From: Escherichia phage ETEC-TG
Sequence record: OR786310.1
Reading direction: 5' to 3' (one strand)
DNA: 64,000 nucleotides
Shown: one piece after another, positions 1 to 64,000 of the stretch
Layout of the letters: each line of letters begins with the position of its first letter
How positions within the stretch are numbered: position 1 is the first letter of the stretch
The notes under the pieces: generated by a model
What the model saw: the letters and a program-made list of their open reading frames with translations, nothing else
What the model was told of the DNA's origin: nothing
Database searches by the model: none
Position numbers and translations under genes: made by a program

Positions 1-264
1 TATGACATTCGTTTAAGGTGGAACACTAGGGACGAATCTTGGCAATGTCAAATGGGATTATCTGGAGATGATCCGAGTATAAGTTTCAAAGTTACAAATG
101 GTTTAGATCTTCTTAAACCTTATAAATATCTTGAAAGTGTACCAGATGGTCAATTGTATATAGTAGATACAGTTAAGATTAATGGTCGTCCTGGGTATAC
201 AACTACAGGTCGAGATAAACGTTTTGTATTGGTTTATATTGATAACAAACCTAATCAGGCGTAA
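1..264 (+). CDS. 3' end of upstream structural gene (5'-truncated by window edge)
   Basis: Frame 1 is open from nt 1 with no stop before 264; it is followed by an RBS and the next structural gene. Confidence 0.4.
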   Translation, partial: YDIRLRWNTRDESWQCQMGLSGDDPSISFKVTNGLDLLKPYKYLESVPDGQLYIVDTVKINGRPGYTTTGRDKRFVLVYIDNKPNQA

Positions 265-273
265 GGAGATAAT

Positions 274-1284
274 ATGGCAGAAAGAGAGTATACAAAAGCT
301 CCTGCCCCTAATTTAAACAGGGCATACAAATTATTAATTGGTTCTGCCACAAACACAATACAGAAGAGAACTAAGAACTCGGCATTTAAATCTACAGTAG
401 ATTTGGATACCAAGTTAGGGACAACAGAAAAATCCTCTTCTAATTTGTATTTGTTGCAAGACCATCAAATAACCTTCAGTATTAAGAAAGATAATAACAA
501 AGATCCTAACCAAGCAGAGATTGTAGTTTATAACCTTTCAGATGATACTGTTAACTATATAAACCGTGGTATCCGAAATAACTTGGCTGTTGCTTTAGCG
601 GTAGGATACGAAGGTGAAGAGTTGGTTATGATCTTCAAAGGAACTATCCAGTGGGTTAGTGATACTTTTGACTCGGTAGACAGGAAAACCACTTTACACT
701 GTTTGGATGGTGGTATTAACATTGCAGAAGCAAGAACAAGCCGCAGTTACCCAAAAGGAACTAAAATCAAACGTGTTGTGACAGATTTGGTAAAGGATTT
801 AGGGACTACAGAAGGTAATATACATGTAGACAATGACCAAACCCTATCTTCAGCAACAGCTATGTGTGGGAACACTTCACATTACCTAGAACATATTTGT
901 AAGAGTATTGATCACAATGTGTCAATACAAGACGGATCTGTTTATGTTACTCCACGTTCCCAAATGTCTAGTGCACGTAGCGCCTACATTAGTCCTGAAA
1001 CTGGTTTAATAGGAAGCCCAGAACCATTCCACAACGATATTAAACCTACTAAAAAAGTTACCAAATCCTCTAAGAAGGCAAAGAAACCTACAGATGGTGT
1101 TAAATTTAAATGCCAAATGAATGGTGCAATCTTACCAGAAAAAACAATCTGGTTAAAAAGCCGAGATTATGATGGTCCATTTAAAGTAGTCTCTGTTTCC
1201 CACAATGGGGATAAAGAAGGTAAAGAGTGGGTTACTGAAGTGGAATGTGTATCCGTGTCTGAAATAATGACTAAGGAGAAATAA
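274..1284 (+). CDS. Putative baseplate hub / tail structural protein
   Basis: 336 aa ORF with AAGGAG RBS; sits immediately upstream of the spike gene with an ATGA start/stop overlap; product inferred from position only. Confidence 0.4.
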   Translation: MAEREYTKAPAPNLNRAYKLLIGSATNTIQKRTKNSAFKSTVDLDTKLGTTEKSSSNLYLLQDHQITFSIKKDNNKDPNQAEIVVYNLSDDTVNYINRGIRNNLAVALAVGYEGEELVMIFKGTIQWVSDTFDSVDRKTTLHCLDGGINIAEARTSRSYPKGTKIKRVVTDLVKDLGTTEGNIHVDNDQTLSSATAMCGNTSHYLEHICKSIDHNVSIQDGSVYVTPRSQMSSARSAYISPETGLIGSPEPFHNDIKPTKKVTKSSKKAKKPTDGVKFKCQMNGAILPEKTIWLKSRDYDGPFKVVSVSHNGDKEGKEWVTEVECVSVSEIMTKEK

Positions 1285-2018
1285 TGGACGCATTAAATTT
1301 TGTCACAGCAATGCGTGGCTTAATGACAGAACAATTGGCAGAAGTCCATACAGCCCTGCCAGTCCGTGTGACTGGCGTTAATTATGGTGCTAAAACTGTC
1401 ACTTTAGAATCTATTGTTAAAAACACACGATCTAGTGAAGATGAAATAGATTACCCTACTTTTGAAGATGTTCCTTTTATGGTTAATGGGGGTGGGACAG
1501 GAAGAATCTCATTCCCTATTAAAGCTGGCGATTTAGGAACTGTTATATTTTCTGAAAGAGATCCTTCTAATGCACTGCAAACTAGTGGAGAAACCTCTTC
1601 ATCATCCACTTTTATGCAGCCTTGTGGATTATACCCTATTTGTTTTATTCCCAAAATAGCTACAGGAACAGATTCAACAGAAGCTGTAGATTCTGAAAAG
1701 GTAGTTATTTCTAATAACAAAAACACGTACGCTTCTTTCGACCCTACAGGTAATATTTCAATATGGAATAGTCAAGGGATGAAAATAGATATTACTACCT
1801 CCGGTATTACTATTACAGATGGCACAGGAACTTTGGATCTAAAAGGTGGTAATTTAACTTTCAAAGGCGGCGTGGCAGATATCAATGGTCTTAAAATAGA
1901 TCAGAACGGTTTGATGACAGATGGTAATGGCATCGGATTCCATACTCACACGCACACGGTTCGTAACATTCAGAGCGGTAACTCAAGTGCCGAGTCCTTA
2001 AAACCAACAGGAGCCTAA
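1284..2018 (+). CDS. Baseplate central spike protein (gpV/gp138-like) with H-x-H apex motif
   Basis: 244 aa; C-terminal HTHTHTV motif typical of metal-binding spike tips; position between hub-like gene and gp25-like gene. Confidence 0.6.
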   Translation: MDALNFVTAMRGLMTEQLAEVHTALPVRVTGVNYGAKTVTLESIVKNTRSSEDEIDYPTFEDVPFMVNGGGTGRISFPIKAGDLGTVIFSERDPSNALQTSGETSSSSTFMQPCGLYPICFIPKIATGTDSTEAVDSEKVVISNNKNTYASFDPTGNISIWNSQGMKIDITTSGITITDGTGTLDLKGGNLTFKGGVADINGLKIDQNGLMTDGNGIGFHTHTHTVRNIQSGNSSAESLKPTGA

Positions 2019-2019
2019 C

Positions 2020-2646
2020 ATGGGAATCCCTTTTGACTTAAAACTTGGACCAAACAACGACCTCATCATGGATGATGGGGATTTGGTCCTCACTACAACC
2101 AGAACAGAAATTGCAGCACAAACTCTTGGGATAACTCTGAACACGTATCGTGGGGAGTGGTTTTTAAATACTAACTTCGGTGTTCCTTACTTACAAGAGA
2201 TTATTGGTGTTGCTAGAAAGAAAGATATTGTAGACAGAATATTTTTAGCAGAGATTGCCAAAAACGTTTACATAGATACAATAAACAGTTATAAATCTGC
2301 TTATGACATGGACCAACGTTATTATTCAATGACAGTTATGGTCACAGTTGGAGCAGATACAGTAACATCTATATTCAATACTCAACCTTCTGAAGAGTTT
2401 ATTTACCCTGAAGCTGGTGAAGACAATGCAGCGATCATTTGTGAAGCTTACAGTATTGTTGAGAATTCGAATAGACTTTATCGCTTTATCAACTTTGTTG
2501 GTTTGCCACGTGATACCTACTCTACTTGGTGGAATGAATGGTCTACAGAGTCAGCAGTGGAAAGAATCATGGTTAACGAAAAAGGTGATGCATTAGCTAC
2601 AAACAATGACTTCGGTATAACAGCTATGACAGGAGTAGAAGAGTAA
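2020..2646 (+). CDS. Baseplate wedge protein, gp25/GPW-like
   Basis: Motif LNTYRGEWFLNTNFG matches the GPW/gp25 signature (T-x-x-GE(W/R)-x-x-P/N-x-FG); 208 aa. Confidence 0.6.
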   Translation: MGIPFDLKLGPNNDLIMDDGDLVLTTTRTEIAAQTLGITLNTYRGEWFLNTNFGVPYLQEIIGVARKKDIVDRIFLAEIAKNVYIDTINSYKSAYDMDQRYYSMTVMVTVGADTVTSIFNTQPSEEFIYPEAGEDNAAIICEAYSIVENSNRLYRFINFVGLPRDTYSTWWNEWSTESAVERIMVNEKGDALATNNDFGITAMTGVEE

Positions 2647-3119
2647 TGGCAGATTTAACTACGATCAAAATTTCTGATCTTACACAAACAACCTCTGTGT
2701 CTGATACAGATTTCTTTGTAACAGATCAGGCTGGAATAACAAAGAAAACTTCTTTGAAAGTGCTGTTGAGTGGTGCAGGGGTAACTAGAAACCGTCTGAA
2801 TGCACGGGGAACAGTAACTAGCACCTTGGCATTAGATATTAGTTCAGCAGAATATTTTTCTGCAACTTTATCTTCTGCAACGTGCACAATTAGTTTTACT
2901 AATATTCCAGTAGCAACAAATGCAGTTTTAAACTTTACTTTAGCTTTGCGTCAAGGAAGTGGTGCAAATAAAGTCGTATGGCCTTCTTCTGTAAAATGGA
3001 GTTTTGGTCGCCCCCCAGTTTTGAGTTATCGTCAAGGTGCAACAGACACTTTTGAGTTTATCAGTTATGATAATGGAGCAACTTGGACAGGTAGCTTAGT
3101 TTTAGCAGGAGTTATTTAA
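2646..3119 (+). CDS. Hypothetical structural protein
   Basis: 157 aa ORF with ATG/stop overlap in the structural operon; no recognisable motif. Confidence 0.45.
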   Translation: MADLTTIKISDLTQTTSVSDTDFFVTDQAGITKKTSLKVLLSGAGVTRNRLNARGTVTSTLALDISSAEYFSATLSSATCTISFTNIPVATNAVLNFTLALRQGSGANKVVWPSSVKWSFGRPPVLSYRQGATDTFEFISYDNGATWTGSLVLAGVI

Positions 3120-5995
3120 TGTCAAGAGTTAAGCACAATATTGACAACACGTTTCAGTTGATTGAAGGGTTGGTTCAGTTTTTGGAAAGAAATACTGGTC
3201 TTACCATAGATCCTACGGTTCAGCACTACATTATCAACCCACAAAACGTATTGGCGAACAACAGACACTTTATTAACTGGACAGCGCAGGAAGGGCAACC
3301 AAACGGTGACGCTACTACCGAAGGTCAATCTGTGCTTATCACTGGTTTTGCTTATGCATATTTGGCTACAGGAGATAAAAAATATCTTGAATCTGCCGAG
3401 AAGTATTGGCAAGCCTATATAGATCACTTCTTCGGGGGCCAACCTATTCCTGATCCTCCAGCTAAGTATCGTCCCAACTGGATCATCAATGGTAAAGAAC
3501 CACGTTTAGCACACTACCCTCTCACAGATGATGGGTATCCTACGCACGGTGGGTTCAAAGGTAGCATGATGACTTGGATTAACGGAAGGACTGTTATTCC
3601 TAAAGGTGCGCCACATTGGGGAGAATACTTAGATAAAGCTTGGTTTGCTTTCAATGGTAATCTTGGTTGGAACTCTGTTAACGCAACAGTGTATGCAACT
3701 AACCCAGATGGTTCAACCAACTGGAAAGAATATGGAGATCAGTGGGACGTTGAATGGATTATAGATCGTCTAGGACGTAAAGTTGATTGGGATGGTAACA
3801 TTTTATCCACTGGGCATAGCTTTGCAGAATATGGAACAGTGCAACTTAAAAACGCTTCTGTGAACGGAGACTATAAATTCAACTACGCTACATGCAATCC
3901 TGTAGAACACGGTGGATATCTGCTTAAGCGTAATGAGATGTGGCATAACCGTCCTGTAAACGTTCCGGTAGAGTTAGGTTATCAAGACAATGCTTCCGAT
4001 GCTGAAACGTGGTGGTGTGATGCAAACTACTTGATGTATCAGATCACAGGAGAGAGAAAATACTGGCTTTGCTGGCAATCTTCTTTATTGTTGTGTCAAG
4101 ACTACTCAAACATCGATATGTTTGATAAATTCTTCCGTAGATCTACGACAGCAATAATTCCTTTTACAGATGGTATCTCGTATGATTACTCATACCCATC
4201 TACAGCAATACCTAAATATTCTCGTGACGAGTTAGGATACACAGTAATTCGCCAAGATGTTGCAGCACAAACAACTCTAGAACAACAGGCAGTTTGGTTC
4301 AGAGTGGATCAGAATTCAAAACTGCGTATTGAGTTTCAAGGCGTAGATGATGCAGGGGAAGGTGTTCTTTTCCGTCCAGAGTTAGAATTAAGCAAGACTA
4401 AGAGTGAAACAGACACAGTGACATATCGTTGTGGCTTACCTCTTGGTGCAGCTAATATGACTAAGATGGATATACCTTTATCCAGTTTTATGCGCACTGA
4501 ACCTCCTGGAGGTGGTGTATATATTATTGCTGAACCTAGAATCATTGTTGACTGGGGAAGCAATACTGTGATACAATATAAATATGCAACTGGTATTGCT
4601 GGGACAAATAGTGATCAGATAGTTTCTGCTAATATGGATTCAGATGGTGGTTTTACTATTGGGTTTTGGTTAACACCAACTAAAACAACCAATTTAAAAT
4701 CTATTACGTATCGTTCATACGCAGATGATTTTAACATCACTATTACGGATTCCGCAGGTTGGAGATGGTGGGCCATGTTAGAAAAAACAAATTCTGCATG
4801 GGTTACTAAAGCTTTAAGTCCTGCTGATTTCAAATTAAGTACTTGGCAACCTAATCACAATGACACAGAGACAAAACCTTCGTCAATAAACCTGACTGCT
4901 GTTGATCAGATGAACATTGCATTGGATTCTGAACCTGCAAATGGCTTGACAGGGGCAATCGACTTTTATTGCGTTAACGATATCCCATCTTTGTATTCTT
5001 CAGCCGCTGGTGATGATTACACAATGTATTTCAGGGTTACAGTTTCATCTGAAAATCCTTATACAGCAAAACTTGGAGATTGTACAATACTGGACTACAA
5101 ACTTGACAGTTTGAATTATACTCCAGGAATCATCCCATTTTCCAATATTAGTGATCCTAATACAGCATTATATGACGGTTGGCGTGGTATTCCTTACCCA
5201 GGTTATCAATACCCATCCTTATATTGTTTTAAAGGGAGAGATATTGACTGGGTTCGTATGAACAACAGTATAGACTTTTTATATGATTCACAAATGTGGT
5301 TTTATAATAAGTTTGCCCCTGTAATGCCTGGGCCAATGGCACAAGCTTATGTTTGGGATCGTTGGGATGCTCATAAATATGGAAACAAAAATGAGTTCAC
5401 AATGTATCATTGGAACGATAAAGCTTGGGATGGTTATGAAGCAAGAGCATTCTTCTGTGCGTGTCATACGGTATACGAACTAAAGCGACGAGGAGCCGAA
5501 GTTCCTGAAAAACTTTTAACAGTTTGTAAAAACTGGATCAACTACCTGAAGTGGTTCCAAGATAACAACGAAGGAAGAACACCAACAATATTTTATCCCA
5601 ACGGAGAAGTGGCTGCGCCTGTAGATGACTTTACAAGTCACATGTCTGCGCTCTTTATGGCGGGATGTGCTATAATGGGGATGGCTGGATATGATTCAGA
5701 AATTCCTAACATTAGAATAGTAGCAGATCGCTGTTTTGAACTTATTCAGGAAAACTATATTGTTCTTGGTCCTAATCACGTCATGAATGGTTGTTGGAGT
5801 GCTGCTCCTAGACCAGACAGTGATAACGGAGTCTTCTTTGGCTTCCACGCTGGAGAGTTGTTACGTGGTTTTGGGTTGTATGCTTTATACAAAAAACTTA
5901 ATCCCCAAAATGCATTACCTGTTTTGGATTCGAGCAATATTCCTGCACTTACTGTTTTGACAATGGCAAACATTAGTGTGGACGTTACCGAGTAA
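3119..5995 (+). CDS. Large structural protein, putative tail fibre / receptor-binding protein
   Basis: 958 aa ORF in baseplate/fibre module; Trp/Tyr-rich composition; function inferred from context. Confidence 0.45.
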   Translation: MSRVKHNIDNTFQLIEGLVQFLERNTGLTIDPTVQHYIINPQNVLANNRHFINWTAQEGQPNGDATTEGQSVLITGFAYAYLATGDKKYLESAEKYWQAYIDHFFGGQPIPDPPAKYRPNWIINGKEPRLAHYPLTDDGYPTHGGFKGSMMTWINGRTVIPKGAPHWGEYLDKAWFAFNGNLGWNSVNATVYATNPDGSTNWKEYGDQWDVEWIIDRLGRKVDWDGNILSTGHSFAEYGTVQLKNASVNGDYKFNYATCNPVEHGGYLLKRNEMWHNRPVNVPVELGYQDNASDAETWWCDANYLMYQITGERKYWLCWQSSLLLCQDYSNIDMFDKFFRRSTTAIIPFTDGISYDYSYPSTAIPKYSRDELGYTVIRQDVAAQTTLEQQAVWFRVDQNSKLRIEFQGVDDAGEGVLFRPELELSKTKSETDTVTYRCGLPLGAANMTKMDIPLSSFMRTEPPGGGVYIIAEPRIIVDWGSNTVIQYKYATGIAGTNSDQIVSANMDSDGGFTIGFWLTPTKTTNLKSITYRSYADDFNITITDSAGWRWWAMLEKTNSAWVTKALSPADFKLSTWQPNHNDTETKPSSINLTAVDQMNIALDSEPANGLTGAIDFYCVNDIPSLYSSAAGDDYTMYFRVTVSSENPYTAKLGDCTILDYKLDSLNYTPGIIPFSNISDPNTALYDGWRGIPYPGYQYPSLYCFKGRDIDWVRMNNSIDFLYDSQMWFYNKFAPVMPGPMAQAYVWDRWDAHKYGNKNEFTMYHWNDKAWDGYEARAFFCACHTVYELKRRGAEVPEKLLTVCKNWINYLKWFQDNNEGRTPTIFYPNGEVAAPVDDFTSHMSALFMAGCAIMGMAGYDSEIPNIRIVADRCFELIQENYIVLGPNHVMNGCWSAAPRPDSDNGVFFGFHAGELLRGFGLYALYKKLNPQNALPVLDSSNIPALTVLTMANISVDVTE

Positions 5996-6003
5996 GGGGT
6001 AAA

Positions 6004-8157
6004 ATGAAACAAGCTATATTTACTGTCACGCGAGACAAGAGAGTAAATGCGAGTTCATTTAACTACACGACTGTTGACGGAACAGCAGTCGCTGGTAGAG
6101 ATTATATTGCAAAATCGGGAACACTTGTGTTCCCTGATGATGCTGATTCTGCTACTATTGTGGTTGAAGTATTTGAACGACCAAAGAACTCAATAGATCT
6201 TAACTTCTCCCTCCAAGTTTCAGGGATTAGTCAAAATAACATGATGGTTGAAACAACCATCAATTGTATTATAACTACTATCCAAGAAAATACTACTCCA
6301 ATAACTTGGACTACAAAAGACGTTAAAATGTTCTCTCCTATGTATTGGACAATAGATTCTCAAGCAACGGAAAGTTGTTCTATTGTATCTCATGGAGACT
6401 CTTTTACTGCAAGATTTGTAAACAGAACAACAGCAGGTTTGGCAGGGGTTATCTGGAGCACAGTTGACAAATATGACCATAAAGGTGTTGGGTATTTGCC
6501 TCACACAGATTTAAGTTCAGAGAAACTTTGGTTTAAAATGGAAATTAGTCAAAACATGCCAGGTTTTAAAGAAGAACCTTTGGTGCCGACTTTGACTGTA
6601 ACTCTCCTGGATAAAAGTGTTCATTATGTCAGTTTAGGATTCTACGCTTCAGATATTTCAGAAGATGGTAAAACAGCCACAATAAAGTTAGATTTTGGTA
6701 ATATCTTTTCTGGCCCTAATAATGATATTCCTTTGGATATGAGTGCTGTAGATAATATTTTCTTCTCTTTGATTACAGCAAGGTATGAAAAAATAGAAGA
6801 GGTTGTACCTATTGACAGTCAAGAGGCTTGGTTTACTTTCACTCTTCTTGAACCTACTTCTGGTTACAGTATGATGAAAGTCAGCAACCTTGTCCAGCCT
6901 GAACATGATATTCGCATGTGCACATCTTATGATGATATGTATAACCTGACTCCAGAGAGAGTTATTTATAATACATATGCACTAGGTTATCGTGGAATGA
7001 TTAACCATTACAACGGAATGTCTCACTATTATGAGTTCTCATGGAACGGAACATCTTGGGCTTTAAATAGATCTGTTTTCCTGAATCCGGCTACAGAAGC
7101 TTGGCTAAATAGTTTCCATTCTATAGCAAACGAGAAGGGCTACACGATAATGAACTCTTTAAGTTTTGAATTGATGAGCACAGTTTGTCCTGTAGAATGG
7201 GTCCAGCATGATTGGAACGATGCTCTTGCAGCAACAGGGTATGAACCTCCTAGTTATGTGTTGTCTCCAACTATTGACGAAGGTATGGAATATTTGCAAA
7301 ATGTTATTAACAAAATAGCATCTATTTCGCAAGCTAATAATATTCCAGTTGTCATTCAAATTGGTGAGCCTTGGTGGTGGTATAATACAGCAAGTAAAAT
7401 GCCTTGCATATATGATTACACTACCAAACTGGCATTCAACACAGAAACAGGCTTATTTGCACAAGATGCAGGAACAATAGATAATTATAAAACAGGAACA
7501 CCGTTTGACGAATACTATGCATTTTTGTCTCGTAAACTAGGGTTAAGAGTTACAAAGTTTGCAACAGACACTAGAGCAACTTATCCAGGAGCTAAAGTAA
7601 CATTGCTGCCATTCTTACCATCAATTATCGGCAATGGTTTAATGGAGAAAGTTAACTTTCCGTCTGATTACTACATTCCTGAAGCTTTTGATTTTTATTG
7701 TTCAGAGTGTTACGACTGGCTTCTGGAAGGTAAAATGATGAAAGCATTTGATGCAATTACCATACCACATGAAAAATTAGGTTTTGAATATTCTGATATT
7801 CACTATCTTGCAGGTTTTGTTCCAGATGCTACTCTTGCACCTTTGTATGGCTTTGATCCTGAATCAAACTACCGCACGTATCTTTGGAAAATGATTATAG
7901 GTAACATAGTGTTGAACGCCAATAAGTTCAATGGACTTACACAATATATATGGGCCTATCCTCAAATAATGCACGATTCTATCACGGTAGTTAATTCTCA
8001 ATCCCAAGTTTTCTATATGGGTAACGTGCCTTTGAACGCTTATTTACAGGATATCACTCTTAAACAGGTAAATGTTGAGATTGCCACCATAAGTGGAATT
8101 ACATTAGCCACTAAATCTGGAGAAGATTTAGTAACAACACAAAAATTTTATATATAG
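6004..8157 (+). CDS. Structural protein with N-terminal Calx-beta-like domain
   Basis: N-terminus FTVTRDKRVNASSFNYTTVDGTAVAGRDYIAKSGTLVFPDDADSATIVVEVFE matches the Calx-beta consensus (T.DGTA.AG.DY...G.L.F); 717 aa. Confidence 0.5.
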   Translation: MKQAIFTVTRDKRVNASSFNYTTVDGTAVAGRDYIAKSGTLVFPDDADSATIVVEVFERPKNSIDLNFSLQVSGISQNNMMVETTINCIITTIQENTTPITWTTKDVKMFSPMYWTIDSQATESCSIVSHGDSFTARFVNRTTAGLAGVIWSTVDKYDHKGVGYLPHTDLSSEKLWFKMEISQNMPGFKEEPLVPTLTVTLLDKSVHYVSLGFYASDISEDGKTATIKLDFGNIFSGPNNDIPLDMSAVDNIFFSLITARYEKIEEVVPIDSQEAWFTFTLLEPTSGYSMMKVSNLVQPEHDIRMCTSYDDMYNLTPERVIYNTYALGYRGMINHYNGMSHYYEFSWNGTSWALNRSVFLNPATEAWLNSFHSIANEKGYTIMNSLSFELMSTVCPVEWVQHDWNDALAATGYEPPSYVLSPTIDEGMEYLQNVINKIASISQANNIPVVIQIGEPWWWYNTASKMPCIYDYTTKLAFNTETGLFAQDAGTIDNYKTGTPFDEYYAFLSRKLGLRVTKFATDTRATYPGAKVTLLPFLPSIIGNGLMEKVNFPSDYYIPEAFDFYCSECYDWLLEGKMMKAFDAITIPHEKLGFEYSDIHYLAGFVPDATLAPLYGFDPESNYRTYLWKMIIGNIVLNANKFNGLTQYIWAYPQIMHDSITVVNSQSQVFYMGNVPLNAYLQDITLKQVNVEIATISGITLATKSGEDLVTTQKFYI

Positions 8158-8165
8158 GAGTAAAA

Positions 8166-10418
8166 ATGTCAACTACAATTACTAATTTACCCGAAACATC
8201 AAAAGTTAATGGTTCTGATTACCTGGTTTTAGACCAACCTGATAAGACTGTTAAAAGCACAGTTTCCAACTTTCTTACTGACACTGGGGTGGTTTTAGCC
8301 ACCCAGTTGAAAGATACAGATGGAGCTACCAAGTATCCAGAACTTCAGATTGCACGCTGGCGAGACGAGGGAGATATCAGAGGGTGGGGCACGGAAACAA
8401 ACGGTGATGTTACCGAAGCAATCATTGAGGCGGTAGCGGCGACAAGCGGCACTATCATTGTGCCACCTGGTGACTATGTTGCCACACCTACGCTGGCCGA
8501 AGTTCCGGCTGTGCTGAAATTGCTGTCCCGCGCTGATTTTCGTGGCAGGTTGACCATTAATCTGCCAGCTGGGACGGTCAATCTGAACGAGCAGACAGTC
8601 ATAAATTCTAACAGGAGTAATCTGTGCAAGGTCATTGGCGTAGCGCTAAACACGAGCGTTACAGGGCTTGTTTCTGTAGCTGGGTCAAGCAAGCAATATT
8701 CGATAACTCTGTCCCTGGCAGATGCCTCGCAGGTGTCAGTCGGTGACTATGCCATCTTCAGGCACGATCTGACGGGAACTGGTTTTTTCCACATACACTG
8801 CGGGGGCTGGCGGGTAACGGCTGTGTCCGGCAATAACGTGACCGTGCTCAACACATGCGTCTTGGATTCATTCCCTTCGTCAACCGTTACCGGTGGATCA
8901 GTCTCCATTATCAAGTCCGTTCTGAAATACACCGGCTGTGATGGGATTAGACCGGAGGGCGGCGACTGTATCGGAATTATTGATAATGTCGCCATCGTGG
9001 GTGATTACAACCTTGCTACCGGCGCAGGGACAATCGGTGCTCACGGCGTAATATCCTCAACACCCGTAGTAGTCACCGACGCCGCCAACGCATCCAACAA
9101 CGTAGCGAATATGGCGGCAGCGCTGGCCCTGGGACGAAATATTGCAATCAGTGCCTGGGGTGAGCAAGGGCTGGCAGTGTCGGGTCGCTCTGCGCTTGTG
9201 TGTAACTTCATCGCATCCTGTGCCAACCGTAAGCGTGGTATTTATGCGGAAGGTGCTCATATACGCGGGAAATTTATGATCGCCTCCGGAAACGGAGAGG
9301 ACGGCATTATTTCAGATACCACTGGATTTGTGCAGGCTGCATATGCCGTTTGCTCGGGTAACGGATTAAACGGGTTCTGGTCAACAAACCTCTCTCTTAT
9401 TGCGGCGGCAAGGGGAGTGGCTTGCTGTAACAAAACAAATGGTGTGGAGGCAAGGGGGCAGACAAGGCTCGCATTTGATCTCGGCCTTTCCTACGGAAAC
9501 GTTCTAAACGGTGTCAGCGCCTCTGATGGGGGCATGATTGACTTTGATGGCGGCATGTCAAGAGACAATCTCGTTGACGGGATCGCAGCGACATACAATG
9601 CAGTAGTTGACGCGAACAACGCCTCCAGTACCACCAATGGTCGTTACGGTACTAACGTGACCTCCGCGTGCATTATCATTTCAGGGACTGGTACTATATC
9701 TGGGAATACAGGGGCGGATGTTCGTGATAACGGCAATGGGATGGTTGTCCGACCAGACGGCACGATCTACCCATTCACTGGGGTCGCACAGGGTAATCTG
9801 TCGCTAAGAAACACCGTCAGCGGCGCGGGGGTTGACATTGTTCCTACAAGTATAGGTGACTTAATTCTGAGCTTTAAAAACTCAGCAGGCGGAACGCTTA
9901 ACCCGTTATACAACTTCAAAGCCGACGGTACTCAGTACCCTCAAAATGACGCGACGCAAAGCCTTGGGCGTGCCGCTAACCGATACAATGTCGGTTTCTT
10001 CGCTGGCGGAACACAGTCAACTTCAGATGCCACACTTAAAGACCCTATCCGGGAGTTCAATCAGGCCGAACTTAATGCAGCAATGCGAATCGCAAAAATG
10101 CTGGGTTTCTGGACATGGCTGGATGATGCCGGAAAACGGCTTCATGCAGGGACAACAGTGCAAGCGGTACTGGAGGTGCTGGAAGAAGAGGGACTCGACT
10201 GGCGTAACTATGGTTTCATCGGATTTGATGAGTGGGATGATGAATATATCCCAGTAACCATTGAGGTAGATGGCGAAGTCGTTGAAACAGGGGAAACGAA
10301 ATTAGTGCGTGAGGCTGGTTCTGTCTGGCAACTGCGCGATCAGGAATTTGACCGTTTCGTTATGCGTGGACTTTCTGAAAGGCTGAGTATTATAGAAAGT
10401 AAGCTGGATTTACTGTAA
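8166..10418 (+). CDS. Tailspike protein with beta-helix-like receptor-binding domain (GC-rich, mosaic)
   Basis: 750 aa; AT-rich conserved N-terminus followed by a markedly GC-richer body with Gly/Asn/Ser/Thr-rich repeats typical of pectate-lyase-type beta-helices. Confidence 0.55.
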   Translation: MSTTITNLPETSKVNGSDYLVLDQPDKTVKSTVSNFLTDTGVVLATQLKDTDGATKYPELQIARWRDEGDIRGWGTETNGDVTEAIIEAVAATSGTIIVPPGDYVATPTLAEVPAVLKLLSRADFRGRLTINLPAGTVNLNEQTVINSNRSNLCKVIGVALNTSVTGLVSVAGSSKQYSITLSLADASQVSVGDYAIFRHDLTGTGFFHIHCGGWRVTAVSGNNVTVLNTCVLDSFPSSTVTGGSVSIIKSVLKYTGCDGIRPEGGDCIGIIDNVAIVGDYNLATGAGTIGAHGVISSTPVVVTDAANASNNVANMAAALALGRNIAISAWGEQGLAVSGRSALVCNFIASCANRKRGIYAEGAHIRGKFMIASGNGEDGIISDTTGFVQAAYAVCSGNGLNGFWSTNLSLIAAARGVACCNKTNGVEARGQTRLAFDLGLSYGNVLNGVSASDGGMIDFDGGMSRDNLVDGIAATYNAVVDANNASSTTNGRYGTNVTSACIIISGTGTISGNTGADVRDNGNGMVVRPDGTIYPFTGVAQGNLSLRNTVSGAGVDIVPTSIGDLILSFKNSAGGTLNPLYNFKADGTQYPQNDATQSLGRAANRYNVGFFAGGTQSTSDATLKDPIREFNQAELNAAMRIAKMLGFWTWLDDAGKRLHAGTTVQAVLEVLEEEGLDWRNYGFIGFDEWDDEYIPVTIEVDGEVVETGETKLVREAGSVWQLRDQEFDRFVMRGLSERLSIIESKLDLL

Positions 10419-10484
10419 TTAAGAGCCGCTATCTCCTACTATGATGGCGGCAACCTTAAAATATTTACGTGGGGGAGCCACCTA

Positions 10485-10727
10485 ATGAGAAAATTTTTAA
10501 TAGGTATGTTTTGTACATATCCTGATAATAAAGTCAGTTCTACGAAAGTCTGGAACGCTGTAGGTATGTCGGTTATGACAGGCATGTTTATCTTTTTAGG
10601 AATAGAAAAAGAAATTCCTGAATGGATGGGTTGGGCTTTTGTTTTCATGATAACTCCTTCTCGCCTCATGAAAAATCTTATTGATTTACGCTGGGGCAGA
10701 TCACAATCTACCAAAGAGGATGACTAA
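10485..10727 (+). CDS. Small membrane protein (two predicted TM helices; holin-like)
   Basis: 80 aa, GGGGAG RBS, two hydrophobic stretches, charged C-terminus. Confidence 0.4.
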   Translation: MRKFLIGMFCTYPDNKVSSTKVWNAVGMSVMTGMFIFLGIEKEIPEWMGWAFVFMITPSRLMKNLIDLRWGRSQSTKEDD

Positions 10728-12214
10728 TGGACGAATATGGTTTGACAGATGCGGGATTTGTAATCCCGACTTTTGACGATGTTTTAAACAACTACATGAC
10801 AGCAGTAAAAAACACATTTGGTGCAGATGCAGCCACTTCGGAAGATACTGTGATCGGACAACTGTTTAGAATAATTGCATACACAGATTACACATTGTGG
10901 GAAGGTATGCAAGGTGTTTATAATACTCAAACACTAGATGGTGCAGAAGGTATTTATCTTGACGAAATCTTTTCTAAACGCGGTTTCTATCGAGCAGGGG
11001 CAGCAGCAAGTACAGGGTATGCCTATGTTAAGAGTAATAACAAAGCAGCTTGGACTTATGAGTTAGGCACAGATATTTACTTCAACTCTGATAGTGATAT
11101 GAACTACTATGTTAGCACACCAACTATGTTGAATGCTAAGATTGCAGCTTATCAAATCTCCCGTGCTAATGCAACAGCTACAGGTGTTCCAAATATTACT
11201 TTTTATGCACAAAGTGCGGTAGATGGAGGATTAAACAGTAAAACACTTGCACCTGGTTCTTCTACATTTATAACCGATCTTGAAACTTTTATCAAGGCGA
11301 ATTTAACAGAAGCTGATCGTAGTCTTGTATTTTCTGATTCAGGTAACTTGTCAATTGGTTTTACTTCTTTAACCAGTGATACTCCAGTGGGACTAGTAAC
11401 TCCTATCAAATTTTATGCCAGTGTTCCAGTTGGAACCAAATGGAGTGAAATTCCAGTAGTTGCAGCAGAGAAAGGATACAATCCTGTTGGTGTGGAGTCT
11501 ATTACAGGGATATCTTCTACCTTTACAGGTTATCTTGACAGTGGTAACTTTTATTCGTTTTCTCCTGGTCGGGATGTTGAGACAGACGCAGAATTCCGCT
11601 CTCGTTTCAATGACAACGTTGATGAAGCTAACGCAGGGACACGAGCAGCTATTGTGAAAGCTCTGTTACTTACAGATGGTGTCACTAAGGTGAAGATTTA
11701 TGATAACCCTACGTTACATGATCAAGAACACGCTCCGGCTATGACTTTCCAGACTATAGTGTATGGTGGCAGTGCAGAAGAAATTGCAAATGTTATCTAT
11801 AAAACCAAACCAATCAACACTTTGACACACGGAACAACTAACATAACAGTTACAACAGAAGATGGAGGACAAGAAATTATTCGCTTCTCTCCTGGTGCTT
11901 CTGCTATGTATTCCGTAAAACTTGTTTATCAAACTGTCAACGGAACAACTTTAAGTGGAACAGAAAAACAAAACATCGTAGAAGCTTTACAAAACCTGCA
12001 AGCTTACTTTGAGTTAGGTTCTTCAGTAACAAACGATCAAATCAAAGGTGTTATTTATGCAGCACTTGCTTTTGGACGCTTGACTTCTCTTCGTGTTTAT
12101 GTTAAACTTAATACTGAGGATGACAGTAAATATACAGAGAATAATATAGTTCCTGCTTATAATGTTGTCCCTTCTTTTGACCTTGATAACATTTCTTACG
12201 AGTATGGAGTGTAA
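10727..12214 (+). CDS. Baseplate J-like protein (gp6/gpJ family)
   Basis: 495 aa; N-terminal region (FVIPTFDDVL...LDGAEGIYLDEIFSKRGFYRAGAAASTGY) resembles the Baseplate_J family; context. Confidence 0.55.
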   Translation: MDEYGLTDAGFVIPTFDDVLNNYMTAVKNTFGADAATSEDTVIGQLFRIIAYTDYTLWEGMQGVYNTQTLDGAEGIYLDEIFSKRGFYRAGAAASTGYAYVKSNNKAAWTYELGTDIYFNSDSDMNYYVSTPTMLNAKIAAYQISRANATATGVPNITFYAQSAVDGGLNSKTLAPGSSTFITDLETFIKANLTEADRSLVFSDSGNLSIGFTSLTSDTPVGLVTPIKFYASVPVGTKWSEIPVVAAEKGYNPVGVESITGISSTFTGYLDSGNFYSFSPGRDVETDAEFRSRFNDNVDEANAGTRAAIVKALLLTDGVTKVKIYDNPTLHDQEHAPAMTFQTIVYGGSAEEIANVIYKTKPINTLTHGTTNITVTTEDGGQEIIRFSPGASAMYSVKLVYQTVNGTTLSGTEKQNIVEALQNLQAYFELGSSVTNDQIKGVIYAALAFGRLTSLRVYVKLNTEDDSKYTENNIVPAYNVVPSFDLDNISYEYGV

Positions 12215-12216
12215 AA

Positions 12217-12846
12217 ATGGCAGTGAGTGTTGACCATGTAACAACTTGGGCCAGTATCAATGAAGATGTTAAAAACCTTCTGATTGAAGATTTTAAATCT
12301 TCTCCTAACATTGTCAAGCTCCTCTACATCGTATCCAGTGAAAAGCAAAAGATAGATCAGGCAATGATCTATCTTGCTAAACACCGCTTGATCTCTACAG
12401 CCACAGGCAAATACCTAGATATTCTAGGGGAAGAAATGGGGATCGAACGTAATGGCTCTGATGATGAAGAGTATAGAACAATATTAAAAATCAGGGCTTA
12501 CCGCGTAGCCTCATCGGGGACTCGTGGTGACATAATTGATATCTTCGCCCGTTTCACAGGAACAGAGCGTGAAACGCTTAATACTTACGTAGGTTTGAAT
12601 AAAACCTTTGATGTGTTTTTCTACAACCTGTGTCTTCAATCTGATCAAGCTTTAGAGCAGTTGCTAAGTGTTTTCCCTATTATTAGTAGCTACCGTCTTG
12701 GAGCAAAAGCAGGATCAGCTTTTGGTTTTAGTTCTTATTATGCTACCAAACCGCCTCATGGTATTGGTGGTTTAGGTTCCCTGTACATGGAATCTACTGG
12801 GGATGAAACAGGACGCATGTGTACGCTTCTCAAGCAAATAGATTAA
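12217..12846 (+). CDS. Baseplate/tail protein, gpI-like
   Basis: 209 aa ORF directly after J-like gene, as in P2-type baseplate operons. Confidence 0.4.
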   Translation: MAVSVDHVTTWASINEDVKNLLIEDFKSSPNIVKLLYIVSSEKQKIDQAMIYLAKHRLISTATGKYLDILGEEMGIERNGSDDEEYRTILKIRAYRVASSGTRGDIIDIFARFTGTERETLNTYVGLNKTFDVFFYNLCLQSDQALEQLLSVFPIISSYRLGAKAGSAFGFSSYYATKPPHGIGGLGSLYMESTGDETGRMCTLLKQID

Positions 12847-12855
12847 GGAGTTTAA

Positions 12856-13917
12856 ATGGCGAAGCCAATATATTATCCTGACTGGGCTACACAAACTGTA
12901 ACGCTCCCAGGAACTTTAAACACAAACAAAATTAGACCTAAAGAAACGATCCGCACAGTTGGTATGGATTATGGTCAAATCATGACTTGCGAAGAAATGA
13001 ACTGGATTCTTAATAATATCGGTTTATGGATTCGCTATTTGGTGGATGACTTTCTTCCAACTTTACCTAATACCTACTTGCCTTTAGTGGGAACTAAGAT
13101 TACAATGGCAGGTGATGCTACTGGTGAGGCTACTTGGAACGGTAACAAAGAAGTTACTTTATCTATCCAGGTTCAAGATAACAGTCATAATCACTTGTCG
13201 GCAAACATTACAGATGCCACTAGTTCAACAGTAACACCAAACGTGCTGGTAAAACGTGATGCGGGTGGTGCTATTTATGGTGGCGATGTTTATGTTAACG
13301 GTACTTCCACAACAGATCCTGCAACACTGTTCTTCAAAAACTTTGCAGGACAAACAAATGGTGAGATTTCTGCCGAGTATCAAAGCGGAGGTCAGCTTTA
13401 TATTTATCGTAGAAATCCTAGCACAGGTAGTGTATCGGCAGGTGTTCGTTTATATGATGCAGGTTATGTTCTAATAGATAATCCAAGATCAAACAGTGGA
13501 CAAGATACTTCTAACGGAAATGCTTTAGTTCGTTTAGATTATCTGAACTCTCGTTTGACTTCCCTTCAGAACACATTGCAGACGAATATTAACACTGTTC
13601 AAAACAACTTGAATAATGTTAACAACAACCTCTCTTCTCGTATAAACAATGTAGAAAGTAATCATCAAAGTCAGATTACAAATAACTACAACTATGCTAA
13701 CGGAACCTTTGTAAGAGATATTCGTTATACTAGCCAAGGTGTGTATTATCCACCAGGGAACGAGGTTTCTTGGACTTATATCTGTTCTTCTGGTTATGTT
13801 CTTTCTGGTATTATCGTACAGGAAACAGGACGTAGCTCTGCGGATAACATCGGTGGGGTTTACTTCAAACGCCTCCAGCGCAACGTTAACGGAAACTGGT
13901 ACGATATTGGAGGCTAA
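12856..13917 (+). CDS. Tail fibre protein with coiled-coil shaft
   Basis: 353 aa; Asn/Gln-rich heptad region LNSRLTSLQNTLQTNINTVQNNLNNVNNNLSSRINNVESN; followed by a tail-fibre assembly gene. Confidence 0.55.
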   Translation: MAKPIYYPDWATQTVTLPGTLNTNKIRPKETIRTVGMDYGQIMTCEEMNWILNNIGLWIRYLVDDFLPTLPNTYLPLVGTKITMAGDATGEATWNGNKEVTLSIQVQDNSHNHLSANITDATSSTVTPNVLVKRDAGGAIYGGDVYVNGTSTTDPATLFFKNFAGQTNGEISAEYQSGGQLYIYRRNPSTGSVSAGVRLYDAGYVLIDNPRSNSGQDTSNGNALVRLDYLNSRLTSLQNTLQTNINTVQNNLNNVNNNLSSRINNVESNHQSQITNNYNYANGTFVRDIRYTSQGVYYPPGNEVSWTYICSSGYVLSGIIVQETGRSSADNIGGVYFKRLQRNVNGNWYDIGG

Positions 13918-14463
13918 ATGATATTTACAAACTTTAAAAAATATATTCCTGAAGACCCTGAACTAAAAGAATTGGTAGAAGCAGAGAACATTCTTTTTCT
14001 TCGTTGCGATCAAGGTTACGATTGGTATGATTTACGTAGCACAGAATTCAATAACGATAAAATGAAAGTCGTTTTTGATGATCAAAATCGTATTGTGTTT
14101 TGGAATACTGATCCTACACTACTTTGCCCTGAAGATCTTTCTATAGCACAAGTAGATTTTAATATAGATACTTTTGAGGATATTAGGAACAAGGTTCTGG
14201 ATTTAGAAACCTTAACTCTTAAGGATAAAGAGTATTCCCGTGAAGAGTTGATGACACAAGCTAGTGCAAAAATTCGCTCTTTACAAGAAACAGCGGTAGC
14301 ACTTATAACACCTTTACAGTATGCTAAAGATTTAGAAATGGCTACTGAAGACGAATTAGCTTATCTTAAAAATCTTCAAGTTTATGTAGTTAAACTAAAT
14401 CGTGTTCCGCTTCAAAAAGACTATCCTTACGCTATAGATTGGCCTACATTACCGACAGAATAA
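13918..14463 (+). CDS. Tail fibre assembly chaperone (Caudo_TAP-like)
   Basis: 181 aa; C-terminal DYPYAIDWPTLP resembles the tail-fibre assembly protein family C-terminus; located after a fibre gene. Confidence 0.55.
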   Translation: MIFTNFKKYIPEDPELKELVEAENILFLRCDQGYDWYDLRSTEFNNDKMKVVFDDQNRIVFWNTDPTLLCPEDLSIAQVDFNIDTFEDIRNKVLDLETLTLKDKEYSREELMTQASAKIRSLQETAVALITPLQYAKDLEMATEDELAYLKNLQVYVVKLNRVPLQKDYPYAIDWPTLPTE

Positions 14464-14472
14464 GGGATCACT

Positions 14473-14808
14473 ATGGAATTTCAAGAAGCATGGGGACTTG
14501 CAAAGGATGCAATAATCCCTTTAATCGGAGTCATCTGGTTCTTTTTCAAACAAAAAATGGATAAATTCGGCTCTGATCTTGAGGAAATGGAGGAGAAAAG
14601 TCGAGAGCTAGAGAAGAAGTTGGTCTTTGTTGAATCAACTTACGCAACTAAAGCCGAACTTACCCAGATGCTAAATCAAATTAACTCTACATTAATGGCA
14701 AATAACAACACCCTTGAGCAAAAAATTGAAAAGATTATGGACCTCAAGAATGCGACTATCCAAATGATGCTAGATGACATAGTTAAACGTACACAGAATA
14801 AGGGGTAA
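14473..14808 (+). CDS. Small membrane-anchored coiled-coil protein
   Basis: 111 aa; N-terminal hydrophobic helix (IIPLIGVIWFFF) followed by charged coiled-coil. Confidence 0.4.
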   Translation: MEFQEAWGLAKDAIIPLIGVIWFFFKQKMDKFGSDLEEMEEKSRELEKKLVFVESTYATKAELTQMLNQINSTLMANNNTLEQKIEKIMDLKNATIQMMLDDIVKRTQNKG

Positions 14809-14811
14809 TTA

Positions 14812-17800
14812 ATGGCAACATTCCCAACATATCCAGCAACGTCTCTCGAACAGGGCGTAGACCTGGTTATTTTCTCATCTAACCAACTCCATGATGTTAT
14901 TAATGGAAGTGCTACAGAGAGTATTGAAACAGAATCAGGGTTGATACCAACCCTGAGAAAAGCCCTTGTTGACAACTTTTTCTTTAAAAGCCCATTGGAT
15001 TGGGCGCAAGGCACAAACGAAACAGTTTTTAACCAACTTCGTTATTTCCAGAATGGAGTATTGAGCGGTTATTACTATGCTCCTAACGCTACATTGGTTA
15101 ACCCAATCCCTATGCAAGGGACTCCAGTAGGAGATAACAACTGGGTATTGTGGGGACTGAAAACAGAACAATTAGCAACAGAAGTCACCCCGTGGGTATA
15201 CTCTGGTGCAACTGGTTATGAAACAGTAATTAGTCCTCCTTACATCTTTGATAGTGCTATTGTTACGATCAATGGTGTTATTCAGGTTCTGGGGGAAGCT
15301 TTCCGTATAGAAGACAGTAAGATCATCTTATCTGAACCTTTGGGACACGATCCTGCAACAGGACTGCCAAACAAGCTTTTTGCTTATATTGGTAAAATCG
15401 TAGCTTCAGCAGATACAGATCCTAATCTAGAGAACCGTCTTGTTAGTTTAGAAACAAAAACGGAAGAACTAACAGAAAGCATGGATAAAGTCCCTCTGCA
15501 AGCTATTGCTCGTAAGTATGGTTTGTTAGATGATGAGGTGGCTTACGCAACAGCAGGTCAATCGTTAACAGGGATTAAAGCTCTGTATGATCCGGTAGCA
15601 CAGTCTTCCTACACATTACCTCCTAACATCACAGGAACTTTAACATCCTTATCTGTTTCTGGAGTAATGACTTATTCTGGAGGATCTGTAGACCTTTCTG
15701 CACTGGCTGTTGAGCGTGGACAGTTTGTTCATTTGCCTACAAGCTTTGGTAATAACGTAACTCTGACAGCTAAAAATCAGACGATTGGACGTGGTGCTGG
15801 TCGTTATCGTTGGGCTGGAAGTTTACCAAAAAGTATTTTGGCCTCTGATACATTGGAGACAAGCGGAGGATTAGGTCCAAATGCATGGGTTCTGACTAAT
15901 ACAGAAGGACTGTTAACCCCTCGTGGTGGAACATACAACGATCTATTCGATGTTGTCTACTTGTCAGAATTTGCTAACAATACAACTACCTATACCACAC
16001 CAGAAGCAGCTTTCCAGGCGGCACTGTTAGCAGCAAAAGCTTCGAAAAGCAAGATTCTCGATGCTTACGGTTGCGACATGACTTTCACGACAAGCTCTTT
16101 TGATATTCAAGATATCACTTTGCGTGGTGGTGTGTTCCGTGGTCAACGCGACTATCGTGTGCAGAATGCTACAGTAGAAGGCACAACTTTCCGTAACTCT
16201 CGTGTTATGTATTGGGGTGGTGCTGTGCGCATGTTCGATTGTTTGTGGGACGGTGCTCCTCGCGCAGGTCAAGTTGGTAGCTTGGTATTCCAAGGCAACC
16301 CAATATCAGGTACTTTTGAAATTGATAATTGTACTTTTAAAAACGGGTTATATGGCATTCTTCAACAAGGAACAGGGGAACCAGTAACACGCGGTGTCTT
16401 CCGTAACCTTACCTTCATGGACATGCAAGGTGATGCAATAGAACTGAACGTCATCAATAAACATTATGACGATGGTTGTGTGATTGAGAATATTTACCTG
16501 TCTAATATCGATGGGACTAACGCTCCTATTCCTCTGTCCAACTGGGGTATCGGTATCGGTGTAGCTGGTAAAGGACCATATGGTTACGGAATCCCTGATG
16601 ATCAATATTGTAAGAACATTACAATTCGTAACGTTTTTGCAAAACGTTGTCGTCAGATTGTCCACGTAGAAGTTGGTCGTAATATCTCTATCGAAAACAT
16701 TCATGGCGATCCAGATCAAACCGTATCTGTTGGGACAGGTTTGGCAACTGGCGCAGTTGTAATGTATGGAAGTAAAGACTTTACGATTGATGGTGTTTAT
16801 GGAGAGCCTAAAACAGACGGTAGCACACTTGCAAGTAATATCCGTATGATTTACTTGGAGTGGGGAACTAACGCAGTTCTGGATGAAGAGGGTAATCCGG
16901 TAGTTCCGGCACAAGGCAGACCTTCAAACCCATGCTTTAACTATTCTGTTCGTAACATTCACACCAAAACTGGGCGTGTTTTTGCGGGAGTTTCCGCTGG
17001 GCCAGGTTATGAAAACAGAGTTAGCTTTGAAAATATTCGTTGCGCTGCCTTGCAGTTGTTCGGTATAGCTTCTTGGCTTTCAATGTCTAACATCACCTGT
17101 AATATCTTCGATTGTGTTGGTCAACCTGAATCTGGTCCAGGGACATTTTATGATGGATTCTTCCGTAGAGAAAAATCTGTTCTTGAAATGGTTAACGTAA
17201 ACTGTTACCCAGATGGCAAGACGATGGTTACTGGTCGTCCACAGTGGAGCCGTTGCCGTTACTCGGATATTCATCGTGTCAACTGTAATGTTGAAGCTAA
17301 TATGTATACCAATATCGCAGGTGGTATTGGAGCTATTGTAGGGACAACGGGCAAAGTTTATTACTTAGAGCCTAATCCTAGTCGAAACATTGATGGAATG
17401 CATTTCCCAACAGGGAAAGAGTTTGACAAAGGGGATATGATAGTCAAGGCGGATAATACGTTCTTCCTTGTAACAACAAGTGGGGCATATATTCCAGATA
17501 TCCCAGCTTTCGGTATTCGAGCTACACAGGCAGGAGATACCTTCCTGACACAGAACTTGACTCCTAACGGGACAGCAACAAATGCTTCTTGGTTGTATCA
17601 TTACCCTCTGTCAGCAGGGACACGTATCCGTATTCCTGGCGCTGGTGTAGGTGGAGCAGATTTGGACACAGTTATTACTCGTGCACCTTATCAAGATAAT
17701 GATACGTGGACTAACCCAGTTAAAATAGACATTGCAGATCCAATTGTAACGCCTACAAGTGCTGGAGTTAGAATTAAAACCATACCTAATGATTCCAGTA

Positions 17801-17865
17801 ATGTTTCTGTAGGTAATACTGCGGTTATTCGCCCAACGCCAGTAGTAGATGTGCCAACAACCTAA
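14812..17865 (+). CDS. Tailspike protein (second, beta-helix-type; putative depolymerase)
   Basis: 1017 aa; elevated GC; repetitive Gly/Asn-rich body; many overlapping antisense ORFs typical of GC-rich insert. Confidence 0.5.
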   Translation: MATFPTYPATSLEQGVDLVIFSSNQLHDVINGSATESIETESGLIPTLRKALVDNFFFKSPLDWAQGTNETVFNQLRYFQNGVLSGYYYAPNATLVNPIPMQGTPVGDNNWVLWGLKTEQLATEVTPWVYSGATGYETVISPPYIFDSAIVTINGVIQVLGEAFRIEDSKIILSEPLGHDPATGLPNKLFAYIGKIVASADTDPNLENRLVSLETKTEELTESMDKVPLQAIARKYGLLDDEVAYATAGQSLTGIKALYDPVAQSSYTLPPNITGTLTSLSVSGVMTYSGGSVDLSALAVERGQFVHLPTSFGNNVTLTAKNQTIGRGAGRYRWAGSLPKSILASDTLETSGGLGPNAWVLTNTEGLLTPRGGTYNDLFDVVYLSEFANNTTTYTTPEAAFQAALLAAKASKSKILDAYGCDMTFTTSSFDIQDITLRGGVFRGQRDYRVQNATVEGTTFRNSRVMYWGGAVRMFDCLWDGAPRAGQVGSLVFQGNPISGTFEIDNCTFKNGLYGILQQGTGEPVTRGVFRNLTFMDMQGDAIELNVINKHYDDGCVIENIYLSNIDGTNAPIPLSNWGIGIGVAGKGPYGYGIPDDQYCKNITIRNVFAKRCRQIVHVEVGRNISIENIHGDPDQTVSVGTGLATGAVVMYGSKDFTIDGVYGEPKTDGSTLASNIRMIYLEWGTNAVLDEEGNPVVPAQGRPSNPCFNYSVRNIHTKTGRVFAGVSAGPGYENRVSFENIRCAALQLFGIASWLSMSNITCNIFDCVGQPESGPGTFYDGFFRREKSVLEMVNVNCYPDGKTMVTGRPQWSRCRYSDIHRVNCNVEANMYTNIAGGIGAIVGTTGKVYYLEPNPSRNIDGMHFPTGKEFDKGDMIVKADNTFFLVTTSGAYIPDIPAFGIRATQAGDTFLTQNLTPNGTATNASWLYHYPLSAGTRIRIPGAGVGGADLDTVITRAPYQDNDTWTNPVKIDIADPIVTPTSAGVRIKTIPNDSSNVSVGNTAVIRPTPVVDVPTT

Positions 17866-17871
17866 TGGAAT

Positions 17872-17890
17872 AGAGGGGGATTCCCCCTCT
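17872..17890 (+). terminator. Stem-loop AGAGGGGGA-TT-CCCCCTCT after tailspike gene
   Basis: Perfect 8-bp G/C-rich inverted repeat 7 nt after stop; weak T-tract. Confidence 0.4.
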
Positions 17891-17926
17891 TCTTCCAATA
17901 GAATGGTCTAATGATAGGAGAGATAA

Positions 17927-19951
17927 ATGAATTTAACAAGACCTAATAGTGCGATAGCCGATCTGGTAGAAGCTACTTATCGAAAACGTCGCAGCTTTGA
18001 GGCAGGTTTTACATTACGTAATTCCCGTGAAGTTTTGCTGTTAGCAGCAGAAGGGAATTATTACCAATGGAAAGGAACTTTTCCTAAAGTTGTTCCAGCA
18101 AACTCTACGCCAGCCACCACAGGTGGTATTTCTTCCCTTGCATGGCAAAGTGTTGGGACTGCTGATGATATAGCAATTATCAATGCCAAGTTTACGGCAA
18201 TGCAGCAACAGATTGATGATCTGTCGGAAACAATACCTGAAGCTGGTAAATCGGCTTATCAGATCGCACTTGATAATGGTTTTGTTGGAACAGAAGCACA
18301 ATGGCTTGCTTCTTTGAAAGGGGATACTGGTGCTCAACTTAATATTAAAGGATCATTAGCAAACACTAGTGAACTACCATCCACAGGTAACGTTGCAGGG
18401 GATGGTTATATCGTAGGTGATGTAATCTACGCTTGGGATGGTTCTGTTTGGAAACTTATTTCTTCTCTTGGGCCAGAAGGTAAATCAGCTTACGAGGTAT
18501 GGTTGGCAGATGGTAATACAGGATCTGTTTATGATTTTCTTACCTCTATAAAAGGTGATAAAGGTGATGTTGGTCCTACAGGGCCACAGGGAGCACCTGG
18601 TGTTAACGCCAACGGTTTTGATTATCGTGGGGATTTGCCTTCTACAAGTAACTTACCACAACCAAACTCTGAAAACGTAAGTCAAGCTTATTCTATCAAT
18701 GGTAATCTTTATGTCTCTAATGGGACAGCTTGGGTCAACATGGGTAATATTGTTGGTCCTCAAGGTCCACAAGGTGAGGCAGGTAAAGACGGTCTTGATG
18801 GAACAGATGGAGATGAAGGGAAATCTGCATATCAAAGTTGGCTGGATGCTGGTAATGAAGGGACAGAAGTAGATTTTATTGCCTCACTTAAAGGTCCAAA
18901 AGGAGACAAAGGTGATCAAGGAGAGCGAGGTCCACAAGGTGAACTAGGTCCACAAGGACCAGTGGGTGCAACAGGATCAGGCTTAGATATTATCGGGGTT
19001 CTGAACAGTGAAGCTGAACTTCCTCCTACCGGAGAAGTAGGTGATGCATATAAAATTAATAATGATTTATATGTTTGGGTTCAAGATGCTACGGAATGGA
19101 TGAATGTTGGCAGTCTTGGAGGAACATCAATTACAGCTAAAGGTCATGTTCCGAACAGTGAAGCTCTCCCTGTTTATAATAACTATGGCGATGCCTACTT
19201 AACTGAAGACACTAGTAATCTTTACATCTATACCTACGATCAAGACACCAATTCCGCATCTTTTGTTGACATGGGAAGTATTAAAGGCGACAAAGGTGAA
19301 AAAGGGGATAAAGGAGATAAGGGTGATCCTGGAACAAACGGAACCAACGGTACTGATGGGACCAACGGTAAGGACGGCGCACAGTGGTTTGTAGCAACAA
19401 CTAATCCAGTTGCAGGAGACGGTGTTATCAATGATTACGCCTTCAATACTACCACTGGAGCAGTGTTTAAGAAAACAGATTCTTCTACGTGGACGCTTAT
19501 AGGCACTCTTCCTAGTATACCAGAAGCCCCTCAAGACGGCTTGACGTATGGTCGGTCTGATGGAAACTGGATCGAAATATCAGGATCAGATCCTACGGAA
19601 GCTATAACACCAACTAGAGTTACAGCAGGTTTCATGGAACTTGAAACAACTGCTGCCAACTCTGGAGCATCTTGGACTCCTTCTGGAACTTCCAATATGT
19701 ATGTTGTTACAGTAACTGATGCTCTGACAGTTGGAGCATGGCCTGGTGTCACTGGCTCTACAAAACCTAAAGCGTTTTCAGCAATGATTTATTTGATTCA
19801 AGATACAACGGGACACACGGTTACACTAGATGCGTCTTATGGAGCACTAAATGATACAGAAATAGCAACTGCTGCTAACGCAGTAACAATTTTGCAATTA
19901 ACGTATCCTGGTGTGGGTGATATCGTGGACATGGTTGTTGTAACACGATAA
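17927..19951 (+). CDS. Tail fibre protein with collagen-like G-X-Y repeats
   Basis: 674 aa; several G-X-Y runs (GPQGPQGEAGKDGLDGTDGDEG; GDKGEKGDKGDKGDPGTNGTNGTDGTNGKDG) alternating with two recurring sequence modules. Confidence 0.6.
   Translation: MNLTRPNSAIADLVEATYRKRRSFEAGFTLRNSREVLLLAAEGNYYQWKGTFPKVVPANSTPATTGGISSLAWQSVGTADDIAIINAKFTAMQQQIDDLSETIPEAGKSAYQIALDNGFVGTEAQWLASLKGDTGAQLNIKGSLANTSELPSTGNVAGDGYIVGDVIYAWDGSVWKLISSLGPEGKSAYEVWLADGNTGSVYDFLTSIKGDKGDVGPTGPQGAPGVNANGFDYRGDLPSTSNLPQPNSENVSQAYSINGNLYVSNGTAWVNMGNIVGPQGPQGEAGKDGLDGTDGDEGKSAYQSWLDAGNEGTEVDFIASLKGPKGDKGDQGERGPQGELGPQGPVGATGSGLDIIGVLNSEAELPPTGEVGDAYKINNDLYVWVQDATEWMNVGSLGGTSITAKGHVPNSEALPVYNNYGDAYLTEDTSNLYIYTYDQDTNSASFVDMGSIKGDKGEKGDKGDKGDPGTNGTNGTDGTNGKDGAQWFVATTNPVAGDGVINDYAFNTTTGAVFKKTDSSTWTLIGTLPSIPEAPQDGLTYGRSDGNWIEISGSDPTEAITPTRVTAGFMELETTAANSGASWTPSGTSNMYVVTVTDALTVGAWPGVTGSTKPKAFSAMIYLIQDTTGHTVTLDASYGALNDTEIATAANAVTILQLTYPGVGDIVDMVVVTR
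19285..19378 (+). repeat. Triplet-periodic GGN-NNN-NNN coding repeat (collagen-like tract)
   Basis: ggcgacaaaggtgaaaaaggggataaaggagataagggtgatcctggaacaaacggaaccaacggt... Confidence 0.6.
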
Positions 19952-19955
19952 CAGA

Positions 19956-19979
19956 AGCCCCGAAAGGGGCTTTCTTTTT
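19956..19979 (+). terminator. Rho-independent terminator (GCCCC-GAAA-GGGGC + T-tract)
   Basis: Hairpin with GAAA tetraloop followed by TTTCTTTTT directly after stop of fibre gene. Confidence 0.7.
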
Positions 19980-19992
19980 ATGGAGGGTTTAA

Positions 19993-22665
19993 ATGTTTCC
20001 AATTCCAATATTTACTATTATGACCAGCACTGGTGTCGTTCCTCTGCCAGCGGGTATTGTTAAAAAAGTAATCACTTTAGATTACCCAGATAATGCTGGT
20101 AATTCTAACAGCAGTTTAGCAATTTTGCTTAATGATGGTAGATTGTTTACTCAAGGCGCAAACCTTTTTGGTGAGATTGCAGATGGAACTCGTAGTGCAC
20201 GATTCAATAATTTCCACTTAGCTTCTACTGTAGTAGCGGATGTGTTTACCGCAGATCGTTGTTTTGTTATTAAAACTAACAGCGGGGGATGGCAATATTC
20301 AGGATTGACAGCAGGGTTGGTAGGATCTATAGCAGCAGGTGGTACGGATGCATGTGTAACTACTTGGACCAGCTTTCCATCTGTAATAACAGGGACTATC
20401 TCTTTAGCCAATCTTAAAGAGGTTAAAGGAGGGTATAACAATACTCTTTGGTTAATGAATAGCGGTGTTCTTTATGGATCGGGTCAAAACACAGTAGGCA
20501 GTTTAGGTGCAAGCACTACTAACGAAGTTTCTACTCCCCGTCAGATAACAAGTTCAGCAGTTGCTTTTGATGCAGGTTATAACCAATGCTCTTATGTCAA
20601 CAATGCGGGAACCTTGCGTGTTTGTGGAGCTAGTAAAGGTTTAGCAGGTAATAATAACACAACAACCGCTTTTGTCAATGCCACGATATCCACTACTGAA
20701 ACAGTGTATGTCAAAGATTACATCAATACAGTTTCCCAGACAATAGTTGTAGGAGATACCTCCGGTGGCGCGGGTACAGTAAACTACTTATATGTTAGAT
20801 CTAATACAGAAACAACCTACACTAAACTGGACACCTTTGCAGCAGGTTTCTCAACATGGAAATTTCCACCAAGCCGCCACTCTTTTTTCGTTGGGATCAA
20901 TAATTCCTTGTGGGCTATTGGTAAGAACTACACTGCAAACTTAGGTTTGGGATATGATTCTGCGAGCGGAGATCCACTCCAAGTGGGAAAACCAGTTAAA
21001 CCTGAAGGAGTGGGTTCCTGGGATATAAACAAGCTCACAAGCGTTCATACGTTGAATATGGATATTACTAACCAATTAGGTTATCAAGGAACCTTTTTCG
21101 TTTATAACGGGGATATGTATTATTCCGGTATTTGGAAAGATGGGAAAGCCTCGTATCTGTTCAATAGTGGTCTAAACTATAATAAATTCACACCAATAGC
21201 AAGCTCCGTGATTACGGGGGATGTTCTGGCAACTGGCTTAACTACAGATTCTTTAGGAATTTGTATTGTAGGTGGAACTAAACAGTTGACACATTCTGTT
21301 AGCCCGGAAGGAGGTAAACTTTTCAATATTAAATACACTTCTTCTGTCCCTGCAAACATGACAATATCATCTACTGGTTTAATGACTTTCCATGCAGAAG
21401 GTGGTTTTGATGCAGGTATGACAGCCTTAAACGCTGAAGGAACAACTTTATCAGATACCTCTGGAGGATATGCTTCAACATTGAGTGTTTACACCCCTAG
21501 CTTATCTGCGATGGATGTAGGAACAACACAAACAATGGTAGCAGAAATAACGCCAACAGGAGCAGCAAGCTTACCTGGTATGGTTGTTGAGTATACAACT
21601 ACAGATCCTAATGTTGCTACAGTAGATCCTACAACTGGTGTAATAACTGGTGTTGGTGATGGTGGTTGTAGAATTGGTTGCACAGCTACATATCAAGGTG
21701 TTGTTACCGCTTCTGATAGTTCTTATTTAACGGTGAACGCTGTTGCGGGAAAGGAGTTAGCTCCATCTCCGAGTAGTAGTTTAACGGTTCTAAACGGATA
21801 TTTCAACCACTCGGCAGATGGGGCAATTACGTTCCCAATTTTATCGGGTACTGTCACACCAGCTAACTTTGTAGTTAAGGTGGATGACGTTGTAATACCT
21901 TCAAATAAAGTAATATTTAGAAATAAAGCTTTCTCTACAGTGGATAGTTATCCAGCAGGAGAATATAGACTGGCTATTGAATTTGCAAGTGCTTCAGTAG
22001 TGAATAGTGTTGATGTGTCTATGGAAGCAAATCCAGATCTTTTAGAATTATGGGGCGGCAACAGAATTGGTTATTCTACAAGCCCAGCCTCACAATTCTT
22101 AAAAGGTTGTGCTAACTTAAGACGAATAACTTCTGATTGTTTTAGTAACACATCTTACACCGGAACATCTATAAGTGGTATCTTCTCTGGCTGTACAAGT
22201 TTGACAGCTATCCCTGAAGGATTATTCAGTGATGCTTTATTTCCTTCAATGACAACAATGTCAAGCACGTTTGAAGGTTGTACATCTTTAACATCTATTC
22301 CTTCAGATTTATTTAAAAATCTATCAAAAGTTACAAGATATTCTTACACCTTTAAAGATTGCACCTCTCTTGCAGAAGTTCCAGCAGGAATGTTTGATAA
22401 TATTCCAACGAAAGTGACCTCTTTAACAGCTACATTCCAAGGTTGTTTAGCACTTACAGATTTTAATAAAATCTTTAATGACAACCCAGGGTTAACTGTT
22501 TGTGGTAAACGTGGAGCATTATCTTCTTTCTTTAGTGGATGCACAAATCTTACAGGAACAGGAACAACATTAACAAATACATTAGGCGGAGTAGCTAATA
22601 GTTACCTATTCAGGTATTGCACAAAACTTTCTGATTATAACAATATTCCTTCGGGTTATAAATAA
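19993..22665 (+). CDS. Receptor-binding/tail fibre protein with Big_2-like Ig domain and C-terminal BspA-type leucine-rich repeats
   Basis: 890 aa; Ig-like segment (VATVDPTTGVITGVGDGGCRIGCTATYQGVVTASDSSYLTVNA); C-terminal repeats FSGCTSLTAIPEGLF / FEGCTSLTSIPSDLF / FKDCTSLAEVPAGMF / FQGCLALTDF / FSGCTNLTG. Confidence 0.55.
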   Translation: MFPIPIFTIMTSTGVVPLPAGIVKKVITLDYPDNAGNSNSSLAILLNDGRLFTQGANLFGEIADGTRSARFNNFHLASTVVADVFTADRCFVIKTNSGGWQYSGLTAGLVGSIAAGGTDACVTTWTSFPSVITGTISLANLKEVKGGYNNTLWLMNSGVLYGSGQNTVGSLGASTTNEVSTPRQITSSAVAFDAGYNQCSYVNNAGTLRVCGASKGLAGNNNTTTAFVNATISTTETVYVKDYINTVSQTIVVGDTSGGAGTVNYLYVRSNTETTYTKLDTFAAGFSTWKFPPSRHSFFVGINNSLWAIGKNYTANLGLGYDSASGDPLQVGKPVKPEGVGSWDINKLTSVHTLNMDITNQLGYQGTFFVYNGDMYYSGIWKDGKASYLFNSGLNYNKFTPIASSVITGDVLATGLTTDSLGICIVGGTKQLTHSVSPEGGKLFNIKYTSSVPANMTISSTGLMTFHAEGGFDAGMTALNAEGTTLSDTSGGYASTLSVYTPSLSAMDVGTTQTMVAEITPTGAASLPGMVVEYTTTDPNVATVDPTTGVITGVGDGGCRIGCTATYQGVVTASDSSYLTVNAVAGKELAPSPSSSLTVLNGYFNHSADGAITFPILSGTVTPANFVVKVDDVVIPSNKVIFRNKAFSTVDSYPAGEYRLAIEFASASVVNSVDVSMEANPDLLELWGGNRIGYSTSPASQFLKGCANLRRITSDCFSNTSYTGTSISGIFSGCTSLTAIPEGLFSDALFPSMTTMSSTFEGCTSLTSIPSDLFKNLSKVTRYSYTFKDCTSLAEVPAGMFDNIPTKVTSLTATFQGCLALTDFNKIFNDNPGLTVCGKRGALSSFFSGCTNLTGTGTTLTNTLGGVANSYLFRYCTKLSDYNNIPSGYK

Positions 22666-22670
22666 GAAAA

Positions 22671-22694
22671 GGAGCCATTTGGCTCCTTTCTTTT
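22671..22694. terminator. Bidirectional terminator between convergent operons (GGAGCC-ATTT-GGCTCC flanked by A/T tracts)
   Basis: Perfect 6-bp stem with T-tract on plus strand and A-tract upstream; lies in 56-bp convergent gap. Confidence 0.65.
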
Positions 22695-22721
22695 ATAAAA
22701 ACTCTTTATAGATCAATAAGA

Positions 22722-23609
22722 TCAGAATGGAATATCATCATCGAAGTCCATTGGAGGTTCTTCTTGATTACTTGGAGTTGGTTCTGGTTGTGGTTCAGGT
22801 TTTTTAACTTCTTTCTTCTCTTCTTTCTTAGGTTGTTCTGCGGAACCACGAATGGCAGCAGCAACTTTATCAGACAAAGCTAGAACTTTACGAGCAGAGT
22901 CAATCAAATCTTCTACAGATACAGTCTTAATGGTATGGTCTTTACAAGCATTGAGGATAGCGTGACCAACAGATGCCCCAAGATCATAATCATTAATGTC
23001 AACGCCACGAGATTCAGCAATTTCCGATTTCAGCGTGACAGTTGCAGATTGAACAACCCCAGCGATATCGAAAGCATCACCTTTAACACCATTACGAATC
23101 AGTTCCAGTGCACCATTTACTGCGTGACCAGTTTCCAGACCTACAGTATCACGTTTTTTATAGGACTGCTTAGGAGCAGCATCGTTGGAACCTTTATTGC
23201 CAGAAGATTTGTTAGACTTCTGAACACCATCGGTAGACAATACTGTAATACGAGATTTTTTAGTATTGTAGTAAGTTTTACCGCCTTTATTATCAACGCG
23301 ATCAATATCAATACTTACTTCTACACCTTTTTCAATAGTGATCCAATTATCACCTTCTTTGACTTGCAGGTTTTCATAACCTTCTTTCAGTTCAATGTCA
23401 CCAAGAGAAATCCAAACACCTTTCTCATCTGGTTTAGCACCTTTCTCTTTCAGAACAAGAGAAGCTCGGTGAGTTGAAACAATCGTTTTTCCTTCCCAAT
23501 GAAAAGTTTTAGGTTCAGCGAATTTATCCAGTTTAACGTAGTCTACGATACCAGTTGCATAAGTTACGGTTTTGCCTTTACGATCAGTTTCAGTATTAAT
23601 TACGGACAT
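22722..23609 (-). CDS. Single-stranded DNA-binding protein (phage gp2.5-like) carrying host SSB C-terminal tip
   Basis: 295 aa; Lys-rich middle, Pro/Glu linker, C-terminal EPPMDFDDDIPF identical to the E. coli SSB acidic tip; GAGGAG RBS. Confidence 0.55.
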   Translation of the reverse strand: MSVINTETDRKGKTVTYATGIVDYVKLDKFAEPKTFHWEGKTIVSTHRASLVLKEKGAKPDEKGVWISLGDIELKEGYENLQVKEGDNWITIEKGVEVSIDIDRVDNKGGKTYYNTKKSRITVLSTDGVQKSNKSSGNKGSNDAAPKQSYKKRDTVGLETGHAVNGALELIRNGVKGDAFDIAGVVQSATVTLKSEIAESRGVDINDYDLGASVGHAILNACKDHTIKTVSVEDLIDSARKVLALSDKVAAAIRGSAEQPKKEEKKEVKKPEPQPEPTPSNQEEPPMDFDDDIPF

Positions 23610-23625
23610 TATTATCTCCTCTACA

Positions 23626-24018
23626 TTACATTAATTTTGCACAGAAAGAGCGGAGTCTTTCCATATCATCTTGCTCTAACAGGTATTTACCTTTACCTAT
23701 TCCAACTCCAATTTCACCATTAGGGAAATGAACTATTTGCACTGGAAAACCTCCGAGTTTAATTGTGGCAGCTTTGCCTTCTTCGTCTATAACGTTTCGG
23801 ATTGTATCTTGCAGTGAAATGAATTCTTTGTTTGTAACAGTGGTTTCAATTATTTCAGATGTTTCAACACGAGCAGTTAGCTTCTTGTTTCCACCTTGAA
23901 TAACCAAAATTTGAAAATAAAAAGAGTTGTCAAGACCTACAACATTTTTCTCAACTAGTGTCAAACTGGTATAGTTTCCATAAACAGTTTCAACAGCTAT
24001 CTTAGAACGTTCAGTCAT
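23626..24018 (-). CDS. Hypothetical protein
   Basis: 130 aa ORF, tightly spaced in operon. Confidence 0.45.
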   Translation of the reverse strand: MTERSKIAVETVYGNYTSLTLVEKNVVGLDNSFYFQILVIQGGNKKLTARVETSEIIETTVTNKEFISLQDTIRNVIDEEGKAATIKLGGFPVQIVHFPNGEIGVGIGKGKYLLEQDDMERLRSFCAKLM

Positions 24019-24063
24019 TGAATGCTATCCTATCATAAAATGTTTAATATTGTCAAGCTTTAA

Positions 24064-24657
24064 TTACCAAGGAATATCCTCTTCTTCCAATCTGGTATCT
24101 ACTTGAGGTGGACGTGGAACCTTAACCTCTTTCACAAAACGAAGATATGGGAAACGTGTAGCAATTTTAATAACGTGTTTGGCATCTTCTCTAACGTCTT
24201 TGTGCAAGAAGCAGATCCCTGTTTCCAAGGTTGTTTCAAAATCTTTAGAATAATAACAATCCTTCCCATCAAATGCAGCCTGGCAGATGGACAGATCGAA
24301 CTCATTTAGAAAGGTTGTCATTACGCTTGGTTCCATAATCATAAGGTTGCAAAGCTGACCATCACGTTCAAACTCAAAAACGTGTTTAAGACCAGTAACA
24401 CCTTCATAATTGTCAGAAGCCTCTTTGTTTCCTAGTTTACGAATATTGGTTCCCATTAAAGCAGATGCAATTAATCCTTGTATTTGTTCTTCAGTCCGAT
24501 GTGCAGGAAGGGATGTATAGAAATCAAGATCACGTCCAGCAATATCAAGAATACGCCAATCACGAACAGCACCGCCAGCCAAGACAGAATTAGGATCAGC
24601 GATCTTTAATACGGTAAGAATTTCTTTGGCAATATTGATTTGTTTTGATTTAGTCAT
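24064..24657 (-). CDS. Minimal nucleotidyltransferase (Pol-beta superfamily, CCA-adding/poly(A) polymerase head-like)
   Basis: 197 aa; motif LAGGAVRDWRILDIAGRDLDF matches GGxVRD...DxD of tRNA nucleotidyltransferase heads; C-terminal EEEDIPW. Confidence 0.5.
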   Translation of the reverse strand: MTKSKQINIAKEILTVLKIADPNSVLAGGAVRDWRILDIAGRDLDFYTSLPAHRTEEQIQGLIASALMGTNIRKLGNKEASDNYEGVTGLKHVFEFERDGQLCNLMIMEPSVMTTFLNEFDLSICQAAFDGKDCYYSKDFETTLETGICFLHKDVREDAKHVIKIATRFPYLRFVKEVKVPRPPQVDTRLEEEDIPW

Positions 24658-24868
24658 TGATACGCTCCACAGTTACTTTTACAACATCATCCATATTAAT
24701 CTCATCCCCCAAGACCTCAATAACACCTTCCTCATAAAGTCGAGCACATTCTTCCCACACTTCAGCTTCCGTCATTCCACCTGCAATCTTATTTGCAAGA
24801 CCTTTAATAACATCTTCATTTTGTTCATCAACAAGAATTGAAACATTAAAGCTCACTAATTTACGCAT
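24650..24868 (-). CDS. Hypothetical protein
   Basis: 72 aa; AAGGAG RBS; overlaps downstream start. Confidence 0.4.
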   Translation of the reverse strand: MRKLVSFNVSILVDEQNEDVIKGLANKIAGGMTEAEVWEECARLYEEGVIEVLGDEINMDDVVKVTVERIND

Positions 24869-24878
24869 TGTTTTCTCC

Positions 24879-25046
24879 TTATACTTCTAAACGGAAAGTT
24901 TCTTTAGATACAAAATCGTATCCACCTTTTTCAAGCCAGTCATTGTAAACCTCATCGGCTTGAGACTCTATCATAAAATACCGAGTGGTAATTTCGTCTC
25001 CGACAATACGCACAATTTTATAGCAAATCATGATACCATTTCCCAT
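24879..25046 (-). CDS. Small hypothetical protein (55 aa; not in ORF track)
   Basis: Hand-translated MGNGIMICYKIVRIVGDEITTRYFMIESQADEVYNDWLEKGGYDFVSKETFRLEV; GGAGGAAG RBS; TAATG overlap with upstream stop. Confidence 0.4.
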   Translation of the reverse strand: MGNGIMICYKIVRIVGDEITTRYFMIESQADEVYNDWLEKGGYDFVSKETFRLEV

Positions 25047-25237
25047 TAATCTTCCTCCAGATCAATTTCATTATAACAATGTATGCAGAAACCATCATTG
25101 TGCATATGTTGTTCATAAGACATATCTTTACCACAAGACCAACAACGGATATCCCCATCATCCCATTCACGTTCTTCTTCACCTTCAAATTCATCTGGTA
25201 GGTAAGGCATACCAAGACAATCTAAATCGTAATGCAT
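25046..25237 (-). CDS. Small zinc-ribbon protein
   Basis: 63 aa with CWSCG ... CIHC pairs; acidic. Confidence 0.4.
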   Translation of the reverse strand: MHYDLDCLGMPYLPDEFEGEEEREWDDGDIRCWSCGKDMSYEQHMHNDGFCIHCYNEIDLEED

Positions 25238-25250
25238 ATCTCCTCCTATA

Positions 25251-25268
25251 AAGGGGCCGAAGCCCCTT
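25251..25268 (-). other. Intergenic stem-loop (RNA UUCG tetraloop) between polymerase gene and downstream gene
   Basis: AAGGGGC-CGAA-GCCCCTT perfect hairpin; no U-tract, so more likely stability/processing element than strong terminator. Confidence 0.4.
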
Positions 25269-25285
25269 ATAAAACAATGAGTTAA

Positions 25286-27883
25286 CTAGTGACAGGACGC
25301 CCAGGAATTACCCACATCGTATCCGGCAGTAAGCTGAACGTTAAGATTGTAAAATTCTCCAGCCTTAGTAACAGCTAAAGCAGCAAGTTCACCTGCCCGA
25401 CTATAGGCTGTAAACCATCCACCTTTGGGAGATTCATGAATGTTAGCCCAAATTTGCCCTGTCTCTTTTTCCTTATTATGCTTCCATTCTTCGACTTTAG
25501 CAAGGCATTCTTTATCAATTTTCTTTTGTTCTTCAGGATCGTCTACTTTCTTCCAACCTAATGATTCGGGTGAAAACCATTTGAATTCTACAAGGTTACG
25601 AGAAACTTCAAGCTGGGCTTCATCGTGGTATGCAATCATTTGTTGCACGAAGTCTTTATTCTTCCAGTCATCTTTAAAGAAGTCAACACTTAGCCCTTCT
25701 TCTTCGATCATGTCGTCATAAATAACCATTGCACGTTTAGCACAAATAACCCCACCACTTTGGAACAGAGAGTTAAGAATCGCGTGAGCAGAACGAGTAG
25801 GAACCTTACGACCGTCAATACCCAAAACATATTGTTTACCAGTCTTAACCCAGAAATCGTTTAAACGTTCTTTAAGACGCGCCAATGGAAATGCAGCTTC
25901 CCAGAAAGCATCGAACACCAATTGACCTGTAAACTTGTCGCTACCAATTGTTTTAGCAACCTTGTCGGCTTGTGCACCATAAGTAATACCATACTTAACA
26001 GATTTAGCAGGACTACGTTCAAATTTACGTCCAATAGTTTCAGTGATACGTTTTGCCATCATTGTGTGAACATCGTTAGGTTTCTCTAACAACAGAGCGT
26101 TACAATATTCGTGTGGCTCCGGCTCGTACCGCCAACAGTAGTGTGATTCAATTTTTGCTTCCAAAGAGTCGAAGTCGTAGCCAATCTGGAAGTACTTAGG
26201 AACCTCTACACCAAACAAGTTACGCATCTCCCATCCAAACAAAGATGTGACACGAGGAATATTAGCTACAGACCTATGCTTCATACGAGAGGTTGCAGCA
26301 TCACATGTAGCTGCTGGGGTAGGAATACGACCATCCGCCCTTACTGCGGCTAAGAAACCTTTATCATATTCTTGATCTTCCTCATCTTCTTCCCAATCAG
26401 CACCACCGCCTAAAATAGAATTCCTACGATGCTTATACGTTAAGTATTCTACAATCTGTGTAGCATAAGGGAATTTCTCACCTAAAGCTTGCAGGTTAGG
26501 ACAGATTTCTTTTTCCTGACCTTTGGTAAAACATGGGTTAGTCAATACTTTAAGACCGCGACCCTTACCTTTTGCTATACGCTCTTGAATCTTCCTCTCC
26601 AAGGTTTCCGGTGTGCACTCCAGATGATCACAACGATCCTGACAAAAATTAGAAGACAGAGTTTGCTCAACGTAAGCTCGAATACCTTTCTGAAGTTCTT
26701 CCTCGCTCTTTTTAATCTTGGTGCCAGATTTAAGAGTCAAGTCTTTATCTTTATATTCAGACGGTACCCAACCTAATCCTACAAGCCAGTTTTTAATATG
26801 GGTAGTATCGTTCAATGTTGCAGGGATATTAGGATCACACAAAGGCTCATCTGCTGCAACTGGTAGTTTCCACTCTTTCCCCAACATAACTAACCACCAA
26901 TCGCCATTCCTCTCTTCCAAATGACCATCATGTTTCTTAGCAAAATTGATCATATGGTTAGTTGGCTCTAAGTTCTTTTTAATTTGCAACTTAGGTGGAA
27001 TAAAAGCCTTAAGATAACCTTTTGTTGCTGGTTTAGGTGGCAAAATAGGCTCAACGAGTAAACGAAGACGCTCCATTTCTGCATCCAAAAAAGCAAGGTT
27101 CTCTTCTGCTTGCTTCATGTTAAAAGCAAACCCACGGTGTTCCTGGCGTGTAATAATGTCTGCTACACGTTGTTCAAGTTCAAATGGACCTTCCCATTTA
27201 TCATAATCACCCCATTCTTCCATAAGGTAATTATATACGCTCGTATTGGCTTTGTTGTCATAGATACAGTAATAAAGCATATCAGCAGCAAAAGTCTTAA
27301 ATCGATCTTCTTCTGGAACCTCTTTACGAAAATCTATTTTTACATCACCCCCTGCCTTTCGAGAAAGTGCTGCCAAGCTATGTCCTGATTTGCCCTCAAT
27401 CTTTCGATCTGGGTTTAACACTTTACTCAAAATCAAGGAGTCAATAAGTTTTACCTTATTTTTACCCCACGTATTATATTTAACACTGTAATCTAAACCA
27501 TAAAACAGTTTTGTAGCCAACCAGTCATAGTTGATACCGTTGTGAGCCACAGCCATTTCAACCAGATATTCAGGCTTATCTTTAAAATAACCTTCATGAT
27601 TAATAAAGTCTGGGAAATCTTTTAGTTGAAAATGTGTGTAATCTTGCGCCACATACTCTTTAAGAACATATGTGTATTTACCATCTGACTCTTCATAAGG
27701 ACGCCCATCAAAGATGTATTTAGGGCCATCGTGGAAAGCTACTATTTCTCCTGTTTCATGGTTCTCTAAGACAATACAGTGCATTTGAAATGTGTCTTTG
27801 AGACGATAAGGACTAGCTAAATAATCGATAGTGTCATTATTCAACAATCCGTTTGCTTCAATATCCCATGTAAACTTACTCAC
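25286..27883 (-). CDS. DNA polymerase, family A, with 3'-5' exonuclease domain
   Basis: 865 aa; exo motif WDIEANGL; Pol A motifs DFDSLEAKI (A), RKFERSPAKSVKYGITYG (B), YHDEAQLE (C); GTG start with AGGAGG RBS. Confidence 0.8.
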   Translation of the reverse strand: MSKFTWDIEANGLLNNDTIDYLASPYRLKDTFQMHCIVLENHETGEIVAFHDGPKYIFDGRPYEESDGKYTYVLKEYVAQDYTHFQLKDFPDFINHEGYFKDKPEYLVEMAVAHNGINYDWLATKLFYGLDYSVKYNTWGKNKVKLIDSLILSKVLNPDRKIEGKSGHSLAALSRKAGGDVKIDFRKEVPEEDRFKTFAADMLYYCIYDNKANTSVYNYLMEEWGDYDKWEGPFELEQRVADIITRQEHRGFAFNMKQAEENLAFLDAEMERLRLLVEPILPPKPATKGYLKAFIPPKLQIKKNLEPTNHMINFAKKHDGHLEERNGDWWLVMLGKEWKLPVAADEPLCDPNIPATLNDTTHIKNWLVGLGWVPSEYKDKDLTLKSGTKIKKSEEELQKGIRAYVEQTLSSNFCQDRCDHLECTPETLERKIQERIAKGKGRGLKVLTNPCFTKGQEKEICPNLQALGEKFPYATQIVEYLTYKHRRNSILGGGADWEEDEEDQEYDKGFLAAVRADGRIPTPAATCDAATSRMKHRSVANIPRVTSLFGWEMRNLFGVEVPKYFQIGYDFDSLEAKIESHYCWRYEPEPHEYCNALLLEKPNDVHTMMAKRITETIGRKFERSPAKSVKYGITYGAQADKVAKTIGSDKFTGQLVFDAFWEAAFPLARLKERLNDFWVKTGKQYVLGIDGRKVPTRSAHAILNSLFQSGGVICAKRAMVIYDDMIEEEGLSVDFFKDDWKNKDFVQQMIAYHDEAQLEVSRNLVEFKWFSPESLGWKKVDDPEEQKKIDKECLAKVEEWKHNKEKETGQIWANIHESPKGGWFTAYSRAGELAALAVTKAGEFYNLNVQLTAGYDVGNSWASCH

Positions 27884-28677
27884 TATTCCTCCTTTCTAAT
27901 GTTCTCCAGAACCCACTGAAGTTCTTTTAAACTTAAACTTCTTACTCCCGCAGTTTTACTAGCTTCAGTTTTAAGTAACGGGTAAGCCTCAATGATACGC
28001 GTTTTAAGATCAGAAGTCAAGGCTTTTAAAAAATAGGTAGATGCTTCAGATAAAGAATCTTCTTCTGATAACACTTTACCTGCACTTGCTCCCGCTCTCC
28101 TAACGGCTATATCGTAGTCTTTACTGTTACCTAATACGAATAGTCGATTCTCTCCTAAAACAACGGGAGAACGCTTCTTGTTGCGTTTAATCCATATCTG
28201 GAATACACAAGGAACATCCCAAGGTTCTCCATGAAGAATAAAAGATCCTTTTGGACATTCTTCTTCGTAAAGAAGATGCATGTGGGGATTTAGTTTGTGT
28301 GCAAAAAAGATTTTTTGAAATGTGCGAGGCAAGATAAAACAAATACCACCTTCGTTATCCAACATTTCAGCACAATGGTTAAAGAACTTAATGGCAAGAC
28401 TGGCATTTTTTCCAAACGGAGGATTACCGACAAAAGCAGTTACACTACCAACAGACTCAACAGATTGAGCTAAAAAATCTGCCTCAATACAATCTTCAAA
28501 CTTAGGGTCAATATCAAAAGAAGTTATGTTTTTAAAACAAGAAGAGAAAGCTCCTTCTCCCGCAGATGGTTCTACGTAGTTAGCTTCCTCTCCAAAAATT
28601 TCTTTGATCTTATCACATAAGAACCCCGCATAAGCGGGGTTAGTGTAATATTGATCAAGTATGTTCAACTTGCTCAA
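27883..28677 (-). CDS. DNA N6-adenine methyltransferase (gamma-type motif order)
   Basis: 264 aa; AdoMet motif EPSAGEGAF followed by catalytic GNPPFG; TTG start with AAGGAGGA RBS. Confidence 0.65.
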   Translation of the reverse strand: MSKLNILDQYYTNPAYAGFLCDKIKEIFGEEANYVEPSAGEGAFSSCFKNITSFDIDPKFEDCIEADFLAQSVESVGSVTAFVGNPPFGKNASLAIKFFNHCAEMLDNEGGICFILPRTFQKIFFAHKLNPHMHLLYEEECPKGSFILHGEPWDVPCVFQIWIKRNKKRSPVVLGENRLFVLGNSKDYDIAVRRAGASAGKVLSEEDSLSEASTYFLKALTSDLKTRIIEAYPLLKTEASKTAGVRSLSLKELQWVLENIRKEE

Positions 28678-28686
28678 TAGTCCTCC

Positions 28687-29118
28687 TTAGTTGTTAGCGA
28701 ACTCAATAGTGAGGTCAACTTTACCATCATCAGAAATAACCATGTTTTTAGTATTTTTAAAGATGATATCTACTTTACCTTCACTTACACGACAGAATGC
28801 AACACCATCTGCAACTTTATCGATATAATATTTGTAAGAAAGAATACCCACTTTACTACGACCAGCACCTTTTGTGAAAGAAGGGCTTACATCGAAACGG
28901 AAACCTTTAGAAGAAACAACACGGTAAGAACGTCCAGTTGGGATATGTTCAATAACAGAAACATTGTTCTCAACAACTTTTACAGCAAACTCTTCAGGAT
29001 GATCCTCAACAATCATATGTGGGATGGCAAATGCCAACGCTTGTTTGTGTTTAATAACACCAGCACCCAGAGCACCAGCAGCTTTAACTTTTGCATTCAG
29101 ATCGATTGTCATACGCAT
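28687..29118 (-). CDS. Hypothetical protein
   Basis: 143 aa ORF between primase-helicase and methyltransferase. Confidence 0.45.
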   Translation of the reverse strand: MRMTIDLNAKVKAAGALGAGVIKHKQALAFAIPHMIVEDHPEEFAVKVVENNVSVIEHIPTGRSYRVVSSKGFRFDVSPSFTKGAGRSKVGILSYKYYIDKVADGVAFCRVSEGKVDIIFKNTKNMVISDDGKVDLTIEFANN

Positions 29119-29196
29119 TTTTACTTCTCCTCTTGTTTGGTTGATGAGACAAGTATAAGTCCCTTCCGCAAAGTTGTCAACAGGTATTTTTAATAA

Positions 29197-29212
29197 AAGG
29201 GCCGAAGCCCTT
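29197..29212 (-). terminator. Stem-loop/terminator with UUCG tetraloop after primase-helicase stop
   Basis: AAGGGC-CGAA-GCCCTT followed on the minus strand by U/A-rich tract. Confidence 0.45.
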
Positions 29213-30989
29213 AATAGTTGCTATCCGTAGGCAAATTAGCAGGATTGTTGAAATACTGCTCTTTGTCATGCAGAGTTGCAGTTCTAATGTCATAGTAAAA
29301 CTGCCCTGCCGGACCAGTTTCCGAGAACTCACGGTTTTTTAGGATAAAGCAATGAGTCGTATTGCGTTCTACAGGGTCTTCAGCGGCTTTATCTCGTTCC
29401 AAAGCCAAGGTAATACCAGCGCCTTTAGCCAAGAAACTACTACCCATTGCATCGTCCTCTGTTAAGTGTTCATTGCCACCATTAGCCGATTTCTTAACGT
29501 GTGAGATGACGATAATAGTTATAGCGTACTCTTTCATGATGCGCTTCAACCATGTTGCTAACTCTTCCTGGGCTTGAACATCCATACCAGAAAGCAAATC
29601 AGAATAAGGGTCGATAACAAGAATTGTTACTCCAAAATAGATGATCATCTCCAAAACTTTTTCTTTGATAGACTCCACATCTGCTCCACGATCATCACAC
29701 ACATAAAAACGTGGTGATCCATCTTCTCTTTCGTAAAAATCTAGGATTTTTTCTTTATTCTCTTCCAAGATTTGAAATTTCTCTTCCGGTGTTTTCCTGT
29801 GTAGAGGAATATGCAGGAACGAGGACAACAGGTTACGAGAATATTTCTTATAAGTTGCTTCCAAGGACAGAATACCCAAGGTATGTTCTGGGTGAGCAAC
29901 AATAATATGTTTGGTGATCTCGTTCACCATCAAAGTTTTACCGATACTGGTCTTTGCCAGGATCACTGTAATCTCTTCCTCTACTAAACCACCACCCAGC
30001 ATATTTGCAGCAACACGCATAAAAGGAGGCAAGGTAATCATCTTGGATTCCAAGCATTCTAATGCAGCTTCATACAAGACATTAGAAGCATAAACACCTG
30101 CTGGGGTGTATAGACGAGCACTCCAAAAAGCTTTTACGAAATCTTTTGCACGACCTTCTTCCAGATACTGATTGGCATCCTTAAGATCCATCTGCATACG
30201 GTAGACTTTGTTACGGGGCAGCACCTTAACAATATTTTCAAATGCCTCATTACCTGCTTTGTCATTATCCATGCAAACAATAATCTTCTTAAATTTTTCA
30301 AAGAAAGGATATTGTGCCTGAACTTGTTTATACATACTGGTTTCACCAGTTGTGCCACTAACTACTGCTGGAAGTTCATATTTGTTGTCCAAGTTTTCAG
30401 ACAACATTTGATAAGCTGCCAGAGCATCGTGTTCACCACCTGTAATTACCACAGTATGAGAACGGTCTGCAAAACGAATTTGTCCAAAAAGATCTACATC
30501 TTTACCTACTTGACCAATAGGTTTACTGAAATCTTTAGGATGAATACGACGCTTAAAACCAACCAATTCTTTACCGATGGTAGTCGGATATAAACAACTT
30601 TCTACTACCATCTGATCCCCTTCCTGACGGTATTCATAACGAACACCATAGAAAGATGAAACTTTTTCTTTAATGCCTCGATAACCACGTGGGTTGGTTG
30701 ATGTTTCTTGAACAATTTTACGATGAATCTGTTTATTAAATTCCGAACCCACAATCTCCTCCTCTTCTTCTAAAACTTCACCATTTTCTCGTAACCATTC
30801 TACGCTAGGAATAGTGTATTCACACGCAAAGCACTTAGCACCTTTATGCTCTCCATTAGAATCTAATCCATAAACCATCAGGTTATTACGAGAGCGATCC
30901 TTGCCATTTTTCATGCAGCGCGGACAACCTGTATGCCCTTCCTTGCTAAGATCAACATCAAATCCATATTTAGTTATAATGTGCGACAC
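29211..30989 (-). CDS. Bifunctional DNA primase/helicase (T7 gp4-like)
   Basis: 592 aa; N-terminal zinc finger (CPRC ... CFAC), TOPRIM-like middle, DnaB-type helicase with Walker A AKTSIGKT. Confidence 0.8.
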   Translation of the reverse strand: MSHIITKYGFDVDLSKEGHTGCPRCMKNGKDRSRNNLMVYGLDSNGEHKGAKCFACEYTIPSVEWLRENGEVLEEEEEIVGSEFNKQIHRKIVQETSTNPRGYRGIKEKVSSFYGVRYEYRQEGDQMVVESCLYPTTIGKELVGFKRRIHPKDFSKPIGQVGKDVDLFGQIRFADRSHTVVITGGEHDALAAYQMLSENLDNKYELPAVVSGTTGETSMYKQVQAQYPFFEKFKKIIVCMDNDKAGNEAFENIVKVLPRNKVYRMQMDLKDANQYLEEGRAKDFVKAFWSARLYTPAGVYASNVLYEAALECLESKMITLPPFMRVAANMLGGGLVEEEITVILAKTSIGKTLMVNEITKHIIVAHPEHTLGILSLEATYKKYSRNLLSSFLHIPLHRKTPEEKFQILEENKEKILDFYEREDGSPRFYVCDDRGADVESIKEKVLEMIIYFGVTILVIDPYSDLLSGMDVQAQEELATWLKRIMKEYAITIIVISHVKKSANGGNEHLTEDDAMGSSFLAKGAGITLALERDKAAEDPVERNTTHCFILKNREFSETGPAGQFYYDIRTATLHDKEQYFNNPANLPTDSNY

Positions 30990-31001
30990 TTTGTTCTCCT
31001 G

Positions 31002-31280
31002 TTAAAATGGTTCGTTAGTCTCCATCATATATTCTGCTTCTAGTTCTTCCATATGCTTTCTAAATTGGAAAGCAATTTCTGCTACAGTTACATTTAAATC
31101 TTTTTCAAAAACTTCTGTAGAGCCTTCATAAAAACGAATACCGTCAATTAAAAGCCCTCCGTGGTAATCCCAATCACTTTCACGAGAAAGCGGGTTAGGC
31201 TCTTCATAATAGTAATCCACCTCCACAACTAAGGCTTTCCCGTTACAAGTGGTGTATTCAAAATCAAAAGTGTTAATCAT
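31002..31280 (-). CDS. Hypothetical protein
   Basis: 92 aa, acidic; ATGA overlap with upstream gene. Confidence 0.4.
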   Translation of the reverse strand: MINTFDFEYTTCNGKALVVEVDYYYEEPNPLSRESDWDYHGGLLIDGIRFYEGSTEVFEKDLNVTVAEIAFQFRKHMEELEAEYMMETNEPF

Positions 31281-32224
31281 TATAGCTCCTCAAATAAAAG
31301 TCTACGACGCTCATTCAACACATCAATGTGATAATGAGTCCTGACATACTTAGCTAATGCTAATCCTTTCTCCATGCAAACATCGGGAGCACTTAATAAG
31401 TATTCCGTAATATCTTTCCACTCGGAAGGTGTTTCAGCAAAGAATAACAAATCTTTAAACTCTTGCGTATGATAATTCTCACGAGGAGAACAGATCAAAG
31501 GTAAACCCTTAGCACCTGCCTCAAGAATTTTAAGATTGCTTTTTGCATTATTAAACACGTTATCAATCAATGGCGCAAGACTGATTTGATGACCATCGTA
31601 AGATTCCATGTAGTTGGCATATGGTCTTACACCTTCATAAACACAAGTTGGTGCTACATTTTCTCTGATTACAGACCATTCACGACTACTTAAAACTTCA
31701 GAATCCCTACGAAAACCACATATTGTAAGATCTTTACCAAAATCGGGCAAGATAGCCAAGTCTTGTTTATGTGTTTCACTTCCAGCCCAGACTAATGGAG
31801 TTTTGGAGTAGCGATCACGGGTCAACACAAATTGACCTTCATCGTAAGGAAGTCCATTAGGGATTATGTGCACATTATCATTGTATTGTGAAAGTTCAAC
31901 TTGCAAAGCAGGTGTCGTAGTTGTAACAAGATCGCTGTGCTCTAAAAACCATTTTAAATGTTCACGAATACCTGATTCAAAAATACCTTCTAACATGTGT
32001 CCTTTTGGAATAACTAAAGAGTCATCCAAATCCATAACCATTTTAAAGCCTAGGTTTTTAAGGGCTAAAAAGCCCTGTTTACCTTTTGTTGGCACCCCGT
32101 TAAAAACGAAAACGTTGTGTTTAGGTTGTGAAGAGAACTGCCTTGAGTAAGGCAGCACTACCCTATGGAAATCGCAAACACTATAATTGATTCCGTTACG
32201 ATTGTCAAGAATTATTTGTCCCAT
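31280..32224 (-). CDS. Glycosyltransferase, GT-B fold (paralog 1)
   Basis: 314 aa; C-terminal KSNLKILEAGAKGLPLICS resembles GT1/GT4 nucleotide-sugar binding region; paralog of adjacent gene. Confidence 0.5.
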   Translation of the reverse strand: MGQIILDNRNGINYSVCDFHRVVLPYSRQFSSQPKHNVFVFNGVPTKGKQGFLALKNLGFKMVMDLDDSLVIPKGHMLEGIFESGIREHLKWFLEHSDLVTTTTPALQVELSQYNDNVHIIPNGLPYDEGQFVLTRDRYSKTPLVWAGSETHKQDLAILPDFGKDLTICGFRRDSEVLSSREWSVIRENVAPTCVYEGVRPYANYMESYDGHQISLAPLIDNVFNNAKSNLKILEAGAKGLPLICSPRENYHTQEFKDLLFFAETPSEWKDITEYLLSAPDVCMEKGLALAKYVRTHYHIDVLNERRRLLFEEL

Positions 32225-32231
32225 ACTTCAC

Positions 32232-33179
32232 CTACAAACTTTCAATAACCTGGCGTCGCAACTCATTTGCATCTGCCAGATTATAATGTGTTCGAACATG
32301 TTCAGCCAAGAACAAGCCACGATCTTCCCGATAGTTTGGATTGCGAAGAAGCTTAACAATTTCGTAATGCCATTCTGCTTTGTTCTCTGCGTAAGCAACA
32401 GCACGAGCATCTACAGGGTTAAAATAAGGTAATACTTTAGAACAAACAATCGGAATACCTTTTGCTCCAGCTTCCAGGATTTTGAGATTACTTTTACAAT
32501 TATTAAAATCATTATCTACCAAAGGAGCTATAGCAATAGCATGACTTTCGTAAACACTCATGTAATTATCTAAATCTTTTACAGCGGCTTTATATTTGGC
32601 ATTTGGTAAATTTCTGCGAATCTTAATCCATTCTTGTCCCGTGATGCTCTGTGATGCTTCATATCCCGCAATAGTAAGAAGTTCATCATCGAAAGTATTA
32701 GAGACTAGTCGTAAATCTGGTTCGTGACTAGCACCGCCAGCCCATACAACAGGGGTACCGGATGAACGATCATTTGACAAAGTGAATTGTCCACTATCAA
32801 AAGGAAGTGCATTTCGGATCACAACAACATTCCTATTTAAGTGACGGATCTTATATGCCAAATATTCTGTAGTCACAATAACCACATCAGCAAGCTTAAC
32901 CATAGCTACAATAGCATGAGTGTTTGACTCGTATAGATTTGCTAAATAATGTTCTGGATTAAGTTGGTAGAAATCATCTAAATCTACAACAATCTTAACA
33001 CCTTGACGTTTCAAAGATAAAACGTATTCTGCACCTTTAGAGTGGATACGGTTAAACACAACAACATCTTTCTTAGGTTGAAGATTATGGTTGTTAAATG
33101 GCATAACAATACGATGATAGTCACAACCGCTGTGAGGTTTTGCATCAATTTTTAGTTTAGACCATTTTTTATTTGACAT
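32232..33179 (-). CDS. Glycosyltransferase, GT-B fold (paralog 2)
   Basis: 315 aa; KSNLKILEAGAKGIPIVCS; collinear similarity to 31280-32224 product. Confidence 0.5.
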   Translation of the reverse strand: MSNKKWSKLKIDAKPHSGCDYHRIVMPFNNHNLQPKKDVVVFNRIHSKGAEYVLSLKRQGVKIVVDLDDFYQLNPEHYLANLYESNTHAIVAMVKLADVVIVTTEYLAYKIRHLNRNVVVIRNALPFDSGQFTLSNDRSSGTPVVWAGGASHEPDLRLVSNTFDDELLTIAGYEASQSITGQEWIKIRRNLPNAKYKAAVKDLDNYMSVYESHAIAIAPLVDNDFNNCKSNLKILEAGAKGIPIVCSKVLPYFNPVDARAVAYAENKAEWHYEIVKLLRNPNYREDRGLFLAEHVRTHYNLADANELRRQVIESL

Positions 33180-33852
33180 GTGCTAGTGCCTCCTCATAGG
33201 AAATTCGGATTTTCCCATTTTTAATATCCTCTAAAGATGCTTTATATTCTTCCCAGTTAATCCCGATAGCAGCTTCTTTCTCTTCTTTTGTCAGATTAGC
33301 AAAAGGCATAGGATTGTTTCCAAAAACATCGTCTGGGTGGATATAAGCCATGATACGAAGTGGACAAGGTGTTGCCTGAATACCATGATTCAAACCAGCA
33401 GCTTGTAAACGGTGTCCCCATTCAGCATCTTCAAAACCATAACCATGAGTGTAAGGACGGAAATAACCCATCTTCTCAACAACGGCACGAGAATACATTG
33501 CAAATTGACACATTGCAAGTTCCCAGAGAATAACTTCTCCTTTGCTTCCAACAACTTTATCTTTGAAGTACTCCGGCATACCAAAGAAATCCCATCCTCC
33601 AGAAACAGCTTGATCTACAAAGTATGTTTCCCATCCTTCCATGACTGGGTAGCAATCGTCGTCAAAAATAAACCAATAATCATAACCTTCTTCATAAAAC
33701 TGGTGCATAAGTTCATTCCTGGCATAAGCTACACCTTTACGATCTGGATCGTTGAATACTCGAAAATCTGCACGTGGATCTGTTACAAGGTAGTCTTTAA
33801 GTGGACGGACACCTACAGTGATAACACCCACTCCGATTTTAATATTTTCCAT
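33169..33852 (-). CDS. Glycosyltransferase, GT-A fold (DxD)
   Basis: 227 aa; FIFDDDCYP DxD-type motif; Rossmann-like N-terminus IGVGVITVG. Confidence 0.5.
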   Translation of the reverse strand: MENIKIGVGVITVGVRPLKDYLVTDPRADFRVFNDPDRKGVAYARNELMHQFYEEGYDYWFIFDDDCYPVMEGWETYFVDQAVSGGWDFFGMPEYFKDKVVGSKGEVILWELAMCQFAMYSRAVVEKMGYFRPYTHGYGFEDAEWGHRLQAAGLNHGIQATPCPLRIMAYIHPDDVFGNNPMPFANLTKEEKEAAIGINWEEYKASLEDIKNGKIRISYEEALAHVK

Positions 33853-33860
33853 TTTCTCTC

Positions 33861-34424
33861 CTAAATAGTTTTACTGTGATCGTGACAGTGTAATAAATGA
33901 TGTATAGACCGTTGAGGATTTGTTTGACCTAATCTGTAAATGTGAAACAGATACATTCCCCGCATCAATCCTAACCTCTTTCCTTTTTCATGTAAAGTGT
34001 GAGAGAAAATTAAGTCGAATTGGATAGATTTTTCTTCGAAAGGAATTTCATTCCACAATGATTTTCTAAAAAGCAAAAAGAAACCTGCCAGAGGTGTTCC
34101 GAAAGGAACTTCTTCAACACTCACTTTATGATATTCTCTTGCAATCTTAGCATATTCTATATGGTTTAGAATATCTGGATCATCGTTAATTTGGTTAGAG
34201 AAAAGCTGATAACCACTGCCTAACCTGTTACAAGTTGCACCTATTACATCAAAAGGCGGGTTTGACATAACAAGCTCTTCAAGCATAGATGGTTGATCAG
34301 GTAGGAGGAACATTGTATCGGTATCTCTTAAACACACCCAACTATCATCTGGAAGAACGGCAATGGCTTCATTGATAGCCTTGCCGATATTTCCTGTCAG
34401 ATAGGGAGTAATATAATAAATCAT
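33861..34424 (-). CDS. Putative glycosyltransferase-like protein
   Basis: 187 aa; CLRDTDTMF DxD-like motif; in glycosyltransferase cluster. Confidence 0.4.
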   Translation of the reverse strand: MIYYITPYLTGNIGKAINEAIAVLPDDSWVCLRDTDTMFLLPDQPSMLEELVMSNPPFDVIGATCNRLGSGYQLFSNQINDDPDILNHIEYAKIAREYHKVSVEEVPFGTPLAGFFLLFRKSLWNEIPFEEKSIQFDLIFSHTLHEKGKRLGLMRGMYLFHIYRLGQTNPQRSIHHLLHCHDHSKTI

Positions 34425-34441
34425 TCTCCCCCTCCGTTATA

Positions 34442-34633
34442 TTAACTGTCGGCTACAATCCCGCGTTTAATCATTTCCTGTTGGATTTGGATGACACGAT
34501 CTCGTGCTTCCATGTATTCTTTAAAAGATTCTTGAAGATGGTCACGAGCTACGTCTCGTAGCTTAATCAGTTTGTCGTTTGTCACTTCTTGAAGAGAGAT
34601 TTCGCCAGTTTCATTGGTCCCAAGCGTTTTCAT
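34442..34633 (-). CDS. Small hypothetical protein
   Basis: 63 aa. Confidence 0.35.
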   Translation of the reverse strand: MKTLGTNETGEISLQEVTNDKLIKLRDVARDHLQESFKEYMEARDRVIQIQQEMIKRGIVADS

Positions 34634-34889
34634 TTACAACCTCCTTAATAGCTACTGCACAGTTCTTACAAATACATTGACCTTTGTTCTTAGAAATTTC
34701 AATGTAAGGTTCATTTTCGTTTTCTCCGCGTCGTGAGTCGTATATTACTGTATTGAAGCAGACAACGCAAATGTTTTTAATAACGACATATTTTTGCACT
34801 TTCTGTTTAGTGCGAAAATTGACTTCAATGACTTCTCCCATCAGTGAATCTCCCCTAAAATGTTGTTTTGAGACATTACTGCGGAGCAT
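34611..34889 (-). CDS. Small Cys-containing protein
   Basis: 92 aa; CVVC ... CICKNC. Confidence 0.35.
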   Translation of the reverse strand: MLRSNVSKQHFRGDSLMGEVIEVNFRTKQKVQKYVVIKNICVVCFNTVIYDSRRGENENEPYIEISKNKGQCICKNCAVAIKEVVNENAWDQ

Positions 34890-35125
34890 TCTACAGCATC
34901 ATGAGTCCTTGCAAAACGCTCCCACAATACAGCATCTACTTTAAGAACCATACAAGGATAAATACTGTCGTTGATCATGTCAATGCTATATTTATCTACA
35001 TCCTTTTCATCTTCCATAAACAAAGTAGCATATGCTTCTAAATGCTTACGGGTGTAGTATACATCCTCTTCAGTAAGACCGACAACCAGGTAACTTGCTA
35101 CAACAACAGTATTATCTTCTTGCAT
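34841..35125 (-). CDS. Hypothetical protein (start moved to internal ATG with AAAGGGGAG RBS)
   Basis: MQEDNTVVVASYLVVG...; RBS-supported start at 35125. Confidence 0.4.
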   Translation of the reverse strand: MQEDNTVVVASYLVVGLTEEDVYYTRKHLEAYATLFMEDEKDVDKYSIDMINDSIYPCMVLKVDAVLWERFARTHDAVECSAVMSQNNILGEIH

Positions 35126-35126
35126 T

Positions 35127-35648
35127 TTAACTCCCCTTTGGTAGATAGAAACCATGCACTTTATCTCGATAAACAAGACGCATATCACGTTCCCAGTGTG
35201 TCCTTATATTCCGTTTCTTGAAGTATAGAGCACCTTTAGTAACATCTAAAACAGACCGCAATTCAGGAAAATGTTTCTCTAAATAAAGTAAACGCTCCGC
35301 TATTGCTTTTGCTTCTTGCCACTTATCTTTCTCTGTTACGTTAAAAGTTTTCGCATATGAGAATTGCCCTTTCTGGAACAAGACTCCTCTGACTGTGTTA
35401 GGGAAGTAGGTATCATTTCTTCTGTTGATTACCACATTCCCAACGGCATTCATTCCTTTTTTACCCAGACCTCGACCTTCTGCGTAAATTGCACAAGCTA
35501 ATAGAATTTTATCATTATATTGCTTTGTACATTTGTGAACTACTTTAGCGGTTTTTACGTTTGCAGCTTCGGCTTTCGCCACAACAGGTGTAAATGTAAA
35601 AGCAGTTAAGGATAGTAACGCAACTGTTACAAAGTTTTTTATCAGCAA
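35127..35648 (-). CDS. Secreted cell-wall hydrolase, SleB/CwlJ-like (candidate endolysin)
   Basis: 173 aa; signal peptide (LSLTAFTFTPVVAKA); AVGNVVINRRNDTYFPNTVRGVLFQKGQFS matches SleB-type Hydrolase_2 motif; TTG start with AAGGAGG RBS. Confidence 0.6.
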   Translation of the reverse strand: MLIKNFVTVALLSLTAFTFTPVVAKAEAANVKTAKVVHKCTKQYNDKILLACAIYAEGRGLGKKGMNAVGNVVINRRNDTYFPNTVRGVLFQKGQFSYAKTFNVTEKDKWQEAKAIAERLLYLEKHFPELRSVLDVTKGALYFKKRNIRTHWERDMRLVYRDKVHGFYLPKGS

Positions 35649-35710
35649 ATTTTGCCTCCTTTTTAAGTTAACGAATTTCTAGTATAACACGATAGAGGCT
35701 TTATTGCAAG

Positions 35711-35733
35711 AGGGGGATTTCTCCCCCTCAAAA
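35711..35733 (-). other. Palindromic stem-loop GAGGGGGA-TTTCT-CCCCCTC between TerD gene and hydrolase gene
   Basis: Perfect G/C-rich inverted repeat; near-identical copy at 17872-17890. Confidence 0.45.
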
Positions 35734-35747
35734 TCATTTGTTAATTA

Positions 35748-36350
35748 TTATGGACATTCATACCATTCTTTTTTACCACCGAAGGCCATCACCACATCGC
35801 AAATATCCAGACCAGCTTTACCTACACCATATGCTTTCAGCTTCCATTCCCCATCTTCACGAACCAAGGAAGCCACGTGGCAGATTGTGTTACCAGCTAC
35901 TTCAGGAGCCAGGAAGTCAAAATCCAGAATTTCCACATTGCGTTCGGAGTCAAAGATTTTAAGCATACCTTCAGAAGCATGACCAAAACGTTTCAGACCT
36001 GTATCATCATCAATGGTCAGAACAAAGGCAATCTCTTGTGCATCAGGAGAGATTTTAGCCAGAGTAATATCAATCTGCTCCATGCTGCCAGTCCCATCAC
36101 GAACATCGTCACCAGCGAAGGTAGAACGTTCAGGATCAAACTTGTTAGCGTAGCAAACCAGATGACGTGCAGACAGCATTTCAGGATTGCCAGCGGCATT
36201 ATGACGACAAACCAGTGCACTTACATCCAGATCCAGTTTAGAATCAGATTTCCAAGAGAATTCCAGGCGCAGTTCTTTCAGAGCCGGAGCAACTTTCTTC
36301 AGGGAAATTTTTTCGCTAGAGCCTTTTTTCAGGGAAATTTTATCAGTCAT
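35748..36350 (-). CDS. terD: TerD-family stress-response protein
   Basis: 200 aa; duplicated N-terminal EKISLKK strand; length and composition typical of TerD/TerE/TerZ family; GAGGAGA RBS. Confidence 0.65.
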   Translation of the reverse strand: MTDKISLKKGSSEKISLKKVAPALKELRLEFSWKSDSKLDLDVSALVCRHNAAGNPEMLSARHLVCYANKFDPERSTFAGDDVRDGTGSMEQIDITLAKISPDAQEIAFVLTIDDDTGLKRFGHASEGMLKIFDSERNVEILDFDFLAPEVAGNTICHVASLVREDGEWKLKAYGVGKAGLDICDVVMAFGGKKEWYECP

Positions 36351-36365
36351 CTTTTGTCTCCTCTA

Positions 36366-36635
36366 TTATTTAAGTGTAATACCAGTTACAGTCAATTCTA
36401 CTTCCAAAAGCTTAGATGTGTTTTGGATTGATACTAATTGTGCATGATGGTTTAGTTCTACAGCGGAATAATCATTCTCCCCATCGTCTACTTTTAAATA
36501 AACAATGATTTCACTAAGGTCTAAACCATTTTCGTCAAATGCATTTTCATAGACGAAAGTATCTCCTACATCCAAATCTTTAATGGTAAGGCATCGTTTA
36601 TTTACTTTTTGCTCATCAATTTCGAAGTTTAACAC
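36366..36635 (-). CDS. Small protein, paralog A of the DLDVG family
   Basis: 89 aa; DLDVGDTFVYENAFDENGLD ... EVELTVTGITLK; paralogous to 37657-37935. Confidence 0.5.
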   Translation of the reverse strand: MLNFEIDEQKVNKRCLTIKDLDVGDTFVYENAFDENGLDLSEIIVYLKVDDGENDYSAVELNHHAQLVSIQNTSKLLEVELTVTGITLK

Positions 36636-36864
36636 TTCTTCCTCCTAATGTTATCTCCGGTTTGTATATACGAAGAATTATAGCATTTTCATTTTCTTTG
36701 TCAACCCATTCTTCATAATCGGGCCATACATGAATCTCTACTCTACTTACAATATCTTCCATTCGCACAGTCCCAATGAAATACTCTTTGAGACTGCGCA
36801 TAATGAAAGCTTCTCTCTCGCGCCAATAATTTTCTACGACTTGAGAGGCAAGCTCGTCGATCAT
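36616..36864 (-). CDS. Hypothetical protein
   Basis: 82 aa. Confidence 0.4.
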   Translation of the reverse strand: MIDELASQVVENYWREREAFIMRSLKEYFIGTVRMEDIVSRVEIHVWPDYEEWVDKENENAIILRIYKPEITLGGRSVKLRN

Positions 36865-37655
36865 TTTTTAGCACCTACTTTAACAACCCACTCTCCGAAC
36901 TCTTCAGATAAAAGTTTGTCATAAAGCTCTGAATCTGTCAAGTCTAAATCTTTAATGCCAATAAAACCAACATTATCATAAGCATTTGCCAGTTCTTTCA
37001 GGAAGCCAAACTTCTCATTACCAACGCCAACCATGAACCAATAAATAGGTTTATTCTTATTCTCTTCAATAAGACGACGAACAGCACTAGGATCACCATT
37101 CTCACCATCCGTCTGGAAGAATACAACACCAGGGGTAACGTCAGCACCTGGTTCAGATACAGCTACAACTTTTTCACGCTCTACAGACACTGTTTCAGTT
37201 TTACCAAGCAGACGATTAAAGAAGCCTTTCTTTGGAGCCTCCTCTTGTACCACTTGTTTAGTGGTAATATATTTGGTAACAGTGCCAAAATACTCATCGT
37301 AGATATCTGCCATTACAGGGGCGTAATTTGTTCCACCTCCGATACGAACATTGCGCATACATTTACCAACATAGTCATCGTAAACGTCTGCTGTTGCTGG
37401 AGTAAGCTCTTGGGAACTCGTATTAAAGGCCCACATATCAATTTGTTGATTATCGTCGAACAGCATACCAAAAGGAAGCAGTTTACCTACAAAATCACTC
37501 ACTACCCCACTAGAATATAGACCATGCATACTACCAGAAATATCTAGAGCACATGCTACACGAAGAACAATCTTACCTTCATTCAGGTTCTTATTCTTTT
37601 TCAGAGAGAAAGCAAGGTTTTCTTGACGTTTTTTCAGGCTGATTTTCTCGGACAT
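36861..37655 (-). CDS. von Willebrand factor A (vWA) domain protein, TerY-like
   Basis: 264 aa; MIDAS DISGSM plus GGTN; N-terminal MSEKISLKK shared with TerD; AAGGAG RBS. Confidence 0.6.
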   Translation of the reverse strand: MSEKISLKKRQENLAFSLKKNKNLNEGKIVLRVACALDISGSMHGLYSSGVVSDFVGKLLPFGMLFDDNQQIDMWAFNTSSQELTPATADVYDDYVGKCMRNVRIGGGTNYAPVMADIYDEYFGTVTKYITTKQVVQEEAPKKGFFNRLLGKTETVSVEREKVVAVSEPGADVTPGVVFFQTDGENGDPSAVRRLIEENKNKPIYWFMVGVGNEKFGFLKELANAYDNVGFIGIKDLDLTDSELYDKLLSEEFGEWVVKVGAKK

Positions 37656-37656
37656 A

Positions 37657-37935
37657 TTATTTCTCCTTCTTAAGTGTAATATTGGTAACTTCTAAATCTA
37701 CTTCCACCATATTTGTATCTGGTGGGATGCAATGAGTATAGCCTCGTTGTGCTAGTGATCCATTAATACAAATCGCACTGTTTGTGGAATTTTTAATGAA
37801 CACCAAGTTATGGTAGGTATCCAACCCTGCGTCTTTATAGGCATCATAATACATGAATGTGGCCCCTACGTCAAGATCTTCGAAAGCAATAGGTAAATCC
37901 TGACTTTTTTCTTCTTGAATATTGAATCTAAACAT
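37657..37935 (-). CDS. Small protein, paralog B of the DLDVG family
   Basis: Start moved to ATG with GAGGAGG RBS; DLDVGATFMYYDAYKDAGLD ... EVDLEVTNITLK. Confidence 0.5.
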   Translation of the reverse strand: MFRFNIQEEKSQDLPIAFEDLDVGATFMYYDAYKDAGLDTYHNLVFIKNSTNSAICINGSLAQRGYTHCIPPDTNMVEVDLEVTNITLKKEK

Positions 37936-38491
37936 GCATACCTCCTCTACCAATTTTGAAGCCCAAATCGTAAGCTTCCTTAGTGATCTTTTGTAACTCA
38001 CTTATAGGAAGTGTTACAAGAGGATCATCTTCTTCAATTTCCATCTTGTCATCTTCTGTTTCAATGAGAGTATTATGCACTTTGTGATAAGGGTTGTCAA
38101 CACGTTTAAACTTATTCTTTTCTGTGCTGAAAAAACAATCTGGATCTTCTTCACCATCACCCCAACCTTGGTTAGGATCTCCGTCAGATTGTTCTGTAGG
38201 GATTTCACCTGTAAAGTACTCTTCCAGCACCATAGCAATACCGTCCCTTGGATTTGAGGAATGCATTAAATCACAAACCTTACCCCAATCCATAGCCCAT
38301 TCGAACCGTTCACGAACGCCATTTTCATCCTCCTTTCCAGAGAAAACACAACCATAACTATCATAGTTGCCATACATCTCTTCAATAACAACACCGTCCT
38401 TCAAAAGAAAGAGATAACAAGGTGATCCGTCGAAAGAAGTAGAAAGGGCAGCTTTGCCCGATTCTTTGCACAAAAAGCTAAAACAACCCAT
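37928..38491 (-). CDS. Hypothetical protein
   Basis: 187 aa, Cys- and acidic-rich. Confidence 0.4.
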   Translation of the reverse strand: MGCFSFLCKESGKAALSTSFDGSPCYLFLLKDGVVIEEMYGNYDSYGCVFSGKEDENGVRERFEWAMDWGKVCDLMHSSNPRDGIAMVLEEYFTGEIPTEQSDGDPNQGWGDGEEDPDCFFSTEKNKFKRVDNPYHKVHNTLIETEDDKMEIEEDDPLVTLPISELQKITKEAYDLGFKIGRGGMHV

Positions 38492-38889
38492 TACAAACCC
38501 TCCTTCAGATTATCAAGAGCTACAGTGGTTTCACAAAATTCTCCATAAGCTTTATGATGTTCCAGAAAAGCTTCGGGTCCACCCCAGTCATTATCTTGTG
38601 TATTCCAGCCATCTATAAAAGCATCTTCAATGATTGTGATCAGTTCCTGTCGAGTCAACGTAATGGTATCAGGTTTCTGCGTAGTTTCCACACGGAACCC
38701 TGGTTCTTCATAAAAACCTTTAGTTATAATGGATTCTAACTCTTCTGCATCACAGAGGAAGTAGCCACAAAGATAACACCAACCGTCATCATCTTTCATT
38801 ACTTCATAAACTTCACCACTTGCCAAATTAGTGAAAAGAGTAGGGTTTGTTACTGTAAGTTTTAAAAGAATACCTGTTGGATTATACAT
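38491..38889 (-). CDS. Hypothetical protein
   Basis: 132 aa; start overlaps stop of upstream micro-gene. Confidence 0.4.
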   Translation of the reverse strand: MYNPTGILLKLTVTNPTLFTNLASGEVYEVMKDDDGWCYLCGYFLCDAEELESIITKGFYEEPGFRVETTQKPDTITLTRQELITIIEDAFIDGWNTQDNDWGGPEAFLEHHKAYGEFCETTVALDNLKEGL

Positions 38890-39055
38890 CTTCTTCCTCC
38901 TCTAAAATATGGAACCCGTAATTACAATAATCCTGAAAGGTTTCGTGTGCAAGATCTTCTATATCCTCTTGAGACATATCATCTTCAATTTCGATATCCA
39001 CAACCTCATTGCATCCACACCAAGCAGTTTCAATATTCACTCGTAATATTTTCAT
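38882..39055 (-). CDS. Small acidic Cys-containing protein (57 aa; not in ORF track)
   Basis: Hand-translated MKILRVNIETAWCGCNEVVDIEIEDDMSQEDIEDLAHETFQDYCNYGFHILEEEEDV; GAGGAGGAGGAG RBS; TAATG overlap. Confidence 0.35.
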   Translation of the reverse strand: MKILRVNIETAWCGCNEVVDIEIEDDMSQEDIEDLAHETFQDYCNYGFHILEEEEDV

Positions 39056-39252
39056 TACTCCTCCTCCTCATTGAAGTCAATATCTGCAAGGAGTTCGAAT
39101 TTACGGAAGTTACGACAACCTTCATAAATATAACAATCACGACAAACTGCTAGAACACTTGGGGGATATATGCCTCCCATCGGTGCGAATCGTTTTTCGT
39201 CATCATAACGGACACCAATGTCTTCATCAATTATATAGATACGGATTCTCAT
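39055..39252 (-). CDS. Small Cys-containing protein
   Basis: 65 aa; CRDC ... C; acidic C-terminus. Confidence 0.35.
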   Translation of the reverse strand: MRIRIYIIDEDIGVRYDDEKRFAPMGGIYPPSVLAVCRDCYIYEGCRNFRKFELLADIDFNEEEE

Positions 39253-40361
39253 TTACCAAGCCCTCGTTTCACAGCAGCTACCATCCCGTCTTCCAGAGAT
39301 TGAACTTCATTAATATAATCAACACGAGCAGCACGGGCTTCCGTATTGATGCGGTTAGTTTCTTCCAGCATCTTAACCAAGTTTTCCTGATCGTGACGCA
39401 GAGTTTCAATATCCAACACTTGACGGTTAGCCAGTGCTGCTGCTTCGATCTGATTCTGTGTGGCAAGATCGCTACCCAGTTTAATTGCCAGGTTAAATTC
39501 ATCAAGAACGTTATTCTGCGTCTCTGCTGCTTTCATTTGACGTAAGCTCTCGATATACATTGAGAAGTTAGCAGAGTAAGCAGGAATAACATTATTTACT
39601 ATGTTACGCGCAGATCGCATTAAGCTTGCAGAAACTTTTTGCATACCTTGTACACGCGGTCCCATTTGGACACACAGTAGGCGCAATGCTTTTAAATCTG
39701 CAATACGAATCTCCAGAAGATCCAAAGTATCTCGGATCACTTGTCGCTGTTCTACTGCATCTTCTGGAAGAGCAGCCAAAGCTTGTTCTTCTTTTTCATA
39801 GGTTGCTGTTAGAAGCTGCATATCTCGGTTCAAACTTGCAGCATATTGTCCAATAGCTTGATGTAGCTTTTCAAGATATACCAAGGAATCTTCTTCTTTG
39901 CGAATATCCATTTGAAGGTTCTTTACCAACTCTTCAATACGGTTATTAACATTATCAAACTCCCCGAACAGGTCTTCTTTCATACCCATAACTTTTTTAA
40001 TGAGTTTAGTAATACCCTTGCTTTGTTTAATAGAGTTTGGATCAAGTTGTTTTGCCTGTTTAATCAAAGCTGTAAGTCGTTCACTCATCTGATCGCCTTG
40101 ATTACTACGTTGATGTTTTAACACCTCGGCATTCAAGGAACGCAAGGTTGTTCCTGCCTCTGCCCCAATCTCTTCAATCTCTTGTCGGGTCATAGAAGGC
40201 AAAACTGGAACTTCTTGCGGTGCCGCTGGTGCATAAACAGGACTGGCATCTAACACGCTTGGAGCGAATACAGATTTACTTGCATCTGTTGTTGCAGCGA
40301 ATACACTCATTTCAGACTTCTTCTGACCACCAGTAGCTGCTTTTAAAAATGGACTTGTCAT
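39249..40361 (-). CDS. TelA-like (toxic anion resistance family) coiled-coil protein
   Basis: 370 aa, predominantly alpha-helical/coiled-coil with TelA-like length and composition; located with TerC/TerD/vWA genes. Assignment by resemblance and context only. Confidence 0.45.
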   Translation of the reverse strand: MTSPFLKAATGGQKKSEMSVFAATTDASKSVFAPSVLDASPVYAPAAPQEVPVLPSMTRQEIEEIGAEAGTTLRSLNAEVLKHQRSNQGDQMSERLTALIKQAKQLDPNSIKQSKGITKLIKKVMGMKEDLFGEFDNVNNRIEELVKNLQMDIRKEEDSLVYLEKLHQAIGQYAASLNRDMQLLTATYEKEEQALAALPEDAVEQRQVIRDTLDLLEIRIADLKALRLLCVQMGPRVQGMQKVSASLMRSARNIVNNVIPAYSANFSMYIESLRQMKAAETQNNVLDEFNLAIKLGSDLATQNQIEAAALANRQVLDIETLRHDQENLVKMLEETNRINTEARAARVDYINEVQSLEDGMVAAVKRGLGK

Positions 40362-40948
40362 TCTTCATTCTCCTCTTCTGCATCTCTTATATATGGTGAA
40401 ACACCGTACTCTTTAGCTACTTTAACCCAATCATCCCATTTATACAACCATAATTTTCCTTCAGTTCCTTCTTTATCTGATTTCAACCACATGTTAGGTT
40501 GCTTGCCTGGGTACATGCGATTAGGTTTACGATTATAACCTCTAACACATCTTGTCGCAAACCTATCTACCAGAACAAGAACATATTTATACTCGTGGTT
40601 CAACGGCTCTTTGGAAGTGGCTTTAGGATTAGCCCCTAACTCTGCTGCCAGTTTTTGCCAATGAGCACCGTGCCTACTAAACTTACCCATACAACCATCA
40701 ATAGCGTGAGCAATTTCGTGCTTCATTGTATCCACGATCATATCTCTTGTAGAGTTCTTATGCAAGTGCCAATTTACAACAACAATTTTATCTCGGTAGT
40801 TGCACCAACCGAAAGAGTTATTCACTTTGTTTCTAACACAAGCTTTATATCCTGCTTCACGTAACATGTTGTAGTAAACAGGAAAATCTTCTTTTATTTC
40901 CTGCATCACTTCCCACCACAAGAGTTGCAAGTCTCTCTCGGTATGCAT
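40358..40948 (-). CDS. SprT-like zinc metallopeptidase domain protein
   Basis: 196 aa; HEIAH (HExxH) preceded by FGWCNY region typical of SprT-like domains. Confidence 0.55.
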   Translation of the reverse strand: MHTERDLQLLWWEVMQEIKEDFPVYYNMLREAGYKACVRNKVNNSFGWCNYRDKIVVVNWHLHKNSTRDMIVDTMKHEIAHAIDGCMGKFSRHGAHWQKLAAELGANPKATSKEPLNHEYKYVLVLVDRFATRCVRGYNRKPNRMYPGKQPNMWLKSDKEGTEGKLWLYKWDDWVKVAKEYGVSPYIRDAEEENEE

Positions 40949-40950
40949 AC

Positions 40951-41544
40951 TTACACCTTAAAAGCGAAATGCGTGGTCGTGGCTTCAAAATCAGGGCCAG
41001 ATAAACTTGCACTGAAATCTGAAATATTTGTAATTAAAAAGCTTTTATGCATACCTAACACAGCCACGCTTTCAATATCTTCTACTAACATTTCAATCAT
41101 GTTAGAAACATGGCTGAACGTATAGTTTTGTTTTTTGATGGTGTAGAAAGAAAGATTCCCACCTGCTGTATAAGATACTTCTTCAAAATCTTTAATCGTA
41201 TACTGTGTCCCATCAGTAAAGAAAATGGTAGCTTTATTAGTAGCACGTTTCTTGTTTTTTGGTCCTTTTTTACGCTTATTGCGAGTAGGAAAACCATTTG
41301 GAAATACCGTAGCTACAAATTCTTCAGGAGAAACCTCCTTACCGAAATCATAACCATAAGAAACAGCATCTATAAACTCGTCGTCTTCATTTTTAAAATA
41401 ATGAAAATAGGGCCAATTTGAGAGATTATCGAGCATCTTATGCTCATCCACAGCAGAGAACGTATCCCTCAAAGCGCGTGTAATTTGCAAAGCATTAGGC
41501 AAACTTTTAACACCTGTAATGGAAGTACGGATAGAAATTGTCAT
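40951..41544 (-). CDS. Hypothetical protein
   Basis: 197 aa; Lys-rich stretch. Confidence 0.4.
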   Translation of the reverse strand: MTISIRTSITGVKSLPNALQITRALRDTFSAVDEHKMLDNLSNWPYFHYFKNEDDEFIDAVSYGYDFGKEVSPEEFVATVFPNGFPTRNKRKKGPKNKKRATNKATIFFTDGTQYTIKDFEEVSYTAGGNLSFYTIKKQNYTFSHVSNMIEMLVEDIESVAVLGMHKSFLITNISDFSASLSGPDFEATTTHFAFKV

Positions 41545-41558
41545 TGTTTTTCTCCTTA

Positions 41559-41996
41559 TTAACGTCGCTTGCTACGAGATGAACTCTTTTTACTTAAAGG
41601 GCTATTGTAAGATTTACGAGTTGTATAGCTACTATTTGTTTTAAAAGTTTGTCTCGGCTTTTCATAAGTTTTTATCTCTTGTTTAGGCTTACCATAAAAA
41701 TTAGTTTTCGGTTTAGGTGTATTATAATGCTTATTAATAATCGTTCTGTTATCGTTATAATCCCCACTGCTACGATTACTACCGCCACTCATCATATGCC
41801 CTAACAACATACCTGTAGCAAACTCACCAACACCGCTACTACTAGAACCGCCACCATTGTTGATAATAGTTGTATCTCCGTCAGATCCTTGTTGAGCGTA
41901 TTGTTGAGGAGGTTGTTGGTATTGTGCAGGATTTGTTTCATCCTCGCAAGCTGTTAAAAAGATACAACCAATTAAAATCAGGGCTAGTTTTTTCAT
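41559..41996 (-). CDS. Lipoprotein (lipobox LTAC), Gly/Ser-rich
   Basis: Start moved to MKKLALILIGCIFLTAC with GAGGAAA RBS; signal peptide plus lipobox; basic C-terminus. Confidence 0.5.
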   Translation of the reverse strand: MKKLALILIGCIFLTACEDETNPAQYQQPPQQYAQQGSDGDTTIINNGGGSSSSGVGEFATGMLLGHMMSGGSNRSSGDYNDNRTIINKHYNTPKPKTNFYGKPKQEIKTYEKPRQTFKTNSSYTTRKSYNSPLSKKSSSRSKRR

Positions 41997-42179
41997 ATTT
42001 GCTTTCCTCGTTTTGGCTATTAATACATCTGTGTTTGAAATCTCCAGAGAAGCAATAAAGTTGCTCTCCATCTCGGTATAAACTCACTTTACTGCCGTTG
42101 ATTACGCTTGTCAATACAAAAATTACAACAAACAACCCTATTGCAAAACAGATATTTTCAAACACAACCAACAAGTATT

Positions 42180-42530
42180 TCATTTTAAAAATACCTCATC
42201 ATCAGTTTCATTATCCCAGAAGAACAAATCCCAACCATTCGGATCATTCCATTTGGCTGCTGGAGAAGTCCATATTTGTTCGATATCAATATTCAAAACT
42301 TCACCGTTTCGTTTTGAAACAGCTTTAGTTAATTCCCAACGAGATACAGGCTCTACTTCCCCTGAACCACTCCCACAACAAGCTACCACGTTAGGAGGCA
42401 AATTAATTGGATCTTTGGTCACAATCATAACGCTTACCCCAGGGTAAACTTTTGAAAGATAATCTAAAACGTAATCCACATCACCAGATAAATCCCAAAC
42501 AAGTTCTTGAATCTCATCAAAATTATTCAT
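42180..42530 (-). CDS. Hypothetical protein
   Basis: 116 aa; preceded by terminator-like hairpin and GGAGAGA RBS. Confidence 0.45.
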   Translation of the reverse strand: MNNFDEIQELVWDLSGDVDYVLDYLSKVYPGVSVMIVTKDPINLPPNVVACCGSGSGEVEPVSRWELTKAVSKRNGEVLNIDIEQIWTSPAAKWNDPNGWDLFFWDNETDDEVFLK

Positions 42531-42549
42531 AAGTCTCTCCTATAAAATA

Positions 42550-42565
42550 GCCTCCCGAAGGAGGC
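42550..42565 (-). terminator. Rho-independent terminator after TerC gene (UUCG tetraloop)
   Basis: GCCTCC-CGAA-GGAGGC followed on the minus strand by AUUUUAUA. Confidence 0.55.
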
Positions 42566-42572
42566 TCATCTA

Positions 42573-43547
42573 TTAAACAGCAGCTTCTTCTTTTTCAGGG
42601 AAGATAAAGCTTGCAATAACACCAAGAGCTAATGTGCCTAGAACAATCATCAGACTTACGTTAGGGGAAATATCATGCGGGAAGAATGACCACTTGGCAT
42701 GAAGTGTTTCACCGAACGGGTGATACATAAGTTTAGCACCAACAAACACCAGAACCACAGCAACAGCTTTCTCTAAGTGAACCAGATATTTCACAGCTAC
42801 ACTCAACACAAAGAAAAGTGCACGTAAACCAAGAACAGCCATCAGCATTGCAGAATAAACTAGCAGAGGTTCTTGTGTCACACCGATCACAGCCGGAACT
42901 GAATCAAAAGAGAAGACAATATCTGTAAGCTCAATAACAAACACACAAAGAAGAGCAGGAGTTGCATATTTAATACCATTCTTAATGGTGATGAACTTTT
43001 CACCATCCAGTGCATTGTGCACAGGCAGAACTTTACCTACTAAACGAACAGCCCAATGCTTAGAGTAATCAATATCCTCTTCTTCGTCACCACCTTTGAT
43101 GATAGCCACGGCAGACCAAGCTACAATCAAACCGAACAACACTTGGACCGACCAATGAAGGTTAAACAAAGCGGTCCCTGCTGCAACAAAAATACCTCGG
43201 AAGACAATGGCTCCTGCAATCCCCCAAAGTAGAATCTTATGTTGGAGATGTGTGCTCTTAATTCCAAAGCTTGCAAAAATCGCCATGAACACCATCAGGT
43301 TATCTACAGAAAGACTCTTTTCCAACACATAGCCACTTAGGAAAAGCGCGGCAAACTCTTTACCATGTTCTACCCAAATGAATGCGTAATATCCTAAAGC
43401 TAAAGCAATCCAAAAAACAGACCAAAGCAAAGCAGATTTAATTCCAATTTCTTTATTCTCTTTATGACCAAAGAAATCGATACCAATAGACAATGCCAAA
43501 ATACCAACTAAAACAACTACATCAATAATTGGGAAACCGAGTTGCAT
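42573..43547 (-). CDS. terC: TerC-family integral membrane protein
   Basis: 324 aa; multiple TM helices; signature EKSLSVDNLMVF; GAGGAGA RBS. Confidence 0.7.
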   Translation of the reverse strand: MQLGFPIIDVVVLVGILALSIGIDFFGHKENKEIGIKSALLWSVFWIALALGYYAFIWVEHGKEFAALFLSGYVLEKSLSVDNLMVFMAIFASFGIKSTHLQHKILLWGIAGAIVFRGIFVAAGTALFNLHWSVQVLFGLIVAWSAVAIIKGGDEEEDIDYSKHWAVRLVGKVLPVHNALDGEKFITIKNGIKYATPALLCVFVIELTDIVFSFDSVPAVIGVTQEPLLVYSAMLMAVLGLRALFFVLSVAVKYLVHLEKAVAVVLVFVGAKLMYHPFGETLHAKWSFFPHDISPNVSLMIVLGTLALGVIASFIFPEKEEAAV

Positions 43548-43595
43548 TCTTTTCTCCTCTCTTTGCGGGGAACTATTCCCCGCTTCATGTGATAT

Positions 43596-43623
43596 ATCTT
43601 ACTCTTTTTAAGAACTGTGTCAA
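43596..43623 (-). promoter_or_regulatory. Sigma70-like promoter (TTGACA-N16-TAAGAT) upstream of TerC gene
   Basis: Minus-strand -35 TTGACA (43618-43623) inside conserved AAGTGTTGACA motif; -10-like TAAGAT 16 nt downstream. Confidence 0.4.
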
Positions 43624-43626
43624 CAC

Positions 43627-43848
43627 TTATTTTGTTGAATGAGAGGAAAAGATTCCTCGTAATACCGCCAGAATAAACGAAACACAAACCACGGTCCAGA
43701 AGGTTACTGGGACAGTGATATCTGCATGACCCATAACTTCAGCAACATAGTTGTAAGCCAGCAACAGTAACCAAGCTGGAATCAAACTAAGCATAAAAGC
43801 AATAACAAAAAAGCTTACCACTGCAACAATACCTGCAAAAACACCCAT
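43627..43848 (-). CDS. Small membrane protein (two TM helices)
   Basis: 73 aa, hydrophobic. Confidence 0.45.
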   Translation of the reverse strand: MGVFAGIVAVVSFFVIAFMLSLIPAWLLLLAYNYVAEVMGHADITVPVTFWTVVCVSFILAVLRGIFSSHSTK

Positions 43849-43860
43849 ACTAATCTCCTC

Positions 43861-44334
43861 TTAAAGTTTATAAATAGTCACATCGTGACCTGTTTTTACT
43901 AAAGTTTCTTCAATCATCACTTGGATGATAGCCCAATTACCTCCAGCATATCCAGCGCCAATCATAGGTAAGCCGATCTTACATTTTTGGTCACGGAGAA
44001 GCAAATCATTAGCCATAGCTATTAGTGCATCGTAAAGTGCATCATAGTCCAACTGACGACCTTTAGCATTGTATCCGTAACGGTATTGCCCGTATAGATT
44101 ATATACCAAAGGGTCTGATTGTTCGTCTGGCACCCCTAAACTAAAACAACCTAGTTTACTTTGATCACCAGCCATTGTGTCTAAGTCTGCTGCATATGCG
44201 TAAGGAAATGCTTGTTTGATTTGTGGGGCAATACCTGCCCCCATATTACACATACAGTTGCAACAATGAGCAATAACAGTTACTTCACCTGCTTTAGCGG
44301 CATCAATAAGATTACCTCTTTTCATTTTAAGCAT
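43861..44334 (-). CDS. Macro domain protein (ADP-ribose binding/processing)
   Basis: Start moved to ATG with TAAGGAG RBS; motifs GNLIDAAKAGEVTVIAHCCNCMCNMGAGIA and IGLPMIGAGYAGG resemble macro-domain signatures. Confidence 0.5.
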   Translation of the reverse strand: MLKMKRGNLIDAAKAGEVTVIAHCCNCMCNMGAGIAPQIKQAFPYAYAADLDTMAGDQSKLGCFSLGVPDEQSDPLVYNLYGQYRYGYNAKGRQLDYDALYDALIAMANDLLLRDQKCKIGLPMIGAGYAGGNWAIIQVMIEETLVKTGHDVTIYKL

Positions 44335-44347
44335 TTTTAGCTCCTTA

Positions 44348-45175
44348 TTACAGAATGTGTTGTTTTGTGTAACGATCCAAGAATTCAAAGTTTTCAGCAT
44401 ACTTTGAAATTCGGTTGTAACCTTCTCCCAAACATCCAAAGAAAAGTTGCTCTACATAGTAATGTGGCAATTGGCTAAGAATGATTTTGAAGTCTTCATG
44501 ATTTTGGCCCATAAGATACTTAATAGGACGAACAAGACACTGTGCATCACGTTCTTCATTAATCATTTTAACAAACGCTTCTGGTGTATTAATGTAGTTA
44601 AAATTCAGTTTAGCTTCGGTATCTGCTTGATTACCTTCGTATTTTGCAAAATACAAGAAGTAAACATCATTTTTAACTTGATTTTCATCAAGGATCTCAA
44701 TCAGTTTGTCTTCATGCGTTCCAGTGATATTTACATCATCAATGAATACAAGCTTCTTATCACCCCAGAATTCTTTGTTGCAGTAGAATGTATCCCCATC
44801 AATAAGTTTCTTACGACTAGCTTTATCCAAGAAACCATAATCGTTGATATAGCTAACTTTACGATGAATAATGTCCAGTTCTGCTGAACGACCTTGATCA
44901 TATTGTGATTGCAACATATTAAAGTAATTAATAAAATGATCTGTCATCATTGTTGCAGCATTATGCACATGGTTGTAAGGAGAAGGGATGATAACAAATT
45001 GTTCCCCAATATGTTTCATTGCCACTTGAGCAAAAAACTGAAGTGCCAATTCTTTACCCATACGACGCGCAGCCTGGTTACTACCAAATTTCAATTTTGA
45101 ATAATCTTTAATATCAAAAGTAGCAGTTTCCAGGTCATCAAATTTATTTGCAAAAATTTGAGTTTGATTACGCAT
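44348..45175 (-). CDS. Phosphoribosyltransferase-fold (PRTase) protein
   Basis: 275 aa; PRPP-binding-loop-like motif KLVFIDDVNITGT; GAGGAGA RBS. Confidence 0.55.
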   Translation of the reverse strand: MRNQTQIFANKFDDLETATFDIKDYSKLKFGSNQAARRMGKELALQFFAQVAMKHIGEQFVIIPSPYNHVHNAATMMTDHFINYFNMLQSQYDQGRSAELDIIHRKVSYINDYGFLDKASRKKLIDGDTFYCNKEFWGDKKLVFIDDVNITGTHEDKLIEILDENQVKNDVYFLYFAKYEGNQADTEAKLNFNYINTPEAFVKMINEERDAQCLVRPIKYLMGQNHEDFKIILSQLPHYYVEQLFFGCLGEGYNRISKYAENFEFLDRYTKQHIL

Positions 45176-45824
45176 TTACAATTTCTCCTCTTTTAAGTTT
45201 CTCTAGTAAGTCGTTAGGGTTCTTAATATGACAGAAGTTAAATCCTAAGTCAACACATTTTCCATCATATTCTTCACTATCGCCTACGTGCAATACTTCG
45301 TGCCCTAACAGAGGGATCGGAGAATACGTGAGCGTGCGAGCAAAGAATCGCGGATCTGGTTTACAAAGTAAAGCTTCATCCGAGAAATGGGTGAACTCAA
45401 AACAATTCCAACTATCAAACTTACAAGCACGACGCAGGATATCCCCTGATATGAAGTTGGTATTGCTCTTAATACTCAAATCATAACGCCCCGAAAGATA
45501 CAGCAAGTACATCGGCAGATCCACGGCTACGTGTGGTGGAAACTTAAGGAACCACTGTTCACACTCGAAACGAAGCTTTGCAGACTTCCAAGGCGTTATC
45601 CCAAGTTCAGAACCAAGTTTTTCCCAGGCGTATGCTGCACACTCGGCTTTGCCTTGAAGTGCTGCATTATCCAGTTCCTTTTTGATCTTCTTATAAGCTG
45701 CTCTTGCTTCCACTTCCGTAATATCTCCATATTTTGCGATAGTCCAGGCTCGCATATCTGCGTAATTGGAGTTTGCTGTGATCAGTGTGTTCCATACATC
45801 AAAAGAGATATGTTTAATAGTCAT
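45168..45824 (-). CDS. HAD-superfamily hydrolase (subfamily IA-like)
   Basis: 218 aa; motif I FDVWNTL, motif II SIKSNT, motif III CKPDPRFF, motif IV HVGDSEEYD. Confidence 0.6.
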   Translation of the reverse strand: MTIKHISFDVWNTLITANSNYADMRAWTIAKYGDITEVEARAAYKKIKKELDNAALQGKAECAAYAWEKLGSELGITPWKSAKLRFECEQWFLKFPPHVAVDLPMYLLYLSGRYDLSIKSNTNFISGDILRRACKFDSWNCFEFTHFSDEALLCKPDPRFFARTLTYSPIPLLGHEVLHVGDSEEYDGKCVDLGFNFCHIKNPNDLLEKLKRGEIVNA

Positions 45825-45825
45825 A

Positions 45826-46431
45826 TTAAGCCCACCATGCGTCTAAGTTAAGATTACTGTCCACTACCACTTGTTCTATGTGGTAGCCTTTTATCTGTAT
45901 CCCACTGTTCAAGAGCATATCATACGCTTCATTGAAACGCAACTTATCTTCTGCGGAATATAAGCGAGCATTATAAAATCGGTAATCAATTTCTTCAGCA
46001 TTAGAAGAAATACGGAAGAAGTTTGTTTCTACTTCGGGATCACTTGCTGAAGTCTTAATGTGAACTTCTCCGTAATTTTCTTTACTTAGATCCATGAAAA
46101 GAACACAGGCAACATGTTTAAACATTCGTTCCAGTTTGTAACGAACAACATTGAAACCTGCATTCTCAAGTTTTTCTACACACTGCAACATTAAAGTAGT
46201 GTCGAGATCGCTTTGATACTTTGTTAACATACGATCACGTTGAGACTTTGTATCCCGATGTAAATCAATTGTTGTGCATTTGGCACCAATAATCTTAGCT
46301 GCTTTCATCAACTCTTCAGAACTAACGTTAGATAAAGTAAGATGAAAATGGGCTTTCCACACTTTTTTAGCAGGGACACCAAAAGATTTATCCCCACTAT
46401 TCGGCATGTTGACTACTACACTATGTTGCAT
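45826..46431 (-). CDS. Hypothetical protein
   Basis: 201 aa; contains one HLTL motif but no convincing second 2H motif. Confidence 0.4.
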   Translation of the reverse strand: MQHSVVVNMPNSGDKSFGVPAKKVWKAHFHLTLSNVSSEELMKAAKIIGAKCTTIDLHRDTKSQRDRMLTKYQSDLDTTLMLQCVEKLENAGFNVVRYKLERMFKHVACVLFMDLSKENYGEVHIKTSASDPEVETNFFRISSNAEEIDYRFYNARLYSAEDKLRFNEAYDMLLNSGIQIKGYHIEQVVVDSNLNLDAWWA

Positions 46432-46446
46432 TACTTATCTCCTCAC

Positions 46447-46671
46447 TTAAAATGGAAGTCTTTGAAGTTCATCTCCTCCGATATCAAGTAATTTAGCAAC
46501 ATCTCGATCAGAAAGCAACTCTTTTCTTTGTAAAATATCCACAAGGGTTGCAAGAATGTCCTTAACGTCCCGATCACTGTTCTTCAAAAGTTCTCCTGCC
46601 GTCCCTACTCTATCTCCTACAGCAAAATATGTAACCATGAAACCTCCTAAGTTAATCTGATTGCCAACCAC
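46447..46671 (-). CDS. Hypothetical protein
   Basis: 74 aa. Confidence 0.35.
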   Translation of the reverse strand: MVGNQINLGGFMVTYFAVGDRVGTAGELLKNSDRDVKDILATLVDILQRKELLSDRDVAKLLDIGGDELQRLPF

Positions 46672-47122
46672 TTGCCGTTTTGGTCCATAATCTTTGATTA
46701 TCTGACCCTCTGAAAGGTTTTGTAGTTGGATTGTTTATTTCATACTTTCCGTCTACAATGATGTCAACAAGATTTTTAATATACAAAGGCACTTCCTCAA
46801 AAGTATATCCTGTATACACCATTATATCTTTGCTTGACCCATAAACGTCTCTAACCTTTTCTATAAGGTTTTTAACATTGTAAATATTCTGCGGATCTAA
46901 TGGTTCTCCTCCTAAAATTGTTAAACCTTTTACAAACGGTCTTGACAAATCTTTTAAAACTTGCTCTACATTTTCGTGAGTAAACGGTTTCCCATAAGAA
47001 TAAGACCAGGCTTTTTGGTTAAAACAGCCACGACAACCGTGGCTACAACCACTAACCCAGAGGGAGCACCTAACTCCCTCGCCATTAATAAGATCTACAG
47101 GTTCATATCCTGCAAAATTCAA
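46652..47122 (-). CDS. nrdG: Anaerobic ribonucleotide reductase activating protein (radical SAM)
   Basis: 156 aa; CSHGCRGC (CX3CX2C) cluster; ATGA overlap with nrdD. Confidence 0.7.
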   Translation of the reverse strand: MNFAGYEPVDLINGEGVRCSLWVSGCSHGCRGCFNQKAWSYSYGKPFTHENVEQVLKDLSRPFVKGLTILGGEPLDPQNIYNVKNLIEKVRDVYGSSKDIMVYTGYTFEEVPLYIKNLVDIIVDGKYEINNPTTKPFRGSDNQRLWTKTASGWQSD

Positions 47123-48933
47123 AGATGTTTCTCCCTTTGCAAAACTTCCTGCATTTTACCTTTGTTGTAAGGGCGTGAATTAGGGGCAGAAAGATACCCT
47201 GACACACGCCTAACTACAGAAATAGTTTCTTCTTCATGGTTGCCACAATCAGGACACTCAAACCCTTTAGCCGTTGCCTTAAATTCTCCATGAAAACCAC
47301 ACTTAAAACATTGATCCACGGGCTGATTAATACCAAAATAGTGAATATGTTCATAAGCGTAGTCTACTAAAGTCTCCAAAGCTTCTAAGTTATTCTTTAA
47401 GTTTGGTGTTTCGATATAACTTATGTTACCACCATTGCTAATCTGTGCAAAACCTGCTTCATAATCCCATTTTTCAAAAGGATTTGTTACCAACCATACA
47501 GGTTGGTGAAAAGAGTTGGTAAGATAATCTCTTTCTACCAAACCTGGGTATTTTTCATTTAAAGCTGTTGCAAACTTATAGCACAAGGATTCTGCTGGGG
47601 TTCCATAGAGACTAAACGCCAACTTAGATCGTTCTTTAAACACAGCACACACATCTTTCATATGTTGCAGAATGCTTTTACCAAGTTCCTTTTTATCTTT
47701 TTCTTCTGGATAAAGGATTTCCAAAGCTTCGGCAAGACCTACATAACCAATACTAATAGAAGCATAACCACCTTCAAACAAAACACCAATTTCATCATTG
47801 GCATTTAAACGCGCTAAAGCCCCTTCCATGAAAAGAATAGGGTTTTCAGATGCTTTGGTATGTCTAATACGGTTTACACGTAACATGTGAGCATCGTAAG
47901 CTATCTCCATATGTTTATTAAGGAGGTCGGTGAAAGATTCTCCTTTACTTCTCGCTTCCGCAGCAATCAGAGGCAAGTTGATAGAAACTACTCCAAGGTT
48001 GAATCGTCCATCATATTTTTCTCCTTGTTCGGTGGCATAGTACGACAAAAAGGAACGACAACCCATACTCGTAACAGTACCATCTGCTGATCCCGTAACT
48101 TCTTTGTTCAAAGGAACAGAAATAAAATCTGGATAAATACGATCAGCACAACATGCCAAAGCTTGTTGTTTAAGGTCATAGTTAGGATCACTAGGTTTCA
48201 TGTTAACACCTTCTTGTAAAAAGAAAATAACTTTAGGGAATACAGGTGTTACATGATCTTTGCCTAGACCGTTACTATGCACTTTAAGATAGTTAGCTGT
48301 GATCATTCTGCCAAAAACAGAGGTATCCAGACCCATGCTGATTGTAATAAAAGGAGATTGTCCATTTACACTCATTAAAGTATTAACCTGATACAAGAGA
48401 GTTTGCATAGCATCATATACATCTTGTTCGGTCATTTCTAGTGCTTCTTTCCTTGCATAACAACCGTAGCGACGTTTGGTTATCTCCATGTTTTTAAGGA
48501 AACTAGCTTCAACATAAGGACTAAGACCTTTATCAATGTGCGCACACGTCTGACCTCCATACTGACTGGAGGCAACAGCTTGGATGATTTGAGTTAGCAC
48601 TGTGGTAGCTACCCCAACAGATTTTGGTTTTTCTATCTGTGCGGCTCCGATCTTAAAGCCATTCTCTAACATATCTTGATAATTAACAAGACAACAGTTT
48701 GTAAGAGGAGAGAGTAGATAATCTAAGTCGTGAATATGTCCAAAACCTTCTGTATGCCATTCTGACAAGTTTTTTGGCAGTATCTGTGTCATTGCCATAT
48801 GTTTGCTTAAAATCCCCGCCAAGAGATCCCTGTGCGTGTTAACGAGGTGGGAAGGTTTGTTTGCATTCTCTCTAGTGTATGTTTCTGAAGTGCGATCTAA
48901 AAAAGAAAAAACATCTTGGTACAAATCTTTCAT
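47119..48933 (-). CDS. nrdD: Anaerobic ribonucleoside-triphosphate reductase
   Basis: 604 aa; C-terminal zinc ribbon CFKCG ... CPDCG followed by glycyl-radical motif RRVSGYL. Confidence 0.8.
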   Translation of the reverse strand: MKDLYQDVFSFLDRTSETYTRENANKPSHLVNTHRDLLAGILSKHMAMTQILPKNLSEWHTEGFGHIHDLDYLLSPLTNCCLVNYQDMLENGFKIGAAQIEKPKSVGVATTVLTQIIQAVASSQYGGQTCAHIDKGLSPYVEASFLKNMEITKRRYGCYARKEALEMTEQDVYDAMQTLLYQVNTLMSVNGQSPFITISMGLDTSVFGRMITANYLKVHSNGLGKDHVTPVFPKVIFFLQEGVNMKPSDPNYDLKQQALACCADRIYPDFISVPLNKEVTGSADGTVTSMGCRSFLSYYATEQGEKYDGRFNLGVVSINLPLIAAEARSKGESFTDLLNKHMEIAYDAHMLRVNRIRHTKASENPILFMEGALARLNANDEIGVLFEGGYASISIGYVGLAEALEILYPEEKDKKELGKSILQHMKDVCAVFKERSKLAFSLYGTPAESLCYKFATALNEKYPGLVERDYLTNSFHQPVWLVTNPFEKWDYEAGFAQISNGGNISYIETPNLKNNLEALETLVDYAYEHIHYFGINQPVDQCFKCGFHGEFKATAKGFECPDCGNHEEETISVVRRVSGYLSAPNSRPYNKGKMQEVLQREKHL

Positions 48934-48998
48934 TATTAATCCTTATTTTGTGAGTAGAACTATTATTCTACCTCTTCCAACCGAAAAAAGCTTTGAGG

Positions 48999-49028
48999 AA
49001 AATCAAAAAAGGCGCAAAGTGCGCCTTT
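48999..49028 (-). terminator. Rho-independent terminator upstream of nrdD
   Basis: AAAGGCGCA-AAGT-GCGCCTTT with U-tract on the minus-strand transcript. Confidence 0.55.
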
Positions 49029-49033
49029 AAGTT

Positions 49034-50380
49034 TTATCGTTTGGAGAGGAATTGTCTTCCCATGATCTTACCGTTCTTTACAGCGGTCCCATCGTGTCCA
49101 TTATAATCCCAAGTTCCATCAATGTTACGCAAGAAGCTATCACGAACAGTGTAGGCTTTACCGTTCTCTACTTTACTTTCTTCCACAATGATTGCCATAA
49201 CAAGCTTATTTTCAATTTCGGTAGTAACCGATTCTTTAATACCTTCTGTAACTTCACGATCATATTGGATATAAACTCGCTCCTCGGTCACTTGCACGTC
49301 TACCACATTTTTAAATGTGTATGTCTGCTGTGTAGTGTAAAGGACACGAACGACACTCTTCTTACCTACTGGAGGCTTCTGACGACGCTTGCGGTAACGG
49401 GGAGACGGGTTAAGTTTAATATAACCTACAATATCTGATCCATCTCCAGAGTGGCTCCAATAAAACGTCTCTGCCAAACCTTTTCCTTGGTCCCCATTTC
49501 GAAAAAGAACATTAACAGGACCATCACAAGGGCGTCTACCTCCGATGTGGGCTTGGTATTTTGCTGTTCTTGGGAGAACAAAATATTCTTCAATCTGCCA
49601 TTCACTGTCGTATTTCTCCCATTCGAAGTGGTTGGCTTTGCATACTTCTAAAACACCATTTTTGTAACGGACTTGAACAAAGTCCTCACAAGGTTGAATA
49701 CCTGTATTAGGAATATAGGTAGGCTCTGTGTCTTCTGGTTCAAAAGTCTCTTTTTGTTGTTCCACATCTTCCACTTTTCTTACATGCTTAGTATAAAACA
49801 TATCTTTAAACTCCTGTGCTTCAACCTCAACTGCAAATTCATGTTCTCTAACAGCCGGAGGCACAAGGCTTCCACACTCAAGATGTAGAGCATCCAGACC
49901 TGCCGTTTTATCGTAAAAGATAACTTTTCGATACTTCTTACCGTCTTCTGGAATAGCAGGATCTACTCGTTTAAGACGGGAAGCATCGCTTTTAGTCCAA
50001 AAACTCTTCCCTGTTGTATTATTGAAAGTAGTAATCATTTCTCCAATTTCTTCTTCAGAAAGGTTACTAGTGTCTGTGTAAACATCTTCAATTTTTAGCA
50101 TTTTAGTTTTCTTAAAAATTAAATCTAGCATTGCATCTCCTGTAAAACGTAGTTCATTATCTCCTACTGTCGGCTCTCCAGTAAATTCATCGGTCCCGAC
50201 TGTGTGACAGATGTATGGAAAATTTGTGCAACCGTGTAAAAGAGCATATTGTCCTGTAAGTTTAGGATCTGTCTCTTTAGTCCAACCATATGCAATCTCA
50301 ATAGCTTTGCAAAGCCTATCGAACAAGCCCCGATTGTTTGCCGCTGTTACCAAATCTTGCTTATGTGCATATACATTCAT
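49034..50380 (-). CDS. Hypothetical protein (448 aa)
   Basis: Long ORF, no recognisable motif by eye. Confidence 0.5.
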   Translation of the reverse strand: MNVYAHKQDLVTAANNRGLFDRLCKAIEIAYGWTKETDPKLTGQYALLHGCTNFPYICHTVGTDEFTGEPTVGDNELRFTGDAMLDLIFKKTKMLKIEDVYTDTSNLSEEEIGEMITTFNNTTGKSFWTKSDASRLKRVDPAIPEDGKKYRKVIFYDKTAGLDALHLECGSLVPPAVREHEFAVEVEAQEFKDMFYTKHVRKVEDVEQQKETFEPEDTEPTYIPNTGIQPCEDFVQVRYKNGVLEVCKANHFEWEKYDSEWQIEEYFVLPRTAKYQAHIGGRRPCDGPVNVLFRNGDQGKGLAETFYWSHSGDGSDIVGYIKLNPSPRYRKRRQKPPVGKKSVVRVLYTTQQTYTFKNVVDVQVTEERVYIQYDREVTEGIKESVTTEIENKLVMAIIVEESKVENGKAYTVRDSFLRNIDGTWDYNGHDGTAVKNGKIMGRQFLSKR

Positions 50381-50931
50381 AATAACCCTCCTCGTTTTAT
50401 TGCAATAGATGCCCTAGGCTCTGCGATACCAGTGGCGTATAAATATGGATGACCTTGTGGAGAAGTTCTCATCCCAAACGAACCTAATTCTAACCCATAC
50501 ATATCTTCCACGTCAAGACCAATATCTGTCTCTATGATTTGAGTTTGAACTTTGTAATACGTCCAAAAGAAATAGCGCATAGTTTCGGCATATTCTTTGA
50601 CGGACGCTCCTGGATAAAACTCAATAATTTCCAACTTTAAGAAAATGTTAAAATGAGCATCATCCAACTCTTCTTCTGTTCGGTAGCAAGGTGTTAGAGC
50701 CATATAAGGATGATCTGTTGAAAATTCAAACCCATCTTTCTCCATCTGGAGGAAAGACTGCTCTGCACTGGCTACGTAGAACTTACCATTAGGATGCCCC
50801 AAGGGGCGATCCTCTTTACCTTCTGGTAATGTATATGCAAGGATATCTGCATCTACAAGATAAGGGACTTCCAACATCTCCGCAAATCGCCCATAGTAAT
50901 CAATAGCTTGAGCAATAACAGCTACGTTCAT
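50377..50931 (-). CDS. Hypothetical protein
   Basis: 184 aa; ATGA overlap downstream. Confidence 0.45.
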   Translation of the reverse strand: MNVAVIAQAIDYYGRFAEMLEVPYLVDADILAYTLPEGKEDRPLGHPNGKFYVASAEQSFLQMEKDGFEFSTDHPYMALTPCYRTEEELDDAHFNIFLKLEIIEFYPGASVKEYAETMRYFFWTYYKVQTQIIETDIGLDVEDMYGLELGSFGMRTSPQGHPYLYATGIAEPRASIAIKRGGLL

Positions 50932-51179
50932 GATCTTCCTCCTGTGCGGAAAGCGCGTTTAGTAATGTTGGACATAATGATTAAGTCTTGTAAAGTCATA
51001 TCTGGGAACTGTTGTTCTAAAACTCCCTCAACAGCACCTATAATATCTGATAATTCAACAAGTTGCATTATTTTGCAATCCTGCTCGACAGCATCAAAAA
51101 GTTCTTCTACTTCCTCTTTAATCTTTTCTATGCTGCCATAAGGTTGTTTCTTAATGTCTGTTATGTGATACCCTGCCAT
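50928..51179 (-). CDS. Putative MazG-like nucleotide pyrophosphohydrolase (all-alpha NTP-PPase)
   Basis: 83 aa; EEVEELFDAVEQ ... ELSDIIGAVEGV resembles MazG/HisE-type helices. Confidence 0.35.
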   Translation of the reverse strand: MAGYHITDIKKQPYGSIEKIKEEVEELFDAVEQDCKIMQLVELSDIIGAVEGVLEQQFPDMTLQDLIIMSNITKRAFRTGGRS

Positions 51180-52772
51180 TTAACGATCCTCTCTGATTTG
51201 ATTAATCTTACGAGCAAGGGCAGCTATAAGCTTATCTTCTTCAGATACAGGAGCCGTGCTCTTACCTAAACGATGCATGTCTAAAATCTCTTGAACAGTC
51301 CGGTTCCATTGCAGACATTTAATACAACGTGTATGTGCAACATACAGAAGATTTCGTTCTGATTCTTCAAGACCTACCCACTCACCCTTCTTATCATAAT
51401 TGGAAGGGAAGTCATTTGCAACAATAACCTGATCCCACTCCAAACCTTTTGATTTGTGGGCTGTAGTTAAAGTAACTTTAGCCGTTGGAGAGTTACGGTG
51501 CATACGTAAAGTGTATGCAATATTATTAGCTTTACCAGAAACAACAATGTTTAAAAGTCGTTTTGCATCAGGATCTGATTCTGCACACTCTACAAATTCT
51601 TCCCAAGAAGTGTAAGGGAGAACTGTCTCATGCTTAACTTTGTCCAAATCACCTCTACGTAAAGCATTAACACTATCAACCATAGAAATGAAATCTTTGG
51701 TATCTACGTTAATAATAATCTCTTCTCCGTTAGCGATTCGGTCCATAGCTTCGAGCAACAGAGTCAAATTTTTACGGAAAATAATGGTGTAAGGTTTACT
51801 ATAATCTACCACATCAGAATGAAAACTTCCAGTGACAGTATCATAACCTTTGCCTACCAGCGGATGCTTCAGAGGTGAGCGATCAGAAAGGATCGCATTA
51901 GCAATGTCCGCAACTTTAGGACCAAAGCGAAAACAAGCTGTCAGAGGCAACTCAACCCCATATGTAGCCGTTTGCTTCATCATGTTCTGGCTTCCACGGA
52001 ACTGATAAATACTCTGAAATTCATCACCCACAACAACAATACGTTTAGCTGATTTAGCATTGCGAAGGATAGACAGGAATGCAGGGTTAACATCCTGGAA
52101 TTCATCTCCAAAAATAATATCGTATCCTAAGTCTTCTTTGCTCAATTCAAAGAGTTTCACATAGGTGTCATGAGTCATAATGGTTTCTGATTTAGGATCA
52201 ATACGCTCACGCCAAAGTTGCTTCGCATATTTAACAACTTCGTTAATAAGTTTTTGTTCGTTGATGTTCTTACGTTTAAGATCTGACATATGCACTTTAG
52301 GAAAATGTTTATGTCCGATATGTTCATCGTCAGAAAACTCATATTTAGCTAAAGTTTGTTTTACCATTAACCCGATCATTGCACGAGTCAGTAGCACTTT
52401 ACCATTCTTATCAATCAAGTTCTGAATCTTGAATTTTTTGGCAATCTCACTACCAGTTCCAGCTACGTTAACATATTGACCTTCTGGACGAGACAATTTG
52501 TGTCGAAGGTTTTGTGGAAGACGCTGGTAACAGATTGAATGTAGCGTTCGGCACATAACGTTAGGCGGCATTTTACGTCGAGCTTCCTCTGCCATACTCT
52601 TGTTAAAGGCCAAGTATAGAATACTATCATTTGTGCCATTAGCCAACATATACAGTGTTGACGTTTTACCTGATCCAGATTTAGCTTGAATTGTAACGAA
52701 ACGATTTTCTTTATACCCGCTTTCAATAGCGTATTGTTCCTCGGTAGGTGTAAAACTCAATTGTGTAGACAC
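51180..52772 (-). CDS. UvrD/Rep-family (SF1) DNA helicase
   Basis: 530 aa; Walker A QAKSGSGKTST; motif II GDEFQDVNP; motif V/VI TAHKSKGLEWDQVIV. Confidence 0.65.
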   Translation of the reverse strand: MSTQLSFTPTEEQYAIESGYKENRFVTIQAKSGSGKTSTLYMLANGTNDSILYLAFNKSMAEEARRKMPPNVMCRTLHSICYQRLPQNLRHKLSRPEGQYVNVAGTGSEIAKKFKIQNLIDKNGKVLLTRAMIGLMVKQTLAKYEFSDDEHIGHKHFPKVHMSDLKRKNINEQKLINEVVKYAKQLWRERIDPKSETIMTHDTYVKLFELSKEDLGYDIIFGDEFQDVNPAFLSILRNAKSAKRIVVVGDEFQSIYQFRGSQNMMKQTATYGVELPLTACFRFGPKVADIANAILSDRSPLKHPLVGKGYDTVTGSFHSDVVDYSKPYTIIFRKNLTLLLEAMDRIANGEEIIINVDTKDFISMVDSVNALRRGDLDKVKHETVLPYTSWEEFVECAESDPDAKRLLNIVVSGKANNIAYTLRMHRNSPTAKVTLTTAHKSKGLEWDQVIVANDFPSNYDKKGEWVGLEESERNLLYVAHTRCIKCLQWNRTVQEILDMHRLGKSTAPVSEEDKLIAALARKINQIREDR

Positions 52773-52786
52773 GTATTTCTCCTCTC

Positions 52787-53302
52787 TTAATAAAAACTCT
52801 TGACAATCCTCATCATTTCCTTAACTCTGCTGGCATAAGGTTCTTTTAGATTAGGTGGCAAATGTGCATTAATGTACCCCATTTGTTTTTCCCATGTCCA
52901 CTTATCTTTAAATCTTGGCATGGTGTCTCCTGCTAAACTGTTTTCTTTTCGTGTTTGAATAATCCAATTACATGGAAAATGCACACCACCTTTACGGAAG
53001 GGAATATAATGTCCCAATGTGAATGCCTTATTATTCTTTAAACGTCCAGCTAAATTAAGATTAACAATAAGACTACGAAACACGTAGTATTGATAAAGAT
53101 TGTCAACAGTATATACAGAGTAGTATGCTCTAAGTGCATTATCTCTACTAAGATTACCAACATCCAAACTGCACCAGTTTAAATTACTTGGATCGTAGTT
53201 GTGATTATCAATCCATTCTTCTCTTTCCTCAAATTCTGCATTAACAGCAGACTGCCCTGCTGTAGATACAAAAAGAGAATTTGCATCAAAGAACATACTC
53301 AC
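52787..53302 (-). CDS. Hypothetical protein
   Basis: 171 aa. Confidence 0.45.
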   Translation of the reverse strand: MSMFFDANSLFVSTAGQSAVNAEFEEREEWIDNHNYDPSNLNWCSLDVGNLSRDNALRAYYSVYTVDNLYQYYVFRSLIVNLNLAGRLKNNKAFTLGHYIPFRKGGVHFPCNWIIQTRKENSLAGDTMPRFKDKWTWEKQMGYINAHLPPNLKEPYASRVKEMMRIVKSFY

Positions 53303-53309
53303 TCCCCCT

Positions 53310-53720
53310 TTAGTTTACATCGTTTAGAGCATTACCAATCTTTAAGATAATAACATCATTAAGAGCGTCTTCTCCATTAAGGCCAGAGAAAGCAGGAGTA
53401 ACGAAAGTTACCATATAATAATGGTCTTCTTGTAGGATTGCGATAACGCCGTCTAGTTTAACATCTCCTGTGAAACGAAAAACTTTCAACTTTTGTTCTA
53501 AAGGAAGATCTCCTTCAACATTTAAAACCATATCTCCGACACCAAACTTTTCTGCCCCGATGTAGATGTAAGCTTGGTCCTCTTTTTTATGGTAATACAA
53601 TGTTGCTTGTTTGTCTTGTAGTGTTGTGATACCAAACACATCCACATCAATAATATTTTTCAAAAATTCTCCTCCCAAATCCAATAATTGTCTACATAAG
53701 TAGGATGCCTTTTGTCCCAC
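53310..53720 (-). CDS. Hypothetical protein (5' end uncertain; overlaps upstream gene)
   Basis: 136 aa ORF; 61-nt overlap with 53660-54028 suggests the true start is downstream. Confidence 0.35.
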   Translation of the reverse strand: MGQKASYLCRQLLDLGGEFLKNIIDVDVFGITTLQDKQATLYYHKKEDQAYIYIGAEKFGVGDMVLNVEGDLPLEQKLKVFRFTGDVKLDGVIAILQEDHYYMVTFVTPAFSGLNGEDALNDVIILKIGNALNDVN

Positions 53721-54028
53721 TCTTTTCTAGCCCAAGCTACGGCTGCTACCAATACATCTCCATGACAAGGTTGAGGTGAGCAGAAGCAAACTAAATCTTT
53801 CCCTTCTAACTCTAATAAATCTTCAAGAGTGATCTTACCACAACGAATTTGCTCCCACAACCACTCTTTATACCTTTGTATAGTTGATCCTCGTGGCTCA
53901 TCATCTTTTAACTTAAAAGGGTTTGCAAACTTAGAGGCTTTTAGTCCCATGTGTGGCATTGCTCTACCAATATAAACAGCACCTTCTGGGATTGTTTTGC
54001 CTAAATGGTAAAAGTTTAATACCTTCAT
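53660..54028 (-). CDS. Conserved phage protein with NPF ... CFCSPQPCHGD motif (DUF4326-like)
   Basis: 122 aa; YIGR ... NPF ... CFCSPQPCHGDVL pattern recalled as DUF4326-type; unverified. Confidence 0.4.
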   Translation of the reverse strand: MKVLNFYHLGKTIPEGAVYIGRAMPHMGLKASKFANPFKLKDDEPRGSTIQRYKEWLWEQIRCGKITLEDLLELEGKDLVCFCSPQPCHGDVLVAAVAWARKEWDKRHPTYVDNYWIWEENF

Positions 54029-54029
54029 A

Positions 54030-54392
54030 TTAACCTAAACACATACGTGCGATCAGACCCTGGATGAGTTTATCTGCTTCTTCCCGATCATAGTCGGTAT
54101 CTTCTATACCACCATCTTCGTCACGATAAACTTTACCTTCCAGGTACCCAGCATCGATCAAACCAATAATCAAATCGAACTGCCAGCAAGAGTTACCGAA
54201 AGGGCGTTTTCCACTGAAACTATCTTCTTCTTCCCAAAGCGTAGAGAGCAGTCGTCTGAAATATTCACGCACAGTAACAGTGCCAAGATCATCGTCTTCA
54301 AAAACAACATCTAAAGCATCTGGTTCAGCTTTCTCTACAACAGGCACATAACGTTGACCATTAATAACAACATCTACGATTGTTTCTCTCAT
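54030..54392 (-). CDS. Hypothetical acidic protein
   Basis: 120 aa. Confidence 0.4.
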   Translation of the reverse strand: MRETIVDVVINGQRYVPVVEKAEPDALDVVFEDDDLGTVTVREYFRRLLSTLWEEEDSFSGKRPFGNSCWQFDLIIGLIDAGYLEGKVYRDEDGGIEDTDYDREEADKLIQGLIARMCLG

Positions 54393-54751
54393 TTTTCCTC
54401 CTTTTTGTATTCAATGAACATATCTGCATAGTAAGCTTTACGTTCTTCAAATTTAGCAGGGTTTACCACAATGAACAACACCTTTCTGTTGTCTTGTGGT
54501 TCTTTGACTGTAATATATAACTCTTTTGTGCAATAGAAACCTGTGGCTTTGTAAGCGTCACCCCAATTATCCACTCCACGATCTATACGATCAAACTTGC
54601 AGTTATACTTTTTATCATCCACCTGGTAGACAGCTTCACCACCATACCAAGTGAAGAATTGGCTACCTTCCACCCCAATCTTGAAACCATCACGGGCGGC
54701 TGTAGCATTGGTGGCAATCATCAACATCAGGATACAAAGTAGCCTTTTCAT
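54389..54751 (-). CDS. Secreted protein (signal peptide)
   Basis: 120 aa; N-terminal MKRLLCILMLMIATNATAA. Confidence 0.45.
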   Translation of the reverse strand: MKRLLCILMLMIATNATAARDGFKIGVEGSQFFTWYGGEAVYQVDDKKYNCKFDRIDRGVDNWGDAYKATGFYCTKELYITVKEPQDNRKVLFIVVNPAKFEERKAYYADMFIEYKKEEK

Positions 54752-55057
54752 TTAGAATTCCTCTTCAGTCTTCTGTCGGTTTTTGAAGAATACTACGTCA
54801 TACACCTCTCCGTAACCATCATTTACACAGAACATAATAAAACGATCATCTTCTGCTGTTGGTGCGCGATGTTCAAGTTCAAAACTTTCAATAAAACCGC
54901 GTGAATTTACGTAGTAGATTTCATCCTCACCAGAGAACATCCAATCCCTGTCTATCAGATAGAAAGCTAAACTCACAGGCGACAACTCATCCTTCACAGA
55001 ATCATTGTACAGCATGTGGGCTGCAACTGCCAAACTTAAAGTCGTATTGTGCCGCAT
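54752..55057 (-). CDS. Hypothetical protein, tandem paralog 1
   Basis: 101 aa; LSLAVAAH ... RAPTAEDDRFIMFCVNDGYGEVYDVVFFK; paralog of upstream gene. Confidence 0.45.
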   Translation of the reverse strand: MRHNTTLSLAVAAHMLYNDSVKDELSPVSLAFYLIDRDWMFSGEDEIYYVNSRGFIESFELEHRAPTAEDDRFIMFCVNDGYGEVYDVVFFKNRQKTEEEF

Positions 55058-55365
55058 TACATCTCCTCGTCGGACTTCAAGGCTTTAGAGAATACTACAT
55101 TAAACGTTTCACCGCAACCATTATTAACATAATACATGATGTAATTGTCATCTTCGTCTACAGGCGCACGATACTCCAGTTCATAACTATACAAATTAGA
55201 ATTACTTGTGCAACCTTGTGGATACCAAAAGTAGAGTTCATCCCCAGATTCTACCCATTTAAGACCAGTCCGATCTTCAAACACTAATGTAGATGGGTTT
55301 TCTGAATCTTTTACAGCTTCTTCGTAATACTGATGCACCGTAACTGCTAATGATAATGTACTCAT
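55057..55365 (-). CDS. Hypothetical protein, tandem paralog 2
   Basis: LSLAVTVH ... RAPVDEDDNYIMYYVNNGCGETFNVVFSK; ATG at 55365 preferred over the GTG start at 55368 used by the ORF track. Confidence 0.45.
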   Translation of the reverse strand: MSTLSLAVTVHQYYEEAVKDSENPSTLVFEDRTGLKWVESGDELYFWYPQGCTSNSNLYSYELEYRAPVDEDDNYIMYYVNNGCGETFNVVFSKALKSDEEM

Positions 55366-55538
55366 CACGCCTCCAAATAGTGTTTACAAATGACAAAACG
55401 CCATGTTTGTTTATAATAGTCTCTTTTTTCAAGAGCCTCTTTGTAAGAGGGTATACGTTGCGACAGAAGCATCCATTCACAGTCTGCACCCATTCTTCCA
55501 TAAAGCGCGTAACGGATGTTACTTTGTTTATCTCCCAT
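55365..55538 (-). CDS. Small hypothetical protein (57 aa; not in ORF track)
   Basis: Hand-translated MGDKQSNIRYALYGRMGADCEWMLLSQRIPSYKEALEKRDYYKQTWRFVICKHYLEA; AAGGAGG RBS 5 nt upstream; stop overlaps next start. Confidence 0.4.
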   Translation of the reverse strand: MGDKQSNIRYALYGRMGADCEWMLLSQRIPSYKEALEKRDYYKQTWRFVICKHYLEA

Positions 55539-55581
55539 AAATGCCTCCTTAATCTTGTTTACAAGTATACCCTCTAATTAG

Positions 55582-55779
55582 TTACACTTTTTCCCAAGTA
55601 CCAAAAGCACAGGAAGGGTAGATTCCAACTTGAGGGTTTCCGTTATCATCTTTGAAAGTAAAACTGTTGTTGTCTTTATCAAGAACTGTAGAATAAATCT
55701 TACCAACAGTAACGCAGTTGGAAGCTTGACCCAGTTCAGTGAGAGTAAGACATTTCATTTTCTGTTTCTTTGTAGCCAT
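55582..55779 (-). CDS. Small hypothetical protein
   Basis: 65 aa. Confidence 0.35.
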   Translation of the reverse strand: MATKKQKMKCLTLTELGQASNCVTVGKIYSTVLDKDNNSFTFKDDNGNPQVGIYPSCAFGTWEKV

Positions 55780-55861
55780 TTATAAAATCTCCTTAGTAAG
55801 TGAATCTTTATTCTACACAAAGAGCTTTGCACATGTCAAGTAACTCTTTGTCAGATTAGTC

Positions 55862-56131
55862 TTAATGATTAATGATGTTGATGACAATCTTAGTTTCAAC
55901 CTTAGCCCAACAGTAATCTGCTTCATTAAAACGACTAGTCACAATGTATTCTCCTGCACGAGAACCTGTTAAGCACACTGCACCTGTATCTGTAGCTAAG
56001 TAGTAGTCCCGTTCTTGTTCACTTACTTCTGAATCGTAGTAGTAGAAAACAGACATAGGTTCAATTTCAGATAAACGGTATAACTTTGGAACAGGGGATT
56101 TCTCGATAAACTCAACAGAAGTTTTACTCAT
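55862..56131 (-). CDS. Hypothetical protein
   Basis: 89 aa; ATGA overlap. Confidence 0.4.
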   Translation of the reverse strand: MSKTSVEFIEKSPVPKLYRLSEIEPMSVFYYYDSEVSEQERDYYLATDTGAVCLTGSRAGEYIVTSRFNEADYCWAKVETKIVINIINH

Positions 56132-56364
56132 TTGTTTTCTCCTAGATCTAAACTAATTAAGAAGTCACGAAGGATGATCATTTGTTCTGTAGACAATGAT
56201 AATACACCTTCTCCATAAATATCACCAGACCATTCAGCAGTTAGATCTAGTGTACCAGTACCAGGAAACCAATCAACAGTGATCTGATTACCATTAGAGT
56301 CAGGTAGTATTTCACTGACTAACATAACACACTCTCCTATTATTGTTCTTGATCTTACGATCAT
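56128..56364 (-). CDS. Hypothetical protein
   Basis: 78 aa. Confidence 0.4.
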   Translation of the reverse strand: MIVRSRTIIGECVMLVSEILPDSNGNQITVDWFPGTGTLDLTAEWSGDIYGEGVLSLSTEQMIILRDFLISLDLGENK

Positions 56365-56501
56365 CTACCGATAAGAACAAGTACTTAAATCTCTGTTCTT
56401 CGAACATCTAACGATAGAGATTAATCTATTACATAATCTATACTCGCTATCGCTCGACCCTTCGGGGTTAGGGTAGCATATTTTTTGAAAAAAGTCAACA
56501 C

Positions 56502-56819
56502 TTATTTTTTGGTAAGTAGATAAATCAATTGTTCACCTGCTTCTGGTGCATATAGTGCTTTAGTATCGAAGTCAAAGAAGTGAGTGACTCCTGTTACTTT
56601 GGATGCATGAATAGATAATCGTGCAAGCTTAAGCAGATTATCCATTTCCGCAATCTTTGCACGAAATACTGCACGTGTAGCGTCAAAAGCTGCATGTGGC
56701 ATGTATTTACGATTTAGACTACTACGTTTAAATTTACGATAATCTGCAATGATCCTGTTACGTTCTTTGTTCAAGTGCTTTACCAGTGCAGTATATACAT
56801 GTGGTTCTTTGTTAGCCAT
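56502..56819 (-). CDS. Hypothetical basic protein
   Basis: Start moved to MANKEPH with GAGGAGA RBS. Confidence 0.4.
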   Translation of the reverse strand: MANKEPHVYTALVKHLNKERNRIIADYRKFKRSSLNRKYMPHAAFDATRAVFRAKIAEMDNLLKLARLSIHASKVTGVTHFFDFDTKALYAPEAGEQLIYLLTKK

Positions 56820-57024
56820 TGTTAATCTCCTCTTCATATGTTGGTAGTGCATGGTATGCGATCACAGGTGCCAAGTCAAAATAAAAATGACCATTGATAA
56901 CAGCTATCGTGCCATTGCGTGTTTTGTTAACTTCACAGAATCCCTTCTTGCCGTTTGCCATGATTACAAGCCACTCTCCGATAGGAACATCCTCGGTACC
57001 AGATACTTTAATCCATCCACTCAC
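56812..57024 (-). CDS. Hypothetical protein
   Basis: 70 aa. Confidence 0.35.
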   Translation of the reverse strand: MSGWIKVSGTEDVPIGEWLVIMANGKKGFCEVNKTRNGTIAVINGHFYFDLAPVIAYHALPTYEEEINNG

Positions 57025-57281
57025 TTTACTTCCCCTTTGTAATCGGACACTATACCAGGTCTTACTTTTGCCTTAAGATGTTTCAACTCTGCCATAGGAG
57101 TTGCCACTTGTATAAGGTTAATAATTTCAACCTCGTAGATAGTATACTCATAACCCGCATACTTCCCGATGGAATGCAGGTATTTGATAGCATGTTCAGG
57201 TGAATCTGCTTCAACATACCCCAAATCTTTTGTAGTGCGGCCTTCACAGTCGCCTTCTGTAGTTACGTGATAAAGTGTCAT
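57021..57281 (-). CDS. Hypothetical protein
   Basis: 86 aa; GAGGAGG RBS. Confidence 0.4.
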   Translation of the reverse strand: MTLYHVTTEGDCEGRTTKDLGYVEADSPEHAIKYLHSIGKYAGYEYTIYEVEIINLIQVATPMAELKHLKAKVRPGIVSDYKGEVK

Positions 57282-57427
57282 AAAACCTCCTCATAGTAAG
57301 GTAAAGCCTTGATCAGTTGTTCTGAAGTGCCATTTTGCACCCACGTAACACCCTTGTCAAGAGAAACATACCCTTTCTTATTGATAAATTTACGGAGACA
57401 ACCAGTGAACTTGTTTTTGTAGATCAT
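57278..57427 (-). CDS. Small hypothetical protein (49 aa; not in ORF track)
   Basis: Hand-translated MIYKNKFTGCLRKFINKKGYVSLDKGVTWVQNGTSEQLIKALPYYEEVL; ATGA overlaps at both ends. Confidence 0.3.
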   Translation of the reverse strand: MIYKNKFTGCLRKFINKKGYVSLDKGVTWVQNGTSEQLIKALPYYEEVL

Positions 57428-57852
57428 TTCTTCTTTCCTTTCTTTAATTTGTTGTGACCTTTACCCTTATAAAGCTTGTGATTACGAGCAGACGGGTTAT
57501 TTTGGTTCTCCAGTCGGCTAACAGGTGTATTCCAAAGGTTTCCTGCTACAAAAGATGCTGCCACAAGTTCTTCCAGGTATACAAAATCCAAAGCAGGTAT
57601 CTTTGTTTCCCTCATCTCGCGTTCTACATTAGACAACACGCCTTCTTCCTTACTGTCTTCTTTTTCAATTACAAACCAACCCTGTTCCTGCCAAGCTTCC
57701 CCTCGGAACCAGTTTGACATATTGTAGCCATGCTCATCCAGAATAACACCGTATTGCATCTCAAACCACTCATCACTACAGAAGTATTCGTGCTTCACAC
57801 GTTTGCCATTCTGCATCGCTTCTTTAGCTTCGGTCCAAGTCATGTTTTGCAT
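57424..57852 (-). CDS. Hypothetical protein (first gene of minus-strand block)
   Basis: 142 aa; Trp/Glu-rich; basic C-terminus. Confidence 0.45.
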   Translation of the reverse strand: MQNMTWTEAKEAMQNGKRVKHEYFCSDEWFEMQYGVILDEHGYNMSNWFRGEAWQEQGWFVIEKEDSKEEGVLSNVEREMRETKIPALDFVYLEELVAASFVAGNLWNTPVSRLENQNNPSARNHKLYKGKGHNKLKKGKKK

Positions 57853-57882
57853 TTGTTTTCTCCTCTCGTTTTGTATGAGTTG

Positions 57883-57910
57883 ATTTTAACAGGACTAAAA
57901 AGCATGTCAA
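57883..57910 (-). promoter_or_regulatory. Sigma70-type promoter TTGACA-N16-TAAAAT driving minus-strand block
   Basis: Minus-strand -35 TTGACA (57905-57910) within AAGTGTTGACA motif and -10 TAAAAT (57883-57888). Confidence 0.55.
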
Positions 57911-57913
57911 CAC

Positions 57914-57941
57914 TTGATCTGAAATTATTTTCAGGTATCAT
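57914..57941 (+). promoter_or_regulatory. Sigma70-type promoter TTGATC-N16-TATCAT driving plus-strand block
   Basis: Divergent partner of the minus-strand promoter; about 25 nt upstream of RBS/ATG at 57967. Confidence 0.45.
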
Positions 57942-57966
57942 GTATGAACATTAACAAGAGAGGTAG

Positions 57967-58260
57967 ATGATGAACATTACTTTAGCAACTAAGAATATTT
58001 CTGAAACAATTAACGGTTTTGGTGTGATTGTAGCCTTGCACGGTAACAATGAGAAATGGTTGGCTTCTTTTGAAGAGGATCGTCAACACAACATTATTTT
58101 AGATGCCCCTATAAAAGTTATGCATATCGTTGGTGAAAGCAAAGTGCTCACTTCCTCCCGTTCAAAAGAACAAATTACAAATGAATTAGTAAAACTGCTT
58201 GACAATGTTCTTAACATGTTTGATAATGCACCCATCGATACAAAACGTGTCTTAATGTGA
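57967..58260 (+). CDS. Hypothetical protein
   Basis: 97 aa; RBS GAGAGG. Confidence 0.45.
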   Translation: MMNITLATKNISETINGFGVIVALHGNNEKWLASFEEDRQHNIILDAPIKVMHIVGESKVLTSSRSKEQITNELVKLLDNVLNMFDNAPIDTKRVLM

Positions 58261-58272
58261 GAGGAGAACAAA

Positions 58273-58560
58273 ATGTACTATTCACAAGACGAAGTAGCAA
58301 ACATTAAACTGGCAGTGGGAGATCTTATTGTGTCACCTAACTACTATTGGGATAACAGAGATTTGGTTGAAGTAGTAACCCATGTTGGAGTTGAAGGTAT
58401 TGTGCTCTACACACTAGGTGGAGGTGTTGTTGGGGAAATGGAACGTTATACGACAACGAAGAAACTGGTAAGCTCTTATCACATGTTTTTACACCAAGGT
58501 TCGGAAGAGTATACAGCTTTCTTGTTGAAATTAGATGCAGATCGGGAGAAGGCACGATGA
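58273..58560 (+). CDS. Hypothetical protein
   Basis: 95 aa; GAGGAGAA RBS. Confidence 0.45.
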   Translation: MYYSQDEVANIKLAVGDLIVSPNYYWDNRDLVEVVTHVGVEGIVLYTLGGGVVGEMERYTTTKKLVSSYHMFLHQGSEEYTAFLLKLDADREKAR

Positions 58561-58913
58561 AAATTGTACACGATGAAATTCAAATAGAAGAAAGTGACCT
58601 GATGGATTTGGATGCAGCTTTGGGGAAGGTAATCTATGCAGGAATTAAAGCCTTCCGTGAGAAGGCAAACAATAGCACGTTTGTCATGATCCCCACTAAA
58701 CTGATGCGTGTTTTGTATCCAAATAGAAGTGCGCCGTATACAGATGAAGAAGAGGAGACAGGTAGAAGAGAGTGGTTAAATATTTTAGAAAAGATGGAGA
58801 ATGCTTTTATTGATAGTGGTAATCCAGAAATCGTGTATGCTGAAGATCAAAGGAAGGCACGGTTAGAGGGCCGTCTTTTATTCGCTAGTTATTTTGATAA
58901 TCTTTGGAGCTAA
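58557..58913 (+). CDS. Hypothetical protein
   Basis: 118 aa; ATGA overlap. Confidence 0.45.
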   Translation: MKIVHDEIQIEESDLMDLDAALGKVIYAGIKAFREKANNSTFVMIPTKLMRVLYPNRSAPYTDEEEETGRREWLNILEKMENAFIDSGNPEIVYAEDQRKARLEGRLLFASYFDNLWS

Positions 58914-58915
58914 AT

Positions 58916-59092
58916 ATGTCTGAATTCTTCACAATGGCTTTCTTAGGGATCTATCTGATTATTAGTGCTGTTGGCTTAATCATGTCTCTAATAGAGGAAA
59001 TGGGAATTAAGTGGAATTGTGCATTCGGTATAGCTCTTATGCTCACTCCAGTTTGGATTTACATTTGCAAATCGGTTGAACTAATTGGTTAA
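58916..59092 (+). CDS. Small membrane protein
   Basis: MSEFFTMAFLGIYLIISAVGLIMSLIEEMGIKWNCAFGIALMLTPVWIYICK...; ATG start preferred over upstream TTG. Confidence 0.4.
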   Translation: MSEFFTMAFLGIYLIISAVGLIMSLIEEMGIKWNCAFGIALMLTPVWIYICKSVELIG

Positions 59093-59102
59093 TGGAGGTA
59101 AT

Positions 59103-59441
59103 ATGTTTAGTAAAGAAATGAGAGAGGTAATCGCTACTCTGGTAGTTGATCATGGTGTTGAAGTTGAGCGTCACGTTTGGAAAGATGAGCCTCCTTTCTT
59201 TGATTTGGCATCACGGGCTAAAAGTCACATGTATCTCCTTGAAGATGATAAGGATTTTATTCTGCGTATGCGTTATGATCGAGAGTTTAGAATTCCTCTT
59301 GACACAGATCCTGATGATGTAGTATTGTGGTTGGCAGAGCATTTCGCATTTAACGCTCTACATGGAAGAAGTTTTGGTAATGAACGTTGGGATACCATTT
59401 GTCGTAAACATAATATTGAACCAGAATACGGGAGTATGTAA
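59103..59441 (+). CDS. Hypothetical protein
   Basis: ATG at 59103 preceded by GGAGGT; ORF track start at TTG 59085. Confidence 0.4.
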   Translation: MFSKEMREVIATLVVDHGVEVERHVWKDEPPFFDLASRAKSHMYLLEDDKDFILRMRYDREFRIPLDTDPDDVVLWLAEHFAFNALHGRSFGNERWDTICRKHNIEPEYGSM

Positions 59442-59692
59442 TGTTAAGCGTTAAGCCTAAGATGATCAGTGAAGACCAGAAAGATTTCATTTACAAGTGT
59501 GGACGAATCTGGAGAGAGTATACCAAGGGTAACGAGGTCGTGGTGGTTACTGAACACCAGATTGAAATATCTAATCTTTTCGGTGATTATTTGCAAGTGA
59601 TCAAATTAGGCATTGACAGAGGTTTGGTGCAGGTGTTAACATTATCCCAAGTTGAAGCAGAACACTTAGACAAAATCATTGTCGAGTTCTAA
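59441..59692 (+). CDS. Hypothetical protein
   Basis: 83 aa. Confidence 0.4.
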   Translation: MLSVKPKMISEDQKDFIYKCGRIWREYTKGNEVVVVTEHQIEISNLFGDYLQVIKLGIDRGLVQVLTLSQVEAEHLDKIIVEF

Positions 59693-59705
59693 GAGGAGAA
59701 AGAAT

Positions 59706-59870
59706 ATGATCTCTTTAGAATCAATAGCTTTTAAGAAAGGGTATACCGCAGGGTTCAAGTTTGGTATGTTTAATAAAGTAAATCCATACTGTCCAATGAC
59801 ACACAAAAAGGAATTCGAAGAATGGGAAGATGGATTTTCTAAAGGCTACCAGGCAAAGGGTTGGTTGTAA
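59706..59870 (+). CDS. Small hypothetical protein
   Basis: ATG with AAGAGGAGAAAG RBS; ORF-track start at TTG 59679. Confidence 0.35.
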   Translation: MISLESIAFKKGYTAGFKFGMFNKVNPYCPMTHKKEFEEWEDGFSKGYQAKGWL

Positions 59871-59879
59871 GGAGAGAAT

Positions 59880-60044
59880 ATGATTTTAAACTTCATCATC
59901 AACTTGTGTTTGACATTGGGACTACTCTGTGCAATAGTATCCCCTCTGGTTGGTGAATATTGTTCTGAACTGGCGATGTTTATAGTTCTTGGTGCAGCTA
60001 TTGCTAATATGTTTGTCGCTGCGATTTGTATGTTGTGGGAATAG
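59880..60044 (+). CDS. Small membrane protein (54 aa; not in ORF track)
   Basis: MILNFIINLCLTLGLLCAIVSPLVGEYCSELAMFIVLGAAIANMFVAAICMLWE; GGAGAGA RBS. Confidence 0.35.
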   Translation: MILNFIINLCLTLGLLCAIVSPLVGEYCSELAMFIVLGAAIANMFVAAICMLWE

Positions 60045-60055
60045 GAGGGAAGTTT

Positions 60056-60412
60056 ATGAAAAAATTAATCTTAGCCACATTGCTGGCTACCGTAAGCTTC
60101 ACCACTTACGCTCAAAAATTTGTAGCAGTTAAAACAGATATTGGTAAAGATGTTGTGATCACAGGCAACAAATTTTACTATACACCTGGAAATGGTGTTC
60201 TAGAAGAGTGCCAAGATGTTGAGGCATATACAGGAAAAGAAGATAACACGGAACGTCCTTTTTATTCGATTATAGCTACTTGCAAAAATGAAATAGTAGC
60301 TATTAAACAATACAAAGATGCCCCTGGAGGAGAGTACTTATTAATCAAGAATATTAAGAGTGAAAAAACTGCAAAGTTTACAGTAATTATTTTAAAAGGA
60401 GAAACGTTCTAA
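60056..60412 (+). CDS. Secreted protein (signal peptide)
   Basis: MKKLILATLLATVSFTTYAQ signal peptide; AGGAGGG RBS. Confidence 0.45.
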   Translation: MKKLILATLLATVSFTTYAQKFVAVKTDIGKDVVITGNKFYYTPGNGVLEECQDVEAYTGKEDNTERPFYSIIATCKNEIVAIKQYKDAPGGEYLLIKNIKSEKTAKFTVIILKGETF

Positions 60413-61551
60413 TGAAATACACTATTTTTGGAGATGTGGCTGTTGTAAATAAGGAATATGGTGTTGAAGCTAATAAACTTCCTGCTGGAGTTTGGGTTGT
60501 CAACTGCGATCCGCACGGTAACTACTCTTTAGTGCGTGGCGAAAGTTTCTCTCTTCCGAACACTCTTTATGGGGAAACTAAAAATCGCGCCGCACATGTT
60601 ATTAAAACATTTGCTCGTCGTAGTAAAGAAGGTAAAAATACTGGGGTGTTACTGACAGGGACAAAAGGCAGTGGTAAGACGATGTTAGCTAAACTGATTA
60701 GCATGTCTCTAATGTCCACAGAAGGTTTAGGTATTCCAACCATTTTGGTTACACAGCCTTACACAGATGCTGGCTTCTTAGAATTTATGAGTAAAATTAC
60801 AGATCGTGCTGTTGTTTTATTTGACGAATTTGATAAAGTGTACGCTAAGAAAGAAGATCAGGAAGCACTGTTGACCTTGTTGGATGGAACAGGAAGTGGG
60901 AATAAACTTTACATCCTCACTAAAAATAGTGGCTATATCTCGGAATATTTTGTAAACCGTCCTAGTCGTATCTACTACAGTTTCAATTACGATAAACTGT
61001 CTAGTGAAACTATGTTAGATTACTTGGATAAGAACTTGGTAAATAAAAAACACGTAGATAACTTCCAACGTTTATGGGATGTTAGCACAGAGTTGTCTTT
61101 CGATGTTATTCAAGGCATTGTAGAAGAATTGAATTTCTATCCAAAAATGACTTTTAAAGAATGTCTTGAAATGATGGGTATTTCTTTAGGCAATGATGCT
61201 AAATGGAATGTGGCTTCTATTGTAGCTAATGGCAAAACCTTGAAGGTGAATTGGATCAATAACTGGCACGACTTTACCCCTACTAAGTTTTTGTCGGGTG
61301 CTTGTTCCTTGAACATCTATCTACAAAGCTTGAAAGATGATGAAGTGGAAGCAATGGAAACCAATAGTTATGTTATCCTAGACGAAGATGGCGACCCACA
61401 TATTGATCTATGTGCAACTGCTGATGGTCTAACTTGTGATCTGATTGAAGGTGGTAAGATCCTGGTGATGAGCACTACACCAGGAAACACTCTGCGAGTG
61501 GTGCTGGAGCCTGTAACGCAGCGATCTACCACACTGGGTAGCGTATTCTGA
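60412..61551 (+). CDS. P-loop ATPase (AAA-like)
   Basis: 379 aa; Walker A GTKGSGKT, Walker B VVLFDEFD. Confidence 0.55.
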   Translation: MKYTIFGDVAVVNKEYGVEANKLPAGVWVVNCDPHGNYSLVRGESFSLPNTLYGETKNRAAHVIKTFARRSKEGKNTGVLLTGTKGSGKTMLAKLISMSLMSTEGLGIPTILVTQPYTDAGFLEFMSKITDRAVVLFDEFDKVYAKKEDQEALLTLLDGTGSGNKLYILTKNSGYISEYFVNRPSRIYYSFNYDKLSSETMLDYLDKNLVNKKHVDNFQRLWDVSTELSFDVIQGIVEELNFYPKMTFKECLEMMGISLGNDAKWNVASIVANGKTLKVNWINNWHDFTPTKFLSGACSLNIYLQSLKDDEVEAMETNSYVILDEDGDPHIDLCATADGLTCDLIEGGKILVMSTTPGNTLRVVLEPVTQRSTTLGSVF

Positions 61552-61567
61552 TACAGCACAAATAGCT

Positions 61568-61595
61568 AAACCCGCTTCGGCGGGTTTTGTTATAT
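61568..61595 (+). terminator. Rho-independent terminator (UUCG tetraloop + T-tract)
   Basis: AAACCCGC-TTCG-GCGGGTTT followed by TGTTATATT. Confidence 0.7.
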
Positions 61596-61629
61596 TGATT
61601 TCAGTTTAATAGGAAGAGAATTGTTAGAT

Positions 61630-62628
61630 ATGCCAGTAAAGAAGAGTATTGAAACATATATGGAAGAATGTAAGCCGATAGCTGAGGCTAAAGGGATTAC
61701 CATTCTCGGCACGTATGGAGAAGATAAAGGTGTGCATACGAAGATGATCAATCGTTGTGAGCATGGTCATGAATGGAATACTACAACGTTTCACAGTTTT
61801 AAAGATGGTCGAGGTTGTCCTAAGTGCGCCTACAGGGAACGTTCGAAAAAGAGAAGCAAAGCTATCACTATTCCAGACCAGCAACACATACAAGATTTTA
61901 TGAAGGTAGGTAAATTTAAGGAAGGCACTATTTTCACCAATACAGGGGAACGTAAAGGGTGTGATATAGTATGGATGGTTGAATGTCCTGTTTGCTCTCA
62001 TGATGAATATGTGGAAGCTGGGGTGTGTGATGGTAAATTCTATGCTACCGGAAGTCATCTTAAACGTGGGTGTCTCCCTTGCCGCTGTTCTACAAGTTAC
62101 AAATACACAGAGGATCAGACCACCTATAGAACAAGAAAGGAAGTAGAAAGGAGAGGATATATATGGGTAGGATGGATCGGTAAACCTTCAACAATGGGTA
62201 AGTTTAAATATGGATGTAAGGAGCACGGGGAACAGATAGGGCGTGCAGATGGTTTGCTACATAAGGGGAGTGGGTGTCCGCAGTGCGGGGGCCAAAACCA
62301 ACAACAATGTTACATTAATCATATTTATGATGAAGATGGTATTCTTTGTGCACTGAAGTTTGGTATTGCCAATAGTAGTGATCGCCGTATCAAAGAACAG
62401 AATAGCCGCAATGTGTTTACTATGAGACAAGTTCAAGTGTGGCAGTTCCCCACTGTGAAGCAGTGCAAAAATTCAGAAAAGTATTGCAAAAAGGTGTTAG
62501 ACACAGAAGCAGTGAGCAAATATGCTATGCCAGACGGCTACACAGAAACAGTGGAGCTATCTTGTCTGGCATCAATACAAAACATTTATAAACTTTATGG
62601 TGGAATATTACAGGAGGAAACATGTTAG
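61630..62628 (+). CDS. Cys/His-rich protein with three zinc-ribbon-like modules and C-terminal T5orf172/GIY-YIG-like region
   Basis: Modules RCEHGHEW...GCPKC, CPVCSHDEY...CLPC, GCKEHGEQ...GCPQCG; C-terminal ALKFGIANSSDRRIKEQNS. Confidence 0.4.
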   Translation: MPVKKSIETYMEECKPIAEAKGITILGTYGEDKGVHTKMINRCEHGHEWNTTTFHSFKDGRGCPKCAYRERSKKRSKAITIPDQQHIQDFMKVGKFKEGTIFTNTGERKGCDIVWMVECPVCSHDEYVEAGVCDGKFYATGSHLKRGCLPCRCSTSYKYTEDQTTYRTRKEVERRGYIWVGWIGKPSTMGKFKYGCKEHGEQIGRADGLLHKGSGCPQCGGQNQQQCYINHIYDEDGILCALKFGIANSSDRRIKEQNSRNVFTMRQVQVWQFPTVKQCKNSEKYCKKVLDTEAVSKYAMPDGYTETVELSCLASIQNIYKLYGGILQEETC

Positions 62629-62987
62629 TTGACGTTCAAATTATGCGCAACGAAAGAATGGACTTCTTTGAAGCAGTAGAGAAACATCTGATCAGATGGG
62701 ACTATGAATTTGTTCCTGCTGGATGTGGACCAGTAGAGCATTTAGCGGAAGACGACGATGTATACATGATCATTCGTCAAGTGTACCAGACAGACCAGTG
62801 TGAAGAAACTCCCGAACTGATTTTGTTTGAGTGTAAAGATCTTGCAAAATATTTTGACTATGGCGGAAAAGAGGGTCATAATCTCTCCAGATACAATAAA
62901 CGTCTACTTATCTTAGACTACATGCGAAACAACAAACACAAACTCATCGACGCAGACGCAGTTTATGGCTACTGGTGGATGGATTAA
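62622..62987 (+). CDS. Hypothetical protein
   Basis: 121 aa. Confidence 0.4.
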   Translation: MLVDVQIMRNERMDFFEAVEKHLIRWDYEFVPAGCGPVEHLAEDDDVYMIIRQVYQTDQCEETPELILFECKDLAKYFDYGGKEGHNLSRYNKRLLILDYMRNNKHKLIDADAVYGYWWMD

Positions 62988-63000
62988 CAAAGGAGAAACT

Positions 63001-63189
63001 ATGGCACGTTTAGCAGATAACCCTGTATTCTACCCCGTTCTTGATCTTTATGATGAATTGACATATGTTGTGGAGCGGTATAACTACAATGAAGATCTTT
63101 TGGAGACAAACCTTAAAGTGGTCCTGATGAAAGCCTATCAGCAAGGGCAACGTGAAATTTTGGAGAGTATGAAAAATGCGAATAACTGA
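63001..63189 (+). CDS. Small hypothetical protein
   Basis: ATG with AAAGGAGAAACT RBS. Confidence 0.35.
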   Translation: MARLADNPVFYPVLDLYDELTYVVERYNYNEDLLETNLKVVLMKAYQQGQREILESMKNANN

Positions 63190-63718
63190 TGATTATGTAT
63201 TCTTCTTTTCACATAAAGATGTGTTTAGTAATTGGTATATTGCACCATTCACAGAGATGGAACCAGGGTACAGTGAGACTTTCTGTTGTGTAGAGCAATA
63301 CATGATGTGGCGTAAGGCTTTGCTGTTCAAGGATCAGGTAATCGCAGCAGCTATCCTTGATCACTCAATGAAGCGAGACGACGAGAAGGGACAGGCATAC
63401 TACAAGCGTATGGGTCGAGCGGTGTCTGGTTTTAATAATGACATGTGGGAAGAGTACCGAGAGCGTATCGTAATGCGAGGCTTATGCTTGAAGTATACAC
63501 AGAACCCTGATCTTTACTCTGACTTGCGACTGTACCAATTCAAAACGTTCGTTGAGGCGAGTCCTTATGATAAGGTTTACGGAATTGGAATGGGTATGTA
63601 CGAACCAGGGGTGCTTAATCCTGCCAACTGGAAAGGGCAGAATCTTTTAGGTAAATATCATAATAAACTGATCGAAATACTTTTCCCAGACAAAATACCG
63701 CAAAGACGATATTTGTGA
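63176..63718 (+). CDS. NADAR-domain (YbiA-like) protein
   Basis: 180 aa; N-terminal YVFFFSHKDVFSNWY ... FCCVEQYMMWRKALLFKD ... AAAILDH matches NADAR/DUF1768 pattern. Confidence 0.55.
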   Translation: MRITDDYVFFFSHKDVFSNWYIAPFTEMEPGYSETFCCVEQYMMWRKALLFKDQVIAAAILDHSMKRDDEKGQAYYKRMGRAVSGFNNDMWEEYRERIVMRGLCLKYTQNPDLYSDLRLYQFKTFVEASPYDKVYGIGMGMYEPGVLNPANWKGQNLLGKYHNKLIEILFPDKIPQRRYL

Positions 63719-63774
63719 TATTTTAACTTTTTTCATTTTTAGAACAAAGGTGTCACTTTGTAGCACAGAAATAA

Positions 63775-63808
63775 GGCTCCTACAGCACCGTAGAGAGCCT
63801 GTTATTTT
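63775..63808 (+). terminator. Rho-independent terminator after NADAR gene
   Basis: Nested hairpin GGCTCC-TACAGCACCGTAGA-GAGCC followed by TGTTATTTTGT. Confidence 0.55.
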
Positions 63809-64000
63809 GTCCTATACAAACCCTTATCTTTTTCAGTTTGCATCGCTAGGATTCGATCTAAGTGGGTTCCTGAAGGTCTACTAATAAGATTAAAGGTTAT
63901 ATCAAATTCCCACTATCCATTATCTCAAAAATCCTTCAAATTATTTAAACTTTTTAAGAATTTACAAAAGTGAAAGTTGAAAACCAAAATTTAAAGTTTA

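Follow-up and report, generated by a model that had tools for sequence, protein, structure and literature searches.

The window, i.e., the whole stretch of 64,000 nucleotides of Escherichia phage ETEC-TG (OR786310.1) that was analysed, comes from a phAPEC8-like E. coli phage of the genus Phapecoctavirus, which belongs to the Stephanstirmvirinae and is not T4-like. The window is 98.5–98.9% identical to the Escherichia phages anhysbys and dw-ec. Four exact matches to the 10-mer AAGTGTTGAC were present, all on the minus strand, with the plus strand reading GTCAACACTT (Table 1). This number compares with 0.13 expected, and none of 100 dinucleotide-preserving shuffles contained at least four copies. 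Three of the four copies were intergenic, though only 3.3% of the window is intergenic.

An earlier note had placed the plus-strand string at 43618, 56494 and 57905. The second position was exact, while the other two were each one base off (43619 and 57906). All three sites were real, and the coordinates confirmed that they are intergenic and read on the minus strand as claimed; the list was incomplete, lacking the copy at 25682–25691. The two -10 boxes that the note had assigned, TAAAAT and TAAGAT, were correct, each with a 16-bp spacer. The third site, for which no spaced -10 had been given, has one as well (TG-c-TACCCT, 56470–56478, 17-bp spacer).

Table 1. Coordinates of the AAGTGTTGAC copies and associated features in the window.
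Feature	Position	Strand	Details
AAGTGTTGAC copy 1	43619–43628	-	Intergenic
TerC-gene promoter	43596–43623	-	-35 TTGACA 43618–43623, 16-bp spacer, -10 TAAGAT 43596–43601
GC-rich stem-loop	43565–43583	-	GCGGGGA-ATAG-TTCCCCGC; 5′ UTR, ~12 nt past the -10
TerC gene Shine–Dalgarno site	43553–43560	-	Downstream of the stem-loop; ATG 43545–43547
AAGTGTTGAC copy 2	56494–56503	-	Intergenic
Class B promoter	56470–56498	-	-35 TTGACT 56493–56498, 17-bp spacer
Class B extended -10	56470–56478	-	TG 56477–56478, -10 TACCCT 56470–56475
Class B downstream box	56443–56468	-	12-nt palindrome/mini-hairpin ACCC-CGAA-GGGT 56457–56468, then CGAGCGATAGCGAG 56443–56456
Long non-coding leader	56326–56442	-	Separates the class B box from the probable ATG 56323–56325
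Shine–Dalgarno site, class B-driven gene	56331–56340		
AAGTGTTGAC copy 3	57906–57915	-	Divergent intergenic region 57853–57966
Leftward promoter	57883–57910	-	-35 TTGACA 57905–57910, 16-bp spacer, TG 57890–57891, -10 TAAAAT 57883–57888
Rightward partner promoter	57914–57941	+	-35 TTGATC 57914–57919, 16-bp spacer, -10 TATCAT 57936–57941
AAGTGTTGAC copy 4	25682–25691	-	Inside the DNA polymerase ORF 25286–27883
Comparison -35 hexamer	24051–24056	-	Intergenic sigma-70-like promoter, upstream AAAGC, no extension
Comparison -35 hexamer	29175–29180	-	Intergenic sigma-70-like promoter, upstream ACCTG, no extension
Comparison -35 hexamer	55834–55839	-	Intergenic sigma-70-like promoter, upstream GTTAC, no extension

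TerC Site

The gene behind copy 1 encodes a TerC-family membrane protein (Pfam TerC match, E = 3e-40). The leading AA of the copy (43627–43628) falls within the TAA stop codon (43627–43629) of the upstream 73-aa ORF (...T K stop). The -35 and -10 hexamers were retained in phiWec186, PsgM04F, SF1-1, Mt1B1_P17, alia and the IMG/VR loci L005–L007, and orthologues of the site replace AAGTG by AAGGC, AATGC or ACTAG. The stem-loop downstream of the promoter had a folding energy of -14.6 kcal/mol (z = -4.5), and compensatory changes preserve the stem in relatives (GCGGAGGA/TCCTCCGC, GGGAGAG/CTCTCCC and GAGGGAG/CTCCCTC).

The TerC promoter and its stem-loop form a cassette like those of the promoter-early stem-loops (PeSLs) known from T4-like phages (PMC2839356, PMC4122927). 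A PeSL cassette lies within ~100 bp and comprises an upstream stop codon in AT-rich DNA, a sigma-70 promoter, a stable stem-loop, a Shine–Dalgarno site and an ATG (PMC2839356). The same order of stop codon (in A-rich DNA), sigma-70 promoter, GC-rich stem-loop, Shine–Dalgarno site and ATG was observed at 43545–43629. About 20 similar cassettes are repeated between small ORFans in relatives; those of anhysbys lie at 44–53.5 kb, with their counterparts just outside the window and one copy inside it. A stable GC-rich hairpin was found in all of the 23 cassettes folded except the degenerate anh_53485. Where dw-ec has insertions compared with anhysbys, these are, again as for PeSLs, bounded by cassettes. 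However, the source phage belongs to a different lineage from the T4-like phages, and the stem-loop of its cassettes always sits ~10–14 nt past the -10, where the nascent RNA would have its 5′ end, whereas that of PeSLs is mostly located between or over the hexamers (PMC2839356, PMC4122927). Terminator or attenuator action of the stem-loop and the formation of mini-circles are further PeSL traits; the source-phage stem-loops have no U-tract. By analogy, the cassette at 43545–43629 may work like a PeSL, yet it is not assigned to the PeSL family.

Class B Site

At copy 2, the leading AA belongs to the TAA stop codon (56502–56504) of the upstream 116-aa ORF (...K K stop). The class B architecture, which combines a TTGACTT/TGnTACCCTA promoter with a GAGCG-N-AGCGAG box downstream, is conserved. 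Across 11 class B copies from several phages, TTGACTT, TG and TACCCTA were invariant, and both G at -38 (9/11) and T at -37 (8/11) were enriched. The orthologues of the 56494 site carry AGTTG, GAGTA or CAGTA instead of AAGTG. The leader contains four TAGAT motifs, and its segments AAGAACA, TGTTCTT and AAGAACA could form two alternative pairings. An Rfam search with 56326–56442 gave no match.

Extended -10 promoters of E. coli carry TGn before the -10. Copies 2 and 3 are alike in this respect (TGcTACCCT and TGtTAAAAT), with the TG invariant in the 11 class B copies. The class B promoters differ in that their -35 is perfect, their -10 (TACCCTA) poor yet invariant, and the box downstream conserved.

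Divergent Site

The leftward promoter at copy 3 was the top sigma-70 match within 43000–62900 (11/12), and very probably drives the 142-aa ORF at 57424–57852, which opens the leftward block. It is conserved in anhysbys, L008, phiWec188, phiWec186, PsgM04F, ECGD1, KKP_3264 and Tr1. The predicted rightward promoter would drive the DUF7325 gene (57967–58260). As only 3 bp (CAC, 57911–57913) lie between the two -35 hexamers, the rightward TT, read on the other strand, supplies the AA of copy 3. Relatives keep the back-to-back -35 pair, and its separator of 3–4 bp varies (GTG, GTA or GGGG). In the orthologues, AAGTG is replaced by AAGTA or AGGGG, with AAGTA in both anhysbys and dw-ec.

The PR/PRM pair of phage lambda is likewise a back-to-back divergent promoter pair with overlapping upstream regions; the predicted starts in the source phage are about 72 bp apart. 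The differences are that the -35 hexamers of the source phage, separated by only 3–4 bp, make up an inverted repeat, that no operator or repressor is evident, and that the phage is virulent.

Promoter Identity

The sequence features make it very probable that each of the three intergenic sites is a promoter. The -35 is perfect or near-perfect and the -10 reads TAnnnT at 16–17 bp, with an extended -10 TG at two of the sites. Each promoter is intergenic and faces a downstream gene with a Shine–Dalgarno site and an ATG. Hexamers and spacing are kept across divergent lineages and genera while the flanks diverge. This anatomy and conservation, as well as the genome-wide statistics below, were observed directly. 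Early promoters of lytic coliphages are of the canonical E. coli sigma-70 type with an A-rich, UP-element-like upstream region, and the predicted promoters of the source phage, which has an E. coli host, agree in their TTGACA/T -35, 16–18 bp spacer and TAnnnT -10. The literature searched yielded no transcriptome or transcription start data for the phAPEC8-like group; we infer actual transcription initiation and its timing class.

It is scarcely plausible that the TTGAC strings are chance occurrences in AT-rich intergenic DNA and the sites not promoters. A simple promoter scan of 43000–62900 did give 65 matches against 56.9 ± 8.0 in shuffled sequence, which would fit chance. However, the three sites are intergenic and correctly oriented, and their -35/-10 hexamers, spacing and Shine–Dalgarno sites are conserved across genera. 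Furthermore, 43 of the 86 TTGACN-N16-18-TAnnnT matches in anhysbys (41 distinct sites) fell in intergenic DNA, 9.7% of that genome, an enrichment of about 9-fold for TTGAC-type promoter matches.

The Bases Upstream of the -35

To the earlier note, the conserved bases beyond the hexamer suggested an early promoter class specific to the phage, or a site bound by a phage regulator. Neither proposal was supported. Only three of six intergenic promoters in the window carry AAGTG, the other three being the comparison promoters in Table 1. The 41 distinct intergenic sites of anhysbys were taken as its promoter set, of which 39 lack AAGTG and two have it. The whole-genome motif search that the note had suggested returned only three exact 10-mers in each of anhysbys and dw-ec (near-complete or complete genomes), one of them within the polymerase gene. 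The three sites also fall into three unrelated architectures: a PeSL-like promoter with hairpin, a class B promoter with box, and a back-to-back divergent pair. Phage-specific promoter classes do exist in the source genome, though AAGTG is not their defining feature.

Among the 41 anhysbys promoters, the information content at -38, -37 and -36 was 0.03, 0.14 and 0.20 bit, while each position from -45 to -39 carried 0.29–0.60 bit, with A in 20–30 of the 41. This A-tract is the only general upstream feature of these promoters and is shared with the canonical A-rich sigma-70 type. No 5-mer occurred more than three times, a count reached by 34% of column shuffles. The sharing of one 5-mer by three of six promoters had P ~0.001 under independence (column frequencies from the 38 other promoters) and 0.03 in a cruder empirical resampling; the sharing of AAGTG among the three sites is thus not trivially chance.

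We consider it probable (roughly 0.75) that these are three separate host sigma-70 promoters and that the five shared upstream bases are not a dedicated element. Host sigma-70 RNA polymerase would read each promoter separately, driving the TerC-family gene, a small gene preceded by a long structured leader, and the gene that opens the leftward block. The AA at -40/-39 would be the end of the A-rich tract at -45 to -39 found in nearly all promoters of the source phage, a tract probably derived from stop codons plus a UP-element-like A-tract; at the divergent site, AA would instead be the complement of the partner -35. The GTG at -38 to -36 would be weakly preferred or inherited filler, varying freely in orthologues. 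With the extra bases supplied by stop codons, a neighbouring promoter and weak preferences, the sites would therefore represent ordinary promoter biology, with no new class or regulator site.

The UP-element proximal-subsite consensus, which covers roughly -46 to -38, is AAAAAARNR. Over these positions copy 1 has AAAATAAG and copy 2 has AAAAATAAG, matching 7/9 and 8/9, respectively, with 5/9 for copy 3; the tract overlaps stop codons. Because the A-tract of the source phage, in this differing from canonical sigma-70 promoters, is partly made of the TAA stops of upstream genes, UP-element function here is putative. An effect of -40 to -36 on promoter strength, through contacts with the alpha-CTD of RNA polymerase, is likewise something that we infer.

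A softer form of the extension, in which A-A-G-T-R at -40 to -36 is weakly selected and boosts RNA polymerase binding, the promoter-proximal UP subsite being contacted by alpha-CTD or sigma region 4, would apply to a subset of the strongest promoters of this phage family and need no dedicated regulator. In anhysbys, AAGTR preceded 5 of the 41 promoters where 1.2 would be expected (P = 0.0065, post hoc), and T was the most frequent base at -37 (20/41). The AAGTR excess and the class B enrichment of G and T mean that there may be a weak real sequence preference immediately upstream of the -35, and the UP-subsite matches of copies 1 and 2 point the same way. We nevertheless regard this form as unlikely: -38 to -36 hold little information over all 41 promoters, the bases change freely in orthologues, and the motif is absent from most of the strongest-looking cassette promoters. 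Moreover, the pattern was picked post hoc, and paralogous and orthologous copies are non-independent.

A regulator of phage or host origin, or an RNA polymerase modified by the phage, that bound AAGTGTTGAC and co-regulated the three units would account for the over-representation and intergenic placement of the 10-mer, and at 57906 the motif is included in an inverted repeat, TCAA-GTG-TTGA. We judge this very improbable. Copies 1 and 2 showed neither a dyad nor a direct repeat. The palindrome of copy 3 consists of the two back-to-back -35 hexamers, with a centre that varies in sequence and length. The motif is not conserved in orthologous promoters, in which the hexamers stay, and there are just two to three intergenic copies per genome. 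Close relatives, presumably with the same regulators, have AAGTA at copy 3. A PHROGs and Pfam search gave no known function for the adjacent genes.

The -35-proximal segment, including the 3′ end of the upstream ORF (AAA TAA GTG TTGAC), might alternatively have recombined between promoter cassettes. The identity of the 10-mer would then be historical rather than functional, since the segment would have been copied in the way that PeSL-type cassettes spread. A stretch of 15 bases, AAAATAAGTGTTGAC, is identical between copies 1 and 2, and GAATAAAAAGTATTGACA is common to two early cassettes. The anhysbys/dw-ec indels are bounded exactly by cassettes, e.g., one in which an inserted ORF plus cassette separates a cassette from its ATG, and homology at the TerC locus in Justusliebigvirus begins inside the promoter spacer. 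However, downstream of the -35, the spacer, -10 and leader differ completely among the three promoters, and a 15-mer repeat is unremarkable in 64 kb of AT-rich DNA. The upstream context of copy 3 is also different, with the final G gained or lost by point change. Shared descent is therefore a doubtful account of the 10-mer, and separate sigma-70 promoters remain our preferred reading.

No promoter evidence was seen at the polymerase-gene copy, 25682–25691. It lies in the codons ...CTA AGT GTT GAC..., encoding ...GLSVDFF..., and is kept as coding sequence in anhysbys and dw-ec.

The repeated 10-mer and the probable promoters it marks

The window contains four copies of the 10-mer AAGTGTTGAC, all of them on the minus strand, against 0.13 expected, and none of 100 dinucleotide-preserving shuffles of the window contained as many. 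The repeated 10-mer is a real observation. Three of the four copies are intergenic, although intergenic DNA makes up just 3.3% of the window, a figure that rests on a gene map in which an annotated relative's genes were placed by tblastn. The earlier note had reported three intergenic copies, at 43618, 56494 and 57905. Their intergenic setting was borne out on the transferred map, and 56494 is exact, while the other two positions are one base low and a fourth copy, which codes for ...GLSVDFF... within the DNA polymerase ORF, had been overlooked. The two -10 boxes named there (TAAAAT and TAAGAT) were correctly identified, and the third site (copy 2) also has a -10 at the proper distance.

The window shares 98.5-98.9% identity with the Escherichia phages dw-ec and anhysbys. 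Both are virulent E. coli myoviruses of ~150 kb and belong to the genus Phapecoctavirus, subfamily Stephanstirmvirinae. The whole-genome motif search that had been proposed, run on the complete annotated anhysbys genome and 149 of the 151.8 kb of dw-ec, found just three exact 10-mers in each genome (the polymerase copy and copies 1 and 2). Copy 3 reads AAGTATTGACA in both.

Each intergenic copy supplies the -35 of a well-formed promoter of the sigma-70 type, and each of these promoters faces a gene that has a strong Shine-Dalgarno site (Table). The copy 3 promoter (11/12) is the top match within 43000-62900, and both it and the copy 2 promoter are of the extended -10 type. The pattern TTGACN-N16-18-TAnnnT is a meaningful promoter detector here, because intergenic DNA makes up 9.7% of the anhysbys genome but has 43 of the 86 matches (41 distinct sites). 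Orthologous sites retain the hexamers and spacing in other Phapecoctavirus lineages and in Justusliebigvirus (ECGD1, alia, KKP_3264), and likewise in Citrobacter phage Tr1 and metagenomic relatives; most orthologues came from GenBank phage records, as single-protein IMG/VR searches gave few orthologous loci. The three intergenic copies are very probably promoters, with initiation itself inferred from sequence, and all three are ordinary sigma-70 promoters. Host E-sigma70 would start transcription at each of them soon after infection, and the A-tract upstream may supply UP-like alpha-CTD contacts.

The literature searched on the motif, on Phapecoctavirus or phAPEC8 promoters and on Stephanstirmvirinae transcription gave only generic promoter-prediction counts; it contained no start-site data and did not describe these motifs. 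The finding as posed matters little: in a phage group without mapped transcription, it predicts three more sigma-70 promoters. What is gained is a usable promoter map, with practical value for the annotation and engineering of phAPEC8-like therapeutic phages.

Coordinates of the features (window positions unless another phage is named; L-numbers are loci from relatives)
Feature	Location	Strand	Details
10-mer, polymerase copy	25682-25691	minus	in ORF 25286..27883
10-mer, copy 1	43619-43628	minus	TTGACA-16-TAAGAT, 5' of TerC-family membrane protein gene (Pfam E = 3e-40)
10-mer, copy 2	56494-56503	minus	TTGACT-17-TGcTACCCT, 5' of small gene
10-mer, copy 3	57906-57915	minus	TTGACA-16-TGtTAAAAT, 5' of leftward block's first gene
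Rightward partner promoter	57914-57919 (-35), 57936-57941 (-10)	plus	TTGATC, 16 bp, TATCAT
TerC-family gene	42573-43629	minus	
Copy 1 stem	43565-43583		-14.6 kcal/mol, z = -4.5
Cassette array, anhysbys	L002 44100-50000, L003 1-3500		
Cassette array, dw-ec	L019 ~37500-49000		
Class B	56443-56498	minus	
Class B, anhysbys	35514 (L002 35471-35514)	minus	
Class B, anhysbys	69788 (L003 19745-19788)	minus	
Class B, anhysbys	107481 (L004 7481-7537)	plus	
Class B, other loci	L012, L023, L032, L035, L036, L038, L039, L040, L044, L046		
Leader	56326-56442	minus	~120 nt
Mechanical ORF	56128-56364	minus	78 aa; 65 aa from ATG 56323-56325
Gap between divergent gene blocks, anhysbys	107.3-107.8 kb (L004 7300-7800)		490 bp
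DNA polymerase	25286-27883	minus	865 aa
DNA polymerase, anhysbys	L002 3565-6897		insertion at residues 584-827
Terminator-like hairpins	49008-49028, 61568-61587		T-runs on both strands

The divergent pair at copy 3

Copy 3 is half of a conserved back-to-back pair that divides the leftward from the rightward block. The two -35 hexamers lie 3 bp apart as an inverted repeat (57905-57919; TGTCAA-CAC-TTGATC, plus strand). This pairing is conserved across four lineages with a variable separator of 3-4 bp (GTG, GTA, GGGG), and the back-to-back arrangement is kept in Phapecoctavirus, Justusliebigvirus and Citrobacter phage Tr1. The two promoters probably compete, because their overlapping upstream DNA cannot serve two polymerases independently; the pair resembles lambda PR/PRM in geometry only.

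The bases upstream of the -35 hexamer

The extension AAGTG (-40 to -36) is not the signature of a promoter class. The earlier note had read these extra bases as a special promoter class or a regulator's binding site, which is unsupported, as the extension is present in only three of the six intergenic TTGAC-type promoters of the window (the others read AAAGC, ACCTG and GTTAC) and varies in orthologues. At the TerC promoter (copy 1), AAGTG is retained only where the upstream ORF, which ends in AAA TAA, is retained as well (SF1-1, Mt1B1_P17, phiWec186, PsgM04F); three other lineages read AAGGC, AATGC and ACTAG, and Klebsiella phage KP13-16 has no promoter at the orthologous TerC position. The copy 2 orthologues read AGTTG (phiWec/PsgM04F/L008 lineage), GAGTA (ECGD1) and CAGTA (locus L032), and those of copy 3 read AAGTG or AAGTA in two genera and AGGGG in Tr1.

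When the 41 intergenic anhysbys promoters were aligned on the -35, positions -45 to -39 were A-rich (A in 20-30 of 41; 0.29-0.60 bit per position), and -38, -37 and -36 held 0.03, 0.14 and 0.20 bit. Because of this distribution of information, the 'AA' of the extension is part of the general A-tract, and 'GTG' has no such general distribution. The top count of any one 5-mer among these promoters was three, and 34% of column shuffles reached the same figure. The T-AA of copies 1 and 2 is the upstream ORF's stop codon (ACA AAA TAA / GTG TTGACA; AAA AAA TAA / GTG TTGACT); the 'AA' of copy 3 is complementary to the 'TT' in the -35 of the divergent plus-strand promoter. A striking repeated 10-mer can come from overlapping mundane constraints such as stop codons, A-tracts and an adjacent -35.

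One 5-mer shared by three of six promoters has P ~0.001 under independence (column frequencies of the 38 other anhysbys promoters) and 0.03 by crude empirical resampling. AAGTR (AAGTG or AAGTA) stands 5' of 5 of the 41 anhysbys promoters versus 1.2 expected (post hoc P = 0.0065), and class B, the promoter type of copy 2, is enriched for G(-38) (9/11) and T(-37) (8/11). Given this sharing, excess and bias, it is plausible that the bases just 5' of the -35 are weakly preferred, or that -35-proximal segments were copied from one cassette to another; neither makes a promoter class of its own or an operator. A by-eye check of the three contexts for IHF sites (WATCAANNNNTTR) and CRP half-sites found no fit. 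The GTG after the stop codons was also considered as a start codon and rejected, since the frames run for just 13 and 26 codons and have no ribosome-binding site.

Promoter-hairpin cassettes at copy 1

Copy 1 belongs to a family of stereotyped cassettes, which run from a stop codon in an A-rich stretch through TTGACA, 16 bp, TAAGAT or TAAACT and gTATCACAT to a GC-rich stem-loop of 6-9 bp, then a Shine-Dalgarno site and ATG. About 20 of them lie between small ORFans in anhysbys at 44-53.5 kb, just past the window's right end. The GC-rich stem was present in nearly all of the 23 cassettes examined, in at least five different complementary sequences, and folding of the copy 1 stem was favourable (Table). 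The segments inserted in dw-ec, compared with anhysbys, correspond exactly to 'ORF plus cassette' modules and are bounded by cassettes. These patterns suggest cassette-mediated gene shuffling in a non-T4-like phage, and count as evidence for an early region built of PeSL-like promoter-hairpin cassettes outside the T4-like phages.

The copy 1 hairpin was rejected as an intrinsic terminator, as it has no U-tract on either strand. The stem-loop would start ~5 nt from the predicted 5' end, and its most likely role is to insulate and stabilise the mRNA, to attenuate upstream read-through as the PeSLs (promoter-early stem-loops) do, or both. The cassette would work as PeSLs do in T4-like phages (PMC2839356, PMC4122927), but was not classed as a member because it belongs to an unrelated phage subfamily, its stem lies 3' of the -10 and it is without a U-tract.

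The TerC-family gene has a short 5' UTR of ~45 nt with one hairpin. Bacterial TerC/Alx genes often carry a yybP-ykoY-type riboswitch; none was detected at the phage TerC gene by the Rfam scan.

The class B element at copy 2

Copy 2 belongs to a second class, rarer than the cassettes. The class B core is an invariant TTGACTT, 16-17 bp and TG-n-TACCCTA, followed by a 10-14 nt palindrome, mostly closed around GAA, and then by GAGCG-(A/AT/C/GG)-AGCGAG, a GAGCG-N1-2-AGCGAG box with the form of a GC-GNA-GC mini-hairpin. The palindrome was judged sequence by sequence, as its register differs between copies, and column-based covariation was dropped. Three copies are present in anhysbys and three in one 153-kb IMG/VR contig, with more in ECGD1 and other contigs, and the class was found in at least two genera. 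No description of the composite element was found in the searched literature.

The perfect -35 and the TG would make up for a deliberately poor, invariant -10. We give about one chance in four to 56443-56498 being an undescribed composite control element of Stephanstirmvirinae that is more than a promoter, with three per genome at strategic junctions. As a dedicated element, class B could mark where structured non-coding or leader RNAs start, or serve as a promoter for the priming or activation of replication origins, and its signature would include the weak G(-38) T(-37) preference. With its conserved TACCCTA/GAGCG-AGCGAG, it is the sole lead with some novelty and is worth 5'-end mapping.

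The leader that follows is non-coding, and its 3' part is largely conserved between Phapecoctavirus lineages. It holds four TAGAT motifs and a direct repeat, TATCG(T/G)TAGATG, and its AAGAACA / TGTTCTT / AAGAACA segments permit two alternative hairpins just 5' of the Shine-Dalgarno site. Folding gave a z of only -2.1. Rfam returned no credible RNA family for the whole window at gathering thresholds or for 56200-56560 in a permissive scan, the sole matches being snRNA or snoRNA models with E = 2-9. TAGAT was 10-fold enriched downstream of all three anhysbys class B promoters (13 vs 1.3); it was rejected as a defining feature, as the enrichment fades in distant relatives (0 in loci L032, L039 and L040). 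The mechanical ORF overlapping the leader probably starts at its internal ATG, judging from a Shine-Dalgarno site, ATAGGAGAGT, and from the fit to the relatives' annotation and to PHROG 25113 over its full length.

One anhysbys class B copy adjoins an iteron-like, AT-rich region. In this 490-bp gap, the class B promoter is followed by three copies of TTAAGGTT, many GTACT repeats and a long AT-rich palindromic stretch. AGTAC/GTACT occurs 9 times in the gap, both strands counted, and 11 times over all three anhysbys class B regions versus 0.29 expected. The gap looks like a replication origin.

Other features

In anhysbys, the DNA polymerase has a 244-aa in-frame insertion, which looks like an intein or similar mobile insertion; the window polymerase is without it, and the flanks are 99.7-100% identical to anhysbys. 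Two strong bidirectional terminator-like hairpins, with arms AAAGGCGCA...TGCGCCTTT and AAACCCGC...GCGGGTTT, respectively, are located between genes in the minus and plus blocks.

Follow-up and report, generated by a model that had tools for sequence, protein, structure and literature searches.

A coupled HAD-PRTase_3 gene pair beside Ter-type genes, and a probably independent macrodomain gene, in a phAPEC8-like coliphage

The three-gene locus described here, from a phAPEC8-like (Phapecoctavirus) phage, is probably a mosaic in which the HAD-PRTase_3 cassette of a phage Ter system stands next to an independent anti-defence macrodomain gene, and not a single pathway. HAD and PRTase_3 form a conserved and very strongly coupled two-enzyme cassette, the HAD gene lying directly upstream of the PRTase gene in all 30 loci compared (15/15 viral and 15/15 genome loci). 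In 25 of these 30 loci the pair has no adjacent macrodomain gene, and macrodomain adjacency is confined to Stephanstirmvirinae-like phages. Judged by sequence comparison, the family matches of all three genes are far above chance.

Gene layout of the locus

The phage is a large lytic Escherichia coli phage of about 150 kb (OR786310.1), and the window is the whole stretch of it that was analysed, 64,000 nt. HAD, PRTase and macrodomain are encoded by three genuine co-directional open reading frames, all on the minus strand between 43861 and 45824. They had been described as three overlapping genes; the frames are real and the HAD and PRTase genes do overlap, by 8 nt at the HAD stop, but this is the sole overlap among the three, and the macrodomain gene starts at an ATG (44334), with an AAGGAG ribosome-binding site in front of it, 13 nt past the PRTase stop. 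A macrodomain frame of 192 aa that overlaps the PRTase gene was rejected as a mechanical extension to a TTG, annotated relatives and T4 Tk.4 being 155-157 aa long. The features of the region are as follows.

45826-46431, minus strand: p201, 1 nt upstream of the HAD gene and outside the conserved pair
45168-45824, minus strand: HAD-superfamily hydrolase, REG-2-like, with a subfamily IA cap, 218 aa; first gene of the pair
44348-45175, minus strand: PRTase_3 (PF15610, ComF-like type I phosphoribosyltransferase), 275 aa
43861-44334, minus strand: stand-alone macrodomain, 157 aa, phage Tk.4/AdfM family, of the ALC1/TARG1/SCO6735-like class
43627-43848, minus strand: predicted membrane protein, 73 aa, phrog_16065
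42573-43547, minus strand: TerC-family integral membrane protein
40358-40948, minus strand: SprT-like metalloprotease-family protein, coupled to TelA
39249-40361, minus strand: TelA, toxic anion resistance family, with a 4-nt overlap with the upstream SprT-like gene
36861-37655, minus strand: vWA-TerF-like protein (PF10138)
35748-36350, minus strand: TerD-domain protein (PF02342)

The pair sits directly downstream of nrdD-nrdG. The structural model of p201 is a tandem ferredoxin-like one, and PADLOC 'AbiEi' models match this protein. No terminator lies between the contiguous HAD, PRTase and macrodomain genes, nor before the 73-aa gene that comes next, and their order is kept in 70 phage records; together with the tight packing, this makes co-expression of the PRTase, macrodomain and 73-aa genes likely. 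In Stephanstirmvirinae-like loci the 73-aa gene invariably follows the macrodomain gene. The terC gene has a promoter-like site upstream (43623-43596) and a terminator-like hairpin downstream (42566-42549). An RNA element in front of terC, such as a yybP-ykoY (Mn) riboswitch, was considered and discarded: Rfam searches at the gathering threshold gave zero matches across the whole window, and the matches in 43400-43900 did not exceed chance level.

A coupled HAD-PRTase_3 pair

The PRTase matches PF15610 with 142.8 bits (cut-off 28.7) over profile positions 9-264 of 264. This is the sole family matched, with no PRPP-synthetase or NAMPT family at E<=0.01, and it is carried by all 120 PRTase homologues listed. 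PRTase_3 is a tiny and specialised family (856 representatives in 1.84 billion), and no paper mentioning PF15610 or PRTase_3 was found in our literature search. Direct sequence matching found no solved structure for the protein. When its AlphaFold2 model (pLDDT 92, pTM 0.89) was compared with the PDB by Foldseek, there were 53 matches at E<=1e-3, of which the 50 listed all have the type I PRTase fold; the best among those listed are HGPRT, ComF and PyrR, APRT is also found, and there is no PRPP synthetase among the listed top matches. On the predicted structure, the protein is thus confidently assigned to the type I PRTase fold, with a PRPP-binding loop that is conserved though divergent.

The KLVFIDDVNITGT loop is present in the protein, which has a PRPP-type loop at residues 141-155 (LVFIDDVNITGTHE), a flexible loop at 94-118 and an extra C-terminal helical domain at 186-275. 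The PRPP-binding loop has the acidic pair followed by T-G-T, and the predicted geometry of strand 141-149 and helix 153-164 fits such a loop, but the sequence is non-canonical (...DDVNITGTH), with His in the last position, which is usually Ser or Thr. In an alignment of 48 homologues at 44-80% identity, D146, D147, T151, G152, T153, H154 and E155 are invariant, and in the flexible loop R105 is conserved and K106 nearly invariant. The type I core is common to ComF (PDB 7P0H) and HGPRT, a 6-oxopurine PRTase (Foldseek E 2e-6 to 7e-5), although identity to them is about 11-18% and TM-scores are just 0.3-0.45; compared with ComF, the phage protein lacks the zinc finger and has the C-terminal helical bundle in addition. 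The initial annotation had proposed this fold and loop, and on both it is supported: the loop is kept in the predicted type I model, and among the listed Foldseek matches the PRTase sides with type I PRTases and not with PRPP synthetase.

The HAD protein matches phrog_14393 ('hydrolase', E 2e-117), falls under the cut-off of the Pfam Hydrolase model (21.3 against 26.4 bits) and has weak, partial NCBIfam matches to REG-2-like and IA HAD models, with 2OM6 as a PDB match. It had been credited with all four HAD motifs. Motifs II (S120-N-T), III (K155) and IV (G-D182-S-E-E-Y-D187) are indeed present and conserved in the alignment, and in motif I (FDVWNTL) the nucleophile D9 is kept, but W11 replaces the Asp+2 general acid/base, giving D-x-W in the place of D-x-D-x-T/V. 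All the full-length partner HADs in the alignment have Trp at this position (in one case Tyr), and the presence of Trp there makes a conventional 5'-phosphomonoesterase step uncertain.

The two domains also occur in single chains. Pfam detects HAD-PRTase_3 fusions in four proteins (P0174, P0196, P0281 and P0170), the D-x-W-x-T motif is found in the first three of these and likewise at the N-terminus of P0230 and P0217, and all 5 fusion proteins inspected have Trp at Asp+2. One of the genome loci, on the Rhizobium plasmid pRL10, is a stand-alone two-gene HAD-PRTase operon. The PRTase is found in 156 phage records. Among 72,556 plasmid records searched by tblastn, PRTase_3 homologues were absent outside Rhizobium, Sinorhizobium and Hymenobacter; the same search gave none on enterobacterial ter plasmids, and a PRTase_3 of such plasmids was dropped as a candidate.

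Association with Ter genes

Within the window, TerC, TelA, vWA-TerF-like and TerD genes form a Ter-type block at 35.7-43.5 kb, on the same strand as the pair. The distance from the pair to Ter genes is 10 kb or less in 10/15 viral loci and in 2/15 genome loci, and in a Bacteroidota locus the order is TerD-TerD ... vWA-vWA-TerY-PP2C-kinase-HAD-PRTase_3-P-type ATPase. The annotated neighbours of the pair include no Ter genes in rhizobial plasmids or in phages of Rhizobium and Brevundimonas, and in the present genome the pair stands behind nrdD-nrdG; the Ter link is thus frequent and not obligatory.

Anantharaman, Iyer and Aravind reportedly predicted in 2012 that a Ter-associated PRTase and HAD module makes a nucleoside-like metabolite. 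Phage Ter systems with PRTase and HAD 'signal biosynthesis' genes were described by Iyer et al. 2021 (PMC7824862). A Ter gene set with HAD and PRTase is therefore of a kind already predicted and described, and the phage case reported here is a further member; the initial annotation had likened the pair to this arrangement, and the invariable adjacency, the fusions and the Ter block bear it out. The published Ter module and the present one share the PF15610 PRTase and HAD partner in the company of TerD, TerC, TelA and vWA-TerF-like genes, and the same predicted logic, that is, a ribosyl-phosphate conjugate followed by processing at a phosphate. They differ in where they reside, a 150-kb lytic coliphage here and a bacterium or jumbo phage in the published cases, in the HAD motif, D-x-W here and D-x-D there, and in that the module here is a minimal form, with no ATP-grasp or TIM-barrel lyase among the neighbours scanned.

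A separate macrodomain gene

The macrodomain assignment made earlier is confirmed by its matches to phrog_335 (E 4e-55) and to solved structures, of which SCO6735 is the best (2.5e-12), followed by BT1257 (1.3e-8), the DarG macrodomain (1.4e-6) and TARG1 (5e-6); against PF01661 the protein scores 21.6 bits, for a cut-off of 22. It also matches T4 Tk.4 (34% identity, E 7e-21) and the PADLOC DarG model (E 5.6e-10). The protein carries H23, N26, N79, Q83 and a P123-x-I-G-x-G loop. Its Q83 aligns to Gln85 of SCO6735 and is shared, without exception, by the macrodomains of T4 and of two related phage loci (L006 and L013), by SCO6735 and by BT1257.

Biochemical work on SCO6735 (PMC9411070) shows that it cleaves thymidine-linked ADP-ribose from DNA and that Gln85 is essential for this, and Tk.4 of T4 is AdfM, which genetic data in a preprint show to be required against DarTG2 (bioRxiv 10.1101/2025.11.20.689424). 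By analogy with these proteins, the macrodomain gene is most likely a separate anti-defence gene of the Tk.4/AdfM family, whose product would strip ADP-ribose from DNA thymidine. It shares with the phage protein AdfM the size of about 155 aa, the stand-alone organisation and the residues H-x-x-N, N...Q and P-x-I-G-x-G, but the two come from different phage families and genomic neighbourhoods. With Streptomyces coelicolor SCO6735 (PDB 5E3B) it shares the Gln at the catalytic position (Q85/Q83), which is Lys in DarG and TARG1, whereas Ala stands here in the place of SCO6735 Lys34, the loop that follows Gln83 has another sequence, and SCO6735 is cellular and the present protein viral. T4 AdfM itself scores better against Poa1p, an ADPR-1''-phosphate phosphatase (E 2.8e-6), than against SCO6735 (E 3.3e-4), so that sequence alone leaves the substrate of the macrodomain unfixed.

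The macrodomain was also considered as a DarG antitoxin, which has a C-terminal DarT-binding domain behind its macrodomain and is encoded beside darT, and rejected as such: with 157 aa, it covers just positions 1-144 in a PADLOC profile of 329, its score in the NCBIfam DarG model is 34 bits where the cut-off is 250, and it is flanked by the PRTase and the 73-aa membrane protein, not by darT.

The initial annotation had made the macrodomain a part of the pair's pathway. The distributions argue otherwise, since the macrodomain family occurs in 2,979 phage records versus 156 for the PRTase, which makes it about 19x more widespread, the pair mostly occurs without it, and AdfM has an anti-DarTG2 role of its own. 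The junction between PRTase and macrodomain is variable, with 1-2 extra ORFs in between in the close relatives L005 and L006. The proposed role against host immunity is plausible for the macrodomain alone and for DNA ADP-ribosylation, not for NAD depletion.

Discussion

From domain identities, the PRTase fold, conserved residues, gene order, fusions and distributions, we infer the following chemistry, substrates and biological roles for the two probable units of the locus. HAD-PRTase_3 would carry out biosynthesis for a Ter system borne by the phage, whose TerD, vWA-TerF-like, TelA and TerC genes lie in the same co-directional 10-kb block. From PRPP and a base-like acceptor the PRTase would form a ribose-5-phosphate conjugate; a phosphate on this conjugate, or on a by-product, would then be processed by the HAD enzyme. 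In this way a small nucleoside-like molecule would arise, to act during infection together with the membrane proteins of the Ter system; the roles proposed for it in the literature are a signal that excludes superinfecting phages, or stress protection of the infected cell. Independently, the macrodomain would hydrolyse ADP-ribose from DNA thymidine and so neutralise DarT2-type toxins.

A more specific version of these ideas can be entertained tentatively, as possible but rather unlikely. The pair would make a ribosylated molecule by non-canonical HAD chemistry, which would serve as a viral signal or cofactor for the phage's TerC/TerD/TelA/vWA complex and so reprogramme or seal the cell, for example against superinfection, and the flanking DarG-like macrodomain and p201 would be a counter-defence islet of the orphan-antitoxin type.

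It is unlikely that the pair acts instead, independently of Ter, as a nucleotide-pool or salvage module that turns a normal or modified base and PRPP into a nucleotide or nucleoside, so as to support phage DNA or RNA synthesis or to bias it. The position directly downstream of nrdD-nrdG, the pair standing alone on pRL10 and the purine salvage PRTases among the structural neighbours are consistent with such a role, as is Rhizobium phage RHph_TM2_3B, in which the pair is found among DHFR, PurA and NMNAT/Nudix genes, the last of these following the pair after one small ORF, and no Ter genes are annotated. However, a dephosphorylating enzyme acting after a salvage PRTase would reverse the salvage, the family is too small and specialised to fit this role well, the unique C-terminal helical domain and divergent PRPP loop speak against a standard nucleobase PRTase, and the pair is repeatedly embedded in Ter and TerY-kinase-phosphatase clusters.

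To our knowledge, PRTase activity has never been demonstrated for ComF, and the appearance of ComF and PyrR among the structural matches, the departure of the PRPP loop from the canonical pattern and the loss of the Asp+2 general acid in the HAD protein could all point to PRTase_3 as a non-enzymatic, ligand- or nucleic-acid-binding regulator like these two, with the HAD protein as a non-phosphatase or regulatory partner. We regard this as highly unlikely, since the residues that are invariant or nearly so across the 48 homologues look like a catalytic site (acidic pair, T-G-T loop, S-P-Y-N loop after β1, and Arg/Lys/Tyr/Asp in the flexible loop), the HAD protein has strictly preserved its nucleophile Asp as well as motifs II-IV, and the fixed HAD-PRTase domain order in the fusions suggests consecutive enzymatic steps.

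Finally, there is the idea that PRTase, HAD and macrodomain act jointly on an NAD- or ADP-ribose-derived molecule, for instance in rebuilding or recycling NAD against NAD-depleting immunity. Its closest real analogue is NARP1-AP, a phage NAD-reconstitution operon (Adps-Adpp-Namat) in which a macrodomain phosphatase is united with PRPP-synthetase-like and PRTase-like enzymes (bioRxiv 10.64898/2026.01.28.702374), and which resembles the present locus as a phage operon with a macrodomain and ribose-phosphate-handling enzymes. The resemblance does not extend to the families: in place of the PRPP-synthetase-like Adps and the NAMPT-like Namat, the present locus has a PF15610 PRTase; its macrodomain is closer to SCO6735 and DarG, while Adpp resembles Poa1p; and NARP1-AP is without the HAD enzyme that the present locus has. 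NARP1 or NARP2 membership was rejected, there being no matching families at E<=0.01 and the operon neighbours being HAD, p201, the macrodomain and the 73-aa protein; a NARP1-like NAD-rebuilding role is not supported, and neither is the recycling of NAD or ADP-ribose put forward in the initial annotation. The contiguous, co-directional and terminator-free arrangement of the three genes, the NMNAT/Nudix gene of the Rhizobium phage and the detection of Poa1p as a relative of the macrodomain (a weak, partial match, E 1.8e-3, residues 41-127) would favour joint action, but we consider it the least probable of these explanations given that the PRTase matches PF15610 alone at E<=0.01 and has the fold of HGPRT, ComF and PyrR, that the pair usually lacks an adjacent macrodomain and the junction between them varies, that ten multi-domain relatives scanned include zero macrodomain fusions while HAD fusions are common, and that the N...Q residues of SCO6735 type are absent from Poa1p, which differs at N79 and Q83 and has Ser at the latter position.

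Setting the macrodomain apart from the pair avoids a wrong annotation of the locus as an 'NAD-recycling operon' and, if our reading of this gene holds, phAPEC8-like therapeutic phages are predicted to resist DNA ADP-ribosylation of the DarTG2 type. As for the HAD-PRTase_3 cassette, Trp at Asp+2 hints that its second step differs from routine dephosphorylation. The phage pair is about the smallest version available, two overlapping genes and sometimes one fused protein, and relatives of this lytic coliphage grow on E. coli K-12, so that heterologous expression and LC-MS could directly identify the molecule that the pair would make.

The HAD, PRTase and macrodomain genes

The 4 kb around the three genes match dozens of phAPEC8-like E. 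coli myoviruses (genus Phapecoctavirus, subfamily Stephanstirmvirinae; ~150 kb) at 95-99.5% identity, and at least 80% of this region is present in 70 phage records. Deposited labels read 'hydrolase' for the HAD gene, 'putative orotate phosphoribosyltransferase' or 'hypothetical protein' for the phosphoribosyltransferase (PRTase), and 'phosphatase' for the macrodomain. Records MG065650 (Campylobacter phage B15) and OP562383 (Acinetobacter phage ABPW7) are here 98-99% identical to E. coli phapecoctaviruses; probably their host labels are wrong or the records are contaminants. Minus-strand ORFs were present at all three positions:

45824..45168, minus strand: HAD superfamily hydrolase, 218 aa; phrog_14393, E 2e-117
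45175..44348, minus strand: PRTase, 275 aa; full-length PF15610 'PRTase_3, ComF-like', 142.8 bits (cut-off 28.7)
start ATG 44334, minus strand: macrodomain; PF01661, 21.6 bits (cut-off 22); phrog_335, E 4e-55; PDB SCO6735, E 2.5e-12

The initial annotation, which described three overlapping genes including a HAD enzyme with all four motifs, is partly confirmed in its observations and partly supported in its interpretation. The macrodomain is borne out by the phrog_335 and SCO6735 matches. The HAD and PRTase genes do overlap, by 8 nt, but the macro gene begins 13 nt past the PRTase stop, at an ATG that is preceded by an AAGGAG site and agrees with the annotation of relatives (474 nt) and with the T4 Tk.4 alignment. 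Likewise, the HAD protein, whose Pfam and NCBIfam IA/REG-2-like matches are all sub-threshold and whose match to PDB 2OM6 is weak, has the Asp9 nucleophile and canonical motifs II-IV, but its motif I (FDVWNTL) places Trp11 at Asp+2, the general acid/base position. All full-length partner HADs aligned have Trp (once Tyr) at this position, as do the five fusion proteins inspected.

HAD and PRTase_3 form a coupled unit

When the window proteins were mapped onto the ORFs of 15 viral and 15 genome loci encoding PRTase relatives, a HAD gene lay directly upstream of the PRTase in 30/30, ranging from phi92-like phages and jumbo phages of 195-350 kb to rhizobial plasmids and Bacteroidota MAGs; the pair stands as an operon of its own on Rhizobium plasmid pRL10. 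The PRTase_3 family is small: when 1.84 billion representatives were searched exhaustively with a profile, only 856 members emerged. Single-chain HAD-PRTase_3 fusions of 486-544 aa that keep the gene order occur among its proteins with extra domains (P0174, P0196, P0281, P0230, P0217, P0170), and one member is a PRTase-HAD-PRTase_3 protein of 841 aa; D-x-W-x-T is carried by all fusion HAD parts inspected. Because of this invariable adjacency and the same-order fusions, HAD-PRTase_3 is a closely coupled unit of two steps. The family also has multi-PRTase proteins of 920-1150 aa.

Against the PDB, the PRTase gave no sequence-level match. Its AlphaFold2 model is confident (pLDDT 92, pTM 0.89), and among the Foldseek matches listed are hypoxanthine-guanine PRTases (E ~2e-6), Helicobacter pylori ComF, PyrR and adenine PRTase, with modest TM-scores (0.3-0.45) because residues 186-275 add a helical domain that has no counterpart. 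Across 48 homologues of 44-80% identity, D146, D147, T151, G152, T153, H154 and E155 are invariant, as are the loop S65-P66-Y67-N68 that follows the first core strand and, in a lower-confidence loop, R105, Y109, D112, Y113 and G114, with K106 nearly so. The loop of PRPP type is divergent in sequence. The model nevertheless contains the strand-acidic pair-loop-helix arrangement, so the PRPP-binding loop, whose absence on structural analysis had been named as counting against the proposal, seems to be present.

It was also proposed that the three proteins jointly make or recycle an NAD- or ADP-ribose-derived molecule. The closest real system to this idea is NARP1-AP (Adps-Adpp-Namat), in which Adps resembles PRPP synthetase and Namat resembles NAMPT, whereas the window PRTase has PF15610 as its sole family match, HGPRT, ComF and PyrR as fold neighbours among the matches listed, and no PRPP-synthetase-like or NAMPT-like gene in its operon. 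A joint pathway of this kind is very improbable.

The macrodomain gene is separate from the pair

Nor does the macro gene seem to belong to the pair's pathway. Among the 30 loci it adjoins the pair only in five Stephanstirmvirinae-like phages (L004-L008), in two of which (L005, L006) one or two extra ORFs separate it from the PRTase, and it lies 7 kb off in one jumbo phage; none of ten multi-domain PRTase_3 relatives scanned carries a macro fusion. In a collection of 50,697 phage records, the macro family appears in 2,979 and the PRTase in 156.

By E-value, the solved relatives of the macro protein are SCO6735, BT1257, the DarG macrodomain, TARG1 and then, weakly, Poa1p; the PADLOC DarG model matches over the macro part only (E 5.6e-10), and T4 Tk.4 is 34% identical (E 7e-21). 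According to a 2025 preprint, tk.4 is the single T4 gene needed on DarTG2 hosts and has been named AdfM. SCO6735 gives protection from DarT and cleaves ADP-ribose off thymidine in DNA, for which it needs Gln85; the residue is Lys in DarG and TARG1 (PMC9411070). With the numbering offset checked, Gln85 aligns with macro Q83, and T4 AdfM, two further phage macros, SCO6735 and BT1257 all share this Gln; in contrast, yeast Poa1p (sequence verified against 6LFQ) has Leu and Ser at the positions of N79 and Q83. These comparisons favour a DNA de-ADP-ribosylating, anti-DarT2 role, with the caveat that T4 AdfM itself scores Poa1p (E 2.8e-6) better than SCO6735 (E 3.3e-4). The NARP1-AP operon contains a different phage macro, Adpp, which acts as a phosphatase on ADPR-1''-phosphate.

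Ter setting and transcription

Downstream of the pair, on the same strand, lies a Ter block, with a small membrane protein gene before it:

43627-43848, minus strand: 73-aa predicted membrane protein; no Pfam; phrog_16065
42573-43547, minus strand: TerC, PF03741
40358-40948, minus strand: SprT-like protein, PF10263
39249-40361, minus strand: TelA, PF05816
36861-37655, minus strand: vWA-TerF-like protein, PF10138
35748-36350, minus strand: TerD, PF02342

The proposed likeness to the Ter-associated arrangement thus holds: for Ter genes associated with PRTase-HAD, Anantharaman, Iyer and Aravind (2012) predicted that a nucleoside-like metabolite is made, and Iyer et al. (2021), who describe PRTase+HAD 'signal biosynthesis' in phage Ter systems, proposed a role in competition against superinfecting phages (PMC7824862). 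In 10/15 viral loci, homologues of TerD, vWA, TelA or TerC occur no more than 10 kb from the pair. A Tannerella MAG (L033, 1996-13489) has the order TerD-TerD ... vWA-vWA-TerY(vWA+TerY_C)-PP2C-protein kinase-HAD-PRTase_3-P-type cation ATPase, which ties HAD-PRTase_3 to a TerY phosphorylation switch and a cation pump. The link is not obligatory: no Ter genes were among the annotated neighbours of the pair in the rhizobial plasmids and the Rhizobium and Brevundimonas phages examined, and a plasmid-record search found no PRTase_3 on enterobacterial ter plasmids. In the T4-like Rhizobium phage RHph_TM2_3B (L039, 4519-6855) the pair sits among nucleotide-metabolism genes, with DHFR and PurA nearby and a gene annotated as bifunctional NMN adenylyltransferase/Nudix one small ORF downstream.

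Several other features of the block were observed. The SprT-like gene, which overlaps telA by 4 nt, is a variable add-on, since L006 and L007 carry it, whereas it was not detected in L004, L005 or L008. In a 170-aa protein (41559-42071, minus strand), kept between terC and telA in related phages, an internal stretch that is hydrophobic and lipoprotein-like (LALILIGCIFLTAC) precedes low-complexity sequence rich in Q, G and S. Two neighbouring glycosyltransferase-like genes (33169-34424, minus strand), one with a weak TET-associated glycosyltransferase (TAGT) match (E 1e-3), have homologues near the Ter/PRTase genes of a distant 153-kb phage (L016, 15505-17241). GC skew changes sign at ~22 kb and ~58 kb of the window, where gene orientation may switch; the whole Ter/nrd block is within the minus-strand segment.

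From nrdD (start 48933) to the 73-aa gene, no terminator-like hairpin with a T-run was found; two weak minus-strand hairpin matches in this span (47116-47094 and 44889-44873) are inside coding sequence and have poor T-tails. A 201-aa protein gene immediately upstream of HAD (p201, 45826-46431, minus strand), HAD, PRTase, macro and the small membrane protein are therefore likely co-expressed, but it is normal for phages to transcribe unrelated accessory genes together. The terC gene has a promoter-like site upstream (43623-43596) and a strong hairpin downstream (42566-42549), and similar features are annotated in a relative's record. The 73-aa gene is always 3' of macro in Stephanstirmvirinae-like loci, ahead of this promoter-like site.

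The p201 protein falls in no family of Pfam or NCBIfam, and none of its PDB fold matches is convincing; it is modelled as a tandem ferredoxin-like protein and matches two PADLOC 'AbiEi' models near full length (E 5e-13), with H28, H30, T32, E122, H124 and K126 invariant. It may be an anti-defence gene of orphan-antitoxin type. A distant homologue in a 110-kb phage contig (L038, 7001-7534) is immediately followed by an Acb1 (anti-CBASS) gene and has a NADAR gene close by.

Proposed mechanism

Judging from its fold and conserved loop, the PRTase would take ribose-5-phosphate from PRPP and attach it to an acceptor bound by its private helical domain. The D-x-W HAD enzyme would then work on the product, which is the weakest step: in the published prediction it removes a 5'-phosphate to give a nucleoside, but Trp at Asp+2, in place of the general acid, suggests instead that the substrate has a good leaving group or that the chemistry differs. 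The resulting molecule may, as gene linkage suggests, act with TerD, TerC, TelA and vWA proteins at the membrane. Independently, the macro protein would repair ADP-ribosylated DNA, as its homology and conserved catalytic residue suggest. Both units are of a kind already known, computationally for the Ter PRTase-HAD module and experimentally for AdfM/SCO6735. As a minimal, tractable phage cassette with an unusual HAD motif, the HAD-PRTase_3 pair is a good place to find the Ter metabolite.

Follow-up and report, generated by a model that had tools for sequence, protein, structure and literature searches.

DarT1 neutralization or phage rescue by a phage NADAR protein has been demonstrated for AdfN^T4, AdfN^Bas32, and AdfN^Bas60 only (PMC11825919). 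The last of these, which we equate with bas60_0111 through the bas60_ locus tags of MZ501100, is carried by Escherichia phage PaulScherrer/Bas60 (MZ501100), a Justusliebigvirus of the Stephanstirmvirinae; it neutralizes DarT1 in uninfected E. coli and restores the full titer of RB69, T5, and Bas25, three DarTG1-sensitive phages unrelated to one another, on DarTG1 hosts, and it is without effect on the thymine-modifying DarTG2 (Johannesman et al., Nat Commun 2025, PMC11825919). Full activity of the T4 protein needs the T-even context, whereas that of AdfN^Bas60 does not (PMC11825919). In vitro, the four NADAR subtypes assayed all removed ADP-ribose from guanine (G-ADPr) and left it on thymine (T-ADPr) (PMC11125620). 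YbiA and T4 gp30.3 clear G-ADPr in vitro, yet they did not rescue uninfected cells from DarT1 (PMC11125620), and the NADAR fold by itself would be no guarantee of protection in vivo. The residues that bind ADP-ribose or are needed for catalysis have been described for PnNADAR (Schuller et al., PMC11543638), with a Glu/Lys pair that corresponds to E43/K50 in PnNADAR and to E88/K95 in E. coli C7 NADAR (PMC11543638). As for macrodomains, SCO6735, DarG, and TARG1 are tabulated as thymidine-ADPr DNA hydrolases (PMC12945103), Tk.4 emerged from a transposon screen as the T4 anti-DarTG2 factor AdfM (bioRxiv 10.1101/2025.11.20.689424), and a macrodomain AdfM has also been shown in chimalliviruses (PMC13309987).

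Here, we analyzed a stretch of 64,000 nt from Escherichia phage ETEC-TG (OR786310.1), hereafter the window, which carries both a NADAR-domain and a macro-domain gene (Table 1). With an identity of 85-95%, the region matches about 70 GenBank phage records of Phapecoctavirus, the phAPEC8-like E. coli myophages, which also belong to the Stephanstirmvirinae, and the closest genome overall is that of Escherichia phage dw-ec.

Gene location and genomic context

Each genome carries one NADAR gene, whose neighbors are the genes of an AAA ATPase and of a CapR/treble-clef endonuclease-like protein as well as two small uncharacterized ORFs (121 and 74 aa). The Shine-Dalgarno sequence of the NADAR gene sits within the 3' end of the 74-codon ORF, and the overlap between this ORF and the NADAR start suggests that the gene is probably co-transcribed with, and translationally coupled to, the small ORFs ahead of it. 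Downstream, the RNA fold of the segment 63715-63830, which holds the terminator-like hairpin, reached -31.3 kcal/mol (z = -4.3 in comparison with shuffled controls); the hairpin is identical in the seven genomes aligned (7/7), a T-rich run follows it, and a terminator (ARNold) is annotated at the matching position of phAPEC8. Therefore, NADAR can be regarded as the final gene of a plus-strand unit. This agrees with the preliminary description of this DNA, which had presented it as the last plus-strand gene: beyond it, the strand offers only an implausible 44-codon GTG ORF located inside the conserved terminator/intergenic stretch. The structured sequence 3' of NADAR is not a tRNA, as ARAGORN finds none in the window, and the matching stretch of one relative hit no Rfam family other than a single chance-level miRNA match (E=0.57).

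No DarT or Alt-like ART was found adjoining NADAR or elsewhere in the window (ORF map, profile search, and Alt homologue search), and the protein would therefore be an orphan eraser. The idea of an antidote to an Alt-like ART of the phage itself was discarded, since the window holds no homologue of Alt, the sole ART used as query.

Table 1. Coordinates of the features in the window and residues of the NADAR protein equivalent to those of PnNADAR.
Feature	Position	Strand	Basis
NADAR-domain gene, 180 aa	63176..63718	+	ATG..TGA ORF, 180 codons; Pfam, NCBIfam, PHROG matches
Shine-Dalgarno GGAGAG	63162..63167	+	8 nt before the NADAR ATG; direct sequence reading
Upstream small ORF, 74 codons	62965..63189	+	3' end shares 14 nt with the NADAR gene
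Allelic core of the NADAR gene	63250..63650 (about)	+	sliding identity, per-gene identity, dN/dS
Intrinsic-terminator-like hairpin AGGCTCCTAC-AGCACC-GTAGAGAGCCT, then GTTATTTTG	63774..63800	+	RNA fold; conservation; phAPEC8 annotation
Macro-domain gene, 157 aa, TARG1/DarG/SCO6735 class, T4 Tk.4 (AdfM) homologue	43861..44334	-	profile/sequence matches
Equivalent of PnNADAR E43	E40		
Equivalent of PnNADAR K50	K47		
Equivalent of PnNADAR K75	K77		
Equivalent of PnNADAR G78 / R79	G80 / R81		
Equivalent of PnNADAR Y84	F86		
Equivalent of PnNADAR W89	W91		
Equivalent of PnNADAR R93	R95		
Equivalent of PnNADAR E125	E127		
Equivalent of PnNADAR D130	D132		
Equivalent of PnNADAR W133	Y135 (Tyr; same change in Bas60)		

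Protein family, fold, and active site

The assignment to the NADAR family made in the preliminary description was confirmed by the HMM search. The Pfam profile NADAR PF08719 (DUF1768) matched residues 11-161 over profile positions 3-154 of 163 with 116.9 bits (E=1.4e-33), where the gathering cut-off is 35.1 bits; NCBIfam TIGR02464 ("riboflavin biosynthesis intermediates N-glycosidase") scored 109.7 bits against a cut-off of 73.7, and phrog_1017 was matched with E=4e-49. All these matches are far above chance level, and the N-terminal catalytic residues E40 and K47 are present on the alignment.

The AlphaFold2 model obtained with 70 homologues as input (mean pLDDT 95.6, pTM 0.89) consists of four strands (7-10, 25-29, 32-36, and 124-127) and six helices, followed by a low-confidence tail at residues 170-180, and conforms to the NADAR fold, in which small beta-hairpins flank a helical core. 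Among PDB structures, Foldseek retrieved 8bau, the Phytophthora nicotianae NADAR (PnNADAR) with ADP-ribose (TM 0.79, E=1.5e-9), and E. coli YbiA 2b3w (TM 0.69-0.74), with no other significant match; 8bau is also the best solved-structure match by sequence (phmmer E=2.3e-12). As predicted by this model, the ORF encodes a real NADAR-fold enzyme. The mapped ADP-ribose contacts of 8bau are all kept save W133, replaced by Tyr135 in the phage protein, and E40, K47, G80, W91, E127, and D132 are invariant in 70/70 homologues. The diagnostic active-site position is Glu127, within an E-x4-D-x2-aromatic motif, and a clade-specific insertion of seven residues (about 63-72) lies beside the ADP-ribose site, ahead of the GR motif.

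Relationship to AdfN^Bas60 and proposed function

The NADAR protein is 58% identical to bas60_0111 (QXV83846.1) over 172 aa (E=6e-68). The Justusliebigvirus (phi92-like) gene is found at the matching position, not only in Bas60 but also in two other phages of the BASEL collection, Bas61 (EmilieFrey) and JohannJBalmer (MZ501084), and the order ATPase, endonuclease-like gene, NADAR, and long non-coding gap is common to both genera. In addition, both proteins come from phages of one subfamily, stand alone at a length of about 180 aa, and share the Glu-type active site, the insertion ahead of the GR motif, and the replacement of Trp by Tyr at the position of PnNADAR W133. Judging from sequence and locus, the ETEC-TG protein can be taken as the sister-genus counterpart (orthologue) of AdfN^Bas60. 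The two nevertheless differ at 42% of positions, and this identity level would leave room for a shift in specificity relative to AdfN^Bas60. The endonuclease and NADAR genes abut in Bas60, whereas the 121- and 74-aa ORFs intervene here; the gene is near-invariant in Justusliebigvirus (56 records at >=95%) and polymorphic in Phapecoctavirus (alleles 82-99% nt); and the experimental anti-DarT1 data come from the Bas60 protein.

From this identity and the shared gene order, the protein would most likely remove ADP-ribose from guanine in phage DNA. Published work on AdfN^Bas60, the relative at 58% identity, and on further NADARs is the basis for the proposed substrate, G-ADPr DNA, and for the role against DarTG1; our analysis itself contributes the NADAR fold with its intact active site, orthology to AdfN^Bas60 and a common gene order, the purifying selection described below, and the retention of the gene in all the Phapecoctavirus records found. 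Taken together, we consider it likely that this NADAR is an orphan stand-alone ADP-ribosyl-glycohydrolase of the AdfN^Bas60 lineage, acting on G-ADPr DNA as an anti-DarTG1 counter-defense. Tyr135 in place of W133 and the seven-residue insertion weigh against this reading. Our literature search found no published link between a Phapecoctavirus NADAR and DarTG.

According to the proposed mechanism, when a DarTG1 host is infected, DarT1 would use NAD+ to ADP-ribosylate guanine at its N2 in the single-stranded DNA of the phage, a modification by which phage replication would be blocked. The phage NADAR would then bind the ADP-ribose, with K47, R81, W91, R95, D132, and Y135 touching the diphosphate, F86 stacking on the adenine, and E40 and E127 holding the distal ribose, and would hydrolyze the ribose-guanine N-glycosidic bond, leaving unmodified DNA.

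The nature of the active site bears on how wide the substrate range may be. Glu-type NADARs and YbiA remove C-ADPr and G-ADPr alike, from DNA as from RNA; Asp-type enzymes (DarG1) and His-type enzymes (T4) are restricted to G-ADPr (PMC12945103). Glu127 in its E-x4-D-x2-aromatic motif, together with a NADAR proper (8bau) as best solved match, would accord with a broader nucleic-acid eraser that clears C-ADPr as well as G-ADPr, on DNA and RNA, and whose main target is an ART other than DarT1 (pierisin/ScARP-like, YarT-like, or belonging to an undiscovered defense); a YbiA-type enzyme is described as antitoxin to a non-DarT toxin, YarT (PMC11125620). We regard such a main target as unlikely, as the only close relative assayed, AdfN^Bas60, worked fully against DarT1. 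We also know of no cytidine-targeting ART defense in E. coli. In any case, a broader activity would extend the AdfN reading rather than contradict it.

Another idea, taken from PMC9503650, is that NADARs degrade or sequester soluble ADP-ribose-derived signals, such as free ADPr or the cyclic ADPR isomers of TIR/Thoeris-type systems, instead of acting on DNA adducts. Even though the fold does bind free ADPr, as in 8bau, we found no reported NADAR with such an activity, and the NADARs assayed since then act on base-linked ADPr (PMC11125620, PMC12945103). The closest assayed relative counters DarT1, and the ETEC-TG NADAR has neither a fused nor a neighboring SLOG, DUF4326, or Nudix partner (ORF map and profile search), which makes a role in soluble signaling quite improbable here.

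Phage NADARs may also work by binding. The phage NADAR protein U56 reportedly binds ADPr and acts as an inhibitor of the N-glycosidase of Retron-Eco1. Phage NADARs can indeed have other roles, as the phage NADAR of the Retron-Eco1 study is said, in a citing statement of PMC11825919 (ref. 37, Carabias et al. 2024), to need no enzymatic activity. The intact ADPr-binding pocket of the ETEC-TG protein would be compatible with stoichiometric inhibition of an effector that consumes NAD+; we nevertheless hold this to be very unlikely, because the complete catalytic set is invariant and the gene is under purifying selection, and ADPr binding alone would not obviously demand both. Moreover, T5-like phages are absent from the organisms matched at E<=1e-5.

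Finally, a YbiA-type housekeeping role, in which the N-glycosidase would destroy reactive intermediates of the riboflavin pathway, has in its favor the TIGR02464 score, a clade profile that matches E. coli YbiA with 98.9% probability, and the labels of several records, but it is the least likely alternative, and hardly credible, given the 28-29% identity to YbiA, the absence of riboflavin genes, RibA/RibD fusion, or dinG-ybiB context from the window (ORF map and profiles), the grouping of the Bas60 lineage with non-YbiA NADARs by Johannesman et al. (PMC11825919), the lack of an evident need for such a function in a lytic phage, and the origin of those labels in annotation transfer between domain fusions. 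Neither gene context nor closest relatives thus favor the YbiA-like, riboflavin-intermediate angle of the preliminary description, and the TIGR02464 match reflects the shared domain.

Distribution and allelic diversity

NADAR is present at >=80% amino-acid identity in 70/70 Phapecoctavirus-type records, and the records that bear it are at least as numerous as those with the core region 41000-47000; therefore, it behaves as a genus-wide gene. None of the 12 NADAR sequences examined ends before the last helix. The nearest non-phage homologues inspected (41-48% identity) lie in phage-like neighborhoods, and no DarT/ART neighbors accompany these nominally bacterial sequences. In GenBank, the gene appears as "hypothetical protein", "GTP cyclohydrolase II", or "YbiA-like N-glycosidase", the latter two labels having their source in the riboflavin reading; "GTP cyclohydrolase II" is an artefact, carried over in annotation from the RibA-NADAR fusions of plants. 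Atd1, listed for Phapecoctavirus as an "anti-TIR" factor, was considered as a candidate for the NADAR gene and discarded, being a MazG-like pyrophosphatase.

The allele comparison was drawn from GenBank phage records, and IMG/VR gave five related loci. Within the allelic core (Table 1), Phapecoctavirus genomes differ, with 60-92% identity per 50-nt window, whereas identity rises to 96-100% in both flanks and in the outermost ~70 nt at either end of the gene. Across 11 genomes, the NADAR alleles fall into discrete classes at 99%, 94%, 87-89%, and 82-83% nucleotide identity to the window. Three of the allele types are represented by the window and dw-ec, by ECO340P1 and Ro121c4YLVW, and by phAPEC8 and PNJ1809-36. 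In the flanking ATPase gene, 121-codon ORF, and intergenic region downstream, identity to the window is mostly 97-100%; one metagenomic contig departs from this, with 74% for the ATPase gene and 85% for the 121-codon ORF. Two alleles each (74-77% vs 98-100%) also exist of the endonuclease-like gene and of the 74-codon ORF adjacent to NADAR, and these assort independently of the NADAR allele.

Synonymous divergence between the NADAR classes is high, dS reaching 0.5-1.1, with dN/dS of only 0.07-0.12, and NADAR is under strong purifying selection. These values rule out diversifying selection as the source of the divergence and suggest that the variants are old functional alleles shuffled by recombination rather than products of decay. 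The conserved ~70-nt ends of the gene could serve as recombination anchors. To judge from the literature surveyed, this allele structure may not have been described previously in Phapecoctavirus.

The catalytic residues are fixed in all alleles, and the amino-acid differences gather in two stretches, residues 52-72 and 84-94, next to the ADP-ribose/adenine site and to K77, a position with an implied part in substrate recognition. One could imagine that the alleles are specificity variants for different host ARTs, with the Glu site reaching C-ADPr or RNA-ADPr, so that the gene would be a polymorphic counter-defense cassette that influences host range, although we think this improbable. Irrespective of this, the alleles offer a natural series for the study of substrate recognition.

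The companion macro-domain gene

The macro-domain gene noted earlier at 43861-44334 is real and lies on the minus strand. It starts with the ATG at 44334, preceded by AAGGAG, and adjoins the genes of a ComF-like PRTase and a HAD hydrolase; this cluster does not correspond to the NARP3 NAD+ pathway, which consists of PnuC plus NadR. The Pfam Macro profile scored 21.6 bits, 0.4 below its 22-bit cut-off. Searches of PDB sequences with phmmer retrieved SCO6735 5e3b (E=2.5e-12), Thermus DarG 5m31 (E=1.7e-6), and human TARG1 (E=3e-6), and the protein also matched PADLOC DarG (E=1e-9) and T4 Tk.4 (34% identity, E=7e-21). An Asn aligns with DarG N22, and the position of DarG K80 is occupied by GQY, which compares with GQH in SCO6735 and TQF in Tk.4. 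By analogy with these relatives, the macro protein is a probable thymidine-ADP-ribose eraser for the DarT2 modification.

Together with NADAR (AdfN), the macro protein (a Tk.4/AdfM homologue) would give the phage a two-eraser set like that of T4, probably with one enzyme per DarT chemistry. The preliminary description had coupled the two ADP-ribose domains and attributed to them either the reversal of ADP-ribosylation or the handling of ADP-ribose produced during infection. The first, broad reading is supported by the homologies to AdfN^Bas60 and to Tk.4/AdfM, and the second found no specific support. As for the pairing, the presence of two ADP-ribose domains stands, but a genetic linkage does not, the genes being on opposite strands, 19 kb apart, and in different transcription units. 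Our results suggest that both kinds of eraser, for guanine (NADAR) and for thymine (macro), are present in Stephanstirmvirinae, as in T4.

Significance and comparison with known NADAR systems

The phAPEC8-like phages are often isolated and characterized as candidate therapeutic or biocontrol agents, and the NADAR assignment therefore bears on the prediction of their host range against DarTG-bearing E. coli. A probable anti-DarTG1 role in DNA de-ADP-ribosylation can now be proposed for a gene otherwise labeled "hypothetical protein" or, misleadingly, "GTP cyclohydrolase II".

With AdfN^T4 (gp30.3), the ETEC-TG protein shares the superfamily, the proposed role as an orphan G-ADPr eraser against DarTG1, and the Glu-x6-Lys pair (E36/K43 in T4 and E40/K47 here). 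In contrast, the two show no significant pairwise similarity (BLASTP E=1.9; hhalign probability 26%), and the T4 His (H123; PMC11543638) aligns with Glu127, which places the protein outside the T-even "phage NADAR" family. The DarG1 antitoxin has the same fold and would catalyze the same reaction on the same substrate; an identity with DarG1 is nevertheless ruled out by the lack of a DarT neighbor and of an N-terminal extension, the phage protein starting directly at the core, and by Glu127 in place of Asp (D171 of E. coli C7 DarG1). YbiA (2b3w) resembles it in fold, profile, and Glu-type active site, but lacks the PYD..GIGMG..NWKGQN segment length typical of the phage clade, is encoded in a LexA-controlled dinG/ybiB neighborhood that is absent around the phage gene, and, as mentioned above, gives no protection from DarT1 in vivo; with its low identity to YbiA and no riboflavin-gene fusion, the phage protein does not fall among the YbiA-type riboflavin N-glycosidases.

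The Glu-type E-x4-D-x2-aromatic motif is shared with NADAR proper, represented by 8bau of P. nicotianae, SCO5665 of S. coelicolor, and the E. coli sigma70-operon NADAR. Apart from W133, the ADPr contacts of 8bau are those of the phage protein, even though the identity is 27%, 8bau is not phage-borne, and the phage protein has a longer loop at 27-35 besides its seven-residue insertion. With 8bau as best solved relative, a placement near NADAR proper agrees with the published position of AdfN^Bas60 among the non-YbiA, non-DarG1 NADARs (PMC11825919). The ETEC-TG NADAR thus belongs to a lineage other than those of T4 AdfN, the DarG1 antitoxin, and the housekeeping YbiA. As both the mechanism and the closest relative, AdfN^Bas60, are already published, current understanding is unchanged by this protein, which adds a further example of the known AdfN counter-defense and sharpens rather than overturns the earlier reading of this gene.

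Polymorphic neighbours of the NADAR gene

Across the Phapecoctavirus genomes, an endonuclease-like gene (CapR/treble-clef zinc finger) and a 74-codon ORF, both neighbouring the NADAR gene, are likewise biallelic, and their alleles assort independently of the NADAR allele; the 121-codon ORF lying between them is conserved. The endonuclease-like gene is 1008 nt long in the window, but its versions in other genomes span 1185-1203 nt. It is separated from the ATPase gene by a perfect GC-rich hairpin with an 8-bp stem, AAACCCGC-TTCG-GCGGGTTT, which scores as a terminator in either direction.

Non-coding region beyond the NADAR gene

The extreme end of the window opens a 72-nt direct repeat present in two copies (82% identical), in which three copies of a 29-nt unit and a sigma70-like site (TTTACA-18-CAAAAT) are embedded. 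These repeats may be reiterated promoters. About 450 nt past the NADAR stop codon, Fur-box-like palindromes with the core AATGAnAATCATTnTC and 3-5 mismatches relative to GATAATGATAATCATTATC cluster in Phapecoctavirus and Justusliebigvirus genomes, the latter carrying four in tandem. As a control, shuffled sequence of L013, the relative containing the equivalent region, gave 0.3 hits. These palindromes, located in a long conserved non-coding region, could be operators for the host Fur or for a phage repressor.

Features around the NADAR and macro genes (window coordinates, unless a locus of a related genome, L-number, is given)
Feature	Position	Strand	Remarks
Macro gene	43861..44334	-	closes a minus-strand gene run
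ComF-like PRTase	44348..45175	-	PF15610, E=1.7e-41
HAD-like hydrolase	45168..45824	-	
Hairpin	61568-61587		
Endonuclease-like gene	61621..62628		TTG start; alleles 100% vs 76% nt identity
74-codon ORF	62965..63189		alleles 98-99% vs 74% nt identity
NADAR gene	63176..63718	+	
72-nt direct repeat	63937-64000; L013 4938-5147		runs past the window end
Fur-box-like clusters	L013 5186-5262; L003 4989-5083; L002 3989-4083; L008 6989-7083		outside window

Homologues and database labels

Among entries assigned to bacterial or eukaryotic assemblies, the closest NADAR homologues (P0087, P0069 and P0030; 41-48% identity) are found in loci L022-L026, next to small unannotated ORFs or to a Gp3-like or an AbiEii-like protein. 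No DarT or other ART adjoins these homologues in the loci, which are probably prophages or phage contigs.

In GenBank, Campylobacter, Acinetobacter, Pseudomonas and Klebsiella are the hosts named for near-identical genomes. These relatives are 86-89% identical over window positions 62000-64000 and up to 99% at 41000-47000, and such host labels look doubtful for a phAPEC8-like coliphage. Several records label the NADAR gene and its homologues as 'GTP cyclohydrolase II'. This name is a mistake carried over in annotation from proteins in which RibA and NADAR are fused; the NADAR protein contains no cyclohydrolase domain.

Surroundings of the macro gene

Immediately upstream of the macro gene lie the ComF-like PRTase and HAD-like hydrolase genes. 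The identification of this trio with NARP3, the NAD+ pathway of PnuC and NadR, was rejected; the association of PRTase, macro and HAD proteins suggests a putative module processing nucleotides or ADP-ribose-phosphate.
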